In this document: positions 1-64,000 of the stretch, piece by piece
Layout: the number at the start of each line of letters is the position of its first letter
Numbering within the stretch: the first letter of the stretch is position 1
Virus record (IMG/VR): IMGVR_UViG_3300020213_000019
Source of the DNA: an uncultured virus (IMG/VR IMGVR_UViG_3300020213_000019)
Lineage: Duplodnaviria > Heunggongvirae > Uroviricota > Caudoviricetes
Reading direction: 5' to 3' (one strand)
Length of the DNA: 64,000 nt
The notes under the pieces: model-generated
Seen by the model: only the letters and a program-made list of their open reading frames with translations
Databases searched by the model: none
Told to the model about the DNA's origin: nothing
Translations under genes and position numbers: made by a program

Positions 1-397
1 GCTTGTTAAGGACAACGATGTAATCGTTGTCGAGGATTTAAATGTTAAAGGAATGCTCGAAGCCAAAGGCTTCGAGGTATCTAAAGGAAATATAGCGGAT
101 GCATCTTGGGGCAACTTTGTTGCCCTCTTAACCTACAAGGCTGAAAGTGCTGGTAGGATCTTGATCAAGGTGAATCCAAAGAACACGTCGAAGACGTGTT
201 CTTGTTGCGGGAATATTAATAAGCTCTTAACCTTACGGGATAGAGTTTACGATTGCGATGCCTGCGGCAACGCCATCGATAGAGATATTAATGCAGCAAT
301 AAATGTTAGAAGGCTCGGTACGAGCCTTGCGATATCCGGCGAAATAAATTCGCCGGATACTTTCAGAAGCCTCGCCCTAAAGGGCGAGGTAGTTCAC
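1..397 (+). mobile_element. tnpB: 3' part of IS200/IS605-family tnpB element (copy 1, cut by window start)
   Basis: Near-identical to the 3' part of the element at 32648-33920; encodes VEDL, CSCCG...CDACG and DRDINAA; right-end hairpin CTCGCCC-TAAA-GGGCGAG then GTAGTTCAC ending at 397. Confidence 0.93.
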
Positions 398-398
398 T

Positions 399-716
399 CA
401 TCGCATTCTTGAGAGTGATGGCGATAAAGATTTGCACGATCACCCATTTGATTTCAAGAGCCTTGTGCTTAAAGGATCTTATAAAAAGTATTATGCGATT
501 GGGCCACAGTGGGGATTAGTAAAAGAAAGAGTGTTCAAGCCTCTTCGTATCAATTCTCACGCTCATGACGACGCTCATAAGATTGAGGTAATCAAAGGTC
601 CGGTATGGACATTATTTTTCACTAATGGTCGTCTTCATGAGTGGGGATATCAGACTAATTTAGGCTGGATAGAAAACTCTCGTTATCGCTTAATGAAACG
701 TAACGGTCAAATATGA
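399..716 (+). pseudogene. 3' part of a conserved phage gene (HRILESD..LHDHPF, cupin-like) interrupted by tnpB copy 1
   Basis: Frame HRILESDGDKDLHDHPFDF starts right after the element end; TTTAT + flank would read F-I-H-R. Confidence 0.65.
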
Positions 717-1111
717 ATGAGAGCGATTACAAGTTGCTGGTAGATGAATTGATTTGGAGTCATACCAAAAACAAATCATTCACAACTATTGGTATAGAAG
801 TATTCGCTGTGCGTATCATTAGCGGTTACGAAGATGGCGATCAGGATTCAGACAGAGTAGAATATTCTACTCCCATATTGCAGCGTGTCAATTCTATACA
901 TCAATTGGAAAATTTCACAGTTCAGGTAATGGCTAGTCAAGAAGGCCGCGCCGTTTTTAAATTCGGAACAGTGCCGATATCTGACGTCTGCAAATCACTG
1001 TCGTTTGCAGATAAGTTTGATCATTGTAAAGCAAGACTAACATTGGATGAGTTAGCTGAATTGTGTGCGGTCCTGTATAAGAAAAGTAGAACCATAAAGC
1101 TTATGATATGA
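713..1111 (+). CDS. hypothetical protein, tail ..TIKLMI
   Basis: ORF coupled by ATGA overlap. Confidence 0.7.
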   Translation: MNESDYKLLVDELIWSHTKNKSFTTIGIEVFAVRIISGYEDGDQDSDRVEYSTPILQRVNSIHQLENFTVQVMASQEGRAVFKFGTVPISDVCKSLSFADKFDHCKARLTLDELAELCAVLYKKSRTIKLMI

Positions 1112-1521
1112 TTGATTTTAACAAATTTGTAAAAGATTTAGATGGCCCTCTGCTTGCAGGTGGCAGATCTAATTTATTTGAGTATAAGCGGGGTAATCTT
1201 CTTTTTCCGGAAAAGATGCGTTTTGTTCGTTTCAAATTTGGCAACTACTTTATGCAAATTGCTACTGGATGGAGCCCAGAAATTGGTGATTGCTCACAGC
1301 CGCCTAGGGCTCAACTTCCATTCAAAGAATACGAAAGTTTGTATTGCGTTATACGGCCCGATGATGATGGGGAGAAGCTTGTACGAATATTACAAGCATC
1401 CCCAGTCTGGAAAAAATTCAAAAAAGAACGGATATCTTGGTCAGGCCGAATCACCATGATAGATTTTTACGAGATCTATAGGCTTATTCAGAAGACAGAA
1501 AAGCTGACGGTTATGTTATGA
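1108..1521 (+). CDS. hypothetical protein, tail EKLTVML
   Basis: ORF coupled by ATGA overlap. Confidence 0.75.
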   Translation: MIDFNKFVKDLDGPLLAGGRSNLFEYKRGNLLFPEKMRFVRFKFGNYFMQIATGWSPEIGDCSQPPRAQLPFKEYESLYCVIRPDDDGEKLVRILQASPVWKKFKKERISWSGRITMIDFYEIYRLIQKTEKLTVML

Positions 1522-1560
1522 TGAAGTACGAAACGTAGGATTTACCATTGTGTCCAAGAT

Positions 1561-1764
1561 TTGCGATATTGGAGTAATATGAGGGGCGAGTACGAAGAGA
1601 TAGCTGAGGCGATACGTATCGAACATGACGAGAAGGCCGATGATCTGCTAATTGTGTTTCGTGTGACAAACGCAAAGTATAAACAGATTGTAAAACAAAA
1701 CTGGACTAAAGATATGGAATTCAGAATAGTTAACAAGAAGTTGGTTGTGTTTAAGGATGAGTAA
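1561..1764 (+). CDS. hypothetical protein (start uncertain)
   Basis: ORF in operon context. Confidence 0.5.
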   Translation: MRYWSNMRGEYEEIAEAIRIEHDEKADDLLIVFRVTNAKYKQIVKQNWTKDMEFRIVNKKLVVFKDE

Positions 1765-2080
1765 TTTTCATACTAATCCTCCGTGCCCTATGTGTGATCG
1801 AGAGGCCCCTCGTGGAGGCTTTTCAGGCTCATCTAACTGGACATGTAATTGTGTAACTAAACCAAACGTTTCATACAAAGATGGTACCGTTTATCAAATC
1901 ATTGGAAATTTCATAATAGTTGGACATCGTACTCAATGTACGTTTAAACGAATGCATACTGACGTACAGACAGTAGACGTTGATATAAGAGATGTACTCC
2001 ATCTATCTCCAGATAATATTGAAATGATATGGAAAACAAATTCTTGGAGCAAGCTTAAAAAGATATCGTCTTTTACCTAA
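1757..2080 (+). CDS. CxxC hypothetical protein, tail KKISSFT
   Basis: CPMC...CNC; ATG at 1757. Confidence 0.7.
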   Translation: MSNFHTNPPCPMCDREAPRGGFSGSSNWTCNCVTKPNVSYKDGTVYQIIGNFIIVGHRTQCTFKRMHTDVQTVDVDIRDVLHLSPDNIEMIWKTNSWSKLKKISSFT

Positions 2081-2087
2081 GGAAACA

Positions 2088-2375
2088 ATGCCAACGTATT
2101 TACACGAATGTTTGAAGTGCACAGAAGAGTTCGAAGACTTTTACGGTATTAACGCCCCGCTGCCTCCATGCCCAAAATGTGGGGATGAAGGAGAAGTCCG
2201 TCGTCTTATCTGCGGCACCAACAAGGGTCAAGTTACTCTTACTGGTCAAGATTACACAAACAAGGTCAAAGCCGATACTGCGCAACTTAAAAGGGACGTC
2301 CGAACTAATGAAAATCTAAGGGCAAACCTGATAGGCGAAAATCGTTATAATCAACTTACTACTAAAAGGAGATAA
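2088..2375 (+). CDS. FmdB-family zinc-ribbon protein
   Basis: MPTYLHECLKC...FE...CPKCG pattern; AAGGAA RBS. Confidence 0.8.
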   Translation: MPTYLHECLKCTEEFEDFYGINAPLPPCPKCGDEGEVRRLICGTNKGQVTLTGQDYTNKVKADTAQLKRDVRTNENLRANLIGENRYNQLTTKRR

Positions 2376-2381
2376 TATAGG

Positions 2382-2678
2382 ATGCCCTCGTACGAGTACC
2401 AGTGCCCTGTCCATGGGGTTTTTGAAACGATTCAGTCTATAACTGCGCCTGCTCTAGAGGAATGTCCAACCTGCGCCGAAGAAGGCCGTAAGCAATGGGA
2501 GTGTAGTGATTGTCATTCGATGGGTTACTCACCTAAAGATGTCGATCTATCCAAGTGCTCGTCCAAGGAATGCGCGGGAAGTTATCTGCCTGGAGTGCCA
2601 GTTAAACCGAAGAAGCTAATTAGCTTGTCAAGTTTTGCATTGGTAGGGTCAGGCTGGGCCAAAGACAATTATAAATAA
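2382..2678 (+). CDS. FmdB-family zinc-ribbon protein with extra Zn insert
   Basis: MPSYEYQC..HG.FE...CPTC...KLIS..F.L.GSGWAKD.Y. Confidence 0.8.
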   Translation: MPSYEYQCPVHGVFETIQSITAPALEECPTCAEEGRKQWECSDCHSMGYSPKDVDLSKCSSKECAGSYLPGVPVKPKKLISLSSFALVGSGWAKDNYK

Positions 2679-2688
2679 GGCACGCCGC

Positions 2689-2832
2689 ATGTCCGCTGAT
2701 CTCAAAGTTGCATCTCTCAAAAGAGCCATAAAGGTTTTAAAGTTTTTACTTACACTTGAAGATGTTGAACTGATCAAGTCAACTATAGAGCAGATAGTTG
2801 ATAATCTAGAAGAAGATTCTAGGCTCCGATAA
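2689..2832 (+). CDS. small hypothetical protein (47 aa)
   Basis: Read manually: MSADLKVASLKRAIKVLKFLL...; below ORF-track cutoff. Confidence 0.55.
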   Translation: MSADLKVASLKRAIKVLKFLLTLEDVELIKSTIEQIVDNLEEDSRLR

Positions 2833-2887
2833 CCTTATCAATGAGCGAGACTCTGTAGTATAATCCTATTATTGATAGGTTCATTCT

Positions 2888-2894
2888 TGTCGAG
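2888..2894 (+). promoter_or_regulatory. TGTCGAG intergenic motif
   Basis: Recurrent motif upstream of operon-leading genes. Confidence 0.4.
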
Positions 2895-2957
2895 AGATTA
2901 CGAGAATATTCGATATCAATATTTGGTTATCCTAATACTTCCCTAAGAGAGTGCCGA

Positions 2958-3587
2958 ATGATAAGTGAAATAGAAGCGCAAGATTTGATGCTTAAACTAG
3001 TAAGTTTTAGAGCCCAGATAAAAAAGGGTGCATCCAAGACAGTGCATGCTGAGTATAACAAGCACCAGAACCTTTGTATGCAAAAATTTCGTTATCTCAT
3101 CTCGATGAGAACGAATAAATACAAGGGTTTTGCTAACTACGATGACCTTAATCAAGAGGGCTTTGAAGCTCTTTGTAAGGCTATGAATAACTACAATCCA
3201 AAACGTGGTTCATTCTTCTGGTGGGCTCACAAATACATTGATACGAGAATCTCTAGGTCTGCGAATTTGCACACGGCAATTCGTTATCCGCTTAAGTTTG
3301 CTAAGACGACGACCCCACACAAGGAGTCTCAGATTCCGGTTATGATTGAGCCTCGTTTCAATCCAGATAAGATTTTGGAAAACACACAACTCAAGAACGC
3401 TGTCGAGTCCGCGTTGTCGCTGCTGAATACTGAACAGCGTGAGATAATCTCTCTTGCATTCGGTTTTACTGGAGATAAACCGCTATCGATCAACAAGATC
3501 TGTAAGCGTAAAAATCTCTCTCGTCTTCATTGCATGAAGACGATAAATAATGCTCTTGGCATGATCAAAGATAACATCAAACTTTGA
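2958..3587 (+). CDS. sigma-70 family RNA polymerase sigma factor
   Basis: Region 2 DDLNQEGFEALCKAMNNYNPKRGSFFWWA; region 4-like LNTEQREIISLAFG...LSINKI. Confidence 0.85.
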   Translation: MISEIEAQDLMLKLVSFRAQIKKGASKTVHAEYNKHQNLCMQKFRYLISMRTNKYKGFANYDDLNQEGFEALCKAMNNYNPKRGSFFWWAHKYIDTRISRSANLHTAIRYPLKFAKTTTPHKESQIPVMIEPRFNPDKILENTQLKNAVESALSLLNTEQREIISLAFGFTGDKPLSINKICKRKNLSRLHCMKTINNALGMIKDNIKL

Positions 3588-3667
3588 TCTGTTCTGAATG
3601 ATGTGAATTAAAGAAGCGCTTTGTAGTTATGAGGCGTTGATGGGATGTTTTGCTTATAAGGCGCGAT

Positions 3668-6600
3668 ATGAAAAAATATACTTACAGTCAAGTTTTCGAT
3701 TCTTCATTAGAATATTTTCAAGGCGATGAACTTGCAGCAAAGGTCTTTGCTGATAAGTACGCATTGCAGCGCCACGATGGCGGATACGAAGAGAAGACGC
3801 CCGCAGACATGCATCGACGTCTCGCGAGAGAGTTCGCTCGTATCGAAGCTAAGTATCCTAACCCGATGTCGGAGAAAGACATATTTGCGATGCTTGACCG
3901 ATTCGCTTTGGTCGTTCCGCAGGGCTCGCCAATGGCTGGCATCGGCAACCCTTACCAGATCATGTCGATCTCTAACTGCTTCGTTCTTGAGTCACCTCTC
4001 GATTCCTATTCTGGAATCATGAAGACGGACCAGGAAGAGGCTCACGTCATGCGCCGCCGAGGTGGCGTCGGATTCGACATATCTAACATTCGGCCCCGTG
4101 GACTCCCTACAAATAATGCCGCGAAGACGACCGATGGCATCGGTATCTTCATGGAACGATTCTCTAACACGTGCCGCGAAGTTGCTCAGAATGGGCGGCG
4201 CGGCGCTCTTATGTTGACGTGCAGCATTCATCATCCCGAAGTTAAAACTTTTCTCAACATCAAGAAGGATTTGAAGAAAGTAACGGGTGCTAATATCTCG
4301 GTCCGAGTTACCGATGAATTCATGAATGCAGTCAAGAAAGGTGGGGAATACGAGTTGCGTTGGCCTGTTGAGTCCAAGACGCCATCGATATCTATAATGA
4401 TCGATGCTCGCACAATTTGGCACGAGCTTATCTCTAACGCACACGCAGCGGCTGAACCAGGAGTATTGTTTTGGGATACGGCCAAGAAATATTCTCCGGC
4501 CGATATTTATGCTGACGCAGGGTTTGCCAGCACAAGTACTAATCCGTGTTTTTCGGGCGCTACCATGATAGCGGTTGCGGATGGTCGCAATGCTGTTTCG
4601 ATTAAACAGCTAGCTGAAGAGGGCAAGGATGTCCCGGTATACAGCGTAGATGCCGCTTCCGGCAAGGTTTCCATCAAGATGGGTCGTAACCCACGCGTAA
4701 CGGGTCACGATCAAAAGCTTGTGCGAGTGCACCTTGATGATGGCTCATTTTTAGATACAACTCCGAATCATACGTTTGTAGATTTAGATGGCAATAAAAT
4801 AGAAGCCAAGGATCTTGTATTTGGCACAAGTCTTCCAAGATTCAATAAGTTCGAGGCAAGTGTAAAAAAAGGAAGCAAGCCTTATTATTTAGTTCATTGC
4901 GATACTAAAAATTATCATAAAGATCGTATATTCGAGCATCGCTTAGTAGCTAAGTTCAATGAACCAGATAAGTGGGAGTCTATGTACGCCGAAGCTAAAA
5001 AGAACGGTTGGACAAAAACAGGCGGAATCGTAGTTCATCACAAGAACTATAATCAGCTGGATAATAGTCCCGACAATCTTCAGATCATGACATTCAAAGA
5101 TCATTCTAAGCTTCATGGAGAAATCGATCAAGCGGGTGAGAAGAACGGTCGTTGGATGGATGTTACCAACGAACAAATTAAGGAGGCCGCTCTAGGTTTA
5201 ACAAAGAAGTTAGGTCATCGCTTTACTTATGAGGAATGGAATAGCTTCGCCAAAGATAATAATCTTCCACAGACATTTTCCAATTGTCGTGCGAAAGAAT
5301 TTGGAAGCCTTTCCTTGGCTTTTGATTGTGCGGTAGAGCTTGGCATTGATAATGCCAGCGCAGATCCTCGCTTGGTCAAGACTTACAAAAAAGCTATCGA
5401 TCAGGGTTACGTTGCGCGCATTGAAGGGTCTTCTGTTGTTGTTTCGCGCAATTGCGAACAATGCGGCGACTCGTTTGAAAATGATTATTTCAAACGAGAA
5501 ATATCTTTTTGTTCGCATTCGTGTTCGCTAAAAAAGATCAATTCAAATGCGGAGATGCATGCGGCCCGCGTTGCAAAAATATCAGCTACTTATGAAGGGC
5601 GTTCCGTTGAATTGAAGCAGAGTCAGGCGAAGGTATGGTCGGGATTGAAGTTTAAGCTAAATCGCGAACCCATGTTGAAAGAGTGGGAACAAACTTGTAA
5701 GACAGAAGGGTTGTTCTATCGGCTGAAGACGAAGTTCGGATTTCAGAATATTGGTGAGCTTCGAGAGGCGGGAAATAACTACAATCATAAAGTTGTTCGC
5801 ATTGAGGAGCTTGATGACGAGCATACGGTTTACAACATTACTGTTGATGATAACCATACTGTAGCGGTAGTAACTGATGTAGGTAAAGGTAAGCTGACAG
5901 GGGTATATGTAGCCAATTGTGGTGAAATAATTTTGAGTCCCAACGATTCGTGCCGTTTATTGTTAGTGAACCTATTGGGATTCATCGATCATCCTTTCAG
6001 TAATAAGGCTAAATTCAACGTCGTAAAATACGAAGACGTCGTTATGAAGTCACAGCGTCTCATGGACGATATTATAGATCTAGAAGTAGAATGCATTGAT
6101 CGTATTCTAGCCAAGATTGACTCCGACCCTGAACCTGATGATGTTAAGCGCGTTGAGCGCGAGCTATGGTGCAAGATTCGTCATGCCTGCTTGAACGGTC
6201 GTCGCACGGGTCTCGGCATCACCGCCCTGGGCGACGCTTTAGCCGCTCTCAATATCAAATACGGTTCGGAAGAATCGATCGAGATGACTGATACGATGTA
6301 TCGCCATCTTGCTATCGGTGCGTATCGCTCGACCTGTTTACTAGCGGGTGAGCGCGGAGCCTTTCCTGTATTCTCTCATGAGCTTGAGAAGGATCATCCA
6401 TTTCTTCAGCGCATCTGGGATGCCGCGCCCGACGTCTACAAGCTATACAAGAAACACGGCCGCCGCAACATCGCACTCACCACGACCGCGCCAGCAGGAT
6501 CCGTATCGATGTTGACGCAGACGACGTCAGGCATTGAACCTCCATACATGCTCAGCTACGTTCGTCGAAAGAAGATCAATCCAGCAGACAAAAATGCTCG

Positions 6601-7528
6601 TATCGATTTTGTCGATGATATGGGAGATTCGTGGCAAGAGTTTACCGTATATCATCCAGGCGTAAAACGCTGGATGGACGCTACTGGCAATGACAACATA
6701 GAAGAGTCTCCATATTTTGGAGGGACGTCTAACGATATAGACTGGGTTGCTTCTGCCAAGCTTCAAGGCGTAGCTCAGAAGTGGATTTGTCACTCGATAT
6801 CCAAGACTTGTAATCTGCCAGCAGACGCCACAGTTGACGTTGTAAAGGACGTTTACATGATGGCGTGGGAAGTGGGCTGCAAGGGGTTTACTGTCTATCG
6901 TGACGGTTCTCGTGCAGGTGTTCTCATTAGTACAGATGAAGCGGCCAAGCCTGCCCGCGATCCGTTTACTCGTCCAGAGAACATCGAGATCATGATGGCG
7001 CCAAAGCGTCCGATTGAGCTGCCTTGCGATATCAAGAAAGTAAAGATTCAGGGTGAGCAGTGGACCATTTTCGTAGGACTGTTGAATGGAAAGACCTATG
7101 AAGTGTTCGGAGGACTATCGAAGTACGTTGACATTCCGAACAAATACAAAACTGGACGTATCATTAAGAACGGCAAAGTCGACGGTGTTACGGCATACAA
7201 TTTGATTGTTGGAGATGGCGATGATCCGATGATCATCAAAAACATTGCTAACGTATTTGAGAACGCAGTTTACGGCGCATTCACTCGTACAATCTCGTTA
7301 GCACTGCGTCATGGTTGCCCACCACAGTATGTTGTAGAACAACTGACGAAAGATAAGTGGTCTGATATTACTTCGTTCTCTAAGGTAATGTCTCGCGTTT
7401 TAAAGGGATACATTCTGGATGGAACAAAGGCGGCGTCGGACAAGGTATGCCCTACGTGTCAAAAAGAAGCTGTTATCTATGAAGAGGGGTGCTTGAAATG
7501 TACTAATTGTGGATATGCGAAGTGCTGA
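3668..7528 (+). CDS. nrdJ: class II (B12-dependent) ribonucleotide reductase, intein-containing
   Basis: SNCFV, RRGGVG, RRGALM, TNPC/CGEI, TTAPAGS, SGIEP, GCKGFTVYRDGSR; C-terminal Zn ribbon; ATG at 3668. Confidence 0.93.
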   Translation: MKKYTYSQVFDSSLEYFQGDELAAKVFADKYALQRHDGGYEEKTPADMHRRLAREFARIEAKYPNPMSEKDIFAMLDRFALVVPQGSPMAGIGNPYQIMSISNCFVLESPLDSYSGIMKTDQEEAHVMRRRGGVGFDISNIRPRGLPTNNAAKTTDGIGIFMERFSNTCREVAQNGRRGALMLTCSIHHPEVKTFLNIKKDLKKVTGANISVRVTDEFMNAVKKGGEYELRWPVESKTPSISIMIDARTIWHELISNAHAAAEPGVLFWDTAKKYSPADIYADAGFASTSTNPCFSGATMIAVADGRNAVSIKQLAEEGKDVPVYSVDAASGKVSIKMGRNPRVTGHDQKLVRVHLDDGSFLDTTPNHTFVDLDGNKIEAKDLVFGTSLPRFNKFEASVKKGSKPYYLVHCDTKNYHKDRIFEHRLVAKFNEPDKWESMYAEAKKNGWTKTGGIVVHHKNYNQLDNSPDNLQIMTFKDHSKLHGEIDQAGEKNGRWMDVTNEQIKEAALGLTKKLGHRFTYEEWNSFAKDNNLPQTFSNCRAKEFGSLSLAFDCAVELGIDNASADPRLVKTYKKAIDQGYVARIEGSSVVVSRNCEQCGDSFENDYFKREISFCSHSCSLKKINSNAEMHAARVAKISATYEGRSVELKQSQAKVWSGLKFKLNREPMLKEWEQTCKTEGLFYRLKTKFGFQNIGELREAGNNYNHKVVRIEELDDEHTVYNITVDDNHTVAVVTDVGKGKLTGVYVANCGEIILSPNDSCRLLLVNLLGFIDHPFSNKAKFNVVKYEDVVMKSQRLMDDIIDLEVECIDRILAKIDSDPEPDDVKRVERELWCKIRHACLNGRRTGLGITALGDALAALNIKYGSEESIEMTDTMYRHLAIGAYRSTCLLAGERGAFPVFSHELEKDHPFLQRIWDAAPDVYKLYKKHGRRNIALTTTAPAGSVSMLTQTTSGIEPPYMLSYVRRKKINPADKNARIDFVDDMGDSWQEFTVYHPGVKRWMDATGNDNIEESPYFGGTSNDIDWVASAKLQGVAQKWICHSISKTCNLPADATVDVVKDVYMMAWEVGCKGFTVYRDGSRAGVLISTDEAAKPARDPFTRPENIEIMMAPKRPIELPCDIKKVKIQGEQWTIFVGLLNGKTYEVFGGLSKYVDIPNKYKTGRIIKNGKVDGVTAYNLIVGDGDDPMIIKNIANVFENAVYGAFTRTISLALRHGCPPQYVVEQLTKDKWSDITSFSKVMSRVLKGYILDGTKAASDKVCPTCQKEAVIYEEGCLKCTNCGYAKC
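4547..5917 (+). mobile_element. intein (457 aa) with HNH endonuclease in nrdJ
   Basis: TNP|CFSGATMIAVADG...TTPNHTF...VYNITVDDNHT...VAN|CGEI; internal EHRLVA...VHHKNYNQLDNSPDNL...HSKLH. Confidence 0.92.
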
Positions 7529-7541
7529 ATGGGATTTTTAT

Positions 7542-7601
7542 CATTCTCCAAATTCGCCGGATACTTTCAGAAGCCTCGCCCTTTAGGGCGAGGTAGTTCA
7601 C
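7542..7601 (+). mobile_element. 60-bp miniature derivative of the tnpB element
   Basis: TTTAT, then left-end CATTCTCCAAA fused to right end TTCGCCGGATAC...GTAGTTCAC. Confidence 0.9.
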
Positions 7602-7651
7602 AGCCTTCCTAACGAAGCTAAGCCATTTTGTAAAAAACTTCAGGTAATGAC

Positions 7652-7927
7652 GTGACTGAAAAATTATGTTCTTGGTTTCGCATCCATCATACGTATCGTC
7701 GTGAAACGAAGCTTAGAAAAGATTTTCAATGTGATTGCTCAGTAACTGTTTGGCAATCTGTGATTGATGGAATGATGGTGATATCGATCACAAGACTTGA
7801 TCCATTTTACGATATTCAAATTAGATTTGAGCCAACAACTTTAGAAGACGCCCTCAATAAGGCCGATCAACATTTGATAGATATGGATATACCATTTATT
7901 CCTCGAAAATTTGAGGTAATGATATGA
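7652..7927 (+). CDS. hypothetical protein, tail RKFEVMI (family C)
   Basis: ORF; A..AD..L...IP.IP.K tail block. Confidence 0.7.
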   Translation: MTEKLCSWFRIHHTYRRETKLRKDFQCDCSVTVWQSVIDGMMVISITRLDPFYDIQIRFEPTTLEDALNKADQHLIDMDIPFIPRKFEVMI

Positions 7928-8439
7928 CGTTCTATATTAATGGATCGTATACGTATGGAGGGTCTTTGCGTGGGCCACGTTGCCCTGAATGTGGAGATTA
8001 TCCATCGCCTTACAATGATAAATATTGGCACTGTTATGGCTGTGGCGCCGGGAACGTAAGAATGACCTTTAGGAAAAATGAGCGTAATGAACAGGTAAAA
8101 GTTTTGTTCTCCAAGCTTCTCAATAGGCTCGGCCACCGATTCGACACTGACTGGACCGCTGCCTATTATGTACGCAGTAAAGAGGAAATACCAGATCCAG
8201 AACTAATCGATTGCTATCAACTTACTTGCAAGGTTTGCAATATGAAATTTGATATCACATTGATCGATTCTGTAGATGAAAAATATGCATTATGGCATGA
8301 CCACACAAGTTTTAGAGCAATAGCTAGAGCTTTCGCTAAATATGAGCCGATTCAAATACGTATTAATGAAGATCATCACGGAAGAAAATTGCACAAAATG
8401 CACCCGTGCGTGTGCTCAAGTCTAAACATCTTGTTATAG
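7924..8439 (+). CDS. Zn-binding hypothetical protein, LGH family, tail CSSLNILL
   Basis: CPECG..CYGCG plus RLGH..W..CKVC..C. Confidence 0.75.
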   Translation: MTFYINGSYTYGGSLRGPRCPECGDYPSPYNDKYWHCYGCGAGNVRMTFRKNERNEQVKVLFSKLLNRLGHRFDTDWTAAYYVRSKEEIPDPELIDCYQLTCKVCNMKFDITLIDSVDEKYALWHDHTSFRAIARAFAKYEPIQIRINEDHHGRKLHKMHPCVCSSLNILL

Positions 8440-8521
8440 ATGCTGTGTAAGTTGACGCGTGCAATGGAAGCACGAATAGCTGGCAAGCCCATTTTATGGG
8501 ACGCAGTTCTTACGTCGATGG

Positions 8522-8550
8522 CCTGAGAGATTTACTCTTTCGGGTTTTTC
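8522..8550 (+). terminator. possible intrinsic terminator
   Basis: CCTGAGAGA...TCTTTCGGG followed by T-run. Confidence 0.4.
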
Positions 8551-8562
8551 GTTAGGAGCAGT

Positions 8563-8931
8563 ATGGAAAGATTATCATTAGATGACGTCAAGGGCTACAT
8601 AGCGTTGGTAGATTTTCTAGATGAGGCGGTAAAACATTCTACGCACAGGATAGTGAATACGCGTTCACGCTATAATAATTTGGTAGGAATCGGATGTGTC
8701 ACATGCGACACAGTGGTAACGAGCCAAACGTCTAAGTGGCTCGGTGCAGGCGCTGGATTCTCATCACTAGAAAACGCATTTGGTGATCTTGGTAAGTATC
8801 AGTTCGTCAAAGATTTGATTAAAGATTTCGAGAATTTACCGTATAAAGACATAGGTCCGGCCATAGCCGCATTATCTGTAAAGCACGCCGATGTTATCAA
8901 GCGTATAAAGAAACTACAGCTGATGCTTTAG
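8563..8931 (+). CDS. hypothetical protein, tail KKLQLML
   Basis: AGGAG RBS; H..H...CVTCD; paralog of next gene. Confidence 0.8.
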   Translation: MERLSLDDVKGYIALVDFLDEAVKHSTHRIVNTRSRYNNLVGIGCVTCDTVVTSQTSKWLGAGAGFSSLENAFGDLGKYQFVKDLIKDFENLPYKDIGPAIAALSVKHADVIKRIKKLQLML

Positions 8932-8946
8932 AGTTATATACTACGC

Positions 8947-9285
8947 ATGAATATAGGTGAAGATGAGGATGTCAAGGTTTTAGACCATGGCGTAGTTAAT
9001 AATTTGAAGTTTGCGTTGTTGTTGTATGCTCATGCACATCACGATTTCATTCCGGCTGATAACCCACGTAATTTAGCTTTAGGATACGCATGTATCGATT
9101 GTGATGAGTGCTGGGAGATGCATATAGGACGTGCCAAGGAGTCTACTGGACATAAATCCATAGACGATTTGATAACAGCAATTTGTACATTTAGTATAAA
9201 TAGGACCCAAGAAGGACTATTACCATTGCTTGAGTTACACGAAGAAGCGTCACTAAAACTTAAACGATTAGCGTGTATGATGTGA
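8947..9285 (+). CDS. hypothetical protein, tail KRLACMM
   Basis: HAHH...CIDCD. Confidence 0.8.
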   Translation: MNIGEDEDVKVLDHGVVNNLKFALLLYAHAHHDFIPADNPRNLALGYACIDCDECWEMHIGRAKESTGHKSIDDLITAICTFSINRTQEGLLPLLELHEEASLKLKRLACMM

Positions 9286-9300
9286 AGTTATATACGATGT

Positions 9301-9440
9301 ATGTTCGTAGAAGATGAAGATTTCATTTCATTGCAGCTTTGGCTCCAGAGGGTGAACGTTCTAAAATGGTTAGATTTTTGTATGCTCATGTGCATAAGCT
9401 AGTACAATCTGATGATCCCAACCCATCTACAAGCTACTAA
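9301..9440 (+). pseudogene. frameshifted third paralog of 8947-9285
   Basis: Shares upstream GTTATATAC, GAAGATGA and TTGTATGCTCATG (LYAH) blocks, but LYAH is out of frame with the ATG. Confidence 0.65.
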
Positions 9441-9611
9441 ATCGATTCTGGCTACTACTTCTTTCGTTGGGCTTAACGCTTCTCGGCGCACGATTAAATT
9501 TACACCACGATATTCCCAAGATAGAAGATACATAATCATTTGCTCTTTCTATACTATTCGTATATATTCGTTTATATGATTGTTCTACGATTTATTCAGC
9601 ATCACTTTTAG

Positions 9612-9980
9612 ATGACTTATACGGTCTTGCTCGATTTCAACTCAAACAAACGTGCCGTTGAGGACGAGGAAAAAGCTAAATTTATACGCTCAATCCTTGA
9701 AGCAATGAATATCGAAGTCGATTTCTGGTCTCCACAAGAAACGACGCTAACAATAGAAACAAAAATCAAGCTCAGGGAACTCCTGAGTGAGCTGGGTCTT
9801 ATTATCCTTGAAACAACGGATGGTGAGGTCGAGATTTATTTTGAACAGAAACTAATTGGAGAATGGAGGAAACCCTTTTATATGCTTAAGAAGGATCTGT
9901 CTCAAGTGGACCCTCGTAAAAAATTGTACCTAGAAATGCACGTAACTTTCTCTTCACCTTTGTTTGAAGAGCAGGTTTAA
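9612..9980 (+). CDS. hypothetical protein
   Basis: 122-aa ORF. Confidence 0.75.
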   Translation: MTYTVLLDFNSNKRAVEDEEKAKFIRSILEAMNIEVDFWSPQETTLTIETKIKLRELLSELGLIILETTDGEVEIYFEQKLIGEWRKPFYMLKKDLSQVDPRKKLYLEMHVTFSSPLFEEQV

Positions 9981-10001
9981 CATCCTCCCTGAGGAACTTT
10001 G

Positions 10002-12341
10002 ATGAGAAAAATAATTGTTCTCGATACTTCAGTCATAGCCTATGATCCACACAGCTTCAAGGAATTCAAAAATAGCGACCTTGTTATCCCAATAACAGTG
10101 CTTGACGAACTAGATAAGCTGAAATCTTTTGCAAACACCGCCGGTAAAAATGCGCGCATATTCATTCGTTTACTAGATACAATTTGTGAAAAAGCAGATG
10201 TAAATAAGCCTATTAAACTTGATGGAGATATTTTTCTTCGCCTCGATGCACAAGAGCGTGAAGTAAAAGTAGGCACCGATAAGAATTACGGTGACAACAA
10301 AATATTGGCAAGCGCCCTTTCGTTCCGAAAGGTCAGAGGTAAAGACCGTGAAGTTATTTTGGTATCTAGAGATATCAATCTTCGCATACGTGCAAGAACT
10401 CTTGGTATTAAAGCGGAACATTACGAGAAAGATAGAATCTCTCGCCTTGAACTATATACCGGAATGCAAACGATTACAAACGTAGATGACGGTGTCGTAC
10501 TGAACGAAACTGGAATGCTTCCATTGCAGGGAACTAAATACGATTTATTTCCACACGAGTGTGTCAATTTCGTTGATACAAACAACGATGGAGTAGCTAT
10601 TGGTAGAAAAATTGGAGACCGCATTCGTGTTGTCCAAAACCAAACGGTTTGGGGACTTGAAGCACGAAACCGCGAACAAGCATTTGCAATCAATATGTTG
10701 CTTGACCCTAAAATGCCTCTGCTGTCACTTATTGGTAAAGCAGGAACCGGTAAAGCGCAACCATTAGATGCTAAAATTTTAACACCTACTGGCTGGACTA
10801 CAATGGGAGCTATAAAGCCTGGCGATGAGGTCATTGGTGATCACGGAAAGCCAATCAAGGTCTTAGGGGTTTACCCACAAGGTAAAAAGAAGATTTTTAG
10901 AATTGAATTTTCTGATGGCTCAAGCACTGAGTCATGTGATGAGCATTTATGGCTAACTAAAACAAGTTTAGAAAGAGATCAGGGTAAACAGGGAAAAGTA
11001 AGAGAGTTATCAGAGATTAGAAGTAGCTTGCTATATGGTAAAAATGCAAAGAAAAACCACTCTATACCAATGGTACAGCCTGTTGAATTTGACCCTGTCA
11101 ACGTAGACATTGATCCCTATTTACTAGGCTTACTGCTTGGTGACGGGTCATTTAAAAATTCTATTTCAATTACCTCTGCGGATAGTGAAATAATCAATTA
11201 CTGTAAAGATGTTATTCCGTCCGAATTAAGTCTAAAAATGAAAAGCGATGGAATTAGTTATTCTATTACTAAACGGCATCGTTCTAAAAACCCTAATGTT
11301 ATATTAAATCATATAAAAAGCATGGGTCTTTTTGGTATTAGCTCGGCTGAAAAGTTCATACCACGAAATTACATGTTTAATACGAAAGCTGTTAGGCTTG
11401 CGGTTTTGCGAGGTCTTTTAGATACTGATGGGTTTTGTTCCAAATCTGGTTTTGATACTATATTTTATAGTACGTCTAAGCAACTTTCGGAAGATGTACA
11501 GTTTATCGTTCAATCTTTGGGAGGAAAGGCTGTCATTAAAAATAAGTTCACTAAATTCAAATACAAAGAATGCATAAAAGATGGCAAGCCAAGCTTTGCA
11601 GTCTATATTTCTTTGCCTTCCGACATTATACCGTTTCAGTTAACTAGAAAGAAAAATAGATTTGTTCCTCGTACTAAATACGTACCAAAAAGATACATAA
11701 CAAATGTGTCTTTTGTTGGAGAGAAAGATGCACAATGTGTGTACGTAGATTCAGTTAGTCATTTATATGTTACTGACGATTTTATCGTAACTCATAATAC
11801 ACTGATCGCTATCGCGGCAGCTCTTGAGATGGTTCTTGAACGCCGCAAGTACGATAAGGTCATCATTTACCGCCCAATACAGGCAGTAGGTAACGACGTT
11901 GGATTCCTTCCAGGAACGCTTGAAGAAAAGATGGCTCCTTGGATGGGAGCTGTAATGGATAGCTTTGAACTTCTCTTTGGATCAAAATCTAAAGATAAGT
12001 GGCAGCTTATGATGCAGCAGTACATGGAAAGAGGTCGCATTGAATTGCAACCGCTGACCTATATTCGCGGCCGAAGCATACCAAATGCTTTTATCATTGT
12101 AGACGAGGTTCAAAACCTTACTAAAGACGATGTTAAAACAATTTTGACGAGAGCTGGTTATGGAACGAAAATAGTTTTAACTGGAGACATTGAGCAAATC
12201 GATGCCGCCCAGCTAGACGCTATTAACAACGGGCTTACCTATGTCGTCGAAAAGTTCAAGAAGTCTGAACTCGCCGGTCACGTCACCTTCACAAAGGGCG
12301 AACGCAGTCCGTTGGCAACAGAAGCATCAGATCTTCTTTAA
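10002..12341 (+). CDS. phoH: PIN-domain + PhoH ATPase (PhoH2/YlaK-like), intein-containing
   Basis: PIN VLDTSV..ELDKLK..DNKIL..SRDINLR; P-loop GKAGTGK|T; YIRGRS, IVDEVQN, LTGDIEQID. Confidence 0.92.
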   Translation: MRKIIVLDTSVIAYDPHSFKEFKNSDLVIPITVLDELDKLKSFANTAGKNARIFIRLLDTICEKADVNKPIKLDGDIFLRLDAQEREVKVGTDKNYGDNKILASALSFRKVRGKDREVILVSRDINLRIRARTLGIKAEHYEKDRISRLELYTGMQTITNVDDGVVLNETGMLPLQGTKYDLFPHECVNFVDTNNDGVAIGRKIGDRIRVVQNQTVWGLEARNREQAFAINMLLDPKMPLLSLIGKAGTGKAQPLDAKILTPTGWTTMGAIKPGDEVIGDHGKPIKVLGVYPQGKKKIFRIEFSDGSSTESCDEHLWLTKTSLERDQGKQGKVRELSEIRSSLLYGKNAKKNHSIPMVQPVEFDPVNVDIDPYLLGLLLGDGSFKNSISITSADSEIINYCKDVIPSELSLKMKSDGISYSITKRHRSKNPNVILNHIKSMGLFGISSAEKFIPRNYMFNTKAVRLAVLRGLLDTDGFCSKSGFDTIFYSTSKQLSEDVQFIVQSLGGKAVIKNKFTKFKYKECIKDGKPSFAVYISLPSDIIPFQLTRKKNRFVPRTKYVPKRYITNVSFVGEKDAQCVYVDSVSHLYVTDDFIVTHNTLIAIAAALEMVLERRKYDKVIIYRPIQAVGNDVGFLPGTLEEKMAPWMGAVMDSFELLFGSKSKDKWQLMMQQYMERGRIELQPLTYIRGRSIPNAFIIVDEVQNLTKDDVKTILTRAGYGTKIVLTGDIEQIDAAQLDAINNGLTYVVEKFKKSELAGHVTFTKGERSPLATEASDLL
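10755..11798 (+). mobile_element. class 3 intein (348 aa) with LAGLIDADG endonuclease in phoH
   Basis: Starts with Ala (AQPLD), HLW block B, AQC block F, VTHN|T; LLGLLLGDGS and LRGLLDTDG. Confidence 0.9.
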
Positions 12342-12369
12342 TATCTGTTCGACGCCGTTATATGAAAGC

Positions 12370-12395
12370 GCAACGGGCCGTTTCCGGCCCGTTGC
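12370..12395. terminator. GC-rich hairpin after phoH
   Basis: GCAACGGGCCG-TTTC-CGGCCCGTTGC perfect 11-bp stem; no strong U-tract. Confidence 0.45.
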
Positions 12396-12411
12396 AAACG
12401 GAGTATTTTGA

Positions 12412-12675
12412 ATGGATAAAGAAGATAAAGATATGGCAATTCCGGAAGCGCCTGCGGCACAAGAGCGTATGCCAGATTCAGATCTATTGGCGTTAGAGCG
12501 CGCCAATACAAAGCGTCAGTTATCATTGAGTGATGCAAAAAACTCAACGTTAGCGGCCGAGGCGGCCGATATGGCTTATAAGAACCTAGTCCTTCAACTT
12601 TTTTTGAAGCATGGTCTCACAGCTGAAGACACAATTACTGTGGATGGTACTATCAATCGAAAGGTAAAGGCTTAA
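12412..12675 (+). CDS. hypothetical protein
   Basis: ORF with GGAG RBS. Confidence 0.7.
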   Translation: MDKEDKDMAIPEAPAAQERMPDSDLLALERANTKRQLSLSDAKNSTLAAEAADMAYKNLVLQLFLKHGLTAEDTITVDGTINRKVKA

Positions 12676-12676
12676 T

Positions 12677-13111
12677 ATGGAACTCCAAGAATTAGTAAAT
12701 CTCATTCATCTTCGTAGGTTTCTGCATGAGGTGCAAAACGGTTACTCTGCTATAAGCAAGGACCAGCTTCGCGGCATCAATTCCAAACTGAAGGAACTTG
12801 ATATTACCATCGTGAAGAATGCTCTCACGTCGAATCTTACGACCAAGGCATCGGTTGAGTTCACTTCTAGTGATGATGATTTTGAGACCTCCAATAGGCT
12901 TGTAGAGGAGGCTCGCAAAAAATCAGAGGCACGCAAAGCCAACATCTCAAAGGCTGGCGTTGACATTGAGAAGGCTGCTGGCGGAGTAACGCTGGCATCG
13001 GCACCACCAGACGTGGCTGAGGAAGCGCCAGTCGATGCCTCTACGCTTATGCAAAAGGCTTCTAAGGCTCCGGCAAAGCGTAAGGGTGCATTCTCTAGAA
13101 CAGAAGAATGA
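12677..13111 (+). CDS. hypothetical protein
   Basis: ORF in operon. Confidence 0.7.
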   Translation: MELQELVNLIHLRRFLHEVQNGYSAISKDQLRGINSKLKELDITIVKNALTSNLTTKASVEFTSSDDDFETSNRLVEEARKKSEARKANISKAGVDIEKAAGGVTLASAPPDVAEEAPVDASTLMQKASKAPAKRKGAFSRTEE

Positions 13112-13911
13112 AGCTATTATCCAAGCCTGGTAGTGCCGGTTCAATCGTATCTCTAAAAGGACCAGAATGGATCGGCGCGCAGCGTAGAGCTGGTTGTGCT
13201 TGTCGTGATGCCTTAGAAACTTTAGAACTAGAAGTTGCTAATGGAACGACCAGGTCATTAATAGAGCTTAGCGATTTGGCTGAATCTGTAATATTACAGC
13301 ACAGCTGCACTCCTACATTCAAAGGATACAAGGGATTTCCAGCAGCCGTTTGTATATCTGTAAACAAACAACTTGTTCATGGTATACCCAGTGATTATAG
13401 ATTGCAAGATGGTGATGTAGTTAGTTTTGATTTAGGCGCTACGTATTGTGGCGCCATCGCCGATACAGCTATTACTTGTATTTATGGTACAGCTAAGAAA
13501 GAGCACCAAGCTCTATTAGCCGCCACGTACCAATCTTTAATAGCTGGTATTCGCGCAATCAAAGTAGGACACCATCTCGGTGTTATCGGAGACGCTATTT
13601 ATCGCGTCGGGAAACAACATGGTTTGGGAGTTATTACTGAGTACGGTGGACATGGGCTCGATCTTAATACTCCTCACGCTCCACCGTTCGTACAAAACCG
13701 CTCCGCTCCAAACGAAGGAATTGTAATTCAGCCTGGTCTTACGATAGCGATCGAGCCTATGTTCGTTATCGGTGTGCCCCGGACAAGTACATTGTCAGAT
13801 AAGTGGACAGTGGTAACTGAGGATATCGGTGCTCATTTTGAACATACAGTTTTTGTGCATGTTGATCGCGTAGAGTGCATGACACTTAGAAGTAATGAAA
13901 GTGCATTATGA
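13108..13911 (+). CDS. map: methionine aminopeptidase type I
   Basis: CISVN..VHGIP, D.G...ADTA.T, GHG, IAIEPM, AHFEHTV metal ligands. Confidence 0.95.
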   Translation: MKLLSKPGSAGSIVSLKGPEWIGAQRRAGCACRDALETLELEVANGTTRSLIELSDLAESVILQHSCTPTFKGYKGFPAAVCISVNKQLVHGIPSDYRLQDGDVVSFDLGATYCGAIADTAITCIYGTAKKEHQALLAATYQSLIAGIRAIKVGHHLGVIGDAIYRVGKQHGLGVITEYGGHGLDLNTPHAPPFVQNRSAPNEGIVIQPGLTIAIEPMFVIGVPRTSTLSDKWTVVTEDIGAHFEHTVFVHVDRVECMTLRSNESAL

Positions 13912-14357
13912 AGAAAATTGCCGTTGTAACTGAAATAGGCTATGTCCTTATTACTAAGGACACGGCCAAAGATCTATTCATTCTTTTGCTTGAGAAGTTT
14001 CTTGACGGTGATAAAGAAGAGAATATAGAACTTGATTTCAGTAATACCATAACTATTGGTAATGATTTTTTTGTAGACTTCATTTCGCTGTGTAGCGAGA
14101 GCGATGTGTTTAATGTACGAAAATTGAAAGACCAAGTTATTTTTTCTGGGCTCTATATTCGTGATATTGAAAAACTTAATTATGGCCTTGTAGATTTTAC
14201 AATGTCGTACAAGCGCACTGAAGTTGAATCAAAAGCTGATGAGGTTAAAGAGAAACTTTTGAAAGCCAAGATGTCGAGTCCTGAGTTCGGAGAAGCTTTT
14301 GAACGAATAACAAAGGTTCTTGAAGGTGCATTGTCAGGATTAGGTAAGAAGCCATGA
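13908..14357 (+). CDS. STAS-like (DUF4325-like) protein
   Basis: IELDFSNTITIGNDFF pattern. Confidence 0.5.
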   Translation: MKKIAVVTEIGYVLITKDTAKDLFILLLEKFLDGDKEENIELDFSNTITIGNDFFVDFISLCSESDVFNVRKLKDQVIFSGLYIRDIEKLNYGLVDFTMSYKRTEVESKADEVKEKLLKAKMSSPEFGEAFERITKVLEGALSGLGKKP

Positions 14358-14527
14358 AAATAGTCTTTGACGATAAGAGTTATATTGACTTTCAGAAGTC
14401 ACCTGAACCGGGCAAAGTGATCGTTACTATCTTGGCCAAAGACCATCATAACGAAATGAAGAACATCGCCAACTCTGTTGAGATCTCTAAAGAAGAGCTT
14501 CTCCAGTTGGTAGAAGCTGTAAAATGA
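14354..14527 (+). CDS. small hypothetical protein (57 aa)
   Basis: Read manually: MKIVFDDKSYIDFQKS...; ATGA overlaps at both ends. Confidence 0.65.
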   Translation: MKIVFDDKSYIDFQKSPEPGKVIVTILAKDHHNEMKNIANSVEISKEELLQLVEAVK

Positions 14528-15102
14528 AGCAGCTTGGCAAACTCATTCGGGCAAAAAAAGCAGAAAAAATTTACGAAGAGGCAACCAAGCAAAACGTTTG
14601 GAAGGACCTTCGAGTTGAGTCGGTATTTGGCGGAGAAGCCATTATCACTCAACAAAAAACTATTATAACCGATAAGGAATCGGATGAAGATAATTCCAAA
14701 ATTCAGATCTTGCTTCTAAAACACAAGAAAGTATTCTACCTGAATTGTTACTCTGCTGATATGAGTTATGCAAATCCTATTTATGTATATGCGCCGTATG
14801 TTCCATTGCAGGTAACACCGAATCTATTAGCGCACACGACCATACCGGCAGGCACGACTATTACGATACCGCCTGGTAATCATACTGTTGGAAGCACAGT
14901 AACACTAGGTAGCACTATTATATTGAAGGCGCGCTCGGTTGGGGGAACTACTATAAATGCCGCCATTAATTCATGGTCTTCTCGTTCTGCTTGGAACGGC
15001 CCAACGCATATGAGAGGCTTCCGCATTTTTATTGCGGCCAAAGAAGAAAAAGTTATCATCCATAAGCTCAGTCGAGCTTTGAAGTATGATTTCATGTTGT
15101 AA
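14524..15102 (+). CDS. hypothetical protein with capsid-like and terminase-like peptides, tail KYDFML
   Basis: YVYAPYVPLQVTP and IILKARSVGGTT. Confidence 0.65.
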   Translation: MKQLGKLIRAKKAEKIYEEATKQNVWKDLRVESVFGGEAIITQQKTIITDKESDEDNSKIQILLLKHKKVFYLNCYSADMSYANPIYVYAPYVPLQVTPNLLAHTTIPAGTTITIPPGNHTVGSTVTLGSTIILKARSVGGTTINAAINSWSSRSAWNGPTHMRGFRIFIAAKEEKVIIHKLSRALKYDFML

Positions 15103-15109
15103 GGTAAGC

Positions 15110-15468
15110 TTAAATGTTAAAAGGAATGCTCGAAGCCAAAGGCTTCGAGGTATCTAAAGGAAATATAGCGGATGCATCTTGGGGCAACTTTGTTGCCCTC
15201 TTAACCTACAGGCTGAAAGTGCCGGTAGGACCTTGATCAAGGTGAATCCAAAGAACACGTCGAAGACGTGTTCTTGTTGTGGAAATATTAATAAACTCTT
15301 AACCTTACGAGATAGAGTTTATATTGCGATGCCTGCGGCATCGCCATTGATAGAGATATTAATGCAGCAATAAATGTTAGAAGGCTCGGGACGAGCCTTG
15401 CGATATCCGGCGAAATAAATTCGCCGGATATTTTCAGAAGCCTCGCCCTTTAGGGCGAGGTAGTTCAC
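15110..15468 (+). mobile_element. 5'-truncated, frameshifted tnpB element remnant (copy 3)
   Basis: Matches tnpB 3' end with 1-nt indels (ACCTACAGG vs ACCTACAAGG); both right-end hairpins and GTAGTTCAC retained. Confidence 0.92.
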
Positions 15469-15514
15469 TCAACGTTCCTTCAGTGAAGCCGTGATTTAGT
15501 AATACGATATATTA

Positions 15515-15562
15515 AATAGTGCCCTGCTACAATTTAGGCATTTGTGGTAGCAGGGCGCTATT
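15515..15562 (+). promoter_or_regulatory. hairpin immediately upstream of structural gene start
   Basis: GCCCTGCTAC / GTAGCAGGGC perfect stem, extended by AATAGT/GCTATT, ending just before ATG 15565. Confidence 0.45.
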
Positions 15563-15564
15563 AA

Positions 15565-17865
15565 ATGAGTACACTTTATCCATCAGAAATAGACACCATT
15601 ATAAATCTGCCAGACGTTACCGATTTGGTGACGCCTGTTTCGGCATCTAAACTTAATGTAATTAGGGATGCCTTACTGGCCGTTGAAGGGGAAATGGGCG
15701 TTGAGCCGAGTGGCGTTTATACGACCATTCGTGCTCGTTTGGATGCGTTGGAGGCGGGTCTTAATGTAGCTTTCACGGCAGCAGGAGATCTTAGTGGTAA
15801 CGATCTTTCTCAAATCGTTGTTGGATTTCAAGGAAACCCAATCTCTGCCAGCGTTCCGCTTACTAAGAATATACTTCAGTGGACCGGGCTAGAGTGGGAA
15901 CCACAGGCGCCAATCGTAAGCATCTTAACGTGCGATGACATTGCCGCGCGAAACGCCATTTCCATACACTATCGTTACGAAGGCCTTATCGTTTACGTTC
16001 TGAATGATGGCGGAGCAGTCGCTAGGTATTATAAGCTAGGCTCAGGTCTCACCAATTTAGACTGGAGCATTTCCAATTTTGTTGATCCTAACGAAGATAT
16101 TATAACGACTGGAATCGTTCAATCTGGCGCCGTACTGACCGGATTGGTCAACGGAACATCCGTAATATCTCCGTTGTTTACATTTGCTGGTAAATCAATT
16201 TGGGAAGGCATCGACCCCCCGGGCGCGTCTGTATCGAATACTGGCGAAGGTATCATCTATTTCGATCTATCTGAGGGTCGATTCAAAATTTCTCAGGATG
16301 GTGGTGCCTATACGGACCTCGTTTCCGGCGTCTACACGGCCGCAGGAGACCTTTCCGGTAACAGCTCTAGTCAGGTAGTCGAGAAGATACACGGAGCTGT
16401 TGTGCCGGTTGCTGGCGCTCTTACGACCGGTCACGTACTAACGGTAACGAACGTCGCCGATTTGACGTACGCATTCCTTGTAGATGCAAACGTAGACGCC
16501 TCGGCGGCCATTGCCGGGACTAAAATATCACCAGATTTCGGGGCCCAAAATATAGCTACCACCGGCATGTTAACGGCCGGTAAAGCCGTACTTGGTACGG
16601 ATCCGTCAACGACCGGTGACATCAGGCTTCCAAACGCATCAACAATCAGCATTCGTGCTGGCGGATTAGGCGCGGATCTTGTTGCCGTTTCGTCAAGCGC
16701 ATCTAATGAGTTGTTTATCGGCGGAAATAACGCTTACGGTGCTCAGTTTGCTACCTTACGAGCTTATACCAGCACATCAGCTGCATTCGGAATAGGAAGC
16801 ACAGATTACATCACGTTCGATGGAAGCGCCGGAGTATCTCTGCATGGTAACGCAGCTATTGGTGATGTAACGCCAGCCTACGGCAGTGGTACCGGAGTTC
16901 TGTTTGTAGGTGACGCTACGGTAGTTCCATCAAGCGATCCGACTGACGGAAGCATTGTTTACAGCAAGCTAGGCACACTAAAGGCTCGTCAAGAAGATGG
17001 AACGATAATTGACGTTGAGAACCATAACATTAGTGCTAATGGATTTCGTTTGAGTTTAACTACAGACGTTCCATTTACGAGTGCTGACGTTACGGCAGCA
17101 TCTACCCTTTATATGACGCCATTTACTGGCGGAAGAATATCTTTATACAATGGAACGAGCTGGGTTATGATGACCACGGCTCAAATATCTCTAACGTTAA
17201 CTGGATTGACGTCAGGAAAAAATTACGACGTATTCGCATCTCAATCTGGTACAACAGTAGTCCTATCTCTAGGCGCTGCCTGGACTAATGATACGACAAG
17301 AGCGACAGCTATAGTATATCAAGATGGTGTTTTAGTTTATACATCTGATCATACGAAAAGATACATTGGCACGATCCGCACTACCAACACTACAACGACT
17401 GAAGACAGCGTAGCAAAACGTTTTGTTTGGAACTATTACAATAGGGTTGTTAGAACACTGGCTCGTTATGAAACGACCGATACATGGAATACAGTATCTA
17501 CTACATTTTTGGCAGCTAATGCCAACTCGGCTAATTGTTTTGAGTTTGTAACAGGTGAGATGGAATTAGTTACAGCTAAAGTTAGTACAATGTACTATAC
17601 CACCTTCGGGGCGATGGGTGTAGCTGTTGGAATCGGCGTCGATTCTACAACAGTCAGTTCCGCTTCTCTTCAAGGAGGCGCAACAAACGCAAGTACATAT
17701 CACCTAATATCATGTGACTATTCTGAATACCCAACTGTAGGATATCATAAGTTTACATGGTTGGAGCGCGTTGGTGGCGGAGGGGCCTCTACAACGACAT
17801 GGTATGGTGACGGAGGCGTTCCAACGTATTGGAAGTTTGGAATGATCGGAACTGTTCGTGGATAA
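15565..17865 (+). CDS. putative tail fibre / virion structural protein
   Basis: G/T/S/A-rich, AAGDLSG repeats, N-terminus shared with 20991-22328. Confidence 0.7.
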   Translation: MSTLYPSEIDTIINLPDVTDLVTPVSASKLNVIRDALLAVEGEMGVEPSGVYTTIRARLDALEAGLNVAFTAAGDLSGNDLSQIVVGFQGNPISASVPLTKNILQWTGLEWEPQAPIVSILTCDDIAARNAISIHYRYEGLIVYVLNDGGAVARYYKLGSGLTNLDWSISNFVDPNEDIITTGIVQSGAVLTGLVNGTSVISPLFTFAGKSIWEGIDPPGASVSNTGEGIIYFDLSEGRFKISQDGGAYTDLVSGVYTAAGDLSGNSSSQVVEKIHGAVVPVAGALTTGHVLTVTNVADLTYAFLVDANVDASAAIAGTKISPDFGAQNIATTGMLTAGKAVLGTDPSTTGDIRLPNASTISIRAGGLGADLVAVSSSASNELFIGGNNAYGAQFATLRAYTSTSAAFGIGSTDYITFDGSAGVSLHGNAAIGDVTPAYGSGTGVLFVGDATVVPSSDPTDGSIVYSKLGTLKARQEDGTIIDVENHNISANGFRLSLTTDVPFTSADVTAASTLYMTPFTGGRISLYNGTSWVMMTTAQISLTLTGLTSGKNYDVFASQSGTTVVLSLGAAWTNDTTRATAIVYQDGVLVYTSDHTKRYIGTIRTTNTTTTEDSVAKRFVWNYYNRVVRTLARYETTDTWNTVSTTFLAANANSANCFEFVTGEMELVTAKVSTMYYTTFGAMGVAVGIGVDSTTVSSASLQGGATNASTYHLISCDYSEYPTVGYHKFTWLERVGGGGASTTTWYGDGGVPTYWKFGMIGTVRG

Positions 17866-17874
17866 GGATTTATA

Positions 17875-18999
17875 ATGGCGTCAGAATATACAATGCGCGG
17901 ATTCAAAACTTCGTCTCCGACGAAGTACGTGTACTGGACATCAGTAGGCTCGGCCGATATGGTCGGGACCTATTCTGGCTATGATCCGTCTGAGCTGACA
18001 TCGATTGCAGTCGATTACGTAACTTCACCAGATCAGATACCAGTACTTACTCCAATTGATGTTCTTGCTGCTGGCGGGGATCTTTCCGGAACATATCCTA
18101 ATCCAACTGTAATTGCTATACAGGGTAACACTATAGACCAGGCCGCACCATCTAACGGCGATGTTTTGACTTGGAACTCTGCCACCCTTCCTTCTGGTGC
18201 GTGGGAGCCGAGCGCTGGTGGCGGTGGTGGCACCCCTGGTGGTAGCGATACCCAAGTTCAGTTCAATGATTCATCTGCTTTTGGTGGTGATGCGGGATTA
18301 ACATACAATAAGACAACTAATGTCTTATCAATTAGCGATGCATTAGCTATTGGAGCTGCGCCATCCACAACCGGAACAATACGAGTACCAGGTAGTGTAA
18401 TATTCAATACACGCAATTTCGACGACACAGCCAATACCACTGTTTTTTCTAAAGATACCGGAACCGGTGCTGATTATTTATTCATTGGATTTAATGGGTC
18501 AGGTGGCGGATTTGCAACGCCTATGGACAGCATTATTACTGGTGCTAATACCAACTTATTTTTCTCTGTCGGTGGAACTACTTATTTAACTTTAAATAAC
18601 TCTGCTATAACTATTGGTGTTCAAAAAACAATTGAATCTACTGCCACCTATGGACATTTTGTAACTGAACTTAAAGAAGTTACGACTGCTGATGCGACTA
18701 TAACGGACATACATACTTGGACAATAACAGATGAGGCTACCACTATAGCTGACGTTGTACTTTCTGCGGTTTCAGATGATGGCGTTACTTCAGATGGATG
18801 GAAGGGTACCATAATGTTTAATAGAGATGGTGGGACAGTTACGGCTACCACGCCAATAACAACGCAATTAGGAGCGTCTGCATTAGTATTTACGTTAGAT
18901 AACTCAACCTCAACAGGACGTGTTCGTGTAACCGGTATAGCGGCAACCAATATTAGATGGGTAGCTACTGTTAGATTACAAGTAACCACGACAACATAA
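17875..18999 (+). CDS. putative tail fibre-like protein
   Basis: GGDLSGTYPNPTV and PGGSDTQVQFND..FGGD fibre motifs. Confidence 0.7.
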   Translation: MASEYTMRGFKTSSPTKYVYWTSVGSADMVGTYSGYDPSELTSIAVDYVTSPDQIPVLTPIDVLAAGGDLSGTYPNPTVIAIQGNTIDQAAPSNGDVLTWNSATLPSGAWEPSAGGGGGTPGGSDTQVQFNDSSAFGGDAGLTYNKTTNVLSISDALAIGAAPSTTGTIRVPGSVIFNTRNFDDTANTTVFSKDTGTGADYLFIGFNGSGGGFATPMDSIITGANTNLFFSVGGTTYLTLNNSAITIGVQKTIESTATYGHFVTELKEVTTADATITDIHTWTITDEATTIADVVLSAVSDDGVTSDGWKGTIMFNRDGGTVTATTPITTQLGASALVFTLDNSTSTGRVRVTGIAATNIRWVATVRLQVTTTT

Positions 19000-19000
19000 C

Positions 19001-20968
19001 GTGCCTCTTTCATCTCCTATATTTATATTTCAACCTTTACTTGGCGGAGCTGTTCCGGTAGTCAGCGCCGTGTCATATGGCGTTGTTGATTCTTCTGGCG
19101 GCGGGGAGCGTATAGTTGTTGCTGTTAATGATTCAACTGGCTGTACAACAATAGCGGCTGGCGGAGTTTCATTTACTTCATTTACAATCGATGATGCAAC
19201 ACATGTTAGTGGAATTCCAGGAGCCCATGCGTCTGGCGTTGTTAATGTTGTTGTAACTAATACTGCTGGACCAAGTACAACCGGCATTGGACTTATTGAA
19301 TATTTCGCTCCAAACGATCTAGGCCCAACCTGCGAATTGCTTCCTGGAGCATATTCGGTTACTGGAACACAAGGTATTGATGCGGTTGGCACTTGGACGG
19401 ATACAAGCGGTCTTGCTAACCATGCAATAAGTAATAGTGGTATAAACGCCCCAGCCGCTGTAAGTGGAATCCCTGATTTCGTTGCATTTGATGCGTTGTT
19501 TCTAAGCATTGCGCAGTCAATTGCTTCAGGTCTTAGCGTTCCTCCCAACATGGCTACTTTGGCAGCAGGTACCCAAATTAATTGTTTTGAAGCAGATATA
19601 GCCGCGACTCCTGATATAAATTATACTGATTCAGTAATTTCCGTAGGAAATTCAGCAAGTGCCGGTATCGTATTTAATACTAATGGAATTTCGTGGGAAG
19701 CATACGATGAAGTTACTACGCTTTATTATCGACCAACAGAAGTTCGTGCTGGACTAGGAGTAAAACACTTTGCGGCAGGACGTTGGAATGGAACCACATG
19801 GGGATGCTTTGCTAATGGTTCTCCAGAAGCAACTATCACTAATACCGCTGGAGTATTATCAAACGGTAACGTTGGAAATTCTGTAGAACTCGGACGATCA
19901 TTTTTAGGCTCACAACAATTTGATGGTAGAATCAGCCTTTTCTTAATGTTTGCAACAGCTATTAGCGATGTTAACATTGCAAAAATTCGTGCATGGGCGC
20001 AACAAAGAGGAATTGCCACAATTGCAGACGCAGTGACAACTGTCACGGCTGTATCGCATGGAATTGTTGATACTGCTGGTGGGGGCAATCGTGTCGTCGT
20101 AACAGTTGGTGATTCGACCGGCTGTACTGCGATATCTGCCGGAGGCGTTCCATTCACATCTTTTGCAATTGATAATGCTACCAGCGTAAGCGGCATTCCT
20201 GGAGCCAACGCTGCCGGTGTAGTAGATGTCGCCGTAACTAATGCCGTTGGAGACGGTATAGGCGTTGGGCTTATTGAATATTGGGATCCGTCAGCAATCA
20301 CTGGTGTTACCAGATATTTTGATTCAAGCAAAAATGTAACCGATGCTGGCGGTGGTGAAGTTACCTCTTGGATTGATGTTATTGCGGCTAACGATTCGAC
20401 ACAAGAAACTAGTGCTAATAGGCCAACTCTTACTGCATCGATTTTCGGAGCCATGCCATCTATCAAGTTTACGCCAGAACAATGGCTTAATTCTTCTGGT
20501 GGTGGCGAAGGTCCAAGTTCTACATTCTCATATTTCATAGTTATGAAAACTGTAAGTTCAGATGCCACTGCAACCGATTCTACATATAACGTACCGCTGA
20601 CTATTTTAGGAGGTTCAGGTTGGAATGCTTTTGGAGTATCTGGCGGTGCAGTAGTGTACAAGAGTTACGATGTTGCGCTCGAAACTTGGGGAAGTGGAGT
20701 AAATGATGGTGCAGCTCACATTATTGGTATGACAAGTGATGCGACACCAAGTCGCCAAGGCTATATCGATGGTTCTACTGCTGGCTCAGCTAGTACTTTA
20801 GGGGGCACGGCTGATTCTTATTATGATCATATAGGAAATGGCTATTTGAATGTTGATGGTTTTGATGGAGACATTGGAGCATTTATTTCGTTAGGCGGAA
20901 CCGTAATATCAGGCGGCGATTTAACAAAGCTAAATTCATGGTCTAAGCAAAGATTCGGAACACCATAA
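19001..20968 (+). CDS. virion protein with two IPT/Ig-like + LamG-like modules
   Basis: Internal duplication of an ~85-aa block, each followed by a beta-rich domain ending F.G.I..F. Confidence 0.65.
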   Translation: MPLSSPIFIFQPLLGGAVPVVSAVSYGVVDSSGGGERIVVAVNDSTGCTTIAAGGVSFTSFTIDDATHVSGIPGAHASGVVNVVVTNTAGPSTTGIGLIEYFAPNDLGPTCELLPGAYSVTGTQGIDAVGTWTDTSGLANHAISNSGINAPAAVSGIPDFVAFDALFLSIAQSIASGLSVPPNMATLAAGTQINCFEADIAATPDINYTDSVISVGNSASAGIVFNTNGISWEAYDEVTTLYYRPTEVRAGLGVKHFAAGRWNGTTWGCFANGSPEATITNTAGVLSNGNVGNSVELGRSFLGSQQFDGRISLFLMFATAISDVNIAKIRAWAQQRGIATIADAVTTVTAVSHGIVDTAGGGNRVVVTVGDSTGCTAISAGGVPFTSFAIDNATSVSGIPGANAAGVVDVAVTNAVGDGIGVGLIEYWDPSAITGVTRYFDSSKNVTDAGGGEVTSWIDVIAANDSTQETSANRPTLTASIFGAMPSIKFTPEQWLNSSGGGEGPSSTFSYFIVMKTVSSDATATDSTYNVPLTILGGSGWNAFGVSGGAVVYKSYDVALETWGSGVNDGAAHIIGMTSDATPSRQGYIDGSTAGSASTLGGTADSYYDHIGNGYLNVDGFDGDIGAFISLGGTVISGGDLTKLNSWSKQRFGTP

Positions 20969-20990
20969 CTAGGTATTTAATGAGAGCACC

Positions 20991-22328
20991 ATGACCGTAT
21001 ACCCACTAGCAATAGATACAAGCGCAGATATTCCAACAGTAACTGACGCTGTTTCTGCGGTAAACGCTCAAACCGTTAACCGGCTTCGTGATGCTATTTT
21101 CGCCATCGAAACAGAGCTGGGCGTCAAACCAAGCGGTATATACGGTACTGTTAAGGAAAATTTAGAAACCTTAAGCTCTGATATGCAGACCGTCATCACC
21201 AACATGAATGATGCGATTGCCGCTTTTACAGGTAGCGGAGCAATATTTATTGCTAATGGTGATCTTAGTGGTAATGGAGCTTCTCAAGTAGTCGTAGGCA
21301 TTCAGGGCGTGCCCGTTTCAGCTACCGCACCAACCAATCAACAGGTGTTGGTATATGATGGCGCAACATGGGTACCAGGAACTGTTAACTCGTTTGTTGC
21401 GGCTGGAGATTTGTCCGGAAACAATACTACTCAAACGGTAGTTAGTTTGACCGGTAGTGGAGGCATTGTAACGACAACTGCCGCGTTAACTTTCGGAGCA
21501 ATCCCAGCAACCAGTGGAGATATTCGTCTCAGTTCTTCTGGCGGTAATGGTGAATGGCTATCATTCTCATACAATGGCGGGACCACGTATCCAGCACTTC
21601 AACTTGGTTCGGGACAAGTCATATTAGGTGACGTTAACTTCGTGACCCGAATCAATGGCGCCGCATTGACTTTGTATGCCGCTTCGTCACCCACATACAT
21701 CTATGGCACTGGTGTGCTTGGATTGACATTGAATGCTAGCGGTCTTCAGATTGGCGCTGGTGCCGTTGATCTTGGTGGTGGTGTTGGCGTTATCGGCATC
21801 GATGATGCCGGAACTGTTCCAACAACCAATCCAACTGGCGGAGTTGTTTTATACTCTGAATCAGGAATTCTTAAATATCGCAATTCATCTGGGTCAATTA
21901 CTTCATTACAAGATAGTGCATCGCTTCCTGCAGAATTATTTCTTGTATCTGGGTTATTTACTACTACATCAACTTCACTCACGCGTGCCGGTGCTAGAAA
22001 AATTGATATGGGATTATACCCTGCAACTATTGGAAGCTTAACTAGAACAGTAATATTCGTAGCTGATGTTGATATGACTTCTGGAGCCACGAGTGTTGAA
22101 GTGCAATTGTATGATACCACACACGGAGTAGTTGTTACCGGAACTGATTTGACTAGTACATCTATTTCAAATGCTGTCGTTAGTGCAACACTAACAGTAG
22201 GAAGTTCCAGCGGAAACTTACGCGATGATGTTGCCAGTCAATACGAAGTTCAATTTAAAATGAATGGCGGTGGTGGTTCTGATGCAGTGTTTATCACTAA
22301 TTCCAGGGTAACTATCACATATGCATAA
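20991..22328 (+). CDS. putative tail fibre / virion structural protein
   Basis: Paralogous N-terminus (YP..IDT...RDA..A.E.E.GV.PSG.Y) and GDLSG repeats. Confidence 0.7.
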   Translation: MTVYPLAIDTSADIPTVTDAVSAVNAQTVNRLRDAIFAIETELGVKPSGIYGTVKENLETLSSDMQTVITNMNDAIAAFTGSGAIFIANGDLSGNGASQVVVGIQGVPVSATAPTNQQVLVYDGATWVPGTVNSFVAAGDLSGNNTTQTVVSLTGSGGIVTTTAALTFGAIPATSGDIRLSSSGGNGEWLSFSYNGGTTYPALQLGSGQVILGDVNFVTRINGAALTLYAASSPTYIYGTGVLGLTLNASGLQIGAGAVDLGGGVGVIGIDDAGTVPTTNPTGGVVLYSESGILKYRNSSGSITSLQDSASLPAELFLVSGLFTTTSTSLTRAGARKIDMGLYPATIGSLTRTVIFVADVDMTSGATSVEVQLYDTTHGVVVTGTDLTSTSISNAVVSATLTVGSSSGNLRDDVASQYEVQFKMNGGGGSDAVFITNSRVTITYA

Positions 22329-22351
22329 ATTATCAGATCAATAGGAACATA

Positions 22352-23344
22352 ATGGCTTATACCTTCTCAGTAAACAACTCTCCCGCTACTGGCGCAGTTG
22401 CCATGTATACTCTTATTAGTACCCTTATGTCTGCCGGTTGGCTTAAGAAGATGGATTCAGATGGTACGACATATAGTTCCACTGGCGTTCAGGTAACTTC
22501 TGGAAACGCAGGCACAGGAGGTTTAGGCAATACCAATGCCTGGGTAAGGCTGCAAGCCCCACAAGTAAATGGCGGTGCCGTAGTAAACCAAACTAGGGAG
22601 CTAACCATTCAAAGAGGTACGACAGATTTAGTATGGAGAATTAAGTACTCAGCATCTGCTTTATTTACCGGAGGGTCGCCTGCTGCGGCAGTAACCCCTT
22701 CATCCACCGATGAAATATTCATGATGGGTGCCGCAACCGACGCGTCTCCAACGTTTTATAGTTGGATATCTGGGGCAACAGGCGATGAACGCTGGCACTT
22801 CGTCGCGGGCGGTGCTGCCGAATTTTATTCATTTGTTGCGTGGTCTCAGGTTATCGGCGGACTCACTGCTCGTGAAGCTATATTTTTGGATGTCATGGCT
22901 GACGGAAGCTATCCGGCAGTTGATGTCGATCCTGCTGTGGTTTTTTGTAATTCTTCAACTCCATTTTCAGATATTGCTGGGTTTGCATCTAGCAACGTTA
23001 CCAATCCATCTAAAGCAAGGGCCTGGCTCGGTTCGACATCGGCAGCAGGCGCATCGTTAGTAAGTAACAATGTGAACGTTGTAATAAGTAATTATGGTGG
23101 AATTTTTACTGGTGGTACAACAATTGGTACTAATCCGTGGACGAATAAAGAAGATCTATTTCCATGTTTATGGGGAAATCAGGGCACCACTCTCCCTTAT
23201 GGTATAAAAGGAATTTCGACTTTATTTAAGATGGGCACAATACTGCATACGAATGGAACTGTCTCAAGTCACGTAGGAACGCGAGATAAAATATATTATG
23301 GTAATTATTGGCTGCCTTGGAGTGGAGCGAGCGTACTAATATGA
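22352..23344 (+). CDS. putative virion structural protein
   Basis: G/T/S-rich ORF in fibre cluster, AGGAA RBS. Confidence 0.6.
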   Translation: MAYTFSVNNSPATGAVAMYTLISTLMSAGWLKKMDSDGTTYSSTGVQVTSGNAGTGGLGNTNAWVRLQAPQVNGGAVVNQTRELTIQRGTTDLVWRIKYSASALFTGGSPAAAVTPSSTDEIFMMGAATDASPTFYSWISGATGDERWHFVAGGAAEFYSFVAWSQVIGGLTAREAIFLDVMADGSYPAVDVDPAVVFCNSSTPFSDIAGFASSNVTNPSKARAWLGSTSAAGASLVSNNVNVVISNYGGIFTGGTTIGTNPWTNKEDLFPCLWGNQGTTLPYGIKGISTLFKMGTILHTNGTVSSHVGTRDKIYYGNYWLPWSGASVLI

Positions 23345-23694
23345 CAAATTTTAATGGGGACGTATTAACAAATACAGACTTACATGTCACGGCCCTACAA
23401 AGTGGCTCAGGTACGGATCAGCCACCCATTGCAACAAGTAGCACGGCTGAAAGCAATGCCTCAGAACTTACAACCAAACCGGCGCAATTGGCAGGAACAC
23501 AAGATGGATATGGTCAGCCACGACTAACTGCCTTGGCTGCCGCCGGAATAAATCCTATTCCACATTACAAACTATCTTGTGAAGATAACACAGGTACTCG
23601 GCATTATTGGGTCGACGTCAGCATATCTTTGTACTACGCACCGCCTGGATTTACATATGTTCCTTCAACATTTGTTGTCGAAGGTCGATTTTGA
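23341..23694 (+). CDS. hypothetical protein (structural cluster)
   Basis: ATGA overlap; C-terminal Y.L....HYW block resembles N-terminus of 17875. Confidence 0.6.
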   Translation: MTNFNGDVLTNTDLHVTALQSGSGTDQPPIATSSTAESNASELTTKPAQLAGTQDGYGQPRLTALAAAGINPIPHYKLSCEDNTGTRHYWVDVSISLYYAPPGFTYVPSTFVVEGRF

Positions 23695-23744
23695 ATAATG
23701 TTTTGATTACAGTTACTATCTCGATATAATGTAAAGAGGCCACA

Positions 23745-24230
23745 ATGAGTATTGATAAGATGTTAAAGTTTGCTGAAAAATTGGAAGCACGCGCACAGGC
23801 AATGAGCGTGTCTCAAAAAGATATCAGCTCATTGGTTGCGCCGATGAAGTCAGATATTACAGCTTTCGTTCAAAACTGGGCTATGAAAACAAAGTTTACC
23901 GGCTCTTGTCAGGGAGCAATTAATGTTGCCTGGCTTCCAGTGAAAGTCGGTAACAAAATCGTTTGTAACAACGTTGTTGTTTCATTCGGAAATATGATGT
24001 ATAATAACGATCCAAGCAACGTAAAGGTACGCTCTACCTTAGACGTTACAAAGACTCAGGCGTTGAATCGAATGCTTGCTTCTAAGGCTCCACAAGCCAA
24101 ACAACTAATTGAACTAGGCGTAAATGCTGGAGGAGCATTTGAGGCCATGTACACCCAAGGCGATGGTCCTTCACATCTTGGCAAGCCAGATGGCACGATG
24201 ATTGTCGAAATTAATTTCGAGATTGGATAG
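23745..24230 (+). CDS. hypothetical protein
   Basis: GAGG RBS; N-terminal KMLKFAEKLE helix. Confidence 0.7.
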   Translation: MSIDKMLKFAEKLEARAQAMSVSQKDISSLVAPMKSDITAFVQNWAMKTKFTGSCQGAINVAWLPVKVGNKIVCNNVVVSFGNMMYNNDPSNVKVRSTLDVTKTQALNRMLASKAPQAKQLIELGVNAGGAFEAMYTQGDGPSHLGKPDGTMIVEINFEIG

Positions 24231-24234
24231 TAAT

Positions 24235-24867
24235 ATGAGCAATATACCTGAGTTCAAAGTCGCTTTTAAGTCAGAGTCATTGTTAATGAAAATAATAGGG
24301 AAGATATTGTTCTTCAATAAAACTTTCATGACCAGTTATACGACTACACTCGGTAGAACTATTTACTTTACAGATCGTAAATACGTTAAAGCTCATCCTG
24401 TATCTACAAAAGTTGTGCTTGTTCATGAACTTATTCATGTCAAGGATTATGAAGATAGCGGCTTGCGATTCCAACTTGGTTACGCTATGCCGCAGATATT
24501 ATCTGTTCTTGCTTTTCCATTGTTTTTGATTGCTCCATGGTGGGCATGTCTAGCTTGGTTTGCTTTTTTTCTAGCGCCACTTCCAGCATTCTTTAGAATG
24601 AAGTCAGAAGAAAAAGCATATACTTTTTCGTTGTACGCACTTCATAAGCTAAATGTTAAAAATGGTTACAATATAGATTTAAAAGCGCAAGCCGTGCAAT
24701 ACACCTCTAACTTCAAAAATAGCGGGTATTATTTCATGTGGCCATTTTTTACTGATACGCATTTTATGACTGCTGTTAGCGAAATTCAAGCTGGACGTAA
24801 GCCATTTTACGATGTTTCATTTTACGATATGGCCGATGCAATTTTGGAACTTGACGTTAAGATCTAA
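24235..24867 (+). CDS. HExxH membrane-associated metallopeptidase-like protein
   Basis: TTLGRTIY, VHELIH, hydrophobic hairpin, E..AY. Confidence 0.65.
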   Translation: MSNIPEFKVAFKSESLLMKIIGKILFFNKTFMTSYTTTLGRTIYFTDRKYVKAHPVSTKVVLVHELIHVKDYEDSGLRFQLGYAMPQILSVLAFPLFLIAPWWACLAWFAFFLAPLPAFFRMKSEEKAYTFSLYALHKLNVKNGYNIDLKAQAVQYTSNFKNSGYYFMWPFFTDTHFMTAVSEIQAGRKPFYDVSFYDMADAILELDVKI

Positions 24868-24930
24868 TACTGTGATATATGAGAGGTAAACTAACGGAAC
24901 GGTGTTGAAGCACGTTCCCTAAAGGCCTCC

Positions 24931-26142
24931 ATGATAAACACTTATGACGTTGCAATTATAGGCTCCGGTGTCGCCGGAGCATTCGCGGCGCTAAAGCTCT
25001 CAAAAGAAAACAAGGGCTTAAAAACTATTCTATTTGATTTGGGCAGACCGCCCGGAAAACGTCGTCGCCAGTTAGAGGGCTGGTTTGGTGTGTTCCCCAA
25101 TTCTGATGGCAAACTGTACTCACACGATATAAGCAAGGTAGCTGGCATTGTGGGTGCTCGTAAGGCCAAGTCCGGACAGACTTGGGTTATGAATTACCTG
25201 AAGAGTCATATCGATTTCAAATCTATTGAAGATAAGAAATTGTATGTAGGCGCTGAGAAACGCATTAAGAAGCACAATTTTGAATACTATTACAACGATT
25301 ATATTCAGTTGTATCCTAGAGAAATACATACCATATCAAAACGTTTAGCCGAAGAAGTAGAAGAGAGCGGTAAAGTACGATTTAGTTTTGATAATGAAGT
25401 TTATAAGATTCATAAACAAAAGAATATCTTTTCAATCATGACTGCGCAGGGAGAAATCTTTGCTAAGAAGATACTGATCGCAGTCGGTAGATCTGGTTGG
25501 CGCTGGGCCACTAACATATTTCAGACATTCGGAATTGTTGAGAGTGATGATACGGCCAGCTTCGGTATTCATGCAGAAATTTCTTCTTCATACATGAAGG
25601 AATTCAATAAGTCTAATTGCACATTCTACAACGATGAACTTGAGATAGGACCGTTGAGTTGGAATGGAACAATTATACCAGAAGACCACCTTGATCTAGC
25701 GATCTCGGCGTTTCGTTCGAATGAAAATCGATGGAAGTCTGACAAGGTATCGTTCAAGATGATCGGGTTTCGTAAGTTTGAGAATGCGGGAGTAGAACAA
25801 ACAAATAGGCTAGGAACGTTAGCTTTTGTTTTGGCCAATGATCGTATTTCTAAAGAACGCATATCTACCATCATTAGTAAGAAGAGCAAGATATCGGTTA
25901 TTCCAGAGTATGACTGGTTGGTCGAAGCATGTGAGTCGGTAACTAATGTTATACCAGACTTCATCAACAAAGGGTATTTTCATATACCGACTATATTGCC
26001 TTTGCCTCCTAAAATTCGTCTGGGTACAAACATGTCAACCGAGATAGATAATCTGTATGTTGCTGGTGAGAGCGCTGGCGTACCGGGTATACTTAGCGCC
26101 GCCGTAACAGGTGCGATAGCGGCAGAGAATATTCTCAAATAA
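24931..26142 (+). CDS. FAD-dependent oxidoreductase
   Basis: YDVAIIGSGVAG, SDGKL, IAVGRSG, LYVAGESAG..GILSAA. Confidence 0.85.
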   Translation: MINTYDVAIIGSGVAGAFAALKLSKENKGLKTILFDLGRPPGKRRRQLEGWFGVFPNSDGKLYSHDISKVAGIVGARKAKSGQTWVMNYLKSHIDFKSIEDKKLYVGAEKRIKKHNFEYYYNDYIQLYPREIHTISKRLAEEVEESGKVRFSFDNEVYKIHKQKNIFSIMTAQGEIFAKKILIAVGRSGWRWATNIFQTFGIVESDDTASFGIHAEISSSYMKEFNKSNCTFYNDELEIGPLSWNGTIIPEDHLDLAISAFRSNENRWKSDKVSFKMIGFRKFENAGVEQTNRLGTLAFVLANDRISKERISTIISKKSKISVIPEYDWLVEACESVTNVIPDFINKGYFHIPTILPLPPKIRLGTNMSTEIDNLYVAGESAGVPGILSAAVTGAIAAENILK

Positions 26143-26149
26143 AGGAAAC

Positions 26150-26512
26150 ATGAAACAAAAGACTTATGATTATGTACCGTGGAGGTTCTCAATGCCAGGC
26201 GAAAACGATTTTAGAGATGGAAATCTAAAACATAACCTCGGTAATCACGATTACGATCTGTTTAAAGAAGACGACGATGTCGTAACGTCAGTAGTTAGAG
26301 TTAAACGAATTACTCTTCCAAATAAAGGCGAAAACTGGAAAGTTTTTAAGGACAATAAACTAGCTGAAGTAATTGAAGGGGTTAAACTTTCTGCAAAAGA
26401 AAGAAATTATCTCAGAACTGTTGAAGGAATACAGTTTGTAATTGGTTATTACAAACGTGGTTGGAAAAGCTTTAACAATTTTCGTCAGGAAATGAAAGCC
26501 AGCCACAAGTGA
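26150..26512 (+). CDS. hypothetical protein
   Basis: AGGA RBS. Confidence 0.75.
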   Translation: MKQKTYDYVPWRFSMPGENDFRDGNLKHNLGNHDYDLFKEDDDVVTSVVRVKRITLPNKGENWKVFKDNKLAEVIEGVKLSAKERNYLRTVEGIQFVIGYYKRGWKSFNNFRQEMKASHK

Positions 26513-26551
26513 TCTTGTCGAGCGCCGCCGATTCTCATTTTATTGATTCCC

Positions 26552-26743
26552 ATGCTTATTACTGGACCTCTGTTTTTAGTTCATCCGTACAACCCTGAAG
26601 ACAGTAAGAACGGGTTTACCGTTACGACCGACAAAGGTGTCGTGGTGGCTCATTGCACCAGCCATGAGGCCGCAATGGCTGCGGCTCGTCTTATGGCCAT
26701 GGGTCCTAATTTTGGTCCAATTTTCAAAGACGGTTCTCAATGA
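26552..26743 (+). CDS. hypothetical protein
   Basis: Short ORF preceded by TGTCGAG (26516-26522), ATGA-coupled to exonuclease. Confidence 0.6.
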   Translation: MLITGPLFLVHPYNPEDSKNGFTVTTDKGVVVAHCTSHEAAMAAARLMAMGPNFGPIFKDGSQ

Positions 26744-27501
26744 ACGTACTGTACGTAGCCGATACCGAAACGACCGGCACCGATGAAAGAATTCATGACG
26801 TCATAGAGTTGTCATTATTGCGCCTTTCAGATAATGCGCAGAAGACCTTCTATATACAGCCGGTCAACTGGGATACGATAGAAGATGCGGCTCTACGCGT
26901 AAACGGCCACAAGTTAGAAGATTTGAAACGTGGGTTTAGATTAGAAGAAGATGGAACGCGAACGCTTTATCTAAAGCCGATGGCCGCTCTAGTAGAGATA
27001 GAAAATTTCTTGATGGAAGACCTTGTGACCGCCATGGAGCGCGCCCTGGTTGGACATAACATTGGATTCGATAAAGCTTTTCTTCTAGAGTTATGGCGCC
27101 GATGCGGGCAAGCAGAGACGTATCCGTTTGGCAGAATGTATCTAGATACAATGCAGATAGCATTCTTTTTAGATTATGTGAATGATTCGATTCGAGATGG
27201 TGGTTATCACTTAGGCGGTGTCGTAAAGGCTTGGGAAGTAAAGAAAGAAAAAGCCCACAGAGCGGACGCTGACGTCAGGATGACCAAGGATGTCTTTTTG
27301 AAAATGGTTGGGGCTGCCAAGAAGATGGCCGGATTAACGATGGCAGACCTGGTTGGAACGCCTGCACCGGCTGTTAAAAAGACAAGGACTAAGAAGGTAG
27401 TTGTAGAAATAACTACTCCACACATACCTACTGAGGCCGAGATGTTTGAGGCCCTTGCTGATCAGCAAGAGGTAGACGACATGACCGGGAAACTGTCCTG
27501 A
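26740..27501 (+). CDS. DEDDh 3'-5' exonuclease (DnaQ-like)
   Basis: ADTETTG, GHNIGFD, LDT, HRADAD. Confidence 0.9.
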   Translation: MNVLYVADTETTGTDERIHDVIELSLLRLSDNAQKTFYIQPVNWDTIEDAALRVNGHKLEDLKRGFRLEEDGTRTLYLKPMAALVEIENFLMEDLVTAMERALVGHNIGFDKAFLLELWRRCGQAETYPFGRMYLDTMQIAFFLDYVNDSIRDGGYHLGGVVKAWEVKKEKAHRADADVRMTKDVFLKMVGAAKKMAGLTMADLVGTPAPAVKKTRTKKVVVEITTPHIPTEAEMFEALADQQEVDDMTGKLS

Positions 27502-28490
27502 AGATACTTTACGCTGCGAATAAGGGTTACGACTCTTACTTGCAGCTTTACCGATTTCTTCAGAACTCCAAAGGTCGGGAGTATGAGATTCGTGTTGCCG
27601 GATACCACGGAGATCTCAGAGATATCGATGCCGATTATACGCTCGATTCATTATTCGATTTCTACGGGCAAGATACCTCGAAGCCGATCACAGGTAAGAA
27701 TTATCAGCGTTACTTAGAAGAAGTCAGTATCTATAAACCTGATTTGATTATTAGTGACTTAGAGTTCTTTTCAACGTATGCCGCTATTGAGCTTGGTATT
27801 CCATATTGGATTGTAAGCTCGTTCGCGTTCTACTTTGCTATAAACAAAAAATTAAAAGATTCGCTCGGAATAGCCAAACATCATCGAAGCTGTTTATTTG
27901 ATAATAAGAATTTTCATCGTTACAAGTATCAATTAGATAACGCAGATCGTAAATTCATCTACTCTTTCTTGGGCGACATTCAGACTTGTCCAGACATATC
28001 AAGTCAGTATACATGGGCTAGACCTTATCACGTTACTTCAAACGAAAAGTCAGCTCAGACGTTCGTAGTATCAGTATCAAATACTGATAAGCCATTTTTC
28101 AAATTAATCTCGGCACTTGGCGATACAAAGTTATTTTCTGAATCGGAATACGAAACTTTTGGCACGACCTCTATTCATCAAAATATCAGGTCAACGAACT
28201 ATGCACGAGATTTAAAGAATTCATATTTGGTTTTTTCTTCTGGAGAAACAAGTATTATAGCAGACGCTCTATACAACGGAAAGTATTCTCTTATTTATCC
28301 AGATTACAAAAGCAAAGAATCGATCGTCAATGGCAGACTTGTCGAGTTCTATGGTCTCGGTGAAAAGATCTATACACGGAGAAGTTTTGAGCAGATCAAT
28401 TCACTCGTAAGTAAGAACTTATCTGTTAGCTTAAGTCTAAATAAAGACGTTAAGTATTTGCACGAGTATATAAAGGATTTATATGACTAA
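27498..28490 (+). CDS. GT-B glycosyltransferase-like protein, probable CTG start
   Basis: (M)KILYAA.., KPDLIISDLE, A..LGIP, GETS.IADALY.GK. Confidence 0.65.
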   Translation: MKILYAANKGYDSYLQLYRFLQNSKGREYEIRVAGYHGDLRDIDADYTLDSLFDFYGQDTSKPITGKNYQRYLEEVSIYKPDLIISDLEFFSTYAAIELGIPYWIVSSFAFYFAINKKLKDSLGIAKHHRSCLFDNKNFHRYKYQLDNADRKFIYSFLGDIQTCPDISSQYTWARPYHVTSNEKSAQTFVVSVSNTDKPFFKLISALGDTKLFSESEYETFGTTSIHQNIRSTNYARDLKNSYLVFSSGETSIIADALYNGKYSLIYPDYKSKESIVNGRLVEFYGLGEKIYTRRSFEQINSLVSKNLSVSLSLNKDVKYLHEYIKDLYD

Positions 28491-29103
28491 TTATTTTTGC
28501 TTTGATGTCGGTAATGTTTTGTGCGACGTCGACTTCACCGATTTCTTACGTGAGTTAACCGAAGCTACCGGCGCAGATCATGATGATGTATGGTTCTTTT
28601 TAAATCGTATCCAGCCTTTACAGGATTTGGGATACGTTACGATGCAGAACGAGCTGCGTCATTGTTATAAGATTAAGCTGGAAGAGAACTCGAAGATTCA
28701 GGAAGCCTGGAATAACTCGGTTCATCCTAATCCTATTTCTATGAAGCATTTCGAAGAGATTGTCGGTAACCCTCATAAGAATCAGGTAGCGATACTTTCT
28801 AATATCGGGACCGAACACCTAGCATTGTTAGGCTCTAGACTTGGTTCCAAGTACAACTGGTGCAAGATGCACATGAGTTGTGAAATAGGTCATCGTAAGC
28901 CTTCTAAAATGTATTACAGATCATTTTTAGCTGAGCATCCGGAGTTCAATAGCGCCGAATATGTAGATGATCGTCAAGAGAATTTGGATATGGGTCACGA
29001 GTGCGGTCTCCGGCCAAATTACCTCGATACATCTAAAATGACATCAGATGAAGTTGATAGTTTTTGGTACGATCTCAAAAAACGGGTTATATACCAGCCA
29101 TGA
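28483..29103 (+). CDS. HAD-superfamily hydrolase
   Basis: FDVGNVL, ILSN, RKP, YVDDRQENL. Confidence 0.85.
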   Translation: MTNYFCFDVGNVLCDVDFTDFLRELTEATGADHDDVWFFLNRIQPLQDLGYVTMQNELRHCYKIKLEENSKIQEAWNNSVHPNPISMKHFEEIVGNPHKNQVAILSNIGTEHLALLGSRLGSKYNWCKMHMSCEIGHRKPSKMYYRSFLAEHPEFNSAEYVDDRQENLDMGHECGLRPNYLDTSKMTSDEVDSFWYDLKKRVIYQP

Positions 29104-29582
29104 ACAAAGACATCAATAGTGTACCGGCTGTTAACAAGTTTATTCAAAAGGGTAAGTTCCGCGAGGCTAAGAGTGCCTTGGTGGCTCCTGAAAATTCCGG
29201 GCTGAGATTTGTTCTCAATCCTATGGATGTGAAGGCTACTTTTCAAAATTCCATCAACGTTACGGTTGCTACGAAGTGGAAGAAAGTACGCGAAGAGGGT
29301 AAGGCCTGGCACGCTAATCAATCTGGTTTTAAACTAGGTGAAATGCAGTCCGTAGCAGTGCAGAGCGATGTGTGGGTTCTTAACCTTGTGCTTCTTTCAG
29401 AGAGTGGTAATACTACGAAAGTATCTCTAGACGCGGCTTTTAAGAAAGCGGCAGCGATGGCCAAATACGAAAAAGCATCGATTCACATGTCACAGGACAT
29501 GCTCAATTACGATGACTGCAAGGAAATGGCAACAAAGCATTTCATTGATGAAGGCATTAACGTTTACGTTTACAAGCCTTGA
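29100..29582 (+). CDS. degenerate macro-domain-like protein
   Basis: KLGEMQ.V.V..DVWV.N, AF.K.A..AK...ASIH, GINVYVY; Gly-rich loop not evident. Confidence 0.45.
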   Translation: MNKDINSVPAVNKFIQKGKFREAKSALVAPENSGLRFVLNPMDVKATFQNSINVTVATKWKKVREEGKAWHANQSGFKLGEMQSVAVQSDVWVLNLVLLSESGNTTKVSLDAAFKKAAAMAKYEKASIHMSQDMLNYDDCKEMATKHFIDEGINVYVYKP

Positions 29583-30266
29583 TCATTTAGGCGCAGGCTG
29601 AGTATCGTCTAACTCGCCTTCTTGGCGTGACTTCATGGTTGTGCTAGGGTTTTTAACTGGAACGACTGTTTCCTCGTCAGAGGTGTCGGGATGAACTTGT
29701 TTCAGTTGCTGGCGACTCTCCCACTCTAGGTCCTCTTTGTTCTGTCTAGACATAGCGGCATAGTCAGGGGCTTGTGACGGAGGTAAGTCTTTAGTGATTT
29801 CATCTTCCATAAGTGCCCGCAACAAACGCAAAGAAGTAAGCTCAGCAAGAGCTTGAGCTTTACGTGCATGAGGTTGCCTGCCTTGGTTGGCAGGTAGCGC
29901 GCCTTCTGCGGCGACCATAATTTGACGCACTTGGTCGTGCATGACGTCGATGTTTGGCTCTTCAGTTTTCAACTGATCATTGATTAATTGCTGTATTTGT
30001 TTGGCGTATGGCAGCAAGAAGAGTGCATGCTGCATTTCTGATTGGGCTTGTTTTAGTTGACTTTCATGCATGTAGTAGTTACTAGCTATGCTATTCAAAT
30101 CTTCTACAGCTGCTCGTTGAGCATTTTGCAGTTTAGTTTTAGGCGAAATACGAGCACCGCTTAGCTGCTCTGAGCCTGGATACGACTCTAAAGCATCGAC
30201 ATCAACGGCCGTTTTAAGCTTTTTTTCAATTCGACCAGCTAATTTCAATAATTCTTTAAGCGCCAT
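29583..30266 (-). CDS. hypothetical protein
   Basis: 227-aa solitary opposite-strand ORF; N-terminal ELLKLAGRIE. Confidence 0.7.
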   Translation of the reverse strand: MALKELLKLAGRIEKKLKTAVDVDALESYPGSEQLSGARISPKTKLQNAQRAAVEDLNSIASNYYMHESQLKQAQSEMQHALFLLPYAKQIQQLINDQLKTEEPNIDVMHDQVRQIMVAAEGALPANQGRQPHARKAQALAELTSLRLLRALMEDEITKDLPPSQAPDYAAMSRQNKEDLEWESRQQLKQVHPDTSDEETVVPVKNPSTTMKSRQEGELDDTQPAPK

Positions 30267-30304
30267 AACATAATGGCTTATAACCGATAGATAGGTTTAG
30301 TAAA

Positions 30305-31027
30305 ATGGCTCGTTCTAAAACCCCCAAATTGTTAACTACCCAGCAGCAGATTGAGCTGGCTTGTAAAAACCTTAGAAGCCTTCGTTGGGACGTCGACTAC
30401 AAGTACGATACGGACTGCTCCGAGTGCGATGCGAACGATTATCATCGTAATTGTGTAATTAAAAACTTCAGAATTGAATCGGTAAATATGAAGAAGATTT
30501 CGGCTTCGGTGCTGGCCAACGTTCATGAGCCGATCCTTGGATACTGTATTGATCGTATTTTGCACATTTCTGAAATGTATAATACTTACAGCTGGGACTA
30601 TCAAAAATCTAGTGGGTACTATGGCGAGGAAATAGATGACGTTACATTTACCGGCGCATCCTCGATTGACGAACGCATCTGGGAACTGGCCCAGATGACC
30701 GACGTTGAACGTATTTTGAAGGTATTGGAATGGGAGTACGGCTCGATCCTGCCCATCTTAAAGACAGTCAAAAGCTTCGCTGTGGAAAACGTCGAGATTG
30801 CTGACGTCGCTCTTCCAAACGATCATTATGTAGCGAAGGTAAAGGTTAACAGCCGTTATGAACAAGGGATGTATGACGAGTGGGAATTACCTCTTGGTAT
30901 TTGTGTGCCTGTTTCTAACGGACAGGTTAAAGTTGTCGATGGCTACCATCGTGTTACCAAGGCAATTTCTGAGCGGGCCGCCATTAAAAAGGGAGATACT
31001 ATTTTACAAGTAATTGTAGGTAGGTAA
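30305..31027 (+). CDS. protein with C-terminal ParB/Srx-like domain
   Basis: VVDGYHRV.KA. Confidence 0.6.
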   Translation: MARSKTPKLLTTQQQIELACKNLRSLRWDVDYKYDTDCSECDANDYHRNCVIKNFRIESVNMKKISASVLANVHEPILGYCIDRILHISEMYNTYSWDYQKSSGYYGEEIDDVTFTGASSIDERIWELAQMTDVERILKVLEWEYGSILPILKTVKSFAVENVEIADVALPNDHYVAKVKVNSRYEQGMYDEWELPLGICVPVSNGQVKVVDGYHRVTKAISERAAIKKGDTILQVIVGR

Positions 31028-31049
31028 CGGATTAATCCGCCATAGCAAT

Positions 31050-31442
31050 ATGGCGGATTTGCTCTTTCGTACGGCAGATGAAGTTTCAGTTAAACTGAAG
31101 CACGAACGCATTGTAGTCGCTTCGGCTTCAGACTACGATACCAAAATTAATTTGGAAATAATAGCCATATACGACAATGGCTATTTTGTTTTTGTGCCTA
31201 GTAAATACAACCTGCAAGGCAGCGTTTACGTAGACAAAGGTAACGCGTTTAAGCTTAATATTCCTGAGCGTTTTTTAGATAGCCGCATTAACTACATTAC
31301 TGATGAGCATATAGTATCCCTATATAATCGTCGTGAAGGCTGTACATGCTCACGCTGCGAAGAGTTCTACCATCATTCCGAACCTAATCAGGAAGATGGT
31401 AGTATGATATGTTATCAATGTAGAGAAGATCGGTTTAGATAG
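31050..31442 (+). CDS. hypothetical protein with C-terminal Zn finger
   Basis: CSRC...CYQC. Confidence 0.7.
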   Translation: MADLLFRTADEVSVKLKHERIVVASASDYDTKINLEIIAIYDNGYFVFVPSKYNLQGSVYVDKGNAFKLNIPERFLDSRINYITDEHIVSLYNRREGCTCSRCEEFYHHSEPNQEDGSMICYQCREDRFR

Positions 31443-31632
31443 GAATTGGTCGCCAAGAATGGATGTCTTTCATAGCGAAACATCTAAGCGCATTTTTGTC
31501 TAGATCGGTAGCTTCCATCAACCATTGCTGCTCTGGATGGAATTCATTCGAGCCATAGTAAACGTTGATCGGGACGATACGTCGAAATGCGCGCTCGTTT
31601 TTCCAGTTTGTGTAATCTATTTCAACTTTCAT
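31435..31632 (-). CDS. stand-alone WYL-domain protein
   Basis: YTNWKNE..RRIVP...QWLMEATDLDKNALRCFAMKDI. Confidence 0.75.
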   Translation of the reverse strand: MKVEIDYTNWKNERAFRRIVPINVYYGSNEFHPEQQWLMEATDLDKNALRCFAMKDIHSWRPIPI

Positions 31633-32075
31633 CGCATCACCTGAAGTTTATCGTAAGTAGTCATAAGTTCGTTTAGCTCCGCGATTCCGTCTTGATTACC
31701 ATTCCAATGTATTTGCGCAGGAAGACTCATTGTTAATCGCAAAGAACCTAAATCTACTATGATTTTACTGGTTTGATCATTAATCTCTAATGGTGTAGGG
31801 CGAACTGGAAATTCATAACAAAGTCCGATAATCATATCATATAGATAATGAGCAACTTTCCTTATAGGTTGAGCTATATGAATATCGCCGGTACTACTAA
31901 ACGTTATAAGAACGCCATCACAGTCTTGGAATATTACAGTTGTACAGTCAAGCGTTTTTCCGGTATTTAAACCGAATGTTTGACCTTTATCAAAGCTAAC
32001 AATAAGTTCATTATTCGCCTGTGGAGTAATGTGTATATTGTTGGGATGTGGTTTAGAGTCTAACATAATTGACAT
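31629..32075 (-). CDS. hypothetical protein, tail DKLQVMR
   Basis: ORF coupled to neighbours. Confidence 0.7.
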   Translation of the reverse strand: MSIMLDSKPHPNNIHITPQANNELIVSFDKGQTFGLNTGKTLDCTTVIFQDCDGVLITFSSTGDIHIAQPIRKVAHYLYDMIIGLCYEFPVRPTPLEINDQTSKIIVDLGSLRLTMSLPAQIHWNGNQDGIAELNELMTTYDKLQVMR

Positions 32076-32574
32076 GTATAAGATTATTTATATCGTCTCG
32101 AACGATATCTTCAACCTTAAATACTGCCGGGTTAACCCATGGGAAGACGACCGGGGACTCTGCTGTAATAGTTTCCGGAACCAACGTTACGTCTAGCTTG
32201 TGGGCAAATTTCATAGCTTCCTCGTAAATACCCTTTCCACCGATGAAGTAAATTTTACGAGTATCGACCTCGTCCTCATGGTTATGGGTTCCTGTACAAT
32301 CGAACATAGGTTGCTCCGCTGCCTCCAGGGCCGATTCTAACGAGCTGTAGGTCTCGATGCCCTCCTGCTCAACCTTCGTTCTTGAAACGACGATGTTGCG
32401 GCGATTAGGAAGCGGACGCCCTATCGACTCATAAGTCTTGCGCCCCATAATAACAATATTACCCGTTGTAAGCTCACGAAAGCGTTTCATGTCCGCTTTA
32501 TGCTTCCAGGGGATCCCGTTATCTACTCCGATAACACCATTTTGAGAAACAGCAACAATTACAATACGCTCCAT
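32053..32574 (-). CDS. folA: dihydrofolate reductase
   Basis: IG..NGIPW...DMKRFRELT, IMGRKTYESIGRPLPNRRNIVVS, IGG..IY. Confidence 0.96.
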   Translation of the reverse strand: MERIVIVAVSQNGVIGVDNGIPWKHKADMKRFRELTTGNIVIMGRKTYESIGRPLPNRRNIVVSRTKVEQEGIETYSSLESALEAAEQPMFDCTGTHNHEDEVDTRKIYFIGGKGIYEEAMKFAHKLDVTLVPETITAESPVVFPWVNPAVFKVEDIVRDDINNLIHVNYVRL

Positions 32575-32583
32575 ATTATCTCC

Positions 32584-32646
32584 TCAAGTTAATGTAGCAA
32601 ATTTTGGGTCCACTATACGATAACAGGCTTTTTTCAACACCGTTTC
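32584..32646 (-). pseudogene. orphan 3' end of a tail-motif gene (ETVLKKACYRIVDPKFATLT*)
   Basis: Resembles family C tail GYKIVPQKLELLM; abuts the element right end. Confidence 0.55.
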
Positions 32647-32647
32647 G

Positions 32648-33920
32648 GTGAACTACCTCGCCCTAAAGGGCGAGGCTTCTGAAAGTATCCGGCGAATTTA
32701 TTTCTCCGGATATCGCAAGGCTCGTACCGAGCCTTTTGATATTTATTGCTGCATTAATATCTCTATCGATGGCGATGCCGCAGGCATCGCAATCGTAAAC
32801 TCTATTCCGTAAGGTTAAGAGCTTATTAATATTCCCGCAATAAGAACACGTCTTCGACGTGTTCTTTGGATTCACCTTGATCAAGATCCTACCAGCACTT
32901 TCAGCCTTGTAGGTTACGAGGGCAACAAAGTTGCCCCAAGATGCATCCGCTATATTTCCTTTAGATACCTCGAAGCCTTTGGCTTCGAGCATTCCTTTAA
33001 CATTTAAATCCTCGACAACGATTACATCGTTGTCCTTAACAAGCTTATTGGCAACTTTATGTTGCCAATCAGATCTCTGATTGGCTATCTTATTATATGT
33101 TCTCTGCAAAAGCGACTTTGCTTTTGCTCTGTTGCTCGAACCTCGCTGCTTCGCAGCGAGTTTCTTCTGCTGATAAGCAAGCTTCTCTTTAGAAGTTTTC
33201 CATGGTTTAGGATGATGGAACTTCGTTCCATCATCCGTGGTAATGAAAGAGGTTATTCCGAGATCTATTCCGATAGTCTTACCGGTCTTTGGAAGGAGTT
33301 TTTCCAAAACTCCTTCGCAAGAAAGTATAATGAAGAAAAGATCTCCTTCCTTCTTTATCTGAATTGTCTTACATCGTCCTTCAAAAGGACGATGCATATG
33401 GATTTTAATGTCTCCAGGTATTCCTCTGATATTCAGCTTCCCATTCGGGAGGAGCTTCGCTCCTCCGGTCTTGAGATCACATTGAGGAAAGCATATTGAT
33501 TTAAATCGATCAATCGATTTAAATCTAGGAAACCCTGGAGTATCTCCGCTTTTAATCCTTCTGAAGAAGGATTTAAAAGAGTTATCCAGAGTTTTCAGAA
33601 CAAACTGAAGACTCTGAGAATGTATATTTTGCGTCTCTTTTTCAAAGAGACGCTTTAGTTCTGGTAGTTGATTTGCTTGATCTACATATGATTTTGATTT
33701 AGCATATCTTTTGTAAAAAGATATGCGTTCTTCAAGAGCAGCATTATAAAGATTCTTACAGAAATGAAATGAATTAACCAGCGCTTCGCGCTGGTTTTTA
33801 TTCAAATAAATTCTATACTTATAGGATCTTCTCATTGCTATGCTCTTATATAGCGCATTATATTTTTCTGAACAAAAATTCATCCCCTCCCTAAAGGGAG
33901 GGTATTCTTTTTGGAGAATG
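32648..33920 (-). mobile_element. full-length tnpB-only IS200/IS605-family (IS1341-like) element, 1273 bp
   Basis: TTTAT at 33921-33925(-), left end CATTCTCCAAAAAGAATACCCTCCC-TTTA-GGGAGGG, right-end hairpin + GTAGTTCAC; no tnpA. Confidence 0.93.
32663..33835 (-). CDS. tnpB: RNA-guided endonuclease TnpB (390 aa)
   Basis: YKYRIY start, GFPRFK, RuvC GIDLG / VEDL / DRDINAA intact, CSYCG..CDACG. Confidence 0.95.
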   Translation of the reverse strand: MRRSYKYRIYLNKNQREALVNSFHFCKNLYNAALEERISFYKRYAKSKSYVDQANQLPELKRLFEKETQNIHSQSLQFVLKTLDNSFKSFFRRIKSGDTPGFPRFKSIDRFKSICFPQCDLKTGGAKLLPNGKLNIRGIPGDIKIHMHRPFEGRCKTIQIKKEGDLFFIILSCEGVLEKLLPKTGKTIGIDLGITSFITTDDGTKFHHPKPWKTSKEKLAYQQKKLAAKQRGSSNRAKAKSLLQRTYNKIANQRSDWQHKVANKLVKDNDVIVVEDLNVKGMLEAKGFEVSKGNIADASWGNFVALVTYKAESAGRILIKVNPKNTSKTCSYCGNINKLLTLRNRVYDCDACGIAIDRDINAAINIKRLGTSLAISGEINSPDTFRSLAL

Positions 33921-34235
33921 ATAAAGCCTGCAATAAGGCAAGACATCAGCCCGATGCATCGCACGCATGATAGCGTTTTGCTCCGCATGAATACAGCAGG
34001 TTCTGTCTGACTTAAATCCAGGCCTTATTTCGTGTTTACGTAAACACCGACTGTTTTCTTCCATATTACGTGGAGGCTGGTTGCACGCACTAGCGATTAT
34101 CTCTTCAGAACCGAATTGTTTTACAATCACCGTTCCGCATCTTGCGCGGAGACATCCCGATTGCAAAGCAACTTTTCTCGCTTCTTCCAACCATCGCTCC
34201 GCAGAACTGGCCTCACCACCTGATAGAACGCGCAT
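33921..34235 (-). pseudogene. dCMP deaminase, truncated by tnpB element
   Basis: S.C.R..CG.VIV, CIHAEQNAI, RLY then element; PCxxC half absent. Confidence 0.85.
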
Positions 34236-34237
34236 GT

Positions 34238-34558
34238 TTAACGCCTTATGCTATTGAGGATTTGACAAGCGTTTTTAGCTTCACCGACCAAATCTACGTC
34301 TTCTTGTAAGCGGGACATCTCGTAGGTCATTTTCTTATCCATCTCATGACGGTGGTCGTGCAATTCTTTTATCTTATTCACAAGCTCTGAAGATTTGATA
34401 CGGTAATGAACGGCCACTGCATTAAGTACAAGCATGACGCACATCATACCTAATATTAGATAACCAAAACTATTACCGTTTATTGTACAGTAGTAAATGC
34501 AGCTTAAAAGAATGCATACGCCAGTAGCGGTTATAATGTAATTGGTTTCTGCCTTCAT
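34238..34558 (-). CDS. membrane protein
   Basis: Two hydrophobic segments plus coiled coil. Confidence 0.65.
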   Translation of the reverse strand: MKAETNYIITATGVCILLSCIYYCTINGNSFGYLILGMMCVMLVLNAVAVHYRIKSSELVNKIKELHDHRHEMDKKMTYEMSRLQEDVDLVGEAKNACQILNSIRR

Positions 34559-36009
34559 ACAGCAACCTTGAATTTGATAGCCGGATCAGGATCGTATCCT
34601 TCAAGAATAAATTTGGACATGATCGTTGCCGTATCTTCTTTCATCAACGCCTCAACATCGTTGAGACACTTGATGTCATCAGAAATGATCAGCTTAGGTA
34701 AGGCTTTTGGAGTTCGTGTCAATTGCTCGCGTAGACCTGGAATGTGGTCGTACTCCGACATCGAGCCATCAGGTTTACCAGTGTAGATGTGGGCATCGAC
34801 CATTGTGTGACCGAAACGTCCTGCCCTCATGCCGGAGAAGCGAGCAAACAACTCGATAAGTAAGGAGTAGCTAGCAATGTTATAAGGGACACCAAGAGCA
34901 ATGTCCGCGCTACGTTGAGTAAGATGTAGGCAAATTTCATTTTCGCCATATTTATCTTTTTGGACGTTTATAACGTACATGGAGTGACATGGAGGTAATT
35001 TCATCAAATGAATTTCAGATGGATTCCATGCCGAAACGATCATTCTTCTACTTAAAGAATTTGTTTTTAGCTGAGCTATGACGTCGTGAATCTGATCATT
35101 TATTCGCACACGAGGAAGAGTATCTTCGGGATAAGGCTCATAAGAAAATTTGAAATTCTTACTATCTTTTCTAACGCCTTTTAATACTTTATGAACAGTT
35201 GATACGTCCAAATCGTAATCACTGCACACACCGGCAACGTCCAATGTTACAAATTGTATTCCATCAGGACGAGTAACTCTAATTAATTTAGTTGTTGTGT
35301 TGTTTAGCCGCTGTTCTTTTTCACTTAACCAAATACACGTATCGGGCCCATACATATTGCTTCTATTGAAATCTTTATCCAAAGAGTATTCATCTGGGAA
35401 AATGCGTTTTAGATGCCAGCCATCAAGCAGTTGAACGTCATGAACGAACGATTTGAAATCATGCCAACGTTCGCAAACGTGAACGCCATTGCCACCGTAC
35501 CATTTATAATGTTTGCGATTTTTGTCGTAACACCTATAAAGCATTTCCGACCACGTATTGTATAGCAATTCTCCGAATGGCAGATCTCGACGATCATTTA
35601 GAGTGTAAATACCTACGTCAGCGACTTTTTTCGATTCGCCTTTTTGCCTTGGTTTTATAGTGAAGTTGTTCTCGAAAGTGTTTTTGGTTTTAAGATGTAA
35701 CGTTTCCCATCTACGCCACTGCTTACCGTATACCGGACCAAGGTGACCCCACTGATCCTTCCAAGGATCCCAGAATTTACAATTATGTTTTTCTAACAGT
35801 TTTAAATTTGCGCTACCAGACAAGAACCAAAGCATTTCAACTACGATATTCTTCCACGAGACCGACTTGGTAGTCATCAATGGAAAACCTTTTTTCAAGT
35901 CTACCGTGTAGTTGACATTGAAAGCGGACAGCGTATCGACGCCGGTTCGATTTTCTTTACGCGTTCCGTTTTCCAATACATACTTTACCGCATCAAGATA
36001 TTGTTTCAT
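34555..36009 (-). CDS. thyA: thymidylate synthase with in-frame HNH endonuclease insertion
   Basis: RTG, FPLMTTK, LGPVYGKQWR, SAWNP, LPPCH, QRSAD, GVPYNIASY, DAHIY. Confidence 0.95.
   Translation of the reverse strand: MKQYLDAVKYVLENGTRKENRTGVDTLSAFNVNYTVDLKKGFPLMTTKSVSWKNIVVEMLWFLSGSANLKLLEKHNCKFWDPWKDQWGHLGPVYGKQWRRWETLHLKTKNTFENNFTIKPRQKGESKKVADVGIYTLNDRRDLPFGELLYNTWSEMLYRCYDKNRKHYKWYGGNGVHVCERWHDFKSFVHDVQLLDGWHLKRIFPDEYSLDKDFNRSNMYGPDTCIWLSEKEQRLNNTTTKLIRVTRPDGIQFVTLDVAGVCSDYDLDVSTVHKVLKGVRKDSKNFKFSYEPYPEDTLPRVRINDQIHDVIAQLKTNSLSRRMIVSAWNPSEIHLMKLPPCHSMYVINVQKDKYGENEICLHLTQRSADIALGVPYNIASYSLLIELFARFSGMRAGRFGHTMVDAHIYTGKPDGSMSEYDHIPGLREQLTRTPKALPKLIISDDIKCLNDVEALMKEDTATIMSKFILEGYDPDPAIKFKVAV
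35104..35706 (-). mobile_element. putative homing endonuclease domain inserted in thyA, no intein motifs
   Basis: W..M..RCY...YGGNGVHVCERW..F..F..D...LDKD....Y.PDTC.W plus C-terminal HTH-like segment. Confidence 0.75.
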
Positions 36010-36182
36010 TTTTCAGTCTTGGTAGAAACTAACATTGAAAGTAGATAGCCGATAGTGACGCTCATTACAAGAGCAATAAGATTAAACCATTCGCTATCTC
36101 TTATGCCAATGTAAATGTCCCAGCTACAAATAATTAGCAGAGCTAAAACGCAAAAGTAAAGTGTAAGTTTATATTTGTTCAT
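36006..36182 (-). CDS. small membrane protein
   Basis: Two TM segments, ATGA-coupled to thyA. Confidence 0.6.
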   Translation of the reverse strand: MNKYKLTLYFCVLALLIICSWDIYIGIRDSEWFNLIALVMSVTIGYLLSMLVSTKTEK

Positions 36183-36426
36183 GAAGTTTTCTAACTTTAA
36201 CAAATGAAGGAAGAAAGTGAGCTGTCGACAAATTGAACGGAAGATCTTTGGAGTAGTACGTCTCGGAACAATTGATAAGCAATCGCTCACCAAGCACGCA
36301 ATTAAGAACCTCGTATTTCATTGTTCCGTGCGTGAAATGGATGCCACGAAACTCTCCTTCATCAAAGATTGAGAAGTTAGTATTAGGATCAAATTCAATA
36401 AGATATTCGTTGAATGTATATGCCAT
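36169..36426 (-). CDS. hypothetical protein
   Basis: ORF in operon. Confidence 0.6.
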   Translation of the reverse strand: MAYTFNEYLIEFDPNTNFSIFDEGEFRGIHFTHGTMKYEVLNCVLGERLLINCSETYYSKDLPFNLSTAHFLPSFVKVRKLHEQI

Positions 36427-36430
36427 AAGC

Positions 36431-36622
36431 TTACTCTTCGTCGTTATGATTTATGCTTGGGGCTTGTTCAAAATTCAAATGCATACAGCCAATACAAAAC
36501 CCTATACAGACCAAGCATATAGCGGCTGGAATCCAGTTTCTAGATTCTACAAAGATAGAATATGATTGCAGTAAGAACATATAAAAAACTATACTCATCA
36601 CCACAAGTAATTCGCGCGTCAT
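36431..36622 (-). CDS. small membrane protein
   Basis: Two TM segments. Confidence 0.6.
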   Translation of the reverse strand: MTRELLVVMSIVFYMFLLQSYSIFVESRNWIPAAICLVCIGFCIGCMHLNFEQAPSINHNDEE

Positions 36623-37722
36623 GTAATTACCGTTACACTATGCGGATGACTCTCGTGAAGCCCCGCATTAGATATACGAATGAACTCAGGCTCTTTGCGT
36701 AAATCTATTAGTGATTTGGCTCCCTGATAAGAACAACCAGAGCGAATGCCTTCGCTTAATTTACGAATAACATCACGTACCGGGCCTTTAGCATTGACCA
36801 TTGCTTTTACGCCTTCGACGTGATTAGATTTGTGAGTAGAGCTGCCTTCATATTTTTTGTATGAGATTCCGGCGTGTACAAACGTTTCACCTGGCGATTC
36901 ATCTGAACCGGCGAAGAGATTGCCAGCCATAACCATATCAGCAAAGCACAAAGCTTTTACACAATCACCAGCAGATTTGATTCCACCGTCAGCAATGATG
37001 TGCATATAGGCAAAAGTATTCTCCCTATTGTGACGGTAAGAGTCTCTGGCATTTGCGACGTCGATCAGTGCTGTTAGCTGTGGAACACCATTACCAGTTT
37101 CGATACGAGTCGAACACAGGCTGCCTGGTCCTATTCCGACCTTTACGGCTGTTGCTCCGGCATTCCATAAACGCATCGCGCCTTCACCGGTAGCTACGTT
37201 ACCGGCAATGATGGACACCTCCGGCCCTCTCTGCCCTGTTCCCGATACCTCTCGAATATGCTTGACCATAGCTTCGCATCGTTCCGAGTCTCCATGAGCA
37301 ACGTCAACACACACTAAACGAATGCAGTTATCGTTGTCGTTCTTTTTCTGATCAACAAGAACTTGCTCTATGTTTTTGAAATCTTCATCCTGAACACCAA
37401 CAGAGATAGCAACGTGGTAGCTAGGTTGCCCGTTATCGGTGTTAGGAAGCTTAGCTGTTTCACATATTTGTTTATGTAAGGCTAACTGTTCCTCGAAGGA
37501 CATGAATCGATGAAGAATAACTAGGCCACCAACTTCAAGAATAGCTAACGCTACTTCTTGATTGATAACCGTTTTCATATTTGCTGGTATTACCGGAAAG
37601 TTGAAGTAATTCCTATAGATATTACAATCTAGTGAAACTTTAGAACGTGTACAAATTTTAGAATGCTTTGGAGCAAGTAGCACGTCGTCGTAAGTGAGGC
37701 CATCTCGGATAGTAAATCGCAT
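36619..37722 (-). CDS. IMP dehydrogenase / GMP reductase family, no CBS domains
   Basis: [53 protein letters not shown]. Confidence 0.92.
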
Positions 37723-37751
37723 GAGTAGCGGCTTTTACTCGACCCGGCGCA

Positions 37752-37758
37752 CTCGACA
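37752..37758 (-). promoter_or_regulatory. TGTCGAG intergenic motif
   Basis: About 30 nt upstream of IMPDH start; partial second copy at 37738. Confidence 0.45.
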
Positions 37759-37813
37759 TAATCACTCTTGGGTTTTTTAGGCATATTAGAGACCCATTAC
37801 AAGTTTGGTAAAT

Positions 37814-38119
37814 ATGTTAGCATTACGAATTTCGGCTATATTAGCTTCTTTAGTTCTTTTAGGATCAGACTGTTCTGGTGGCCAGCCTCCACCTGTTAAA
37901 CCACAGCCAACGCCTATCGTAATTGATAACAATTATTGTTTAAAAGCTCAAGAAAACCTTCAGCGCTTGCATTGCGCGGAGGGAGAGCCAACTAAAAAAG
38001 GCAAGAGTTTTGAGCAATTCTGTGTAGGAACCCAGCAAAATGGAGTGTTCCTTAATCCTAAATGTTTATCTGAAATTACATCTTGTGGACAAGTTGACTC
38101 TTGTTCTCCAACAAAGTGA
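37814..38119 (+). CDS. exported/lipoprotein-like Cys-rich protein
   Basis: Signal-like N-terminus ending GSDC, Pro linker, six further Cys. Confidence 0.65.
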   Translation: MLALRISAILASLVLLGSDCSGGQPPPVKPQPTPIVIDNNYCLKAQENLQRLHCAEGEPTKKGKSFEQFCVGTQQNGVFLNPKCLSEITSCGQVDSCSPTK

Positions 38120-38125
38120 GCTTAT

Positions 38126-38899
38126 ATGTTTAAACTTGGCGGTTACAAACCATCACCAGATGATATTGAATATGTAAAATTTGGAACAGCTAGAACAGGC
38201 TTGGTTAAGCTGGCAGCTAGCTCTGATCAAGAATATCGTATTCCTGAGTTTACCCCTATAAGTAATCAGGGGTCATTAAGTTCATGTGTAGCTAACTCTA
38301 CATGCGATGCATTTGAAGTCTTGATGGGTGTATCTGGAAAGAAAGTAGTAGAACTATCTCGTTTGTTTGTTTACTGGAATGCCAGAGTCTATACACACGA
38401 TACAGATAAGGACGACGGTACATTCATTTACAATGCATTTGACTCGCTTACTAGGTTAGGCGTTTGCCCAGAGTCGGAGTACCCTTATCTGTCTAGCATG
38501 GTTTTTGCCCAGCCAACACTGCGTGCCTATAAAACTGCTAACGATAATATGATTAGCGGTTTCTATCGCATCGACAGCTACGGAGACCAAAGACTTAGGG
38601 ACATCGAAGCCGCCGTAAGGGCCAACCACCCGGTCGTATTCGGAACAGCAGTAGATGCAGTGTTTCAAAGCTCCATGGGTGTAGATAGAACGTTCACGAC
38701 CCCACAAGCAAGCATTGGCAATCATGCTATGATTGTTGTTGGGGTTCGACGCAATCCAGATCTACAATTCTATATTCGTAACAGTTGGGGTTCTGGCTGG
38801 GGCTCGAACGGACATTGCTGGATGGATTCAAATTACCTAGCAGCGCGTGAGACCTCTGACCTCTGGGTACCGACCAACGTAGATGAACTTATAGTTTGA
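38126..38899 (+). CDS. papain-like (C1) cysteine protease
   Basis: NQGSLSSCVA, LSRLFVYW, NHAM, RNSWG..WG..G. Confidence 0.9.
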   Translation: MFKLGGYKPSPDDIEYVKFGTARTGLVKLAASSDQEYRIPEFTPISNQGSLSSCVANSTCDAFEVLMGVSGKKVVELSRLFVYWNARVYTHDTDKDDGTFIYNAFDSLTRLGVCPESEYPYLSSMVFAQPTLRAYKTANDNMISGFYRIDSYGDQRLRDIEAAVRANHPVVFGTAVDAVFQSSMGVDRTFTTPQASIGNHAMIVVGVRRNPDLQFYIRNSWGSGWGSNGHCWMDSNYLAARETSDLWVPTNVDELIV

Positions 38900-38901
38900 T
38901 A

Positions 38902-38940
38902 TGAAGGCATTGCTGGGAATCGAACCCAGGTCTTCGGCGG
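38902..38940 (-). other. tRNA 3'-half-like remnant
   Basis: GCCGAAGAC-CTGGG-TTCGATT-CCCAG-CAATGCC; no matching 5' acceptor strand or D-arm found. Confidence 0.4.
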
Positions 38941-39016
38941 GTTGAGGTGAAATTAGTATGCCTCATTCCTCAAGGCGTCTGGTATGGTTTTCGAACACCT
39001 TACCAGTAAATTTTAT

Positions 39017-39161
39017 CATTATCCAAAAAGAATACCCCTAAAGGGAGGGGATGAATTTTTGTTCAGAAAAATAACCTTATATTGTGCGCCTTGCGATATC
39101 CGGCGAAATAAATTCGCCGGATACTTTCAGAAGCCTCGCCCTTTAGGGCGAGGCAGTTCAC
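39017..39161 (+). mobile_element. 145-bp miniature (PATE-like) derivative of the tnpB element
   Basis: TTTAT, left end with partial hairpin, both right-end hairpins, GCAGTTCAC. Confidence 0.92.
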
Positions 39162-39163
39162 GG

Positions 39164-39391
39164 TTACACGGCTTTCATACGGAAAACAATCCGGCCCTGT
39201 GTTGTATCGTACTCGGAGACTTCCACTTTGACGCGGTCTCCGGGCAGAATTCGTACTGAGTTTTGGCGAATTTTACCAGCCAACGTACACAGTACATTAT
39301 ACGTGGGATTCACCTGCACAGTGAATTTTCCCTTATTATCTGCAACAACAATTCCCTCAAACTGCATACGATCACGATCACAATTAACCAT
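39164..39391 (-). CDS. infA: translation initiation factor IF-1
   Basis: EG.V...F.V.....VLCTLAGKIRQNSVRILPGDRVKVEVSEYDTTQGRIVFR. Confidence 0.93.
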   Translation of the reverse strand: MVNCDRDRMQFEGIVVADNKGKFTVQVNPTYNVLCTLAGKIRQNSVRILPGDRVKVEVSEYDTTQGRIVFRMKAV

Positions 39392-40064
39392 TCCAGATTG
39401 TTTCCATAGTATCTAGCCCGATTGTTTTATACATATGTTCAGACTCGGACTTTAATAAAGATCCGAACTTATGATGTGCTGGCAAAGCAATGATCCACTG
39501 ACGCACATTCTCTAGTGGATAGATCGGTACAGGGCCTTTCGGCGAAAGCTCAATGAAATAACGAATGTTGATATGTTCTGCAATCATCTTTAAAACATTG
39601 ATACCGAGATAAAGTGTGGAAATGTTTTTATCCCACTTACCTTCGTAGTATATCCTCGTTCTGAAATAGTTATCTTTCCCGAGAAAACTTAGAATATATA
39701 CGTCATTATGAGTAATTTCATCGTTAGCTATGCATACGTATAGAAGTTTACTTATTGCGTACAGGTCCCGTATCGACAGATTAGCGAAGATATCGGTGCA
39801 GCGAACTCGCGAACGATCGATCTTTAGATCGTTGAAAATTAACTTGATTCTTTTATTTTTGCCTATTCGTAATGTATTGCAAAATTCATCAACCCACCAT
39901 CGTTCTAGACGTGGTGTCTTTGGTAAATTCTGCTCCGTAGACAACTGAGGCCTAATCCTGCACGATTGCAGTATGAACGGAATGCGTCGGTCTTCAAGAT
40001 AACCTGCCGTAACTTGTACGTAACCTTGATGTCTTTGATAGAACTTCTCAAGGGTTATCTTCAT
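39384..40064 (-). CDS. hypothetical protein
   Basis: 226-aa ORF. Confidence 0.75.
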   Translation of the reverse strand: MKITLEKFYQRHQGYVQVTAGYLEDRRIPFILQSCRIRPQLSTEQNLPKTPRLERWWVDEFCNTLRIGKNKRIKLIFNDLKIDRSRVRCTDIFANLSIRDLYAISKLLYVCIANDEITHNDVYILSFLGKDNYFRTRIYYEGKWDKNISTLYLGINVLKMIAEHINIRYFIELSPKGPVPIYPLENVRQWIIALPAHHKFGSLLKSESEHMYKTIGLDTMETIWNG

Positions 40065-40444
40065 TCTAAATCGTCTAATTCGTCAATAGCCCTACCATTA
40101 GCGGTAAGGTACAAACCTATGACTAAAAATCCAGGCCAAAAAACAAACGAAGTCGCCATCTGTCCAAGCACCGTTATGGTGCTATCACGAAGATACGTTT
40201 TTGATAACGCGATAGCTACAAATACAATCAAAGCCACGATCATACCAATTACCGTAAATATTGTTCTATGAAACAACAGCAGGTCTCCACCCAACAACAT
40301 AATACACGTAATCAATACCCATAGACTTATTTGTTTTGAATTAATCTGTAATTTGTATTTCTTATGTGTAACGGCCATCGCCGCGTATGTGGCAAATGAG
40401 AGACCGCCGTATAACGCTAAGAATACAGAATTAGTCGCGGTCAT
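40061..40444 (-). CDS. 4-TM membrane protein, paralog of 40431-40853
   Basis: Shared WPGF...LY...N.+AID. Confidence 0.7.
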   Translation of the reverse strand: MTATNSVFLALYGGLSFATYAAMAVTHKKYKLQINSKQISLWVLITCIMLLGGDLLLFHRTIFTVIGMIVALIVFVAIALSKTYLRDSTITVLGQMATSFVFWPGFLVIGLYLTANGRAIDELDDLE

Positions 40445-40853
40445 CTGAATCGAGTTCTGCCTTCTTTTCTGATGTGTCTTTTTTCATCTGATCATCAATT
40501 GCTTTTGTATTCAGTAAGTAATACAAATTGTATCCAATGAATCCGGGCCACGAAGCGAACAGTCCACCAATAGTTATGAGCAGAATTGATCCTGTCATGT
40601 GATGATGAAGGTTTTTGTACAGCATGAGCATGGCTGCCACTGCACATAATACAGCCCCAATAATCAAATACGTCTTTGGAGACTGGTTAATAATAATGAA
40701 GCCACCAATCATTAACTGAATCGCAATTACAAGCCCAAGTACGTCTTTCCAACGAACCAAACCAACAGCGTCTTTTCTAACTACCAGCATAGCCGCAATC
40801 AGAATAAGGTTGAATGCAATGTAGATTGCGTTAGTCACTAGATTCGTCATCAT
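40431..40853 (-). CDS. 4-TM membrane protein
   Basis: Shared WPGF...LY...N.+AID. Confidence 0.7.
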   Translation of the reverse strand: MMTNLVTNAIYIAFNLILIAAMLVVRKDAVGLVRWKDVLGLVIAIQLMIGGFIIINQSPKTYLIIGAVLCAVAAMLMLYKNLHHHMTGSILLITIGGLFASWPGFIGYNLYYLLNTKAIDDQMKKDTSEKKAELDSDDRD

Positions 40854-41454
40854 CAGTAGTTACAGCTCCGTCAAGAACATGAGGAATAGTTTTAATGTAC
40901 TGAAGGTAATCCTCAGTTTCAATTAGCTTGTTCCACAAATGAAATAGGTTACGTGCGTCTGAAATAGCGTTGTGTTTGCCAGCCGATTTTTTAAATACTC
41001 CGGTTAGCTTTAGGGCCTCTTCCAGATTCGTTTTAGGCTTCACTATCCCTTGCTTCTTACCAAAGGCTCTCGTCATTGGGATCGTATCGATCCATAGTTC
41101 TGCCTGGAAAACCTTGCCGTATTGAGCCCAGAGTGCATGTAAAAATCTTTTGTCGAAGCCAACGTTATGCACAATGATACATCTGTGTTTTGGAGTTAAC
41201 CCGTCGCTTTTAATGTACTGATCGAACGCCTCTATTACGGCAAGCTTCTCTTCGCCTTGGCGCAGGTCGTCATGCGTCTTCCCAGTGATCTGCAATGCCA
41301 TCGCCTGAGAGTGCTCTGGATGATGACATCTAATGGTCTTGTCGAACTGCACTCGGTCCTTAACTCGAATGCAGCAAAGCTGTGTAAGCTCGTGGAAGTT
41401 TATTTTTAATCCATTGCTTTCTGTATCGACAGCATAAAATTCTATTCCGGACAT
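40831..41454 (-). CDS. DEDDh 3'-5' exonuclease (second paralog)
   Basis: VDTESNG, HNVGFD, IDT, HNAISD. Confidence 0.88.
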   Translation of the reverse strand: MSGIEFYAVDTESNGLKINFHELTQLCCIRVKDRVQFDKTIRCHHPEHSQAMALQITGKTHDDLRQGEEKLAVIEAFDQYIKSDGLTPKHRCIIVHNVGFDKRFLHALWAQYGKVFQAELWIDTIPMTRAFGKKQGIVKPKTNLEEALKLTGVFKKSAGKHNAISDARNLFHLWNKLIETEDYLQYIKTIPHVLDGAVTTDDDESSD

Positions 41455-41473
41455 CTATATTCCAATCGTCACC

Positions 41474-41785
41474 TTAGTTAATAAAAGTTTTCGTTAATCT
41501 GATCATAGTAGAACCGGCATCCAATACGATAGCTTTGAGGCTACGTTTTCTGGCTAGTTGATGTCGCACGCCAGTTGGTTGCATAGTTTTCGTAAGCTCG
41601 ATCGCTTGCTCTGGGTTGTCAGCAAGTACTCTATAAGTAAGAGTGGCCGGAAGTAGAACTTCTACTTTGACATCGTATAATTTTTTAGGAGGCGGAAGCT
41701 TTGCCTCTGCATCAAGTTCAGCTTCTGATTTATAGTCGCCGTTTTTTTTCTTTAGAGCTACGTGTGCTGGGTACTTCTTATTCAT
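41474..41785 (-). CDS. hypothetical protein
   Basis: ORF in operon. Confidence 0.7.
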   Translation of the reverse strand: MNKKYPAHVALKKKNGDYKSEAELDAEAKLPPPKKLYDVKVEVLLPATLTYRVLADNPEQAIELTKTMQPTGVRHQLARKRSLKAIVLDAGSTMIRLTKTFIN

Positions 41786-42357
41786 TACGTTCCTGTTGAG
41801 CCGAATCCACCGGTTCCTCGTTTACCATTGCGTAGTGCACACAGCTGATCGAACTCTACATTGCTCACACCTTGAACAATCATAGGCTGGCGTTGAAATG
41901 GAATAATTTGACCTATGGCATCGCCAAAATTGATAACTAGATCGTGACCCATTTCGGTAAGGTCCGGAATATACTGGCCCGCAAAGACAAGCTCGTTCTC
42001 ATACGTCTCATCGATAATTCCACAAAGAGCATGAACTTTCTTCTTGGCGAAAGTTGAACTTCTCGGTTCTAATTTGAACCACCACCCTTCGGGACAAAAG
42101 GCACGGAAGCCGAGTGGTATTTTGAAGTATTGCCCGGCACGAAGAGTAATAGGTTTCTGGTCTACTTGAGCGGCTCTAACATCCCAGCCGGTAGCCAAAG
42201 GTTCCCCTTGTTTTGGAAAGAATTGTTTTGGAAAGAACACTGGCAGAAGACAATCTTGACCCACAAGAACCGTAGGAGGATAACCAAACATGGTTTCGAG
42301 GTCTGGTCGAAGGGCAAATTTATATACAGGGGTGCCAAGGGGTGTGGTCATAAACAT
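41785..42357 (-). CDS. dut: trimeric dUTPase
   Basis: GWDVRA, PRSS, GIIDETY, IGQII, RGTGGFGSTG. Confidence 0.92.
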   Translation of the reverse strand: MFMTTPLGTPVYKFALRPDLETMFGYPPTVLVGQDCLLPVFFPKQFFPKQGEPLATGWDVRAAQVDQKPITLRAGQYFKIPLGFRAFCPEGWWFKLEPRSSTFAKKKVHALCGIIDETYENELVFAGQYIPDLTEMGHDLVINFGDAIGQIIPFQRQPMIVQGVSNVEFDQLCALRNGKRGTGGFGSTGT

Positions 42358-42380
42358 GAAATCTCATCACCAGACTCAGA

Positions 42381-42387
42381 CTCGACA
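42381..42387 (-). promoter_or_regulatory. TGTCGAG intergenic motif
   Basis: About 24 nt upstream of dut start. Confidence 0.45.
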
Positions 42388-42418
42388 CATCTATCTATTA
42401 AATAAAGGTCATATAATT

Positions 42419-42751
42419 ATGGGATCTGCTATCATTGTAGTTAACGATGACCTCACCGAACAGGTCAAAAGCGTTTTCACTAGGCAACTGTTTTTAAGTG
42501 AAACAATTGATGGCGCTGAATTCGACGCGCGCGTCGTTGCAAACCCTAATTATTTAGAGTCGGTTCATTTGATGAACCTTAGGGTTCTGGTTATCAGACC
42601 GCTAACAGATACATTTAGCCGAGTCGACGTTGATTACGTCGTGTTCTTCAAAGCTGGGCTTGTATCGGTCGAGTACAACAAATATGGACCACCAGGACTC
42701 ACGCTGCCACTAGACCGCCTGTATTTGAATCGTTTGATTTTTAATCAGTAA
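42419..42751 (+). CDS. hypothetical protein
   Basis: ATG 42419, divergent from dut. Confidence 0.65.
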   Translation: MGSAIIVVNDDLTEQVKSVFTRQLFLSETIDGAEFDARVVANPNYLESVHLMNLRVLVIRPLTDTFSRVDVDYVVFFKAGLVSVEYNKYGPPGLTLPLDRLYLNRLIFNQ

Positions 42752-42798
42752 CGACAAATCGGTGTCGACAAAGTGCGGCGCAGATCATACAATAAGAC

Positions 42799-43233
42799 AT
42801 GCGTATTGGAATAGTTGGCAGTCGCCGCCGCATATCAAAAGAAGATGAAAAATACATCTTCGATCTGGTTCAGGAACACATTAACGAATTCGGTACAGCT
42901 TCGTTAGTACTGGTATCTGGAGGTTGCCCGGTAGGAGCTGATGCCTTTGCCGAGCGCGCCGCCGATTATTTTGGCGTATCTATATTGGTTCACTATCCAG
43001 TAAAGCTTCCTAAGGTAAAGAGCCGTTACGAGGCAGCTGAGCGCAATTTCGAACGCAATAGAAAGATAGCTCGCGATTCCGATATCGTGTTCGCTGAGAT
43101 TGCTCCGGATAGAACGGGCGGGACAGAGAATACTCTCAAGCATGCTAAAGAATTCAATAAGAAGATCGTACTAATTTTCCCTGATGGCACGCGTCACATC
43201 AGCTACGAGCCAGAGACTTTAGACGAAGTTTAG
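42799..43233 (+). CDS. SLOG/DprA(Smf)-like protein
   Basis: IGIVGSR, VSGGCPVGAD..AE, RNRKIA..SD, TGGTENT. Confidence 0.82.
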   Translation: MRIGIVGSRRRISKEDEKYIFDLVQEHINEFGTASLVLVSGGCPVGADAFAERAADYFGVSILVHYPVKLPKVKSRYEAAERNFERNRKIARDSDIVFAEIAPDRTGGTENTLKHAKEFNKKIVLIFPDGTRHISYEPETLDEV

Positions 43234-43653
43234 TAATTTTTGCATCTCATCTTTGCCGCCATAACGATTGGTGAAGGCATCAATCGTATCGGCTACCGCT
43301 GACGGGCCAAAGATGGCCAAAAATAAGTCTTCTCTTTCAGCGTCTCTTTTGCGTATCTTACGATAAAGATTCATACGCGCCTTGTGTGGCATACCGTATA
43401 TTGCTTTGAATATTGGATCCTTGAACTTCATAAAGTAAGGCCTTTCTAATTGCCAACACAATGAAGCGATAGCAAGATCAAATTGACTGCACTGTTCTTT
43501 GGTAAGCAGGTCTTCATCAAGCAAAGCACCAAAGATATACAGGGCTTTGGACAAATCTACGCGAGCATTAGTGTTGAAGAAAGTGCGCTCTTTTGTTATC
43601 GTTTGAATCGAATTATATGCAAAGAGATAAGATTTGATTTGCTCTGGCGTCAT
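43219..43653 (-). CDS. hypothetical protein, tail QKLLNFV
   Basis: GAGG RBS. Confidence 0.75.
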   Translation of the reverse strand: MTPEQIKSYLFAYNSIQTITKERTFFNTNARVDLSKALYIFGALLDEDLLTKEQCSQFDLAIASLCWQLERPYFMKFKDPIFKAIYGMPHKARMNLYRKIRKRDAEREDLFLAIFGPSAVADTIDAFTNRYGGKDEMQKLLNFV

Positions 43654-43661
43654 AAATTACC

Positions 43662-44048
43662 TCAGCGAAAGTGCCTAACTACCGCAGCTTTATGAGCTAA
43701 CTTCTCAAGTCCGTCTCGACTTACAAGTAACCCGTCTATGCGGTGCTGTTCAGATATGTTAACGGTTATGTTTACAAGCTCGGATTCGTGATTGACTATT
43801 CCGGCCTTACTAGTTTCGTAATTGATATCAATGTAATGAAAATGTTTAAGTTGAACAGCTTCTCGATCGATTCTTTGTGGACCATCCCAAGCAATAGTAA
43901 GCCTAGTTATTGACGCGTGGTAATGACCAAGCGTTTTAGTACATAGAAAGTACGTTTCATTACCAGAGCGATATTCAACATAAATCTTACCACCACATAC
44001 GTAGCAATTTTTTCTTTCTTTTAGAAATTGCTGTAGTGTAATGATCAT
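43662..44048 (-). CDS. CxxC..C..HY family protein
   Basis: CYVCG...CTKTLGHY. Confidence 0.7.
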   Translation of the reverse strand: MIITLQQFLKERKNCYVCGGKIYVEYRSGNETYFLCTKTLGHYHASITRLTIAWDGPQRIDREAVQLKHFHYIDINYETSKAGIVNHESELVNITVNISEQHRIDGLLVSRDGLEKLAHKAAVVRHFR

Positions 44049-44578
44049 AGCAATACTAGAAGCCTTCTAGCACTAGGATCATTACTAAGGAATTCGATGA
44101 GTTCATTTTTTGCTTCTTCTGGTAGAGTTCGCACTAATTTAACAAAATGTTTGCCTTCTATTTTGCGATTAGTTTCCATCAACGATATAATAAAATGCGC
44201 ATTTTTCGTTTTCATTACCATCTGCGATGAGTAACGAATCGCTCGCACTTCACATTTTTTATTCATGACGGACAGGTTGCCAAGAGCTTGTCCGAAAACA
44301 TACGGTCTGCTTTCCATCGAACCTGATTCTTTAATAAAATGACCAAGTTTTCGTAGGACCAAATTGATCGTTTTAGGATCGGCTCTCTTCTTAAAAGATT
44401 TGAACCAGAAATCAGAACTTAATCGCAAAATCAAGTTGTCACGTCTATCCAGAACTAAATCTTCAATAAAGGTAAGATACCTAATATGGTCAGCATATCG
44501 ATTAATGATTTTGTATAATATGTAGACTATGAGCTGGCAGGCTAATACAATAACTACGGTGATTAGCATAATTTTCAT
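44045..44578 (-). CDS. N-terminally anchored protein, tail RRLLVLL
   Basis: TM at N-terminus. Confidence 0.7.
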   Translation of the reverse strand: MKIMLITVVIVLACQLIVYILYKIINRYADHIRYLTFIEDLVLDRRDNLILRLSSDFWFKSFKKRADPKTINLVLRKLGHFIKESGSMESRPYVFGQALGNLSVMNKKCEVRAIRYSSQMVMKTKNAHFIISLMETNRKIEGKHFVKLVRTLPEEAKNELIEFLSNDPSARRLLVLL

Positions 44579-44674
44579 CGTTCAATCACACCTATAACAC
44601 GTAAAGCCAGTCCACAGCTTATCGACAAATGATAAAAAGGATTAAATCTGCTGCTGATATAGCATCTTTATAGA

Positions 44675-45241
44675 ATGACTTTTATTCGTGAATTATCAGA
44701 ATTTGCAGCCAAATACGCCGAGTTGGCCGAGGCTAAAACTACTCCAGTTTTATCTAAACTGGAAATTGTTAAGCGTTTAGAATTGGCCAATAGTCTTATT
44801 GATCAAGACCTTGGGAATATAAAGCAGAACGAAGAAAGACTTCGCGCCGATCAGGCGGATCCTTCCTATCCAGATGAGTCGAGAGGCCAGCTCGGCATGA
44901 ATTTGAAACGCTACGAGGCTTTGCTAGAGTTCGTCTCGCCATCTCGAAGGGGCATGTATGGTCTGGAAGAGTGGCTTGAAAACGCGCTGAGCAAATTGAG
45001 ATCAATCGCTGCCGTTCCAGACATTGATGATCGTCAATTTCTTCGTGCTTTGCGCGCGCACTTCACAACACTCACTGTCTTTATCGGCAAAGAAAAAGGT
45101 CGTTTGGCTCAGGCAGGAATTCGTTTAGATATCGCAGAGCTATACTCTTTGGCGATGATCCGTAAAATAATTGGTCAGCAAATAGATGCGATTAGCAAAA
45201 CTCCAACCGATGCAGCTTCGATATTAAAGTCGGTTCAATAA
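44675..45241 (+). CDS. hypothetical protein
   Basis: Solitary opposite-strand helical ORF. Confidence 0.7.
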   Translation: MTFIRELSEFAAKYAELAEAKTTPVLSKLEIVKRLELANSLIDQDLGNIKQNEERLRADQADPSYPDESRGQLGMNLKRYEALLEFVSPSRRGMYGLEEWLENALSKLRSIAAVPDIDDRQFLRALRAHFTTLTVFIGKEKGRLAQAGIRLDIAELYSLAMIRKIIGQQIDAISKTPTDAASILKSVQ

Positions 45242-45804
45242 AAATTCTGAATTCGATTTTGCTGCAATTTCTTGATGACATCGTAGTATTTATCAATCGG
45301 ACACGTTCGATTAATAATTACGTTACCACCATCACGAACGATAACTTGGTTGGTCATTTTGACCCACGAGACTGATAGCTTCTGAGATAAATAAGTGAAC
45401 AGCATAGTGGTACATGCATTCACCAGCGCGTACTTGTGTGGATCCACGTCAAACTGAAATGTGAAAGCTTCTTTTAAACCAGGTTCCGAATTTGGAAGAG
45501 AATGTTTAGTGACGGTCATTTCAAGTTTCTTGATGCCCTCGAAGCTGAAAAATCTATGACCGGACGGGACTTTTTGTAACGGGCTGTACGTCATCGTCTT
45601 TGTATTGATAACGAGCCCAGAGAAGCGCTCTGCGTCCGCTCCGCTGTTTAGTGTGATGGTGTCGACACTCCATCTCCCTTCCTGCCCCAGTCCAACTCCA
45701 CTCTTTGTCGTGTCGTACACTACCATTGCAGGCAGCATCATCGAAACGATCAATACAGAGTTTCGCTCATTTAGCTTTTGTTTGAACAGAGTGAGTGAAT
45801 CCAT
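45235..45804 (-). CDS. hypothetical protein, tail NRIQNFY
   Basis: ATG 45804. Confidence 0.7.
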   Translation of the reverse strand: MDSLTLFKQKLNERNSVLIVSMMLPAMVVYDTTKSGVGLGQEGRWSVDTITLNSGADAERFSGLVINTKTMTYSPLQKVPSGHRFFSFEGIKKLEMTVTKHSLPNSEPGLKEAFTFQFDVDPHKYALVNACTTMLFTYLSQKLSVSWVKMTNQVIVRDGGNVIINRTCPIDKYYDVIKKLQQNRIQNFY

Positions 45805-45917
45805 AGCTAGTATGCTACACACACTTCTAAAGGCTGTCAATGCTCAGTCAGCATTGCGCCATCATCGCGTTGCATTTTGCGTCACTGCATTTATAAATGC
45901 GGCAAATTTGTTTTTAT

Positions 45918-45973
45918 CATTCTCCAAAAAGAATACTTTCAGAAGCCTTGCCCTTTAGGGCGAGGTAGTTCAC
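45918..45973 (+). mobile_element. 56-bp miniature derivative of the tnpB element
   Basis: TTTAT, CATTCTCCAAAAAGAATAC fused at ATAC to TTTCAGAAGCC...GTAGTTCAC. Confidence 0.9.
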
Positions 45974-46114
45974 ACCTAGTTGGTAACGATGTTCGTTTTG
46001 AGGTGTTTTGTCACGAATAGCGTTATTGTCACGCCTCACCTGTTTCATTTGTTTGTTAACATAGTAGCCAATAGTTCAGGTAAGTTACTGTTCATATGAT
46101 CAGTAATTATTGGT

Positions 46115-46155
46115 AAAGAAAAACCCCGCTTCCTATTACCTAGGTCGCGGGGTTT
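46115..46155 (-). terminator. intrinsic terminator
   Basis: AAACCCCGC...GCGGGGTTTTTCTTT on minus strand after 46177 stop. Confidence 0.7.
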
Positions 46156-46176
46156 GGAATTGAACTGAGGTAAAGA

Positions 46177-46581
46177 CTAGGCAGCTTTTTGCGTAAGCTT
46201 TGCAGGTTTTGCAGCAAGTTGCCCGCTTTCGCGCTTAGCGCGGATTTTCTGGCCGCAATGATTGCAACGCGGAACCATGTCTTCTTTTCTCGCCATTTTT
46301 CCTTTGTAAATTCCGCCATTTCGGCCCTTCTGCATCGTGCAGCGATCGTACGATTTGACGAACATCATGACAAACGGGGCACACAACGCCTGGGACAATC
46401 CGAGGAACCGCGCAACCCTTTCTGTAAGGGCCTTGAGCGAGATTTTCTCTCCTTCTTGAAGGTTTTCGATCGCGTGTGCGGTCGCGTCATTCACCTTTAA
46501 AATCACAGAGTTGAGTTTATCCAAGTGAAGTTGAGACACCTTGTTGCTTACTGAGTTAGTCGCAGTGGTAGCCATTGTCAT
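46177..46581 (-). CDS. basic hypothetical protein with CxxC
   Basis: AAGGAA RBS; KGRNGG, RCNHCGQ. Confidence 0.7.
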   Translation of the reverse strand: MTMATTATNSVSNKVSQLHLDKLNSVILKVNDATAHAIENLQEGEKISLKALTERVARFLGLSQALCAPFVMMFVKSYDRCTMQKGRNGGIYKGKMARKEDMVPRCNHCGQKIRAKRESGQLAAKPAKLTQKAA

Positions 46582-46784
46582 CGTTCCTTGTTGGTGGGTA
46601 AAGCTCGTCACGGTTTCGATCGAATATTCGCCCGAGCGTCCCCCATACACGTGCAAACCAGAGGCCAGTTTGGAATGGCGTCGAAACAGTTTTCCCCAAT
46701 GTCAGAAACACAGTAATGGATTGGGCACGAATGTCATGCGTTCTTTGTCATCGCTAGAAAAGTAAGCTCGGGAAACCGAAATAA

Positions 46785-47081
46785 TCAAGTCATGATTAGA
46801 AGGCGCTCACAAAGAGACATTCTGCCGTACGGTTTTATGGTCCCGTTTACATGGGCTACCTGCGTACTATTCAGATAAACGGCCGCAATTTTGGCATGAG
46901 TAAACATCGCCATGTATTTCTTACAGTGTTCACACTGTGCGTAAATACAGTGTTCATCTAGACCGACTATCTCATCAGAGATATTTACCCATTTGTGACG
47001 TGATGGCTTTACAAGCTCACATTGTAAATAATCAGAAAAGATAGTTTTCCAATTTAACTGAGGATTAACAGGCGTTTGCAT
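46785..47081 (-). CDS. LGH-like family, tail CERLLIMT
   Basis: RHKW..CEHC..C(-8). Confidence 0.7.
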   Translation of the reverse strand: MQTPVNPQLNWKTIFSDYLQCELVKPSRHKWVNISDEIVGLDEHCIYAQCEHCKKYMAMFTHAKIAAVYLNSTQVAHVNGTIKPYGRMSLCERLLIMT

Positions 47082-47335
47082 AAGGTTTTTTCTTTATCTA
47101 CTAATTGAATACTTATGTTTTTCTTTGTCGTGAATTTCACTTGGCCGATGACGATCCCCTCTGCTGTATAGAGGGCATTCATTTCGCTGTTGAACCGTAG
47201 CACATCCCCACACCTTGTGCATTGGGCCGGGTACTCAAGCCAACCGTACGCATAAGCTGGAGGAAGTATTTTCAGCTTATGCCGAGTGACAGCCTCAGCT
47301 TTTACATAGATATCTTTGATTGATACTGTTTTCAT
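47054..47335 (-). CDS. LGH-like family, tail CKRLLILS
   Basis: RHKL..CTRC..C(-8). Confidence 0.7.
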   Translation of the reverse strand: MKTVSIKDIYVKAEAVTRHKLKILPPAYAYGWLEYPAQCTRCGDVLRFNSEMNALYTAEGIVIGQVKFTTKKNISIQLVDKEKTLCKRLLILS

Positions 47336-47973
47336 TTCATGACTAGAAGCTTTTGTACTTGCGGATATGCTTCTAGTTTTTTGATCAATAATTCCCAGCT
47401 GATATCGTCATCTTTTTCAATGGCAGCACGGGCACGTACCAGTTTGTAGAATGGTACTGGGTTGGTCAGATGAATATTGGAAGCTAGCAATGCTTTTGAT
47501 CCGGGCATGTTTTTTTCAAACGCCAGAAGAAGAGGAGCATCAATATTTATTCGTTTGGAATGAGTCGAGTAAAGCGACGAGGTAATTTTGAACAAATCGG
47601 TAAGTATAGAGCTTGCTAAGTTGCATGCTGATGTACTGTTTATGTTACCGATACCCATCAAGTTCTTGCCGTTGGCCTCGCCATCTCTTAGTTTGAGCAT
47701 GTAATCAAATGCTTTATCTAAGATTTTATTAGCCGTATCTTCAGCAAGCGCCTTTGTGTTTAAAAGAATACCCATATCTGTTATGAAGTTAATTGCTCTT
47801 AAACTTGTGTTTATGAACGTAATAACTTTATAAATATCGGTACTGCTACTATGAACAAAAGCGATTCCGTTGTCTGTTCGACTACTTACAGGGAATCCGG
47901 GTTTACCCAGCGCATCTTTAGATGCTGCCAACCTAAACTCATTGAATTTTTTTATAGTGTCTTTACCGATCAT
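47332..47973 (-). CDS. hypothetical protein, tail QKLLVMK
   Basis: 213-aa ORF. Confidence 0.75.
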   Translation of the reverse strand: MIGKDTIKKFNEFRLAASKDALGKPGFPVSSRTDNGIAFVHSSSTDIYKVITFINTSLRAINFITDMGILLNTKALAEDTANKILDKAFDYMLKLRDGEANGKNLMGIGNINSTSACNLASSILTDLFKITSSLYSTHSKRINIDAPLLLAFEKNMPGSKALLASNIHLTNPVPFYKLVRARAAIEKDDDISWELLIKKLEAYPQVQKLLVMK

Positions 47974-48016
47974 TGGAGTTTCTGTAAACTTATAAGAAGA
48001 AAATAGTTCTCACTAG

Positions 48017-48334
48017 TCATAACATATTAGTAAATCTAGTACATAGGCTTTTTTCGTTACCAACGAATTTAGAAAGGTTACTGCCTGCGAACTCACCAAG
48101 AACCATTTCGCCAGCTACCACTTCCCATATATAGATTGCTTTATTGTTCACAGAGCGTAACGATTTTTGAAGCCTTATTTCTCTTTTACATGATTCGCAT
48201 TTGGTTTGAAGTCTTGGAGAAATATGCGGTCTAGGCCCAACAATCCATTCGCCTGGTTTGTGACCTAATTTTTTAATATGCATCAGAGCGTTGTCTTTTA
48301 GCTCATTTATTATTTTAAGTTCTTCTTCGTTCAT
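48017..48334 (-). CDS. LGH family, tail CTRFTNML
   Basis: KLGHKPGEW..CESC..C(-8). Confidence 0.75.
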   Translation of the reverse strand: MNEEELKIINELKDNALMHIKKLGHKPGEWIVGPRPHISPRLQTKCESCKREIRLQKSLRSVNNKAIYIWEVVAGEMVLGEFAGSNLSKFVGNEKSLCTRFTNML

Positions 48335-48340
48335 GGTAAC

Positions 48341-48784
48341 CTATAAAAATGAAGCGAATTTCGGACAGTAAGGAATGTTCTCTCTATTGATCGTAACATC
48401 TTCTAAAAATCCTTTACTAATACCGAAAGACAAATAAGGTGTCCAAATACTATTGGCTTTGTTAGAATTTACTACACCTACGTTATAGTGTTTCCACTCT
48501 GGATTAGGGGCCGAGCACATCTCGGCGCCAATGTTTATTCCACAGCGACCACAAATAACGCTTGTACATAAGAATGTTCGGCCAGGATGACCAACGTTCA
48601 ATGATTGATTTATAGCTGTAAATTTGTGATATCGTTTGTCGAAATATTGCCTCAACAGATACGACATAACTTCATTCGATTCCCACTCTGGATTTATTGC
48701 GTGAACAGTCGACCACGCTTCGTTGAAGTATTCTCTGTCTAAGGCCATTTGTGAAGTATCTGCAAGCATCGTAATGCTACTCAT
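48341..48784 (-). CDS. LGH-like family, tail CPKFASFL
   Basis: RYHKF..CGRC..C(-8); TGTCGAG at 48800-48806(-). Confidence 0.75.
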   Translation of the reverse strand: MSSITMLADTSQMALDREYFNEAWSTVHAINPEWESNEVMSYLLRQYFDKRYHKFTAINQSLNVGHPGRTFLCTSVICGRCGINIGAEMCSAPNPEWKHYNVGVVNSNKANSIWTPYLSFGISKGFLEDVTINRENIPYCPKFASFL

Positions 48785-48810
48785 CAGTTCCGATGATCAC
48801 TCGACACGTC

Positions 48811-48852
48811 AAAAGAAAAAGGGCGGCGAGCTTTTTGGTGCTCGCCGCCCTT
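48811..48852 (-). terminator. intrinsic terminator
   Basis: GGGCGGCGAGC-loop-GCTCGCCGCCC-TTTTTCTTTT on minus strand. Confidence 0.8.
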
Positions 48853-48869
48853 GAGATAGTCTTTTGTTT

Positions 48870-49232
48870 TCAGAAAATATAACGTCGTGGGGCGACTGTA
48901 TTGGCTTCGTTACCAGATTTTGGCTCCTTGTCATCAAAGGCGCCCGTTTCTTCCTGGATATTTATCACATCGCCGAGGTCAAATTCATTGACCCAAGCAA
49001 TAGCCTCTATATCATCAATGATGACTTCGCAAAGTGCCGGAAGGTTCATCATCTGAAATTCAAGAGACAGAAGCTCGCCAGCTTCGCTGGGTGTAGGTGC
49101 GGGTGGGATCATGCAGTACCGACCAGAAGCCGGACCCACAATAGGAGCTGATTGCTCCTCTAAACGAATTGCCTTCAACTTTCGCTGGGATATCCTTGTA
49201 GGGATATCAGTTGGTACTGGTTTAGATTTCAA
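48870..49232 (-). CDS. hypothetical protein
   Basis: Flanked by TGTCGAG (49274) and a terminator. Confidence 0.6.
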   Translation of the reverse strand: MKSKPVPTDIPTRISQRKLKAIRLEEQSAPIVGPASGRYCMIPPAPTPSEAGELLSLEFQMMNLPALCEVIIDDIEAIAWVNEFDLGDVINIQEETGAFDDKEPKSGNEANTVAPRRYIF

Positions 49233-49337
49233 TTCAGCATCCTATTTTAATTAAGGAGGCCCGCCACGACGGACTCGACAAGAGGGACAGATGGGGACTT
49301 AATCAGATATCTCAATATTACTAATTAAATAACCGAT

Positions 49338-49712
49338 TTAAGTCAAAACTTTGAGTCGTTCGCAAATGAAAAACGGGTCCGGTTTCTGATCCATGTGTGA
49401 TTCCCAAATTGTAGTAATTACAGGCCTTTGCATGACAGATTTTTGGTCCATCTCAGCTATGAGAGGGTTATGCGTAAACGTGCGCACATCGGTCATCTGC
49501 ACGTGACTTAGCTTTATTTCCGAGTCTCCAGCAGATTGAATGCCAAACTGCGTATGACAAGTCAGGCATTTGCTGACGTGCGTTATAGACATACCTATGG
49601 AAATACCGCTAAGTTTCCAATCAGTAAGTTTATGTCCCAAACGTTTAAGTATCACGGTTGCAATGGTAATCATACTATCACCATAGTCATTCAAGTGAAA
49701 TTCTGCATGCAT
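49338..49712 (-). CDS. LGH family, tail CERLKVLT
   Basis: KRLGHKLTDW..CLTC..C(-8). Confidence 0.75.
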   Translation of the reverse strand: MHAEFHLNDYGDSMITIATVILKRLGHKLTDWKLSGISIGMSITHVSKCLTCHTQFGIQSAGDSEIKLSHVQMTDVRTFTHNPLIAEMDQKSVMQRPVITTIWESHMDQKPDPFFICERLKVLT

Positions 49713-50068
49713 GAGCAGTAAGTTTCGCGCGGAATTTGAAGGTATATGCTTCGGTTTTTGTTAAGCTCATTGGTAATTCTATCCTCCATACCTTCCAGAT
49801 TAGCGTCTTCTTCTGAATCTTCACTATCTTTGAACGTGACCTCAATGAGTCCAGTGGTTTCGTAATCTCCAGCCTTCATGGCGAACATTGAATAAAATTC
49901 ATTGTGCTGCTTAAGTCCAAAGATCAGACTGCACCCTTGTTTCGTGCAGGAACAGTGAGCAATGGAATTGAAAAGAGGGTTAGTAGACTCGGCCCATTCA
50001 CATGGTTCATGCCCGATACGACGCAGAACGTTGTGACATACGCGCTTCATAAGCTCTTCGCGTTTCAC
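49691..50068 (-). CDS. LGH family, tail CSCMQNFT
   Basis: GTG start overlapping upstream stop; RRIGHEPCEW..CTKQGC. Confidence 0.7.
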   Translation of the reverse strand: MKREELMKRVCHNVLRRIGHEPCEWAESTNPLFNSIAHCSCTKQGCSLIFGLKQHNEFYSMFAMKAGDYETTGLIEVTFKDSEDSEEDANLEGMEDRITNELNKNRSIYLQIPRETYCSCMQNFT

Positions 50069-50403
50069 ATTAGTAACTCCAGTTTTTGCGGGACGATCTT
50101 GTAACCTAGGCATTCTAATTCTTGGTCTACTACCCGCTGCGCATGCTGGACATCCACTTTCCACCCTAGTCCGCGGCTCCCGATTTCCAGGCTTAGTGCA
50201 GGAAAAGTACCCTCTATTTGTTTCTGACACATTATGGAGTGGGAGTCCCATAGGAAAATCGCCCACGACCACTGGAGTGATGCTGGTGTTCTTAAAGTTA
50301 AAGTTGCGCATGTCACCCTAATTTTCTGACCAAAAGCTTCTCGATAAAAATGTTTGTAATGCTGCTCTTCGGCAGCCTCATGCCAAGGTAAGGCTAACAA
50401 CAT
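50065..50403 (-). CDS. family C protein, tail QKLELLM
   Basis: AQRVVDQELECLGYKIV block. Confidence 0.7.
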   Translation of the reverse strand: MLLALPWHEAAEEQHYKHFYREAFGQKIRVTCATLTLRTPASLQWSWAIFLWDSHSIMCQKQIEGTFPALSLEIGSRGLGWKVDVQHAQRVVDQELECLGYKIVPQKLELLM

Positions 50404-50406
50404 CGT

Positions 50407-50922
50407 TCACAACCACGTTCTTATTTTCTGGCAATAGTATTTCTGCTTGATCGTAGACAGCTTTCGCTTGATCACTTCGTCGGGGTCGGGGCCTTCTTCG
50501 TCGTCAGGTAATGGAGTAGCGCCAGGTTTAACAAGCTGAAAGAGATAGTTGGTTAAAGCATTAGTAGTATTGAAGTCTCTCGGGCCCAACATACAAATAG
50601 TCTTTTTACTCACTTTAGGACCCGTGTCCCATTTCCATGCTCGCTCCACCTCGCAGGCTGGCTCTACAACGATTTCTACAAGGTTCCAGTCCTGTTTCCA
50701 GAAGCGACCAATCTGAGCCTCCTTGGACACACCAGGGTCACCACAGATGGCGAATGGTTTCTTGCAATGGCGACAGAAGGCAGTCAGCTGCATTCCGGGC
50801 CATGAGAATGTTTCAAGCCAGTTATCAGTCGGTAAGGCATGACCAAGCTTGCGAAGAATATATCGCGAATACTTGATGAGACTTTCTTTTGAAGCGCCTA
50901 TGTTTTCTTTATCTTCGTTCAT
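50407..50922 (-). CDS. LGH family, tail CQKIRTWL
   Basis: RKLGHALPTDNW..CRHC..C(-8). Confidence 0.75.
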   Translation of the reverse strand: MNEDKENIGASKESLIKYSRYILRKLGHALPTDNWLETFSWPGMQLTAFCRHCKKPFAICGDPGVSKEAQIGRFWKQDWNLVEIVVEPACEVERAWKWDTGPKVSKKTICMLGPRDFNTTNALTNYLFQLVKPGATPLPDDEEGPDPDEVIKRKLSTIKQKYYCQKIRTWL

Positions 50923-51263
50923 ATCATCACCATAAGTCGATCATCAATTACTTTAATTCCAGATTTTATCATCTCGTCATCAATTAGTTTTTTAGCTTCA
51001 TCAATGCTGTTAGCGTATCCATAACTAACGGCAGCTATCAAGTTGCTGTTTACCCTTGGGTATTGGTATCCAAACAAATCATTATCTTCAGGCCAAATCT
51101 GTGGAGCCCAATCTTTACTGGCTTGGTGAATGCTTGAATGACTTTCCTCATTCAAAGGATCATCGGACAACCGAAGGTCCCGATACCACATGAAGCTCAT
51201 ATTAACTGAAAAATTAGGCCTTTTTTGCCTTTTTTTAAAAAGACAAAGGTCTTCTCCATCCAC
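50919..51263 (-). CDS. family C protein, tail DRLMVMI
   Basis: AKKLIDDEMIKSGIKVI block. Confidence 0.7.
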   Translation of the reverse strand: MDGEDLCLFKKRQKRPNFSVNMSFMWYRDLRLSDDPLNEESHSSIHQASKDWAPQIWPEDNDLFGYQYPRVNSNLIAAVSYGYANSIDEAKKLIDDEMIKSGIKVIDDRLMVMI

Positions 51264-51276
51264 GGAAGAGCGATGA

Positions 51277-51759
51277 TCATAACAGAACCTTTAGATAAGA
51301 GCACAATACCCATTCCATACGTTCACTTTTAGTAAGAGCATGAAGCATATAGTTTCGATCTAGAGCTTCTTCAAGGTACGTAGTTGGCTCCATAGAAAAT
51401 AAATTTAGTTGCGAGCCGAATCGTCTATTATTTACCGATTCGTCAGTCTCTATGTTTGCTATGTAGTAGCATGTTTTTGATAGCTGATGCTCGAATACTA
51501 TGTCGTCACGGGGTTCTGCTGGAAATAAACATGAGAGTTCAAAATTACAATATTCATCGGGTGATAATATGAATTCGTGTGCACAGCCAGCTCTTTCACA
51601 TCGACAAGTGTATTCAACCAAACCGTGATTATGTTCGTCAAAAATAGGGAGCCAATGCATGTTAGTAACAACATGACCAAGCAGATCTAAAATTTCGTTA
51701 GATCTGAGTTTCACGTCGTTTTTCAACTCAATTATTTTAGACAACGAAATCTCTCGCAA
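51277..51759 (-). CDS. LGH family, tail CSYLKVLL
   Basis: LLGHVVTNMHW..CERAGC..C(-8). Confidence 0.75.
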   Translation of the reverse strand: MREISLSKIIELKNDVKLRSNEILDLLGHVVTNMHWLPIFDEHNHGLVEYTCRCERAGCAHEFILSPDEYCNFELSCLFPAEPRDDIVFEHQLSKTCYYIANIETDESVNNRRFGSQLNLFSMEPTTYLEEALDRNYMLHALTKSERMEWVLCSYLKVLL

Positions 51760-52112
51760 ACAAATTCTTCTGGAAGATTTTTGATATACGTTTTGAACTC
51801 TTCATCTATCATACACGTACCAGATTGAGTAACGGTATTTCCACGTCCGTCTAGTGGGCTGACTGTGAATTCAAAGAAGTCGTAATTGAAATGCATTCTC
51901 CAACACTGACGCTCTTCGCGCCCATTCCAAGTTGTAGATGTTTTTTGAAAAAAAACTTGTTCATTACAATTTTTATTCAGACAGCTTATGCTGTATTGTC
52001 GTGCTGCTGATGTTCCGTGGCGTTTCCATTTATTTGTCTTATGACCAAGATGTATCAATACCGATTCAGCAGAAGATTTAGCAGTAGAGATGGGCTGTTT
52101 GATGTGAACCAT
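51732..52112 (-). CDS. LGH family, tail CERFRCLK
   Basis: HLGHKTNKW..CLNKNC..C(-8); start estimated. Confidence 0.7.
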   Translation of the reverse strand: MVHIKQPISTAKSSAESVLIHLGHKTNKWKRHGTSAARQYSISCLNKNCNEQVFFQKTSTTWNGREERQCWRMHFNYDFFEFTVSPLDGRGNTVTQSGTCMIDEEFKTYIKNLPEEFVCERFRCLK

Positions 52113-52125
52113 ATCTCGGTATACT

Positions 52126-52347
52126 TTAATTTGACTGCGTGTTTTTACCGACATTTGGATTGGCGGAATGAAGCATTCCGCAGGATGGACAAGAGATGCA
52201 GGTAGGTGTGTCGGTTGGAATTGTTTTACTGGATTTCTTAGAACAACGAATGCATATAAGCTCAAATTTAGCGAAGTCTATCTTTTTGAATACTCCGCTC
52301 AGAACACTAGGAACAAATGATTCATCAATCGGATCTTTTTCTTCCAT
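52126..52347 (-). CDS. small Zn-ribbon protein
   Basis: CIRC...CPSC. Confidence 0.6.
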   Translation of the reverse strand: MEEKDPIDESFVPSVLSGVFKKIDFAKFELICIRCSKKSSKTIPTDTPTCISCPSCGMLHSANPNVGKNTQSN

Positions 52348-52360
52348 AAATACACTTCCC

Positions 52361-52939
52361 TCATGTCAGTACACGCAGACGTGGACAATAGAACTCGTCA
52401 TTTACAGTTCCTTCCATCTCACAAGTCTCAAAAGAATCGATCGGAATATTTATTCCACGCTCAACCCATTGCTGCCCATCCGTCTCGTTCTCGAAGACTT
52501 TAGTGTAAGCCACAGGGTATTCTTTCAAGACATTGACATCATTAGGAATTGGATCCATCAAAGAAAAAGAAGCGTGTAGAGCCTCTCTAGGATTGCTTGG
52601 AGCATACAAACGGCCGTAATTGATTTTGTATTCTTGGACATGCAATATGGCTAATCCTCCTTCATCCTCCCAAGATCGTTTAATCTCGATCTTCTCACGG
52701 AGAAGGTGAATTGTTTTATCGCATCTAAGGCACTGGGCTTTCCAATGCTCCTTAGCGTGAGGTTCAGCGTTTTTCCCGACCTGTGGAATTAACGCGAATT
52801 CTCTCATCTTGTGACCAAACTTGCGAAGAAAGATATTCGCAAGCGATGGCGCAAGCTCAAGACTATTTGCTATAACCCAACGATCATAATGAGTTGGGGC
52901 TCGAAGCTCTTGTGCAAATTCGTTCTTATTTTTGGCCAT
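52361..52939 (-). CDS. LGH family, tail CPRLRVLT
   Basis: RKFGHKM..CLRC..C(-8); TGTCGAG at 52968-52974(-). Confidence 0.75.
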   Translation of the reverse strand: MAKNKNEFAQELRAPTHYDRWVIANSLELAPSLANIFLRKFGHKMREFALIPQVGKNAEPHAKEHWKAQCLRCDKTIHLLREKIEIKRSWEDEGGLAILHVQEYKINYGRLYAPSNPREALHASFSLMDPIPNDVNVLKEYPVAYTKVFENETDGQQWVERGINIPIDSFETCEMEGTVNDEFYCPRLRVLT

Positions 52940-53144
52940 TCTTATAAATGGCTACGAAGATGATCCACTCGACATCTAATCGTCACAAAGAACTGGCCTA
53001 GTTATCCAGTCCGAATTTTTAGGTGACACCCAATTATCATCAATTTTTATCGTGTCGTCATCAATTAACTTCATAACCCCAATGATTATGACCAATGACA
53101 CGAGCAACTTCGTACGTAGAAACGTTACGTACAAGATCGATAAT

Positions 53145-53327
53145 TCAAATTAGATATAGGAGAACAATAATGACTACGGCAACGAGCGCAAGCGTCAATA
53201 CGAACATGGCCGTTTTCTTAAAAAAGCCCAAAAAGAATTTCGCTACGAAAGCCTTAATAGTTTTCTTGATAAGCGGCCAAAGAACTTCTTTAGCTGCCTT
53301 GAACAGTAACTGTAGAATTTGTTTCAT
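53145..53327 (-). CDS. small membrane protein
   Basis: GAGG RBS, amphipathic helix plus TM. Confidence 0.6.
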   Translation of the reverse strand: MKQILQLLFKAAKEVLWPLIKKTIKAFVAKFFLGFFKKTAMFVLTLALVAVVIIVLLYLI

Positions 53328-53751
53328 TGAATTCCTCTGACGAACGTTTGGTTTCGGTGTCGATGTTAATGAAATGCGAATCGGCGCTCATCGTAATCTT
53401 CCTCACCGTTTTATCGTTTGGAAAGAATACGCATGTATTGGTTGAAGTGTTATACCGCAACTTTCCTGCAACCTCGACTGCAAAATCGTTCTTTTCCTCA
53501 TCGGTAAAGAACCCCAATTTCAGTTTGTAGTCCATTGGGTTATCGTCAACAACGATGTGCATTGAGCCATTGGCATACTCAACAACGTCATCGTAATTGA
53601 GTAAAAACTTCTTTACCAAATACTCGCGGTATTCAATATCGAAATCGACATCCTCACCCTTTAGGTGGCATTCCGGGTGCCCGGCAAGGACAAAATATTC
53701 ATGTGCGCGTTTGTGTTCTGAATCGTTCAAATTGACAGGAACGTAACTCAA
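53290..53751 (-). CDS. hypothetical protein
   Basis: GGAGG RBS before TTG. Confidence 0.7.
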   Translation of the reverse strand: MSYVPVNLNDSEHKRAHEYFVLAGHPECHLKGEDVDFDIEYREYLVKKFLLNYDDVVEYANGSMHIVVDDNPMDYKLKLGFFTDEEKNDFAVEVAGKLRYNTSTNTCVFFPNDKTVRKITMSADSHFINIDTETKRSSEEFNETNSTVTVQGS

Positions 53752-53848
53752 TGGAACCTCCGATGAAATTGTAAACCGTTTTAACTACAGAGCATCGATT
53801 TAGACGTATCGACTTTTCGTTTTGTAAAATATTAAATCGTAAGAATAA

Positions 53849-55021
53849 TCAGTAGTATCGATTATTATAATACATTAATTCGCTCAACTCTTTTGAGTTG
53901 ATGGAATACATGTAGTGCTCTGTTGCCTTTACGATTTTGTTTCGTAGACATGCCAGAACATCCTGGGTCATGCTGAACGTCTCGCGATTGATCGCTACGT
54001 TCAGCTCCCCATTATCGAAATTGAATACATACTTAGGAGGATACATCATGAAGATTGGGGGCCTCCCAAACATCATGCTACGATCGCTAATATAGCGATA
54101 TCGATCCCCGCCCGGATAGTACGAATGGTTGTTCTGGCTAAATCCATCACACCGTTTTCTGTATACCGTATGCATCAACTCATCACGATAAGCATTATGC
54201 AATTCTCCCAATGTTTTCTTGTCGTCGAAAGAGTAAGGCATACGATCAATCAGTATAATGAACGCATTTCTGTCGAATGAATCGATAGTGTGTTTGCTTG
54301 GCCCATCTAAATAGTAGCCGTGATGACCGTGCGAATCAACATAGATGTCAATACCAGGAATGGTAGATTTAAGGCTAATCATACTTTCCTCTGGCATGCC
54401 GTATGCGTTTCCATTACCAGAGGTGATGATAGGCCTCGGGTTCCACCAGAAGGTAGCCGTGAGTATTTCTTTTTTAAAGGTATCGTAATCTACAGGCTTG
54501 ATCGCAATAACAATCTCTGTACCGCTCGGCTTATTGGTTTTTTTGGTAGACATCAAAGCGATTTTACCAACCTGACTCTCATCGATATAAGCCGTGTACG
54601 TCCTGGTCTTGCCAGCAACGGTGGTAATGATCGAGAACGAATCACTGTAAGCAAACGGAGTTTTCGCCCCGATACCAAAGCCACCTGTTTGCTCATTAGA
54701 ACCTCGTTTGGTGCTGGCTCCGTATTGAAGAAACACGTTCTTCATTCTCTCAGGGCTGATGCCATGTCCAAAATCACGAATCCTAAGCTCGCTTGCAAGT
54801 GGCGTAGGGAAATCGATCTCAATCGGAACGTCCCCTTTACCGGCCTCACGATGAGCGTCACGCGCATTGCAAGTGATCTCTCGGCAGATTGCTTTAATAG
54901 GATTAGAGTACAGCTTGCTGCGCAAAATCTCGAATACGAAACCGAGATTATCTGCACCGAATGTTAACTCGTTACTAGTACCTTCCGACTCAACATTAGC
55001 GCCTTCAGCTACAATCTTCAT
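53849..55021 (-). CDS. rIIA-like GHKL (HSP90/MutL-type) ATPase
   Basis: LYSNPIKAICREITCNARDAH, IRDFGHGIS, YGASTK, GGFGIGAK.PF.Y. Confidence 0.82.
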   Translation of the reverse strand: MKIVAEGANVESEGTSNELTFGADNLGFVFEILRSKLYSNPIKAICREITCNARDAHREAGKGDVPIEIDFPTPLASELRIRDFGHGISPERMKNVFLQYGASTKRGSNEQTGGFGIGAKTPFAYSDSFSIITTVAGKTRTYTAYIDESQVGKIALMSTKKTNKPSGTEIVIAIKPVDYDTFKKEILTATFWWNPRPIITSGNGNAYGMPEESMISLKSTIPGIDIYVDSHGHHGYYLDGPSKHTIDSFDRNAFIILIDRMPYSFDDKKTLGELHNAYRDELMHTVYRKRCDGFSQNNHSYYPGGDRYRYISDRSMMFGRPPIFMMYPPKYVFNFDNGELNVAINRETFSMTQDVLACLRNKIVKATEHYMYSINSKELSELMYYNNRYY

Positions 55022-55043
55022 ATGGTTAACCAGCTATATAGGT

Positions 55044-55328
55044 ATGTTACATTCAGCGGAACAGGAACCAAAGAAGATTGAGCGCACCGTTAAAGGCTGG
55101 CACATTTCTTTGGAGGGGGAGTATATTCGTATGGTAACTCCATCCGGAACGGTAAGCAAGATCCATTTGGAACAACCTTTACCTTCATACGCCCTAATCA
55201 CTAAAGAGGCGCAGGTATTGACAAAAAGCGGCCCTGAGTACAAAAAGATCCAGCTGATTGGACCTACACTACCACCAGAAGTAGTGAGTTTCATCAAACG
55301 CCTGAAAAAAGCAATCGTCCTTAGGTGA
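55044..55328 (+). CDS. hypothetical protein, tail KKAIVLR
   Basis: ATG 55044; convergent with the downstream array. Confidence 0.65.
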   Translation: MLHSAEQEPKKIERTVKGWHISLEGEYIRMVTPSGTVSKIHLEQPLPSYALITKEAQVLTKSGPEYKKIQLIGPTLPPEVVSFIKRLKKAIVLR

Positions 55329-55815
55329 GATTCAAAAGGCTCCGCATTTTGCCGATGATTTTATCCAAGGAACTATCGAACTTAACAACGCGTTCGAATA
55401 CGACCTGAAGGCCATCGCACTGAATAAGAGTGTCTTCTGAATGTACGAATACTGAACCGCTACCAATATCGATCGTTCTGTAGCATATTTCAAAATAAGC
55501 ATTCCCTTTGCGATACATGCGCATATCCCACCGCCTACACTCATCACCAACTACATTGGCGTCAGGGTAAGTTGCGCTGGGCCCTACCAAATAATGCTCT
55601 TCCTCGAACCGCTGATAGAAATGACTAGAGGTCATTTCTGATTCAGGCGGTTGCCATGGAGCATAAAGATGCTTTCCTTTACCAGGAATAGAATCAATGC
55701 AATATAAGATACGAGTAAAGTATCTTTTACGGGTAGAACATGATTGACTGGCATCACCAACAGGACCGTTACATATGGGGCAATAACCGAAAGCTGTTTT
55801 ATCTGTCCATTCCAT
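55321..55815 (-). CDS. CxxC..HY family, tail RSLLNLT
   Basis: CPICN..C..HFY. Confidence 0.75.
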   Translation of the reverse strand: MEWTDKTAFGYCPICNGPVGDASQSCSTRKRYFTRILYCIDSIPGKGKHLYAPWQPPESEMTSSHFYQRFEEEHYLVGPSATYPDANVVGDECRRWDMRMYRKGNAYFEICYRTIDIGSGSVFVHSEDTLIQCDGLQVVFERVVKFDSSLDKIIGKMRSLLNLT

Positions 55816-56333
55816 TATGTGAAGTGGAGAAGGCGCTTCGCTTTATTGTAGACTTCTGTATAATTGTCTACAGTTAGCTTTCCAGGATTCCAGATGCCAG
55901 GCACATTTAGAGTGCGCCAATTACCTTTGGCCGTTACCTCTGTCAGATCAGTATCGCTTACTACTTCGCCGGGTCGTACTTTTGCACTATGGGTATATTC
56001 AACCAGCAATAAGTATTTAGACGGATGAGTCTCTGCTTGTTTAACACGATGCTCTTGTCTATAGGCAACTCTATGAGAGTTCATCTTCATTTTCATGAAT
56101 TTATGAGTCACTTCAAAGAAATGAGCTTTTGACTGATGAGATGAAAGGATGTTCTTCCTGGCAGGATATTTACCGCATAAGCGAACCAATTTACGGTTGT
56201 CGATGCGATTATCGGAACCATCCTTTTCGATGAAGTCGATTAATGCAGAATTGCAGATCGGGCAAGTCTCACGATAGAGAGGAAAGCAATCGGGACTAAA
56301 CACGCTTCCGGGCAGACAGGGTACAAACGACAT
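55815..56333 (-). CDS. CxxC..HY family, tail KRLLHFT
   Basis: CPICN..C..HFF. Confidence 0.75.
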   Translation of the reverse strand: MSFVPCLPGSVFSPDCFPLYRETCPICNSALIDFIEKDGSDNRIDNRKLVRLCGKYPARKNILSSHQSKAHFFEVTHKFMKMKMNSHRVAYRQEHRVKQAETHPSKYLLLVEYTHSAKVRPGEVVSDTDLTEVTAKGNWRTLNVPGIWNPGKLTVDNYTEVYNKAKRLLHFT

Positions 56334-56345
56334 GTGCGCTCTATA

Positions 56346-56717
56346 TCACTTAAGGTGTGATAATCTCTCTATGTTATGCATCGTAGTTTCTATGTCAATG
56401 AAATCTTTCACAACATAATGAAAATCATAATTGCTATGACCATTATAGAAGATTGTCATTTTAGGCTCACCTGTAACTCTACTGTGTTGCCTATACTCTA
56501 TTTCTAATCGATCTATACTGCCTTCATAGTCTTCTGTTTCAATCCAAATAGTTTGAACTGATGGTCCGTTAGGGAAAATTTTTAGTCGCTCTGTAAAATG
56601 AGCAAAGCTGAGGTCCCTACAATCTCGGCTAAAATGCTCTTTAGGTGTTCTAAACCATTCCTCTAATGGCTTGGTGCACACCGGGCAGTGTTCGTATGTA
56701 ACGATCGTTTCAACCAT
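56346..56717 (-). CDS. CxxC..HY family, tail ERLSHLK
   Basis: CPVCT..C..HF. Confidence 0.75.
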   Translation of the reverse strand: MVETIVTYEHCPVCTKPLEEWFRTPKEHFSRDCRDLSFAHFTERLKIFPNGPSVQTIWIETEDYEGSIDRLEIEYRQHSRVTGEPKMTIFYNGHSNYDFHYVVKDFIDIETTMHNIERLSHLK

Positions 56718-56719
56718 GA

Positions 56720-57112
56720 CTAGGACATCAGCGTAACAAGTTTTTGAAATGAATGGTATTTTTTAACAACGCCATCGATAGATGAGTCGTTAATCTCTAC
56801 ACTACGTTTGCTAGGGAATTTTTGAATCAAAAAAGCATCACTTCGATCTGGATTACGATAGCTCATTCGTTCAATGGAGAAACATAATGCTGCATGTTCG
56901 TAATCGTCATACGAGAATACTTCTACCATTTCGTTCATTCTAATGCAAACGTAGTAGTGTGAGTATGATAAATATTCAGTATCGTAATCGTAATCTTCGT
57001 TAAGCATCAAACAGGATCGTTCACTGTTTGAATAAAAATGTTCTTTGGGCGGCCCTAGTGATGATGCGCATATAGGACACCGAGCTGGTAGGTCTTGTAA
57101 ATCGAAATTCAC
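56720..57112 (-). CDS. CxxC..HY family, tail QKLVTLMS
   Basis: CPICA..C..HYY. Confidence 0.75.
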   Translation of the reverse strand: MNFDLQDLPARCPICASSLGPPKEHFYSNSERSCLMLNEDYDYDTEYLSYSHYYVCIRMNEMVEVFSYDDYEHAALCFSIERMSYRNPDRSDAFLIQKFPSKRSVEINDSSIDGVVKKYHSFQKLVTLMS

Positions 57113-57453
57113 AAAAACACCTTTGCTTTTTCCAGCCTAGACCAATCATTGGTAATAACGAATCTAGTCAACAGTTTTTCATCCATGCCAACGAAGCTGG
57201 CAATACCTATCATGACAGAAGCAACTATTTCTCGCCTCCAGCTCATACTGGTTTGCTGGTGTTTAATAACAACACTACGACTGTTACCCTCTATGGTATA
57301 CATGCCTACGTATATTTTAGCCTCGGCCTCTATTGTTTTATTGAAGTCACTTAATTGTATTGGGCCTTGACGTAACTCATAGTGACATGATTTGCACGGC
57401 TCGGTGATGCAAAAATCGTCTATGTTGTCACATATTGGGCAACGAAAATTCAT
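57109..57453 (-). CDS. CxxC family, tail EKAKVFL
   Basis: CPICD..CKSCHY. Confidence 0.72.
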   Translation of the reverse strand: MNFRCPICDNIDDFCITEPCKSCHYELRQGPIQLSDFNKTIEAEAKIYVGMYTIEGNSRSVVIKHQQTSMSWRREIVASVMIGIASFVGMDEKLLTRFVITNDWSRLEKAKVFL

Positions 57454-57803
57454 GCAAGGATTGCCCATTTAATGTAGTTATAAATGAAGAACATAATCTC
57501 TGCATCTGAAGCAAGACGTTTGAAGTATTTTGGTTTCGACAAACCGCCAGTGAAATTTACCATAGTTATGTTTGATGGAGAATATCTCGCAACAGATATG
57601 GGACTTACTCTATCGTTGAAATACTCTCTGTAATTACTGCCATTTTTCATGATTACAGCCATATAGTGAGGCTGAATATCATCACCGCATTTAAGAGAAT
57701 ATTCTTTATCAGAAAAGAAGTTAACTTTATTTATCGGCGCGTGACAGACAGGGCACGTAAAACCAGCGCACGACATAAACTCGGGAGTATCTTTTTCATT
57801 CAT
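57450..57803 (-). CDS. CxxC..HY family, tail IKWAILA
   Basis: CPVCH..C..HY. Confidence 0.75.
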   Translation of the reverse strand: MNEKDTPEFMSCAGFTCPVCHAPINKVNFFSDKEYSLKCGDDIQPHYMAVIMKNGSNYREYFNDRVSPISVARYSPSNITMVNFTGGLSKPKYFKRLASDAEIMFFIYNYIKWAILA

Positions 57804-58117
57804 AGCATGACCAATAATTTTTTACATCGATTAATGGCATATAGGATATCTTCAAATTGAGTCTGGCCAGTTTTCATAATAACTAAACCGTCATATTTGA
57901 TTTTAGTTGTATTATCAGAAAAACGACGGTTTAGAGTTATATGCCCTACCTTTGTAAAGTCAGAATGAACACCGAATCGTATGTAATGAGAACTATAATT
58001 TTTAGAAAGCGGGTCACAAGACTTAGCCTCTTTGCTTCGTTTACACGCAAAGACAGGCTCTCCTCCGAAAAGGTCGCCCTCAGTTAATTCAGATTTACAT
58101 ATAGGACAGGTTAACAA
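57800..58117 (-). CDS. CxxC..HY family, tail KKLLVML
   Basis: CPICK..C..HY. Confidence 0.75.
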   Translation of the reverse strand: MLTCPICKSELTEGDLFGGEPVFACKRSKEAKSCDPLSKNYSSHYIRFGVHSDFTKVGHITLNRRFSDNTTKIKYDGLVIMKTGQTQFEDILYAINRCKKLLVML

Positions 58118-58413
58118 AGAACTCCTAATTTAGAGAGTCCAGTTATGTATCTCAACATATCGACATCTTTGATGTTTGGTTTTACAGTTTTGACCAGAGA
58201 TTCGTTAATGTAAATTTTAGTTTCTATAGGACCAGTGCCCAATAGTTTTCGATGAATCATTACATTATTTACGAGTTAGAAATCTTCGGTAATTCCAACG
58301 TCGAAAATAACGGCGCGGTAATGATCGGGCGTAGGCGTACTGGTCGTACAGTGACCACCCATTCTTGGATATCCACTATAAGTTAAGGGCGCCCCACATA
58401 GAGGGCACTTCAT
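58111..58413 (-). pseudogene. CxxC..HY family member with internal TAA, tail SKLGVLC
   Basis: MKCPLCG..C..DHY..EDF* then the same frame continues; stop at 58276-58278. Confidence 0.75.
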
Positions 58414-58715
58414 GCCATTACCTGCAATCGTTTGTAACGTTTACACATTACAGTGAACTCTTCATCGTTAATGTAACGATTGATTTGAAAACAAACGGTA
58501 CTGTTGCTGTATACGATTGTCCAATTGATAGCGCGATTTCTACTTATCAAGCATATACCGTAATGCATACTATCGTTTCTAAGTACGCAGATTTGATCTA
58601 ATTTCCTGCTGTACCGATCACTGATACGATACCCGCATCGCTCACACAAGTATTCATCTAAGTGCTGTTCAGCCACCGTTTTTTGCATCAAATTAGAACA
58701 AAGCAAACATTTCAT
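58410..58715 (-). CDS. CxxC family, tail KRLQVMA
   Basis: CLLC..CERC. Confidence 0.75.
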   Translation of the reverse strand: MKCLLCSNLMQKTVAEQHLDEYLCERCGYRISDRYSRKLDQICVLRNDSMHYGICLISRNRAINWTIVYSNSTVCFQINRYINDEEFTVMCKRYKRLQVMA

Positions 58716-59107
58716 TATATGAATGTTGCCAGCTTTGGAATACGTTTTAAGTAACTCTTTATTTCATCAAGACAAAGTATTCTTTGAAAATTAGAGAACT
58801 GTTTAGCCTGAATGTAAACGCCCGTAGTTTTTCCAGATACATCTACATGCACTTCACATACATCAGTGTAATAATATTCCGATTCTTCATCGTATATTTT
58901 ACCTCTTGATTCACCACGAACAAGAACGATTGAATACTCGCCTTGTAATCCACCAAGATAAGAGACTTGACGCGCGCAGCACCAGCTTGATGACCACAAC
59001 GATGAACCATCATGCTCGTATTCGAGCATCAGATCATCTCCACACAGCGGGCATGCCTGCTTGGAAGGAGGCGTGATTTGCTGAGGCCTTATGAAGCGGT
59101 GCGTCAT
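58715..59107 (-). CDS. CxxC family, tail PKLATFI
   Basis: CPLCG..CC. Confidence 0.75.
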   Translation of the reverse strand: MTHRFIRPQQITPPSKQACPLCGDDLMLEYEHDGSSLWSSSWCCARQVSYLGGLQGEYSIVLVRGESRGKIYDEESEYYYTDVCEVHVDVSGKTTGVYIQAKQFSNFQRILCLDEIKSYLKRIPKLATFI

Positions 59108-59108
59108 G

Positions 59109-59420
59109 TTAAAGCAAAACGGAAAGTTTTTCTAATTCATCAAACTTATCCCACCACTTACGAAAGTCGCGGGGCTTCAGTTTCATAAGTAATCCAATCC
59201 CTATATTGACAACTTGTTCTTCTACAGAGTTCGAGTTTTCACGGCGTATCGTCGTCTTGGTATTATCGCCTCGAATTTCGTAACGACCGATCTTTCGATA
59301 AACTTTACAGTATTCGGCGCTGTCTTTGGTATGTTTTTTACTTTCAAGCTCACTATCATTCCAAAGATTACAAACAAAACAATACAACATCATGCTGCCG
59401 TGACAGATAGGACATTTCAT
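59109..59420 (-). CDS. CxxC family, tail EKLSVLL
   Basis: CPIC..CFVC. Confidence 0.75.
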   Translation of the reverse strand: MKCPICHGSMMLYCFVCNLWNDSELESKKHTKDSAEYCKVYRKIGRYEIRGDNTKTTIRRENSNSVEEQVVNIGIGLLMKLKPRDFRKWWDKFDELEKLSVLL

Positions 59421-59782
59421 AACATTGGCCCCAGTCTAGAATAGCTATGAAACATGGCAACGAATTCCTCATCTGTTACCGCCCTATCTAATTGTAACAG
59501 ATGCCTGTGTACACCAAACCAAGCTGATGTTTGACTGGAACTATCTACACTACGTTGTACTTCGAATCCATTAATAAAAATGAAGTCAGTAAACCAATGA
59601 CCAAACCCTGATAATTCATCTGCTTGCAAAATCATATGAATGGTGTAATGTTTAGTTGAGCACTGAGCTATAATGATTCCTCGCTGTGTTAAGTTGTATT
59701 CGTTTTCCTTAACAAAGATTTCGATTCCGCACAACTTACACCAAAGCTGCGGTACCGGAAGTATCGGATCTATGTCAGACAT
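59417..59782 (-). CDS. CxxC..HY family, tail SRLGPML
   Basis: CKLC..CSTKHY. Confidence 0.75.
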   Translation of the reverse strand: MSDIDPILPVPQLWCKLCGIEIFVKENEYNLTQRGIIIAQCSTKHYTIHMILQADELSGFGHWFTDFIFINGFEVQRSVDSSSQTSAWFGVHRHLLQLDRAVTDEEFVAMFHSYSRLGPML

Positions 59783-60126
59783 AATAGCCTTTTATATTTT
59801 TGACACAGTTCATATAACTCGCTGTCAGATATGCAGTAATCCATACTATCAAGTTCCCAGGCGCTCTTTGTAATGACGGTCCTGGTTTTGAAAATCGATG
59901 CGACATTGGCGTCTCCGCCTACGCGGAAGTTTCTTGTAATTTCAAATGGCCCCACAACCGTCATATCAACCCATCCGGTACTGGTCTTGCTGCGAGCGTA
60001 GTGAGCGTAATCCGTCGATTCGCCATTTGTGCATATAGTATGCAGCGCCGCTGTGGTATTTTCTACATTACGACCGTTGCTATCGCGAAGTATCGAATCA
60101 CATACTGGGCAGATGATGTCAGTCAT
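59770..60126 (-). CDS. CxxC..HY family, tail KRLLCLT
   Basis: CPVC..C..HY. Confidence 0.75.
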   Translation of the reverse strand: MTDIICPVCDSILRDSNGRNVENTTAALHTICTNGESTDYAHYARSKTSTGWVDMTVVGPFEITRNFRVGGDANVASIFKTRTVITKSAWELDSMDYCISDSELYELCQKYKRLLCLT

Positions 60127-60467
60127 TTCAATATAGTTAGTTTGATGCATCGTTTTACAGTATCTCTGACCTCTTCGTCAGATAGAATCCGATCATATTT
60201 CTTTACGTAATCAATTGAGGTTTCGTAATCGTATATAACGACTTTGCCAGACATGACAATATCAGACATTTTTCTTTCGAAATGCCTACGAACACAATAG
60301 CCATCTGCGTCTGCAAAGTCTATTATGAGAATTTTTCGATACTTAGAAACATGACATCGATAATGCTTCTTCGGGCATTCAAAGACAGCAAAGGCTTCAT
60401 GGCTTCGGGTCATGTAAGTCATTATATTTTCATCCTGAAGACTTACGCCACACATCACGCATCTCAC
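60123..60467 (-). CDS. CxxC..HY family, tail IKLTILK
   Basis: CVMC..CPKKHY; close paralog of next gene. Confidence 0.75.
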   Translation of the reverse strand: MRCVMCGVSLQDENIMTYMTRSHEAFAVFECPKKHYRCHVSKYRKILIIDFADADGYCVRRHFERKMSDIVMSGKVVIYDYETSIDYVKKYDRILSDEEVRDTVKRCIKLTILK

Positions 60468-60895
60468 AACATCACCATTAATCTTTTTAGATTATGGCGT
60501 TTGTATTTCTCTACAAGTTTTAGCATTTCTTCACGAGTAATTATTCTCTTGATGGTAAGCCTAAGATGTTCTGTATTACCGAAAGTAGCGGTATCTCTAG
60601 GTATCACATCGCTAAAGCCTAGCTGAAAAAACCTGCGCACACAGAAGTCTTCTGCATCTGCAGAATCGTTCTCTATCTGCATCGGCCCGATGGGATCGAC
60701 TTCACTATAGTACACTCGGTAATGTTTACTAGGGCATTCTAATATAAAGGGTTCGCGTTCGCGTCTAGTATACCCTTCTCGTTCAAGAGGTAACGCACAA
60801 ACCAAACACGTACCAGACAGACGACTGGGCCAAATTATGGTATTTGGCCCAATGACGGTTGGTTTAAAGAACCAGCCTATTATTCGTTTAATCAT
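60464..60895 (-). CDS. CxxC..HY family, tail KRLMVML
   Basis: CLVC..CPSKHY. Confidence 0.75.
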   Translation of the reverse strand: MIKRIIGWFFKPTVIGPNTIIWPSRLSGTCLVCALPLEREGYTRREREPFILECPSKHYRVYYSEVDPIGPMQIENDSADAEDFCVRRFFQLGFSDVIPRDTATFGNTEHLRLTIKRIITREEMLKLVEKYKRHNLKRLMVML

Positions 60896-61362
60896 TCTTC
60901 AGGCTGGCTAGTCTCTTTTCTAGAGTATCTATTTCGACCTGTTTGCAATACGCTTCGTACTTGACCATTTCTTTATTGTATTTAGCCTCGGCAATTTCGA
61001 ATGACTTCATTGCCTTATTGTACTCTGCTTTTTTGGCTGCTTTATCAACAGGAACGCTATAGATGTATTTGTAATCAATCCAATCCATCATTCGCGGCCA
61101 AGAAGTTACCAATTTTACTTTAGAGTAATCAATCCCCTTAGGGACAAGATGAATAATATCTGCCAACGTGAGCTGACCGATGCTTTTTTTTTGGTGCTGT
61201 ATATTCCTCATCCTCACACATTTCGGCGTAACTCTCTTCATCGTAATCTTCATTGATACGTTCTCGATACCAGTAGATGACATGTTCTTCGGTTGCACCG
61301 CTGAGCAAAGAATACTCCAAACTAAATTTGTTCGGAGGAAATGGTTGGGTTGGCTTATCCAC
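60888..61362 (-). pseudogene. gene split by frameshift at an A9 run
   Basis: MDKPTQPFPP...EYTAPKK joins SIGQLTLADII...LKND if A9 (61184-61192) were A8. Confidence 0.65.
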
Positions 61363-61883
61363 TAGAAGAAGATCCTTAGCGTACCGTGGAAAACATTACT
61401 GTCTTGATTGAAGTCTGCCTTCTTGCAAACAAATCCATGCTGGCTGCGTGACACATAAAGAAACATACTCTTCATGAAGTCGTTAATATTGAAATGAATA
61501 TTGCGAGAGCTAATGACTTTGGCGTCATCGTCGAGAGCTTTACCCTCTTCGTATTTTTGTATGACAATGACGAAGTCGGTCGCCTCTTTACCGCACCAAA
61601 GAGGATCCTTTTGGAACTCAGCCTCGCGCTGATCAATCTTCTCTTCTCTCTCTGCCCATTCGTAACGGAGCGTCTCCTGCTCCTCTGAACTCATGCTGGT
61701 CGCCAAAGCGAATGCGGCTGCGTAATCGCTGCCTGACTTTGCGTCGATTGCCAAATACGAACTGTAAAATGCAGCGCGGATTGTTTCGTAGCTGGCTTTC
61801 ATGCCGCTCTTATTGGAGTACGAAACTACTTTTTTTATCGCGCCAATGGGATCGGATAAGACTTCTTTGTCAAGCAAGTTCAT
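61362..61883 (-). CDS. hypothetical protein
   Basis: AAGGTGA RBS; TGTCGAG at 61928-61934(-). Confidence 0.75.
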   Translation of the reverse strand: MNLLDKEVLSDPIGAIKKVVSYSNKSGMKASYETIRAAFYSSYLAIDAKSGSDYAAAFALATSMSSEEQETLRYEWAEREEKIDQREAEFQKDPLWCGKEATDFVIVIQKYEEGKALDDDAKVISSRNIHFNINDFMKSMFLYVSRSQHGFVCKKADFNQDSNVFHGTLRIFF

Positions 61884-62239
61884 TAAAATTCACCTTTCAT
61901 AGAGAAAGGTCGCGCCACTTTAGTCTGCTCGACAAAATGAGATTTGGCTTTCAACGATGTAAGACAAAGACATGAGGGTTTAGAAAACCTACATGTAGTC
62001 GTAGGCTACGAATTTTTAACAGAGCCCATGGATATTTTAACTTAAAATAGTAATTCCGCGCCGAGCTAACTCGACAGTTCCTAATTACTCAGCAGTTACG
62101 ATGGTTTGCACTAAATTTTACAGCTCGAAATTTCCAAACTGCACCTAAGTACTCGTAACTATAGGTGTTTCTAAGCTAATTATTTAGAACGCATTTCCAC
62201 TAGTAAAATAAACTTTATCAAAGTATAATAAGTCTTATG

Positions 62240-62624
62240 TCATGACATTAGAAGTACCGTGTCGACGAATCGTCTAGCGGTTTTGATTGTGAGCAAATCA
62301 ATATCTTTACGATACTGAATTGAAACTTCCTGAGAAGCACCTGACGTAGCATGTGGTTTCTTGTATATAGTGATGTAGGCGAAAGTTCTTTTTCCACCCC
62401 ACTCTTTGTGAAAGTAAACATTTAAGTCTGGCCAATAAATTTGGAGACTCACTGTACTACCTTTACGATTCAAAGTCTTTAGAAAGCCGTTGGTGCCGTG
62501 ATAGCATACGCACGGGTAAGTAAATTGATACGCCATCAAATTTGGTAAGCATCATGAAGTCGCTGGCGTGCGATTCCACTCCGCGCATAGGCTGACCGCA
62601 ATGAATACAACGATGATGTATCAT
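62240..62624 (-). pseudogene. frameshifted CxxC family member, tail DTVLLMS
   Basis: MIHHRCIHCGQPM.. (ATG 62624) and ..YPCVCYHG..LLMS* lie in different frames. Confidence 0.55.
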
Positions 62625-62854
62625 GTTAGGATCATTAATTTTTTGAATCGAGTAAGTAAAGATATAAGGACAGGCAATTCGTGCAAATCGATCGAGCACA
62701 TAACCGTATAAGGAACCCAGCTGTACGTTCCAGTGTTGCCGTTTTCTAGCCATGATTCTCGATGTATTGTAAATGAGCGCTCATGGTATTTGAGAGTTGC
62801 TACGAACCGATAATCTTTATTATCCTGTTGATATGGGCTACTTTCAATCTTCAT
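62621..62854 (-). CDS. hypothetical protein, tail KKLMILT
   Basis: ATGA-coupled. Confidence 0.7.
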   Translation of the reverse strand: MKIESSPYQQDNKDYRFVATLKYHERSFTIHRESWLENGNTGTYSWVPYTVMCSIDLHELPVLISLLTRFKKLMILT

Positions 62855-63156
62855 AGCAATACCAGTAAGCTTGGATTATTTATTAGATGGCGTAGCCGCT
62901 CGTCAGACATGTAGTAATTTAATATATGATGGTTAGCGAAGGATGGAGAAATGATACGACTTCTCGGCGCGGTGCCAATATTGAATCTGGCTATTTCAAT
63001 CGTGGGACGAATGGTATGGTCACGATAATAAAGAGCATTAGCTCCGTAAGAAGAGGCTGTATAAAAAGCACTGAAACCGCAGTAGCCACAACTGCTAGCT
63101 ACAAATTGTTCCGACGTTATGTCTTCCATCGGCTGAAAACAATAAATACAGTTCAT
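62851..63156 (-). CDS. CxxC family, tail PSLLVLL
   Basis: CIYC..CGYC. Confidence 0.72.
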   Translation of the reverse strand: MNCIYCFQPMEDITSEQFVASSCGYCGFSAFYTASSYGANALYYRDHTIRPTIEIARFNIGTAPRSRIISPSFANHHILNYYMSDERLRHLINNPSLLVLL

Positions 63157-63392
63157 ATTAGATTCAGTAGCCCTATTGCTTTTTTGAAAAGTTTTCCCAA
63201 TGGAACAAGCTCTCCGAATGGGATATAAAACCGATTATAAAACCGATTATCATCGAATGGTGACGTGTACCATTTATTGGTTACATCGTTGAAATATTCT
63301 TTGGTTAGACAGATTCTTTGGTCATCTTTGTCTACGTCCAAACAATATCTAAGCCGGGACTCTCCAATCCTATATTCTTGATACCATTTCAT
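63153..63392 (-). CDS. hypothetical protein, tail IGLLNLI
   Basis: ATGA-coupled. Confidence 0.7.
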   Translation of the reverse strand: MKWYQEYRIGESRLRYCLDVDKDDQRICLTKEYFNDVTNKWYTSPFDDNRFYNRFYIPFGELVPLGKLFKKAIGLLNLI

Positions 63393-63787
63393 TGGAATAA
63401 TAAAATCCTTTTTGCCCAGGTATGAATTTCTTCAGAAGTCATTAATGTTAGCTTCTTAAGTTTATCAAGTTTGATCACCGGGCTACGAGAACCAAGGAAC
63501 ACCTGATTGTCATACTCCTTACTTTCCAATGCATAAATGTATGTACCGACTTCTCCATAAGCTGAGCCAGGTTTTATGTAATTGTTAACGACACGACAAT
63601 CGGAGTAAGTTAATGCAATCTGTATTGTGTTACTTCCGGCCGTTACCATTTCTTGATAGCCCGCCATTGCTCTGCCGGAGTCGATATACATTTTGCAATA
63701 GCAAGTCATTTCAAACTGAAATGAATCAGATACGACCCACTCGCATTGAGCGCCACAATGAATACCAGCCCTTTTAGGATGCTTCAT
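63389..63787 (-). CDS. hypothetical protein, tail KRILLFQ
   Basis: ATGA-coupled. Confidence 0.7.
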   Translation of the reverse strand: MKHPKRAGIHCGAQCEWVVSDSFQFEMTCYCKMYIDSGRAMAGYQEMVTAGSNTIQIALTYSDCRVVNNYIKPGSAYGEVGTYIYALESKEYDNQVFLGSRSPVIKLDKLKKLTLMTSEEIHTWAKRILLFQ

Positions 63788-63987
63788 TTGAACAGCATTA
63801 ATCTTTGAATCCACTTCTCGATCTCTGGACCAGTCCGCCCAGACAAATCTAAAGCCTTGGTAAAATGAAGCACCTTTTCATGAGCTATTGTTTCATAAAA
63901 CAATCCATATACGTTATGTTTGTATATGGTTCTGTAAATGCTAGTCTCTAACGGTCCCCACAGATTAGTATAGTTGATACTAATCAT
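63784..63987 (-). CDS. hypothetical protein, tail QRLMLFK (start uncertain)
   Basis: EI..W..R..LF tail shared with the downstream gene. Confidence 0.6.
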   Translation of the reverse strand: MISINYTNLWGPLETSIYRTIYKHNVYGLFYETIAHEKVLHFTKALDLSGRTGPEIEKWIQRLMLFK

Positions 63988-64000
63988 ATAGTCATCGAAT

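Follow-up and report, generated by a model that had tools for sequence, protein, structure and literature searches.

Many small, fast-evolving and otherwise divergent proteins of an uncultured giant phage (Caudoviricetes) end in the same few residues, placed at a fixed distance from the stop codon. We asked whether this tail is a genuine feature, whether it is selected in the protein or in the DNA, and what it may do. The analysis covered a 64,000-nucleotide stretch of the viral genome (the window).

Enrichment, register and level of selection

Genes were called greedily as non-overlapping ORFs of 40 aa or more, and the 112 obtained in the window were scanned with a strict ([KR]L..[LMF].-stop), a relaxed ([KR][LIFMYV]..[LMF].-stop) and a loose pattern ([LIFM]..[LMF].-stop). 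The 47 genes starting at or after 43219 (to 63987) were treated as a block, and the other 65 as the rest of the window. The strict tail is present in 24/112 genes (20/47 in the block, 4/65 elsewhere), the relaxed one in 33/112 (25/47 in the block) and the loose one in 41/112 (31/47 in the block); an additional strict case, 63784-63987, was removed from the set by the overlap rule. The initial annotation had counted about 50 such proteins, a figure that stands only under loose patterns and is overstated when compared with the strict count. When the tails that it listed were checked by eye, 21 of 22 in the block and all five outside were found, and one in-block tail was not found among the called genes.

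By chance, about 0.2-0.6 strict tails would be expected in 112 genes, and the probability of finding at least the observed 24 is 6e-31 even with p = 0.0055. The tail occurs in 3/270 non-selected shadow ORFs and in 0-2 cases per 300-457 genes of three other jumbo phages; the full control counts were 2/1521 (unrelated phage loci), 15/1575, 0/301, 0/304 and 2/457. The claimed enrichment, 24/112 against 2/1521, is genuine and far above chance. The genes said to lack the tail (RNR, PhoH, Map, ThyA, DHFR, IMPDH, dUTPase, both exonucleases and the fibre genes) do all lack it.

The fixed distance from the carboxyl end was equally confirmed. Composition predicts the five-residue core at 0.0015 per position; it occurs 58 times among 19,399 positions, and in 24 of these 58 a single residue separates it from the stop (counts for offsets 0 to 12: 0,24,1,2,1,0,0,0,0,0,1,0,1). 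A scan of a relative, the 435-kb phage G001 (688 genes, collinear with the window, RNR 79% identical), gave the same peak, with 33 strict and 64 relaxed tails among its genes and a relaxed-core offset profile of 1,64,9,8,9,5 and so on. As a pattern-free test, the information per position was calculated for the 12 C-terminal residues of the block genes (n = 47). It peaks at -8 (0.74 bit), -6 (0.83), -5 (1.23), -4 (0.67), -3 (0.65) and -2 (1.31), and is approximately zero upstream of these peaks and in three control jumbo phages. The consensus is a hydrophobic residue or Cys at -8, Lys/Arg at -6 (28/47 block genes), Leu/Phe/Tyr at -5, an uncharged residue (mostly Val/Ile/Asn) at -3, Met/Phe/Leu at -2 and one last residue. 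Among the 97 tail proteins of the window and G001, hydrophobic residues occupy -8, -5, -2 and -1, positions -7 and -4 take polar residues or are unconstrained, no charged residue occurs at -3, and 40 proteins have Met at -2; these tolerances fit one face of a helix.

A motif at gene ends could also be a nucleotide signal, such as translational coupling, the ribosome-binding site of the next gene, a promoter or a recombination joint. ATGA overlaps with the next start are indeed frequent (10/33 tail genes in the window), and a T-rich position upstream of starts coincides with the middle base of the -2 codon. Against this, Leu at -5 uses all six codons in background proportions (chi-square p = 0.25 in the window, 0.31 in G001), and the -6 codons likewise agree with background usage (p = 0.30 and 0.018, respectively). 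The tail is moreover anchored to its own stop and not to the next start, which may be 0-20, 21-100 or more than 100 bases away or may belong to a convergent neighbour. Background-like codon usage and the lack of any dependence on where the next gene starts show that selection acts on the protein, as had been claimed, and a nucleotide-level explanation is extremely improbable and close to refuted. The example originally given of a tail gene with no same-strand neighbour downstream, 55044-55328, turned out to be weak: it has Ala at -5, its longest version (54867-55328) overlaps the rIIA-like gene, and the gene call kept the minus-strand ORF 55034-55297 instead. A sound case is 43219-43653, which carries the tail and converges on 42799-43233.

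Carriers of the tail

When the last 8 residues were trimmed, the 97 tail proteins fell into 63 clusters, of sizes 19 and 12, five pairs and 56 singletons. The two large families, LGH and CPxC, are both zinc-binding, and a profile-profile comparison (hhalign) of the two found no homology of their bodies, aligning only a CxxC knuckle with a probability of 6.7%; the claim that the tail sits on scaffolds without a detectable common body was thus upheld. The carriers are between 49 and 381 aa long. In the largest, a patatin-like protein, the relaxed tail may easily have arisen by chance.

The block genes described below lie on the minus strand. Its last gene, 43219-43653, encodes a 144-aa protein with a strict tail and without a match in a Pfam/PHROG search, and 44045-44578 a 177-aa protein with a hydrophobic N-terminus whose strict tail is shared by its G001 ortholog (29% identical). 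The tail-less 159-aa protein of 46177-46656 (minus strand), 57% identical in G001, stands amid the tail-gene arrays of both phages. In the LGH family the tail is strict in 46785-47081 (after Cys at -8), 47054-47335 (kept in the G001 ortholog, 33% identical), 49338-49712 and 52361-52939; relaxed in 48017-48334 (Phe at -5; the G001 ortholog, 37% identical, has a strict tail), 48341-48784 (Phe at -5) and 51732-52265; and variant in 49691-50311 (Cys at -8), 50407-50922 (Trp at -2, kept in 5 orthologs of different phages) and 51277-51759 (no Lys/Arg at -6). Two strict singletons, of 213 aa (47332-47973, with Pro at -10) and 114 aa (50919-51263), belong to the same region.

A tail-less rIIA-like protein with an N-terminal GHKL ATPase part (53849-55021, minus strand) lies between the LGH and CPxC arrays and divides them. 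CPxC proteins have strict tails in 55815-56333 (kept in a near-identical variant from a public metagenome), 56346-56717, 57800-58117, 58410-58715, 58715-59107, 59109-59420, 59417-59782, 59770-60150, 60123-60467 and its paralog 60464-60895 (32% identical), variant tails in 55321-55815 (Ser at -6), 57109-57468, 57450-57803 and 62851-63156, and a tail displaced by one residue in 56720-57112. The 49-aa ORF 58111-58260 ends in a strict tail; together with 58276-58413, which would supply the zinc-ribbon half, it may make up a split gene, as its C-terminal half. Further on are a 77-aa strict singleton (62621-62854), a 79-aa protein with a variant tail (63153-63392, Gly at -6), a 141-aa protein with a relaxed tail (63389-63814, Ile at -5) and the 67-aa strict case excluded from the gene set (63784-63987).

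Outside the block, the plus strand carries strict singletons of 137 aa (1108-1521), 122 aa (8563-8931) and 112 aa (8947-9285), a 91-aa protein with a relaxed tail after the RNR gene (7652-7927; tail genes follow the RNR gene in G001 too), an LGH protein (7924-8439) that has Cys at -8 and ends in a variant tail, and a 192-aa protein adjoining Map whose relaxed tail (14524-15102, Tyr at -5) is also present in its G001 ortholog (24% identical). A strict 148-aa singleton beside DHFR (31629-32075) is on the minus strand.

Enzymes of the window and G001 are 50-79% identical, while most window tail genes have no detectable ortholog in G001; the five detectable tail-protein pairs are 24-37% identical and keep the tail in both partners. 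The tail stays constant while the protein bodies evolve very fast, and it is retained in the second genome and in further metagenomic relatives.

Structural, targeting and mimicry explanations

AlphaFold models, based on shallow alignments (23 and 19 rows), are available for one member of each large family. In the LGH protein 49338-49712 (pLDDT 73) the tail forms a short helix (118-123); in the CPxC protein 60123-60467 (pLDDT 85) a zinc ribbon and a beta-sheet are followed by a C-terminal helix, 97-113, which includes the tail. In both models the tail region is a terminal helix with pLDDT 74-90, and no flexible leash precedes it. In the CPxC alignment, read by eye, the hydrophobic positions of the tail carry on the 3-4 spacing that runs through all 17 residues of the helix, and alignment and model agree with the earlier remark that the tail often ends a helix capped by S/T-D-E-E. 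Acidic residues at the start of a helix and basic ones near its end stabilise helices by themselves.

The main rival to a binding function follows from these models: the tail could be the C-terminal helix that closes the fold of one ancient superfamily of small zinc proteins, packing on its own body, with the apparently unrelated scaffolds being relatives diverged past detection. In both families the predicted fold brings together zinc knuckles, an antiparallel sheet and a final helix, and many singletons likewise have a CxxC or a Cys at -8. In LGH an H-C-C-C set has as its fourth ligand an invariant Cys at -8, present in 23/23 sequences; a search of a 1.84-billion-protein library gave 32 fetched matches (18 from sources other than the window genome and G001), 31 of which have a Cys followed by exactly seven residues up to the chain end, the sole exception being a truncated window protein. 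Since this Cys completes the set, the tail may be packed against the domain that carries it, and the zinc ligand at -8, together with the confidently predicted terminal helix, makes a structural role a serious rival. The very fast divergence of tail genes also makes undetected homology weak evidence. Against a structural role, besides the hhalign result, the tail is also found on the protein with the hydrophobic N-terminus, on the 213-aa protein with a preceding Pro and on two proteins of the G001 tubulin operon (139 and 231 aa); a core serving only its own protein would not usually show a conserved Lys/Arg of exposed type at -6 or so marked a bias to Met at -2, and the chain end is kept throughout at exactly one residue past the last hydrophobic position. 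On balance we consider a purely structural role possible but rather unlikely.

The C-terminal helices of MinD and FtsA hold these proteins at the inner face of the cell membrane, and an amphipathic basic tail could park its carriers there. The last 12 residues of tail proteins have a mean net charge of +1.78; the corresponding values are +0.59 for genes without the tail in the same genomes and +0.44 for control jumbo phages. The helical hydrophobic moment, taken over the last 11 residues, is 0.35 versus 0.27-0.28. However this moment is modest, and lipid binding does not require fixed residues at four positions or an exact distance from the end; we consider membrane targeting very unlikely.

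Another explanation, to which we give little credit, is mimicry of a known tail recognized by a host ring machine, be it SspB-type ClpX binding, sliding-clamp binding or a C-terminal degron. In SspB tails from three genomes Leu stands at -5 and Val at -2, which matches the phage register of Leu -5/hydrophobic -2, and ClpP, trigger factor and Pol III alpha are encoded in the phage lineage, without a detectable ClpX or clamp of its own. However the tolerance pattern fits a helix and not the alternating pattern of a strand, and the modelled proteins lack a flexible linker ahead of the tail. The clamp-binding motif starts with Gln, a place taken by Lys or Arg in the majority of block genes noted above. 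The SspB peptide is reported to bind at any place in a chain (PMC12373786); on that account the fixed chain end would not be explained by SspB-type mimicry.

A putative docking handle on variable proteins

The reading we favour, tentatively, is that the tail serves as an unchanging docking helix shared by a library of variable early proteins. The motif, its register, the selection at the protein level, the spread over unrelated bodies and the retention in relatives are shown by the data, while binding in trans, a single hub and the nature of this hub are what we infer; the interpretation offered in the initial annotation is, as a whole, partly supported.

As for the hub, a second-level guess is a part of the machinery for protein unfolding and degradation, for which tail proteins would be adaptors or timed substrates. 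G001 encodes two adjacent ClpP genes, an AAA ATPase closest to VAT/Cdc48, trigger factor and DnaJ. A sliding clamp, a ClpX zinc domain, an MIT domain, ClpS and Hsp70 were searched for in G001 and none was detectable, so any hub of these kinds would be the host's; the ClpX zinc domain is known to be a docking site that adaptors share (PMC7804408). This analysis found no partner for the tail.

In the favoured reading the tail is a short, portable, terminus-anchored amphipathic helix, a common handle by which variable, mostly zinc-binding small proteins may each plug into one hub, and the proteins of this library would probably target host or defence components early in infection.

Position and frequency of the tail

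The C-terminal tail was counted in a set of 112 non-overlapping ORFs of at least 40 aa, called mechanically within the 64-kb window. In its strict form, [KR]-L-x-x-[LMF]-x-stop, it ends 24 of these genes, 20 of them among the 47 genes of the block at 43219-63987 and 4 among the 65 elsewhere; a 25th strict tail, on the ORF at 63784-63987, lies outside the set by the ORF overlap rule. A relaxed pattern, derived from the motif of the initial annotation and permitting also I, F, M, Y or V at position -5 (-1 being the last residue), was found in 33 of the 112 genes, and a loose hydrophobic pattern in 41. The figure of about 50 tail proteins proposed in the initial annotation therefore holds only loosely.

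Composition predicts 0.0015 occurrences of the five-residue core per position; we found 58 in 19,399 positions, 24 of which stand exactly one residue before the stop. The binomial tail for the strict count of the window is 6e-31, even with p = 0.0055, and in shadow ORFs the tail was present in 3 of 270 cases. Without any pattern imposed, the information per position over the last 12 residues of the block genes peaks at -8, -6, -5, -4, -3 and -2. The same measure is flat in three control jumbo phages, and the C-terminal enrichment expected from the initial annotation is present in the block. Strict tails end 0 of 301, 0 of 304 and 2 of 457 genes in jumbo phage contigs of 252, 183 and 309 kb, respectively, and 15 of 1575 genes in loci around the RNR genes of other phages. 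The fibre protein of the window matched just one widespread short domain, and the loci around this unrelated domain served as a further control set (2 strict tails in 1521 genes). A search of the open-access literature found no description of such a phage tail.

We also evaluated whether the motif could be a nucleotide-level signal, acting in translational coupling or as a ribosome-binding site. Shine-Dalgarno-like words are weak throughout: they were found upstream of 25 of the 112 genes, compared with 8.5% for random sites. At -5 the six Leu codons all occur, in the same proportions as in the background (chi-square p = 0.25 in the window and 0.31 in G001, the 435-kb IMG/VR contig of a related phage), and the Lys and Arg codons at -6 are likewise varied (p = 0.30 and 0.018). 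What lies 3' of the tail genes differs from case to case, from ATGA and other overlaps to gaps of 0-20, 21-100 or more than 100 bases, and the gene following 43219-43653 is convergent. From these observations it is evident that selection acts on the protein, as had been suggested; the motif is anchored to its own stop codon, and an explanation by coupling or by ribosome binding is close to excluded.

Genomic context and carriers of the tail

The window is a portion of a large, unsampled phage. Its DNA had no match among 50,697 phage records, and searches of phage records with the DNA of the block, the DNA of the fibre genes and the sigma-like factor protein returned nothing. Pfam and PHROGs assignments in the window comprise a sigma-70-like factor, an intein-bearing RNR, a PIN-PhoH protein with a LAGLIDADG insert, Map, ThyA, DHFR, IMPDH, dUTPase, a papain-like peptidase, two RNase T-type exonucleases, TnpB and an rIIA-like protein. 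The rIIA-like gene is the only one of the 47 block ORFs with a significant Pfam or PHROG family, and no tRNAs were found in the window. As for the host, TnpB had no relatives in genome contigs and IMPDH gave matches at 34-45% only; no host was inferred from these searches or from that with the EF-Tu of G001.

G001 was found through the RNR protein (79% identical, the next best being 60%), and comparison of the whole contig showed that it is collinear with the window, with enzymes 50-79% identical. The large subunit of RNR (3650-7528, 1292 aa) contains an HNH-bearing intein, and the PIN-PhoH protein (9999-12341) has 780 aa including its insert; the G001 orthologs, of 833 and 431 aa, lack the inserts. 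ThyA (34555-36009, 484 aa) matches its Pfam profile in two stretches, so that an insertion is likely, and it has no homolog in G001 by BLAST. The rIIA-like protein (53849-55021, 390 aa) matches only the first 212 positions of the 725-position rIIA profile. No homolog of it was detected in G001 and no relative in viral contigs, and a protein collection gave distant or short-contig relatives only.

Concerning noncoding features, the heptamer TGTCGAG occurs 14 times in the window against about 6 expected, a number reached in 0 of 100 shuffles; its sites include 28-34, 2888, 26516, 37752, 42381, 48800, 49274, 52968, 61928 and 62070. All copies follow the direction of local transcription, and 9 of them lie between genes, at a distance of some tens of bases 5' of a gene start. 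A role as a promoter or regulatory element of the phage is possible. Two of the copies fall within repeated TnpB sequence. A full-length TnpB of the IS605 OrfB type (441 aa) is encoded at 32663-33988 on the minus strand, and a fragment with the C-terminal TNB domain only at 53-412 on the plus strand, at the start of the window; because both share identical sequence around TGTCGAG, they represent a repeated IS-derived element inside the phage. Terminator-like GC-rich hairpins followed by T runs lie within the tail-gene array at 46021-46176, after gene 46177-46656, and at 48785-48869, after gene 48870-49232.

Among the 688 genes called in G001, 33 end in the strict tail and 64 in the relaxed one, with a concentration at 20-60 kb and 340-380 kb. 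The relaxed core is again bound to the chain end, with 64 occurrences at offset 1 versus 1 to 9 at any neighbouring offset. Only five tail proteins of the window have a G001 ortholog detectable by BLAST, at 24-37% identity, and in all five pairs the two tails belong to one class, the variant with Trp among them. For most window tail genes, including the whole array of the CPxC family described below, BLAST detected no ortholog in G001. We therefore conclude that the bodies turn over very fast and that the tail stays.

Carrier families were defined by iterated profile searches over both genomes after trimming the last eight residues. The 97 proteins with a relaxed tail in the window and G001 fall into 63 clusters, namely two families, five pairs and 56 singletons. 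The first family, LGH, has 26 members (11 in the window), and all of the 23 sequences aligned retain one His, a CxxC pair and the Cys at -8, an H-C-C-C combination of the kind typical for zinc sites. The second, CPxC, has 19 members (15 in the window), with a CPxC knuckle at the start and an invariant third Cys, after which a His often comes. Profile-profile comparison of the two families aligned only a CxxC knuckle, with a probability of 6.7%. Some singletons, those with Cys at -8 or a CxxC, may be LGH relatives below detection. Distinct carriers include a protein of 177 aa that is hydrophobic at its N-terminus and conserved in both phages, one of 213 aa with a Pro ahead of the tail, and two paralogs directly downstream of the tubulin/TubZ-like gene of G001 (L170:6238-6933 and L170:6941-7360). 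These paralogs have a common 20-residue C-terminus with the strict tail at its end. Two genes of the CPxC type seem to be split, an N-terminal ORF with the zinc ribbon being followed by an ORF in another frame that bears the tail end (58276-58413 with 58111-58260, and 62463-62753 with 62240-62539). A frameshift, a pseudogene or an error of assembly may account for this.

The LGH profile was searched against 1.84 billion representative proteins and gave 55 hits at E <= 0.001. In 31 of the 32 hits of at most 262 aa a Cys lies exactly seven residues before the end, the exception being a truncated copy of a window protein, and 18 of the 32 come from neither the window nor G001; the remaining 23 hits, long multi-stretch proteins of 284-6458 aa, were left out of this count. 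The CPxC profile matched the window's own proteins and one near-identical variant, in which the tail is kept. With the alignment of a conserved LGH subfamily, G001 alone was recovered from viral contigs, and the metagenome contigs recovered, one of 81 kb among them, all had a 100% identical copy of the window protein; two other alignments proved too divergent to serve in such locus scans. Besides the 81-kb contig, one of at least 122 kb exists from which the genome of the window's phage could be extended.

Shape of the tail and comparison with known docking peptides

In the 97 tails, positions -8, -5, -2 and -1 are hydrophobic and -7 and -4 polar or free, a periodicity that fits one helix face and not a strand. 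No charged residue occurs at -3, where Val is found 35, Asn 14 and Ile 13 times; Met occupies -2 in 40 of the 97, and the last residue is Leu in 36 and Lys in 18. Among the 47 block genes, Leu stands at -5 in 26, Arg at -6 in 16 and Lys in 12, and L, F or M at -2 in 36 (L 16, F 10, M 10, then D 2 and single V, H, A and I); -1 is mostly Leu or Thr. An alignment of the 97 C-terminal 32-mers by MAFFT lost the register and was left out of the analysis.

AlphaFold models were obtained for one member of each family from shallow alignments. The model of the LGH protein 49338-49712 (23 rows, pLDDT 73) begins with an N-terminal helix, continues with a four-stranded sheet and a stretch of low confidence, and ends with the Cys and a short tail helix at residues 118-123. 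In that of the CPxC protein 60123-60467 (19 rows, pLDDT 85), a zinc ribbon is followed by a six-stranded sheet, and the tail lies within a C-terminal helix of 17 residues, 97-113. Foldseek and VIA searches with both models found nothing above noise. The best fold match of the CPxC body, a LolA-like curved sheet, has a Z of 6.0, at noise level; that of the LGH body has a Z of 5.6, and weak WRKY-like Foldseek rows appear at E of about 1. The ESM Atlas contained no look-alike for 47332-47973.

These models bear on the main alternative reading, that the tail is structural and that all carriers belong to one superfamily diverged beyond detection, in which case no receptor would be needed. In both models the tail belongs to a terminal helix predicted with confidence, and no flexible leash precedes it; the Cys at -8 resembles a zinc ligand, the hydrophobic positions of the CPxC tail continue the spacing of the whole helix, and acidic caps and basic ends stabilise helices on their own. 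We nevertheless consider this explanation somewhat unlikely, and tentatively read the tail as what it could well be, a docking handle that acts in trans and is common to a library of variable, presumed early proteins. We prefer the docking handle because the tail is constant while the bodies diverge beyond recognition, because it sits on bodies without detectable kinship, and because of the conserved basic residue and the strict chain end.

One of the closest known parallels is SspB, which combines a variable substrate-binding body with a C-terminal ClpX-binding peptide that docks on ClpX's zinc-binding domain (PMC12373786, PMC7804408). SspB, RssB, trigger factor and substrates are all described as docking on this one domain (PMC7804408), and the SspB peptide is reported to be functional at any position (PMC12373786). 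The three SspB genes that we examined end in [AST]-L-K-R-V-K, and the window tails share with them the Leu at -5, a hydrophobic residue at -2 (Val in SspB), the extreme C-terminus and the principle of a short peptide tethering a body to a hub. The XB peptide of SspB, in the work behind 2DS8, reportedly hangs on a long flexible linker and binds as an extended strand, whereas both AlphaFold models show the phage tail as the end of a helix contiguous with the fold. SspB is moreover one protein with a position-free peptide, while the phage tails are a library of 50-60 held at a fixed distance from the chain end.

MIM1 helices of ESCRT-III, with the consensus [DE]xxLxxRLxxL[KR], dock on the MIT domain of Vps4, an AAA ATPase (PMC12057046). 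As in the phage tails, this is a C-terminal amphipathic helix, and its last six places, Arg-Leu-x-x-Leu-basic, correspond to the Arg or Lys at -6, the Leu at -5, the Leu, Met or Phe at -2 and often the residue at -1. The receptor described is the N-domain of an AAA ATPase, and G001 encodes a 443-aa AAA protein with a 200-residue N-domain. However, the upstream hydrophobic residue of the phage tails is at -8 (Cys or Leu in 49 of 97) more often than at -9 (Leu, Ile or Val in only 35 of 97), and a six-frame search of the 434,688 bp of G001 gave no match to the MIT domain (PF04212) at E <= 0.1. MIM1 also lies near, not exactly at, the chain end, and the CHMP1B peptide cited in that paper stops short of it (PMC12057046).

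Gp53 of phage SPO1 is a host-takeover protein and an adaptor-like modulator of ClpC and ClpCP (PMC6873191). Like the proteins studied here it is small; it is described as an early product of a cluster of small host-takeover genes, acting on a host AAA+ protease. It differs in being a single protein, with no reported tail common to its neighbours, no library and no phage-encoded ClpP. In poxvirus ankyrin/PRANC (F-box-like), F-box and SOCS-box receptors, a single invariant docking module at the C-terminus is common to many variable modules for target binding; in F-box and PRANC proteins it is a folded domain of some 40-50 residues. The likeness of many modules to one hub is here in logic only: the common part of the phage proteins measures 7-9 residues, and their hub is only proposed.

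Sliding-clamp tails, such as those by which T4 gp43, gp55 and gp33 bind gp45, are also short hydrophobic C-terminal peptides on several proteins using one ring, but they are found on a handful of replication and transcription proteins and not on dozens of orphans. The bacterial beta-clamp motif starts with Gln, which at -6 of the block genes is outside the eight commonest residues; six-frame searches of G001 for the beta clamp (PF00712, PF02768) gave no match, and a host clamp could still serve. HbYX-type tails of proteasomal ATPases have a penultimate Tyr, a residue outside the eight commonest at -2 in the block, and ssrA-like ClpX degrons end in two small, Ala-type residues, while Ala is the last residue in 3 of the 47 block genes and -2 is Leu, Phe or Met in 36. 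Helices of the MinD/FtsA type, strongly amphipathic, basic and at the extreme C-terminus, raise the possibility that the tail targets the membrane. Its net charge of +1.78, against about +0.5 (+0.44 to +0.59), agrees with this, but the hydrophobic moment is modest (0.35 versus 0.27-0.28), and we regard membrane targeting by a basic amphipathic end as very improbable.

The tails depart in one or more defining features from most of the known families tested. That they directly mimic a ligand of a host machine, a reading to which the SspB-like register at -5 and -2 is relevant, is decidedly doubtful. By analogy, the logic of a docking handle resembles that of substrate-receptor libraries (F-box, PRANC) and of single adaptors such as SspB.

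Candidate hub and significance

The gene content of G001, with ClpP, AAA, trigger factor and DnaJ proteins, suggests where a hub, the proposed common docking partner of the tail proteins, might be looked for, and it is unlikely, if conceivable, that this hub is a protease or unfoldase. Two ClpP genes are adjacent in G001 (L177:16758-17405 and L177:17415-17999), and a third ClpP-like gene is weaker. One of the pair lacks what we take to be the Ser and His of the catalytic triad and presumably resembles the inactive ClpR of cyanobacteria and plastids. Proteins of 120 and 518 aa, of no known family, are encoded 3' of the pair; the first was considered as ClpS-like and rejected, since ClpS (PF02617) had no match in a six-frame search of G001, and the second has no Pfam or PDB relative. 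The 443-aa protein (L177:6529-7860) has one classic AAA domain behind an N-domain of no assigned family and is closest to VAT/Cdc48 (best PDB matches, E 2e-37). Its C-terminal tail contains Ile-Gly-Leu, which, we assume, recalls the ClpP-docking loops of ClpA and ClpX.

The gene set of G001 further includes Pol III alpha, peptide deformylase, EF-Tu, S21- and L7/L12-like proteins, a PARP-like protein with an ADP-ribosylglycohydrolase, several RNA ligases, two Thg1-like genes and an Acb1-like 2H phosphoesterase, beside the trigger factor and DnaJ. Six-frame searches found neither a ClpX zinc domain nor Hsp70 in G001. Hits in three other jumbo phages were obtained for 66 of its 688 genes, a comparison that is uninformative for locating the hub. 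A complex was predicted from residues 1-61 of E. coli ClpX, in two copies and with zinc, and the last 37 residues of 49338-49712 with the family alignment, E. coli standing in for the phage's host; with a score of 0.02 and a mark of 0.32, without controls, the result speaks neither for nor against docking.

A more specific proposal, which we think quite unlikely to be right in full, is that this giant-phage lineage runs its own targeted-recruitment system. Each genome would encode more than 50 rapidly diversifying target-binding modules, each ending in the constant docking helix, and this helix would plug the modules, together with a bound host or defence protein, into a single hub, possibly a hybrid unfoldase-protease with the phage-encoded ClpP pair and AAA ATPase at its core. 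Among bacterial viruses such a system would correspond to the F-box and PRANC libraries, and engineered bacterial degraders would have in it a natural analogue.

If the tail proves structural, what is described here would still be two new zinc-binding families expanded in uncultured megaphages. If it is a docking handle, it would mark at once the whole fast-evolving effector set of a giant-phage lineage, about a quarter of the window genes and about a tenth of those of G001, and a 10-residue peptide would become the experimental hook for the common hub, turning some 100 orphan genes into a testable system. A natural portable recruitment tag would also be of use for engineered protein recruitment or degradation in bacteria. 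A hub for degradation or recruitment, if found, would be close to categorically new for phages, and such a handle, if real, could show how very large phages organise host takeover or counter-defence.

Follow-up and report, generated by a model that had tools for sequence, protein, structure and literature searches.

The LGH proteins are an undescribed family of small proteins, defined here from their sequences, which occur as old and diverged copies in arrays of an uncultured giant phage and a relative. The best explanation is that they serve as accessory proteins in one huge-phage clade, where they form an old family. The description of the family is well supported, and the mechanism set out below is one that we infer.

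Family members and sequence layout

The window, which is the whole stretch of 64,000 nucleotides analysed here (IMG/VR record IMGVR_UViG_3300020213_000019), contains 11 LGH ORFs, ten in one array and an outlier at 7924. The syntenic 435-kb phage G005 carries 34 intact copies, 25 of them in one array against 10 intact array copies in the window, and the gene order of the array is shared by both genomes. The members and their neighbours in the window are as follows.

52361..52939, minus strand: LGH member, the first of the array; 192 aa, insert 111 aa
51732..52265, minus strand: LGH member; longest ORF 177 aa, a later start called in the database gene giving 126-140 aa; ortholog P0016
51277..51759, minus strand: LGH member; 155-160 aa, knuckle C-x4-C
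50407..50922, minus strand: LGH member; 171 aa, seven orthologs including G005 32437; AlphaFold2 model with pLDDT 72.8
49691..50311, minus strand: LGH member; 206 aa, N-terminal extension with an extra CxxC that is kept in ortholog P0019
49338..49712, minus strand: LGH member; 124 aa, ortholog P0025
48341..48784, minus strand: atypical LGH member (YH); 147 aa
48017..48334, minus strand: LGH member; 105 aa, orthologs P0018, P0022, P0028 and G005 40635; AlphaFold2 model with pLDDT 90.3
48260..48262, minus strand: codon for the invariant His25 (48017 protein), the putative first ligand
48188..48199, minus strand: codons for the knuckle Cys46-x2-Cys49 (48017 protein), which would supply ligands 2 and 3; both Cys invariant, in the turn between strands 42-46 and 52-62
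48017..48043, minus strand: Cys98 of the 48017 protein (putative ligand 4), seven-residue tail and stop codon
47054..47335, minus strand: atypical LGH member (RH); 93 aa, best match G005 41328
46785..47081, minus strand: atypical LGH member (RH), the last of the array; 98 aa, best match G005 41603 (weak)
7924..8439, plus strand: outlying LGH member after the ribonucleotide reductase gene; ortholog P0015
50919..51263, minus strand: non-family gene within the array, same tail
50065..50403, minus strand: non-family gene within the array, tail-like end
47332..47973, minus strand: non-family gene within the array, 213 aa, one Cys, same tail
48870..49232, minus strand: tail-less gene within the array, synteny marker (G005 38836)
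46177..46656, minus strand: gene that ends the array in the window and in G005 alike, used as a synteny marker (counterpart G005 42203, 57% identity)

The outlier at 7924 encodes either 171 aa, in which case it begins with a C4 ribbon, or, from the second start, 125 aa, and G005 has two LGH members at the equivalent position. No promoter excess was found within the array.

The sequence-only reading had proposed a layout in which a His precedes a C-x2-4-C knuckle and the last Cys lies exactly eight residues from the end. All 11 ORFs, each at the position given above, have it, with C-x2/4-C as the knuckle and seven residues after the last Cys. Its details were looser than proposed: the strict [KR]LGH motif occurs in just 4 of 11 members, with x[LIF]GH in 8 and RH or YH in 3; the Trp expected after the His lies 2-7 residues downstream in 8 and is missing there in 3; and the insert, put at about 35-110 aa, measures 40-111 aa in the window members (35-128 aa for the middle part across 54 sequences). 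The N-terminal helix and the tail are basic (K/R 19% and 22%, respectively, over the same 54), and net charge is positive in 44/54.

The Cys eight residues from the end, Cys(-8), is present in 11/11 members and in 2/93 other genes of a greedy 104-gene window set, which contains at least one shadow ORF replacing a real plus-strand gene at 38126. When ORFs below 320 aa were selected by the N-terminal pattern alone, Cys(-8) was found in 8/8 against 5/84 in the window (p=1.4e-8), three of those five being RH/YH members, and in 22/26 against 16/520 in G005 (p=3e-25), where the pattern selects 29 ORFs in total, 23 of them with Cys(-8). A chance origin is thus ruled out. A side effect of an overlapping start codon was also rejected, an open-frame start being present there in 13 of 44 cases and none in 31.

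Among the 54 LGH sequences, only four columns are invariant, namely His, Cys, Cys and Cys; the G005 rows of this set were picked partly by Cys(-8), so that the N-terminal-only pattern serves as the independent test. This invariance makes one His/Cys3 metal site likely, probably for zinc. In the confident model of the 48017 protein (pTM 0.80), Cys98 stands immediately before the ordered terminal helix, and the knuckle sits in a beta-hairpin turn, as it does in the 50407 model (strands 43-49 and 56-61 around C50/C53). The zinc staple of the earlier reading is therefore backed as a putative site by invariance and modelling, and His, CxxC and Cys(-8) very probably bind one structural zinc. The ligands would not come from two local knuckles, since the His and the last Cys are separated by 35-128 residues plus the knuckle. 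Cys3His ligation is also found in the clusters of CDGSH/mitoNEET and IscR, so that iron, a [2Fe-2S] cluster or disulfides could take the place of the putative zinc; this is highly improbable, given that mononuclear zinc ribbons typically carry a CxxC at the turn of a beta-hairpin, that the 54 members have no CDGSH match among the Pfam matches listed, and that inspection by eye revealed no obvious signal peptide in the 11 window members.

Stable middles in an old array

Both models share the order of helix, knuckle hairpin, beta-meander, variable part and terminal helix, and in both the first part of the insert extends the beta-sheet of the core. Most of each model aligns to weak templates, of which many are common to the two, such as 4l9c_A (Z 4.2, 89 aligned, rmsd 3.6; Z 5.7, 113 aligned, rmsd 4.9), with best structural Z values of 5.2 and 5.7, and Foldseek against PDB and viral structures returned no match at E<=0.001 for either. 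No family match for LGH proteins was obtained in VIA-align, the ESM Atlas, PDB sequences or NCBIfam (two members tried). Pfam and PHROGs gave no family for 26 window proteins and the 54 members (best single-member E values 0.0009 and 0.0006), and no weak match was common to two members. GenBank phages had no real match to P0030, and fused longer forms were absent among 5809 candidates, which is weak evidence. Neither the family nor its tail was found described in the literature, in which subscription journals were thinly covered; the supplements of PMC7824862 and of a huge-phage structure database (bioRxiv 10.64898/2026.10.24.761521) could list the family.

The earlier reading had likened the family to antibodies, with a constant zinc-stapled scaffold presenting a hypervariable insert without visible similarity. 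The dissimilarity stands between paralogs, whose inserts, 35-128 aa long across the 54 sequences, could not be aligned (z over 55 pairs averaging 0.15 and reaching 2.84 at most) except for the first strand after CxxC, with a hydrophobic residue at +4 in 54/54 and at +6 in 85%. It does not extend to orthologs, whose inserts align (15 pairs, z 4.7-31, 24-57% identity) and hold invariant residues. Inserts evolve faster than the scaffold (identity 0.33 against 0.45-0.62), and copy number is unequal in the two genomes, both of which would suit an insert that is actively diversified or exchanged. Nevertheless, gene order is conserved in G005, insert strands extend the core sheet in the two models, and SNVs show no excess in inserts (inserts 4 over 2130 nt, the remainder of the same genes 4 over 2319 nt, from contigs of patchy cover and related habitats). 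No long direct repeats occur in 44500-56000 (longest 29 nt or less), and RVT_1 (PF00078) has no match in G005, rated 100% complete, while a control finds it in 3/14 genomes. The middles differ between copies but stay stable over time, and the family is therefore not antibody-like; active diversification or exchange is largely refuted and very unlikely. Constant ends flanking a variable middle are also seen in diversity-generating retroelement and antibody-like scaffolds; unlike the retroelements, LGH has no reverse transcriptase match in G005, no template-like repeat and ortholog-stable inserts.

Recent expansion within the genome was rejected as well, as window paralogs do not cluster on the tree (10 changes against 10.2 in shuffled trees), which is a quick tree from 126 of 321 columns with most branches lacking support. 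When IF1 was compared to look for the host, the best pattern-limited matches listed came from Cyanobacteria as well as Actinomycetes, with identities of about 45-59%. No tmRNA was detected in the window or the G005 pieces.

The C-terminal tail and a proposed mechanism

The tail, an eight-residue terminal motif, is not specific to the family: it ends 30/104 window genes and 62/639 G005 genes, including 22 and 35 non-family genes, respectively. Tail scores are equal inside and outside the family, and when internal positions are scored with a profile built from the 57 non-family tails, 40/44 tails of the family pattern exceed the 99th percentile of those scores. The tail keeps a constant distance to the stop codon on proteins without detectable LGH similarity, including the 213-aa one-Cys protein, and a 177-aa non-family carrier has an ortholog that retains it at 29% identity. 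Judged by their sequences, the non-family carriers appear independent of the LGH family. Above 300 aa, the strict pattern occurs in 0/13 window and 0/101 G005 proteins, while the profile accepts two from G005, with lengths of 381 and 401 aa. In the sole tandem two-unit protein (n=1), the internal unit retains the Cys and loses the basic residue at +2 and the large hydrophobic residue at +6. Three proteases of the ClpP family and one AAA ATPase resembling PAN/FtsH are encoded in G005, their own C-termini lacking the tail, and this genome has no match to a ClpX/ClpA-type ATPase.

The explanation that we favour, tentatively and at slightly less than an even chance as a whole, is that the LGH proteins are zinc-closed accessory proteins, each a paralog-specific binder, with a shared terminal tag read by one partner. 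The site would be zinc-ribbon-like, its fourth ligand being supplied where the last helix is capped; this would close the chain and hold the tail beside the core. With less confidence, each paralog may use its sheet to bind a fixed target of its own during host takeover or counter-defence, and the tail may serve as an address tag with a single reader for all carriers, perhaps a protease or an AAA machine, by analogy with substrate adaptors; co-occurrence of genes makes the ClpP-family proteases and the AAA ATPase of G005 candidate readers. The ordered tail helix of both models would also fit a purely structural role, which counts against the address tag. A bolder version, rather improbable in our judgement, is an F-box/SOCS-box-like repertoire, in which dozens of small proteins would dock by one C-terminal tag on a single ClpP/AAA machine encoded by the phage, to which each would bring a host target of its own, for instance a defence protein; LGH would be the largest set, its zinc site split over the whole chain to hold the tag on a new fold.

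Two other readings of the tail deserve consideration. On the same fold and metal site, it could act as a C-terminal degron, many early accessory proteins being short-lived, in which case the paralogs would be independent and would recruit nothing to a tail reader; its fixed terminal position, its basic-hydrophobic composition, the near restriction of carriers to small proteins and the phage-encoded proteases agree with this. Degrons are usually exposed and flexible, whereas the modelled tail is an ordered helix leading from a putative metal ligand and badly placed for protease threading, and we regard a degron as unlikely. Alternatively, the tail could be no more than the final core helix of a fold that LGH proteins share with many further small proteins, the family being zinc-ribbon nucleic-acid binders or transcription factors, in line with the ordered terminal helix, the basic ends and positive net charge, a match to the T4 MotA C-terminal domain that is weak and within noise (Z 4.1 and 3.8), and the proposal made for the phage G expansion in PMC7824862. 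However, the same tail at the same stop-codon distance on the dissimilar 213-aa and 177-aa proteins, together with the single tandem protein, speaks against a mere core helix, which seems a doubtful account.

Most huge-phage genes are unexplained, and about a tenth of G005 ORFs end in this one motif. The partner of the tail, once found, would place dozens of genes in one shared pathway, and a closed 100-residue frame tolerating middles of 35-128 residues is relevant to scaffold design. In the largest tail-carrier family, the His/Cys3 site is split in an unusual way, and Pfam, PHROGs and the PDB contain no match to it.

Comparison with known systems

SPO1 Gp53 is a phage adaptor-like protein of ClpCP, small, docking on the AAA+ protease and altering its activity (PMC6873191). 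Its likeness to the LGH proteins, whose docking is conjectural, is a functional analogy, and Gp53 is a single protein for which the abstract of that paper describes neither a shared tail nor a paralog array.

The C-x4/5-H...C-x2-C knuckles (DUF1660/PF07874-like, and LGH plus CxxC repeats in long bacterial proteins) also combine helix-GH, Trp and CxxC. Their fourth Cys lies just before GH or inside the repeat, whereas that of LGH comes 35-128 aa later and position -5 from the His is Leu in 28/54. The other PhoH-related phage records G001, G002, G004, G006 and G007 contain just one classical knuckle, in G004, which the LGH HMM matches at 19.5 bits. Among the long proteins with such repeats, 10 are matched by this HMM at E<=0.001. 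PF07874 is absent among the matches listed for the 54 members (25 of 29 weak Pfam matches), and its one sub-threshold match in G005 is distant from any LGH member. A link by permutation is a lead only.

Bacillus phage G has a lineage-specific zinc-ribbon expansion of about 35 copies, proposed as nucleic-acid binders or transcription factors in PMC7824862; judging from their pattern, we infer that gp32-35 belong to it. The LGH HMM has no match in the phage G genome JN638751, where none of 14 small proteins scores above 4.8 bits, the value of gp35, which is also the top viral fold match (E 0.18, TM 0.27, non-significant). Phage G proteins differ in having all ligands clustered near the N-terminus and no Cys(-8), and the C-terminal end common to gp32, gp34 and gp35 is a different tail from that of LGH. 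The likeness is that of a jumbo phage encoding dozens of small zinc-ligand paralogs.

Genome setting and membership of the LGH family

Judging from the ribonucleotide reductase, sigma factor and many small genes without known function that it encodes, the window comes from a huge phage; the best GenBank matches of the reductase are uncultured phages of 462-635 kb, and near-identical DNA is present in microbial-mat and freshwater metagenomes. A relative genome of 434,688 bp (G005) is syntenic with the window, with core proteins about 45-79% identical.

The eleven ORFs of the LGH family (7924 on the plus strand and ten array members at 46785..52939 on the minus strand, named by start coordinate) were confirmed where the sequence-only reading had placed them, and in their alignment four residues are invariant, namely His, Cys, Cys and Cys. 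The last of these, Cys(-8), stands in 11 of 11 members vs 2 of 93 other window genes. Since these residues had served to define the family, Cys(-8) was tested out of sample in G005, where a pattern of the N-terminal part only picked 29 among 1428 ORFs of at least 70 aa, 23 of them with Cys(-8). Two of the remaining six are broken array members, one split over two frames and the other ending four residues early:

L039:6892-7361, broken array member, G005
L039:17689-18069, broken array member, G005

Among G005 ORFs bearing the C-terminal tail motif, x-[KR]-[LFY]-x-[VIAN]-[MLF]-x-end, Cys(-8) was found in 20/20 with the N-terminal pattern vs 7/42 without it, and all seven have His...CxxC with a variant sequence preceding the His. 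A 54-sequence profile detected 34 intact copies in G005 (32 of which were themselves in the profile) plus two broken ones, and no twelfth copy in the window; 25 of the 34 sit in one 16-kb array with the same neighbour gene at its end as in the window. Searching 1.84 billion database representatives with a profile built from the window's 11 members gave 29 matches. Of these, 8 are self or near-self sequences, 10 are long repeat proteins, a class of which three sequences were inspected, and 11 are new members, every one carrying Cys(-8). The LGH family is real and without earlier description. An origin of Cys(-8) as a by-product of an overlapping start codon was rejected, as the overlap does not account for the Cys.

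A hairpin element of 37-42 nt also occurs six times in the window (357, 7561, 15432, 32648, 39121 and 45933). An IS605/TnpB-like gene, present in full, and its two fragments have three of these copies at their ends, and the other three are stand-alone; the copy at 45933 attracts high contig depth.

32663-33988, full IS605/TnpB-like gene
53-412, fragment of IS605/TnpB-like gene
15179-15373, fragment of IS605/TnpB-like gene

Putative metal site and the insert

Only four columns are invariant across the 54 sequences, spaced His-14/44-Cys-2/4-Cys-35/128-Cys-7-end (6 instead of 7 in two aligned rows). The AlphaFold2 model of the 105-aa member (48017; pLDDT 90.3, pTM 0.80) runs through helix 3-22, a hairpin around C46/C49, three more strands, a short helix, C98 and helix 99-104, and the 171-aa member (50407; pLDDT 72.8) has the same opening and terminal helix. 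Because exactly four ligand-type residues are invariant and the terminus is ordered, they likely form one His/Cys3 site, for which zinc would be the likeliest metal, and alignment and models make the zinc staple proposed by the sequence-only reading probable. Neither model matched a known fold (best Z 5.2 and 5.7, both under the tool noise level of about 8) or gave a Foldseek match. We infer that a zinc ion very probably ties the chain into a closed form and holds the tail helix next to the core; in the most likely mechanism each paralog would bind one fixed target via its own sheet and loops.

The insert had been read as lacking visible similarity and as the hypervariable part of an antibody-like scaffold. 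The lack of similarity held between paralogs (55 pairs, mean z 0.15), and profile comparison of two ortholog groups confined alignment to the first 61 residues; it did not hold between orthologs, where 15 insert pairs align (24-57% identity, z 4.7-31). Two more pairs, formed with the database homolog P0026, did not align, P0026 being orthologous to a copy in G005 instead. Although less conserved than the scaffold parts (0.33 vs 0.54-0.62 and 0.45-0.53), inserts retain invariant residues. Window and G005 share the gene order 50407/32437, 48870/38836, 48017/40635, 47054/41328, 46785/41603 (a weak match, E 0.005) and 46177/42203; a clear G005 ortholog is absent for 52361, 51732, 51277, 49691 and 48341, and window paralogs are scattered across a poorly resolved tree. 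G005 contains at least four homologs of the array-closing gene (46177-46656), which has a C-terminal CxxC and no family match.

Contigs from 4 of 15 listed runs, with patchy cover and rare variants dropped, list 40 SNVs over 12 kb (8 indel rows apart); the inserts (2130 nt) account for 4 of them, 2 non-synonymous, vs 4 in the 2319 nt that make up the remainder of the same genes. Long repeats were not found, and G005 gave no match to reverse transcriptase. In the models the insert opens with a strand pairing with the knuckle, and the weak templates to which the two models align through the insert are in many cases shared; its opening part is richer in beta-formers and its closing part in helix-formers. 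Ortholog conservation, synteny, SNV density, the lack of repeats and, in G005, of reverse transcriptase, and structural continuity therefore speak against an actively diversified repertoire and leave the antibody analogy unsupported; LGH proteins are old paralogs, one frame with lineage-fixed elaborations, subject to gene gain and loss. The neighbouring rIIA-like ATPase-domain gene (53849-55021; only 390 aa vs a 725-position PHROG profile) holds 14 of the 40 SNVs, 11 non-synonymous, and is possibly decaying or fast-evolving.

The genome-wide C-terminal tail

The tail motif ends 30/104 window genes and 62/639 G005 ORFs vs 0.4-0.5% of internal positions. Scored with a profile from 57 non-family tails, 40 of the 44 tails on family-pattern ORFs exceed the 99th percentile for internal positions. 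Carriers are nearly all small and clustered in accessory regions, with position -8 often Leu or Ile outside the family vs Cys within it. In a tandem two-unit LGH protein of G005 (L039:15749-16642), the internal unit retains the Cys and is without the +2 and +6 tail residues (n=1). The sequence evidence favours a terminal signal rather than a purely structural helix, and this genome-wide tail is the thread of greater interest.

In the most likely mechanism one common partner would read the tail, as a docking site (our best guess) or as a degron. Candidate partners in G005 are three ClpP-family proteases, a PAN/FtsH-like AAA ATPase, trigger factor, DnaJ and EF-Tu; no ClpX/ClpA-type ATPase was found there. 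The adjacent ClpP-family pair, the third ClpP-family gene and the AAA ATPase lie at 246.5-258.0 kb and 330.3 kb. Elsewhere G005 encodes a TubZ-like tubulin, DnaE, a PARP with a WGR domain and an ADP-ribosylglycohydrolase, and ARAGORN places a CTA-anticodon tRNA, a possible amber suppressor, with three tRNAs of unassigned anticodon at L056:13599-14804.

A second run of small window proteins (55321-63814) has an N-terminal CxxC and later Cys/His, and most end in the same tail; two carry Cys(-8), yet do not match the LGH profile. The protein at 44045-44578 has a KLGH stretch and the tail, without CxxC or Cys(-8), and its G005 ortholog (29% identity) likewise ends in the tail.

Comparison with known systems

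The LGH pattern looks in its N-terminal half like a classical Cys-x-His...CxxC knuckle, with the first Cys moved to the far end. A protein of another phage record (G004 L027:1426-2109) has a classical Cys-before-His knuckle, reaches 19.5 bits against the family profile and is a possible unpermuted relative, so that a permutation link may be regarded as a lead. The words 'zinc' and 'paralog' are absent from the main text of bioRxiv 10.64898/2026.10.24.761521. As a phage adaptor on a Clp protease, SPO1 Gp53 sets a precedent (PMC6873191). The zinc-ribbon expansion of Bacillus phage G, with roughly 35 copies (PMC7824862), is not homologous to the LGH family in the tests made, but is similar in kind and the closest described case.
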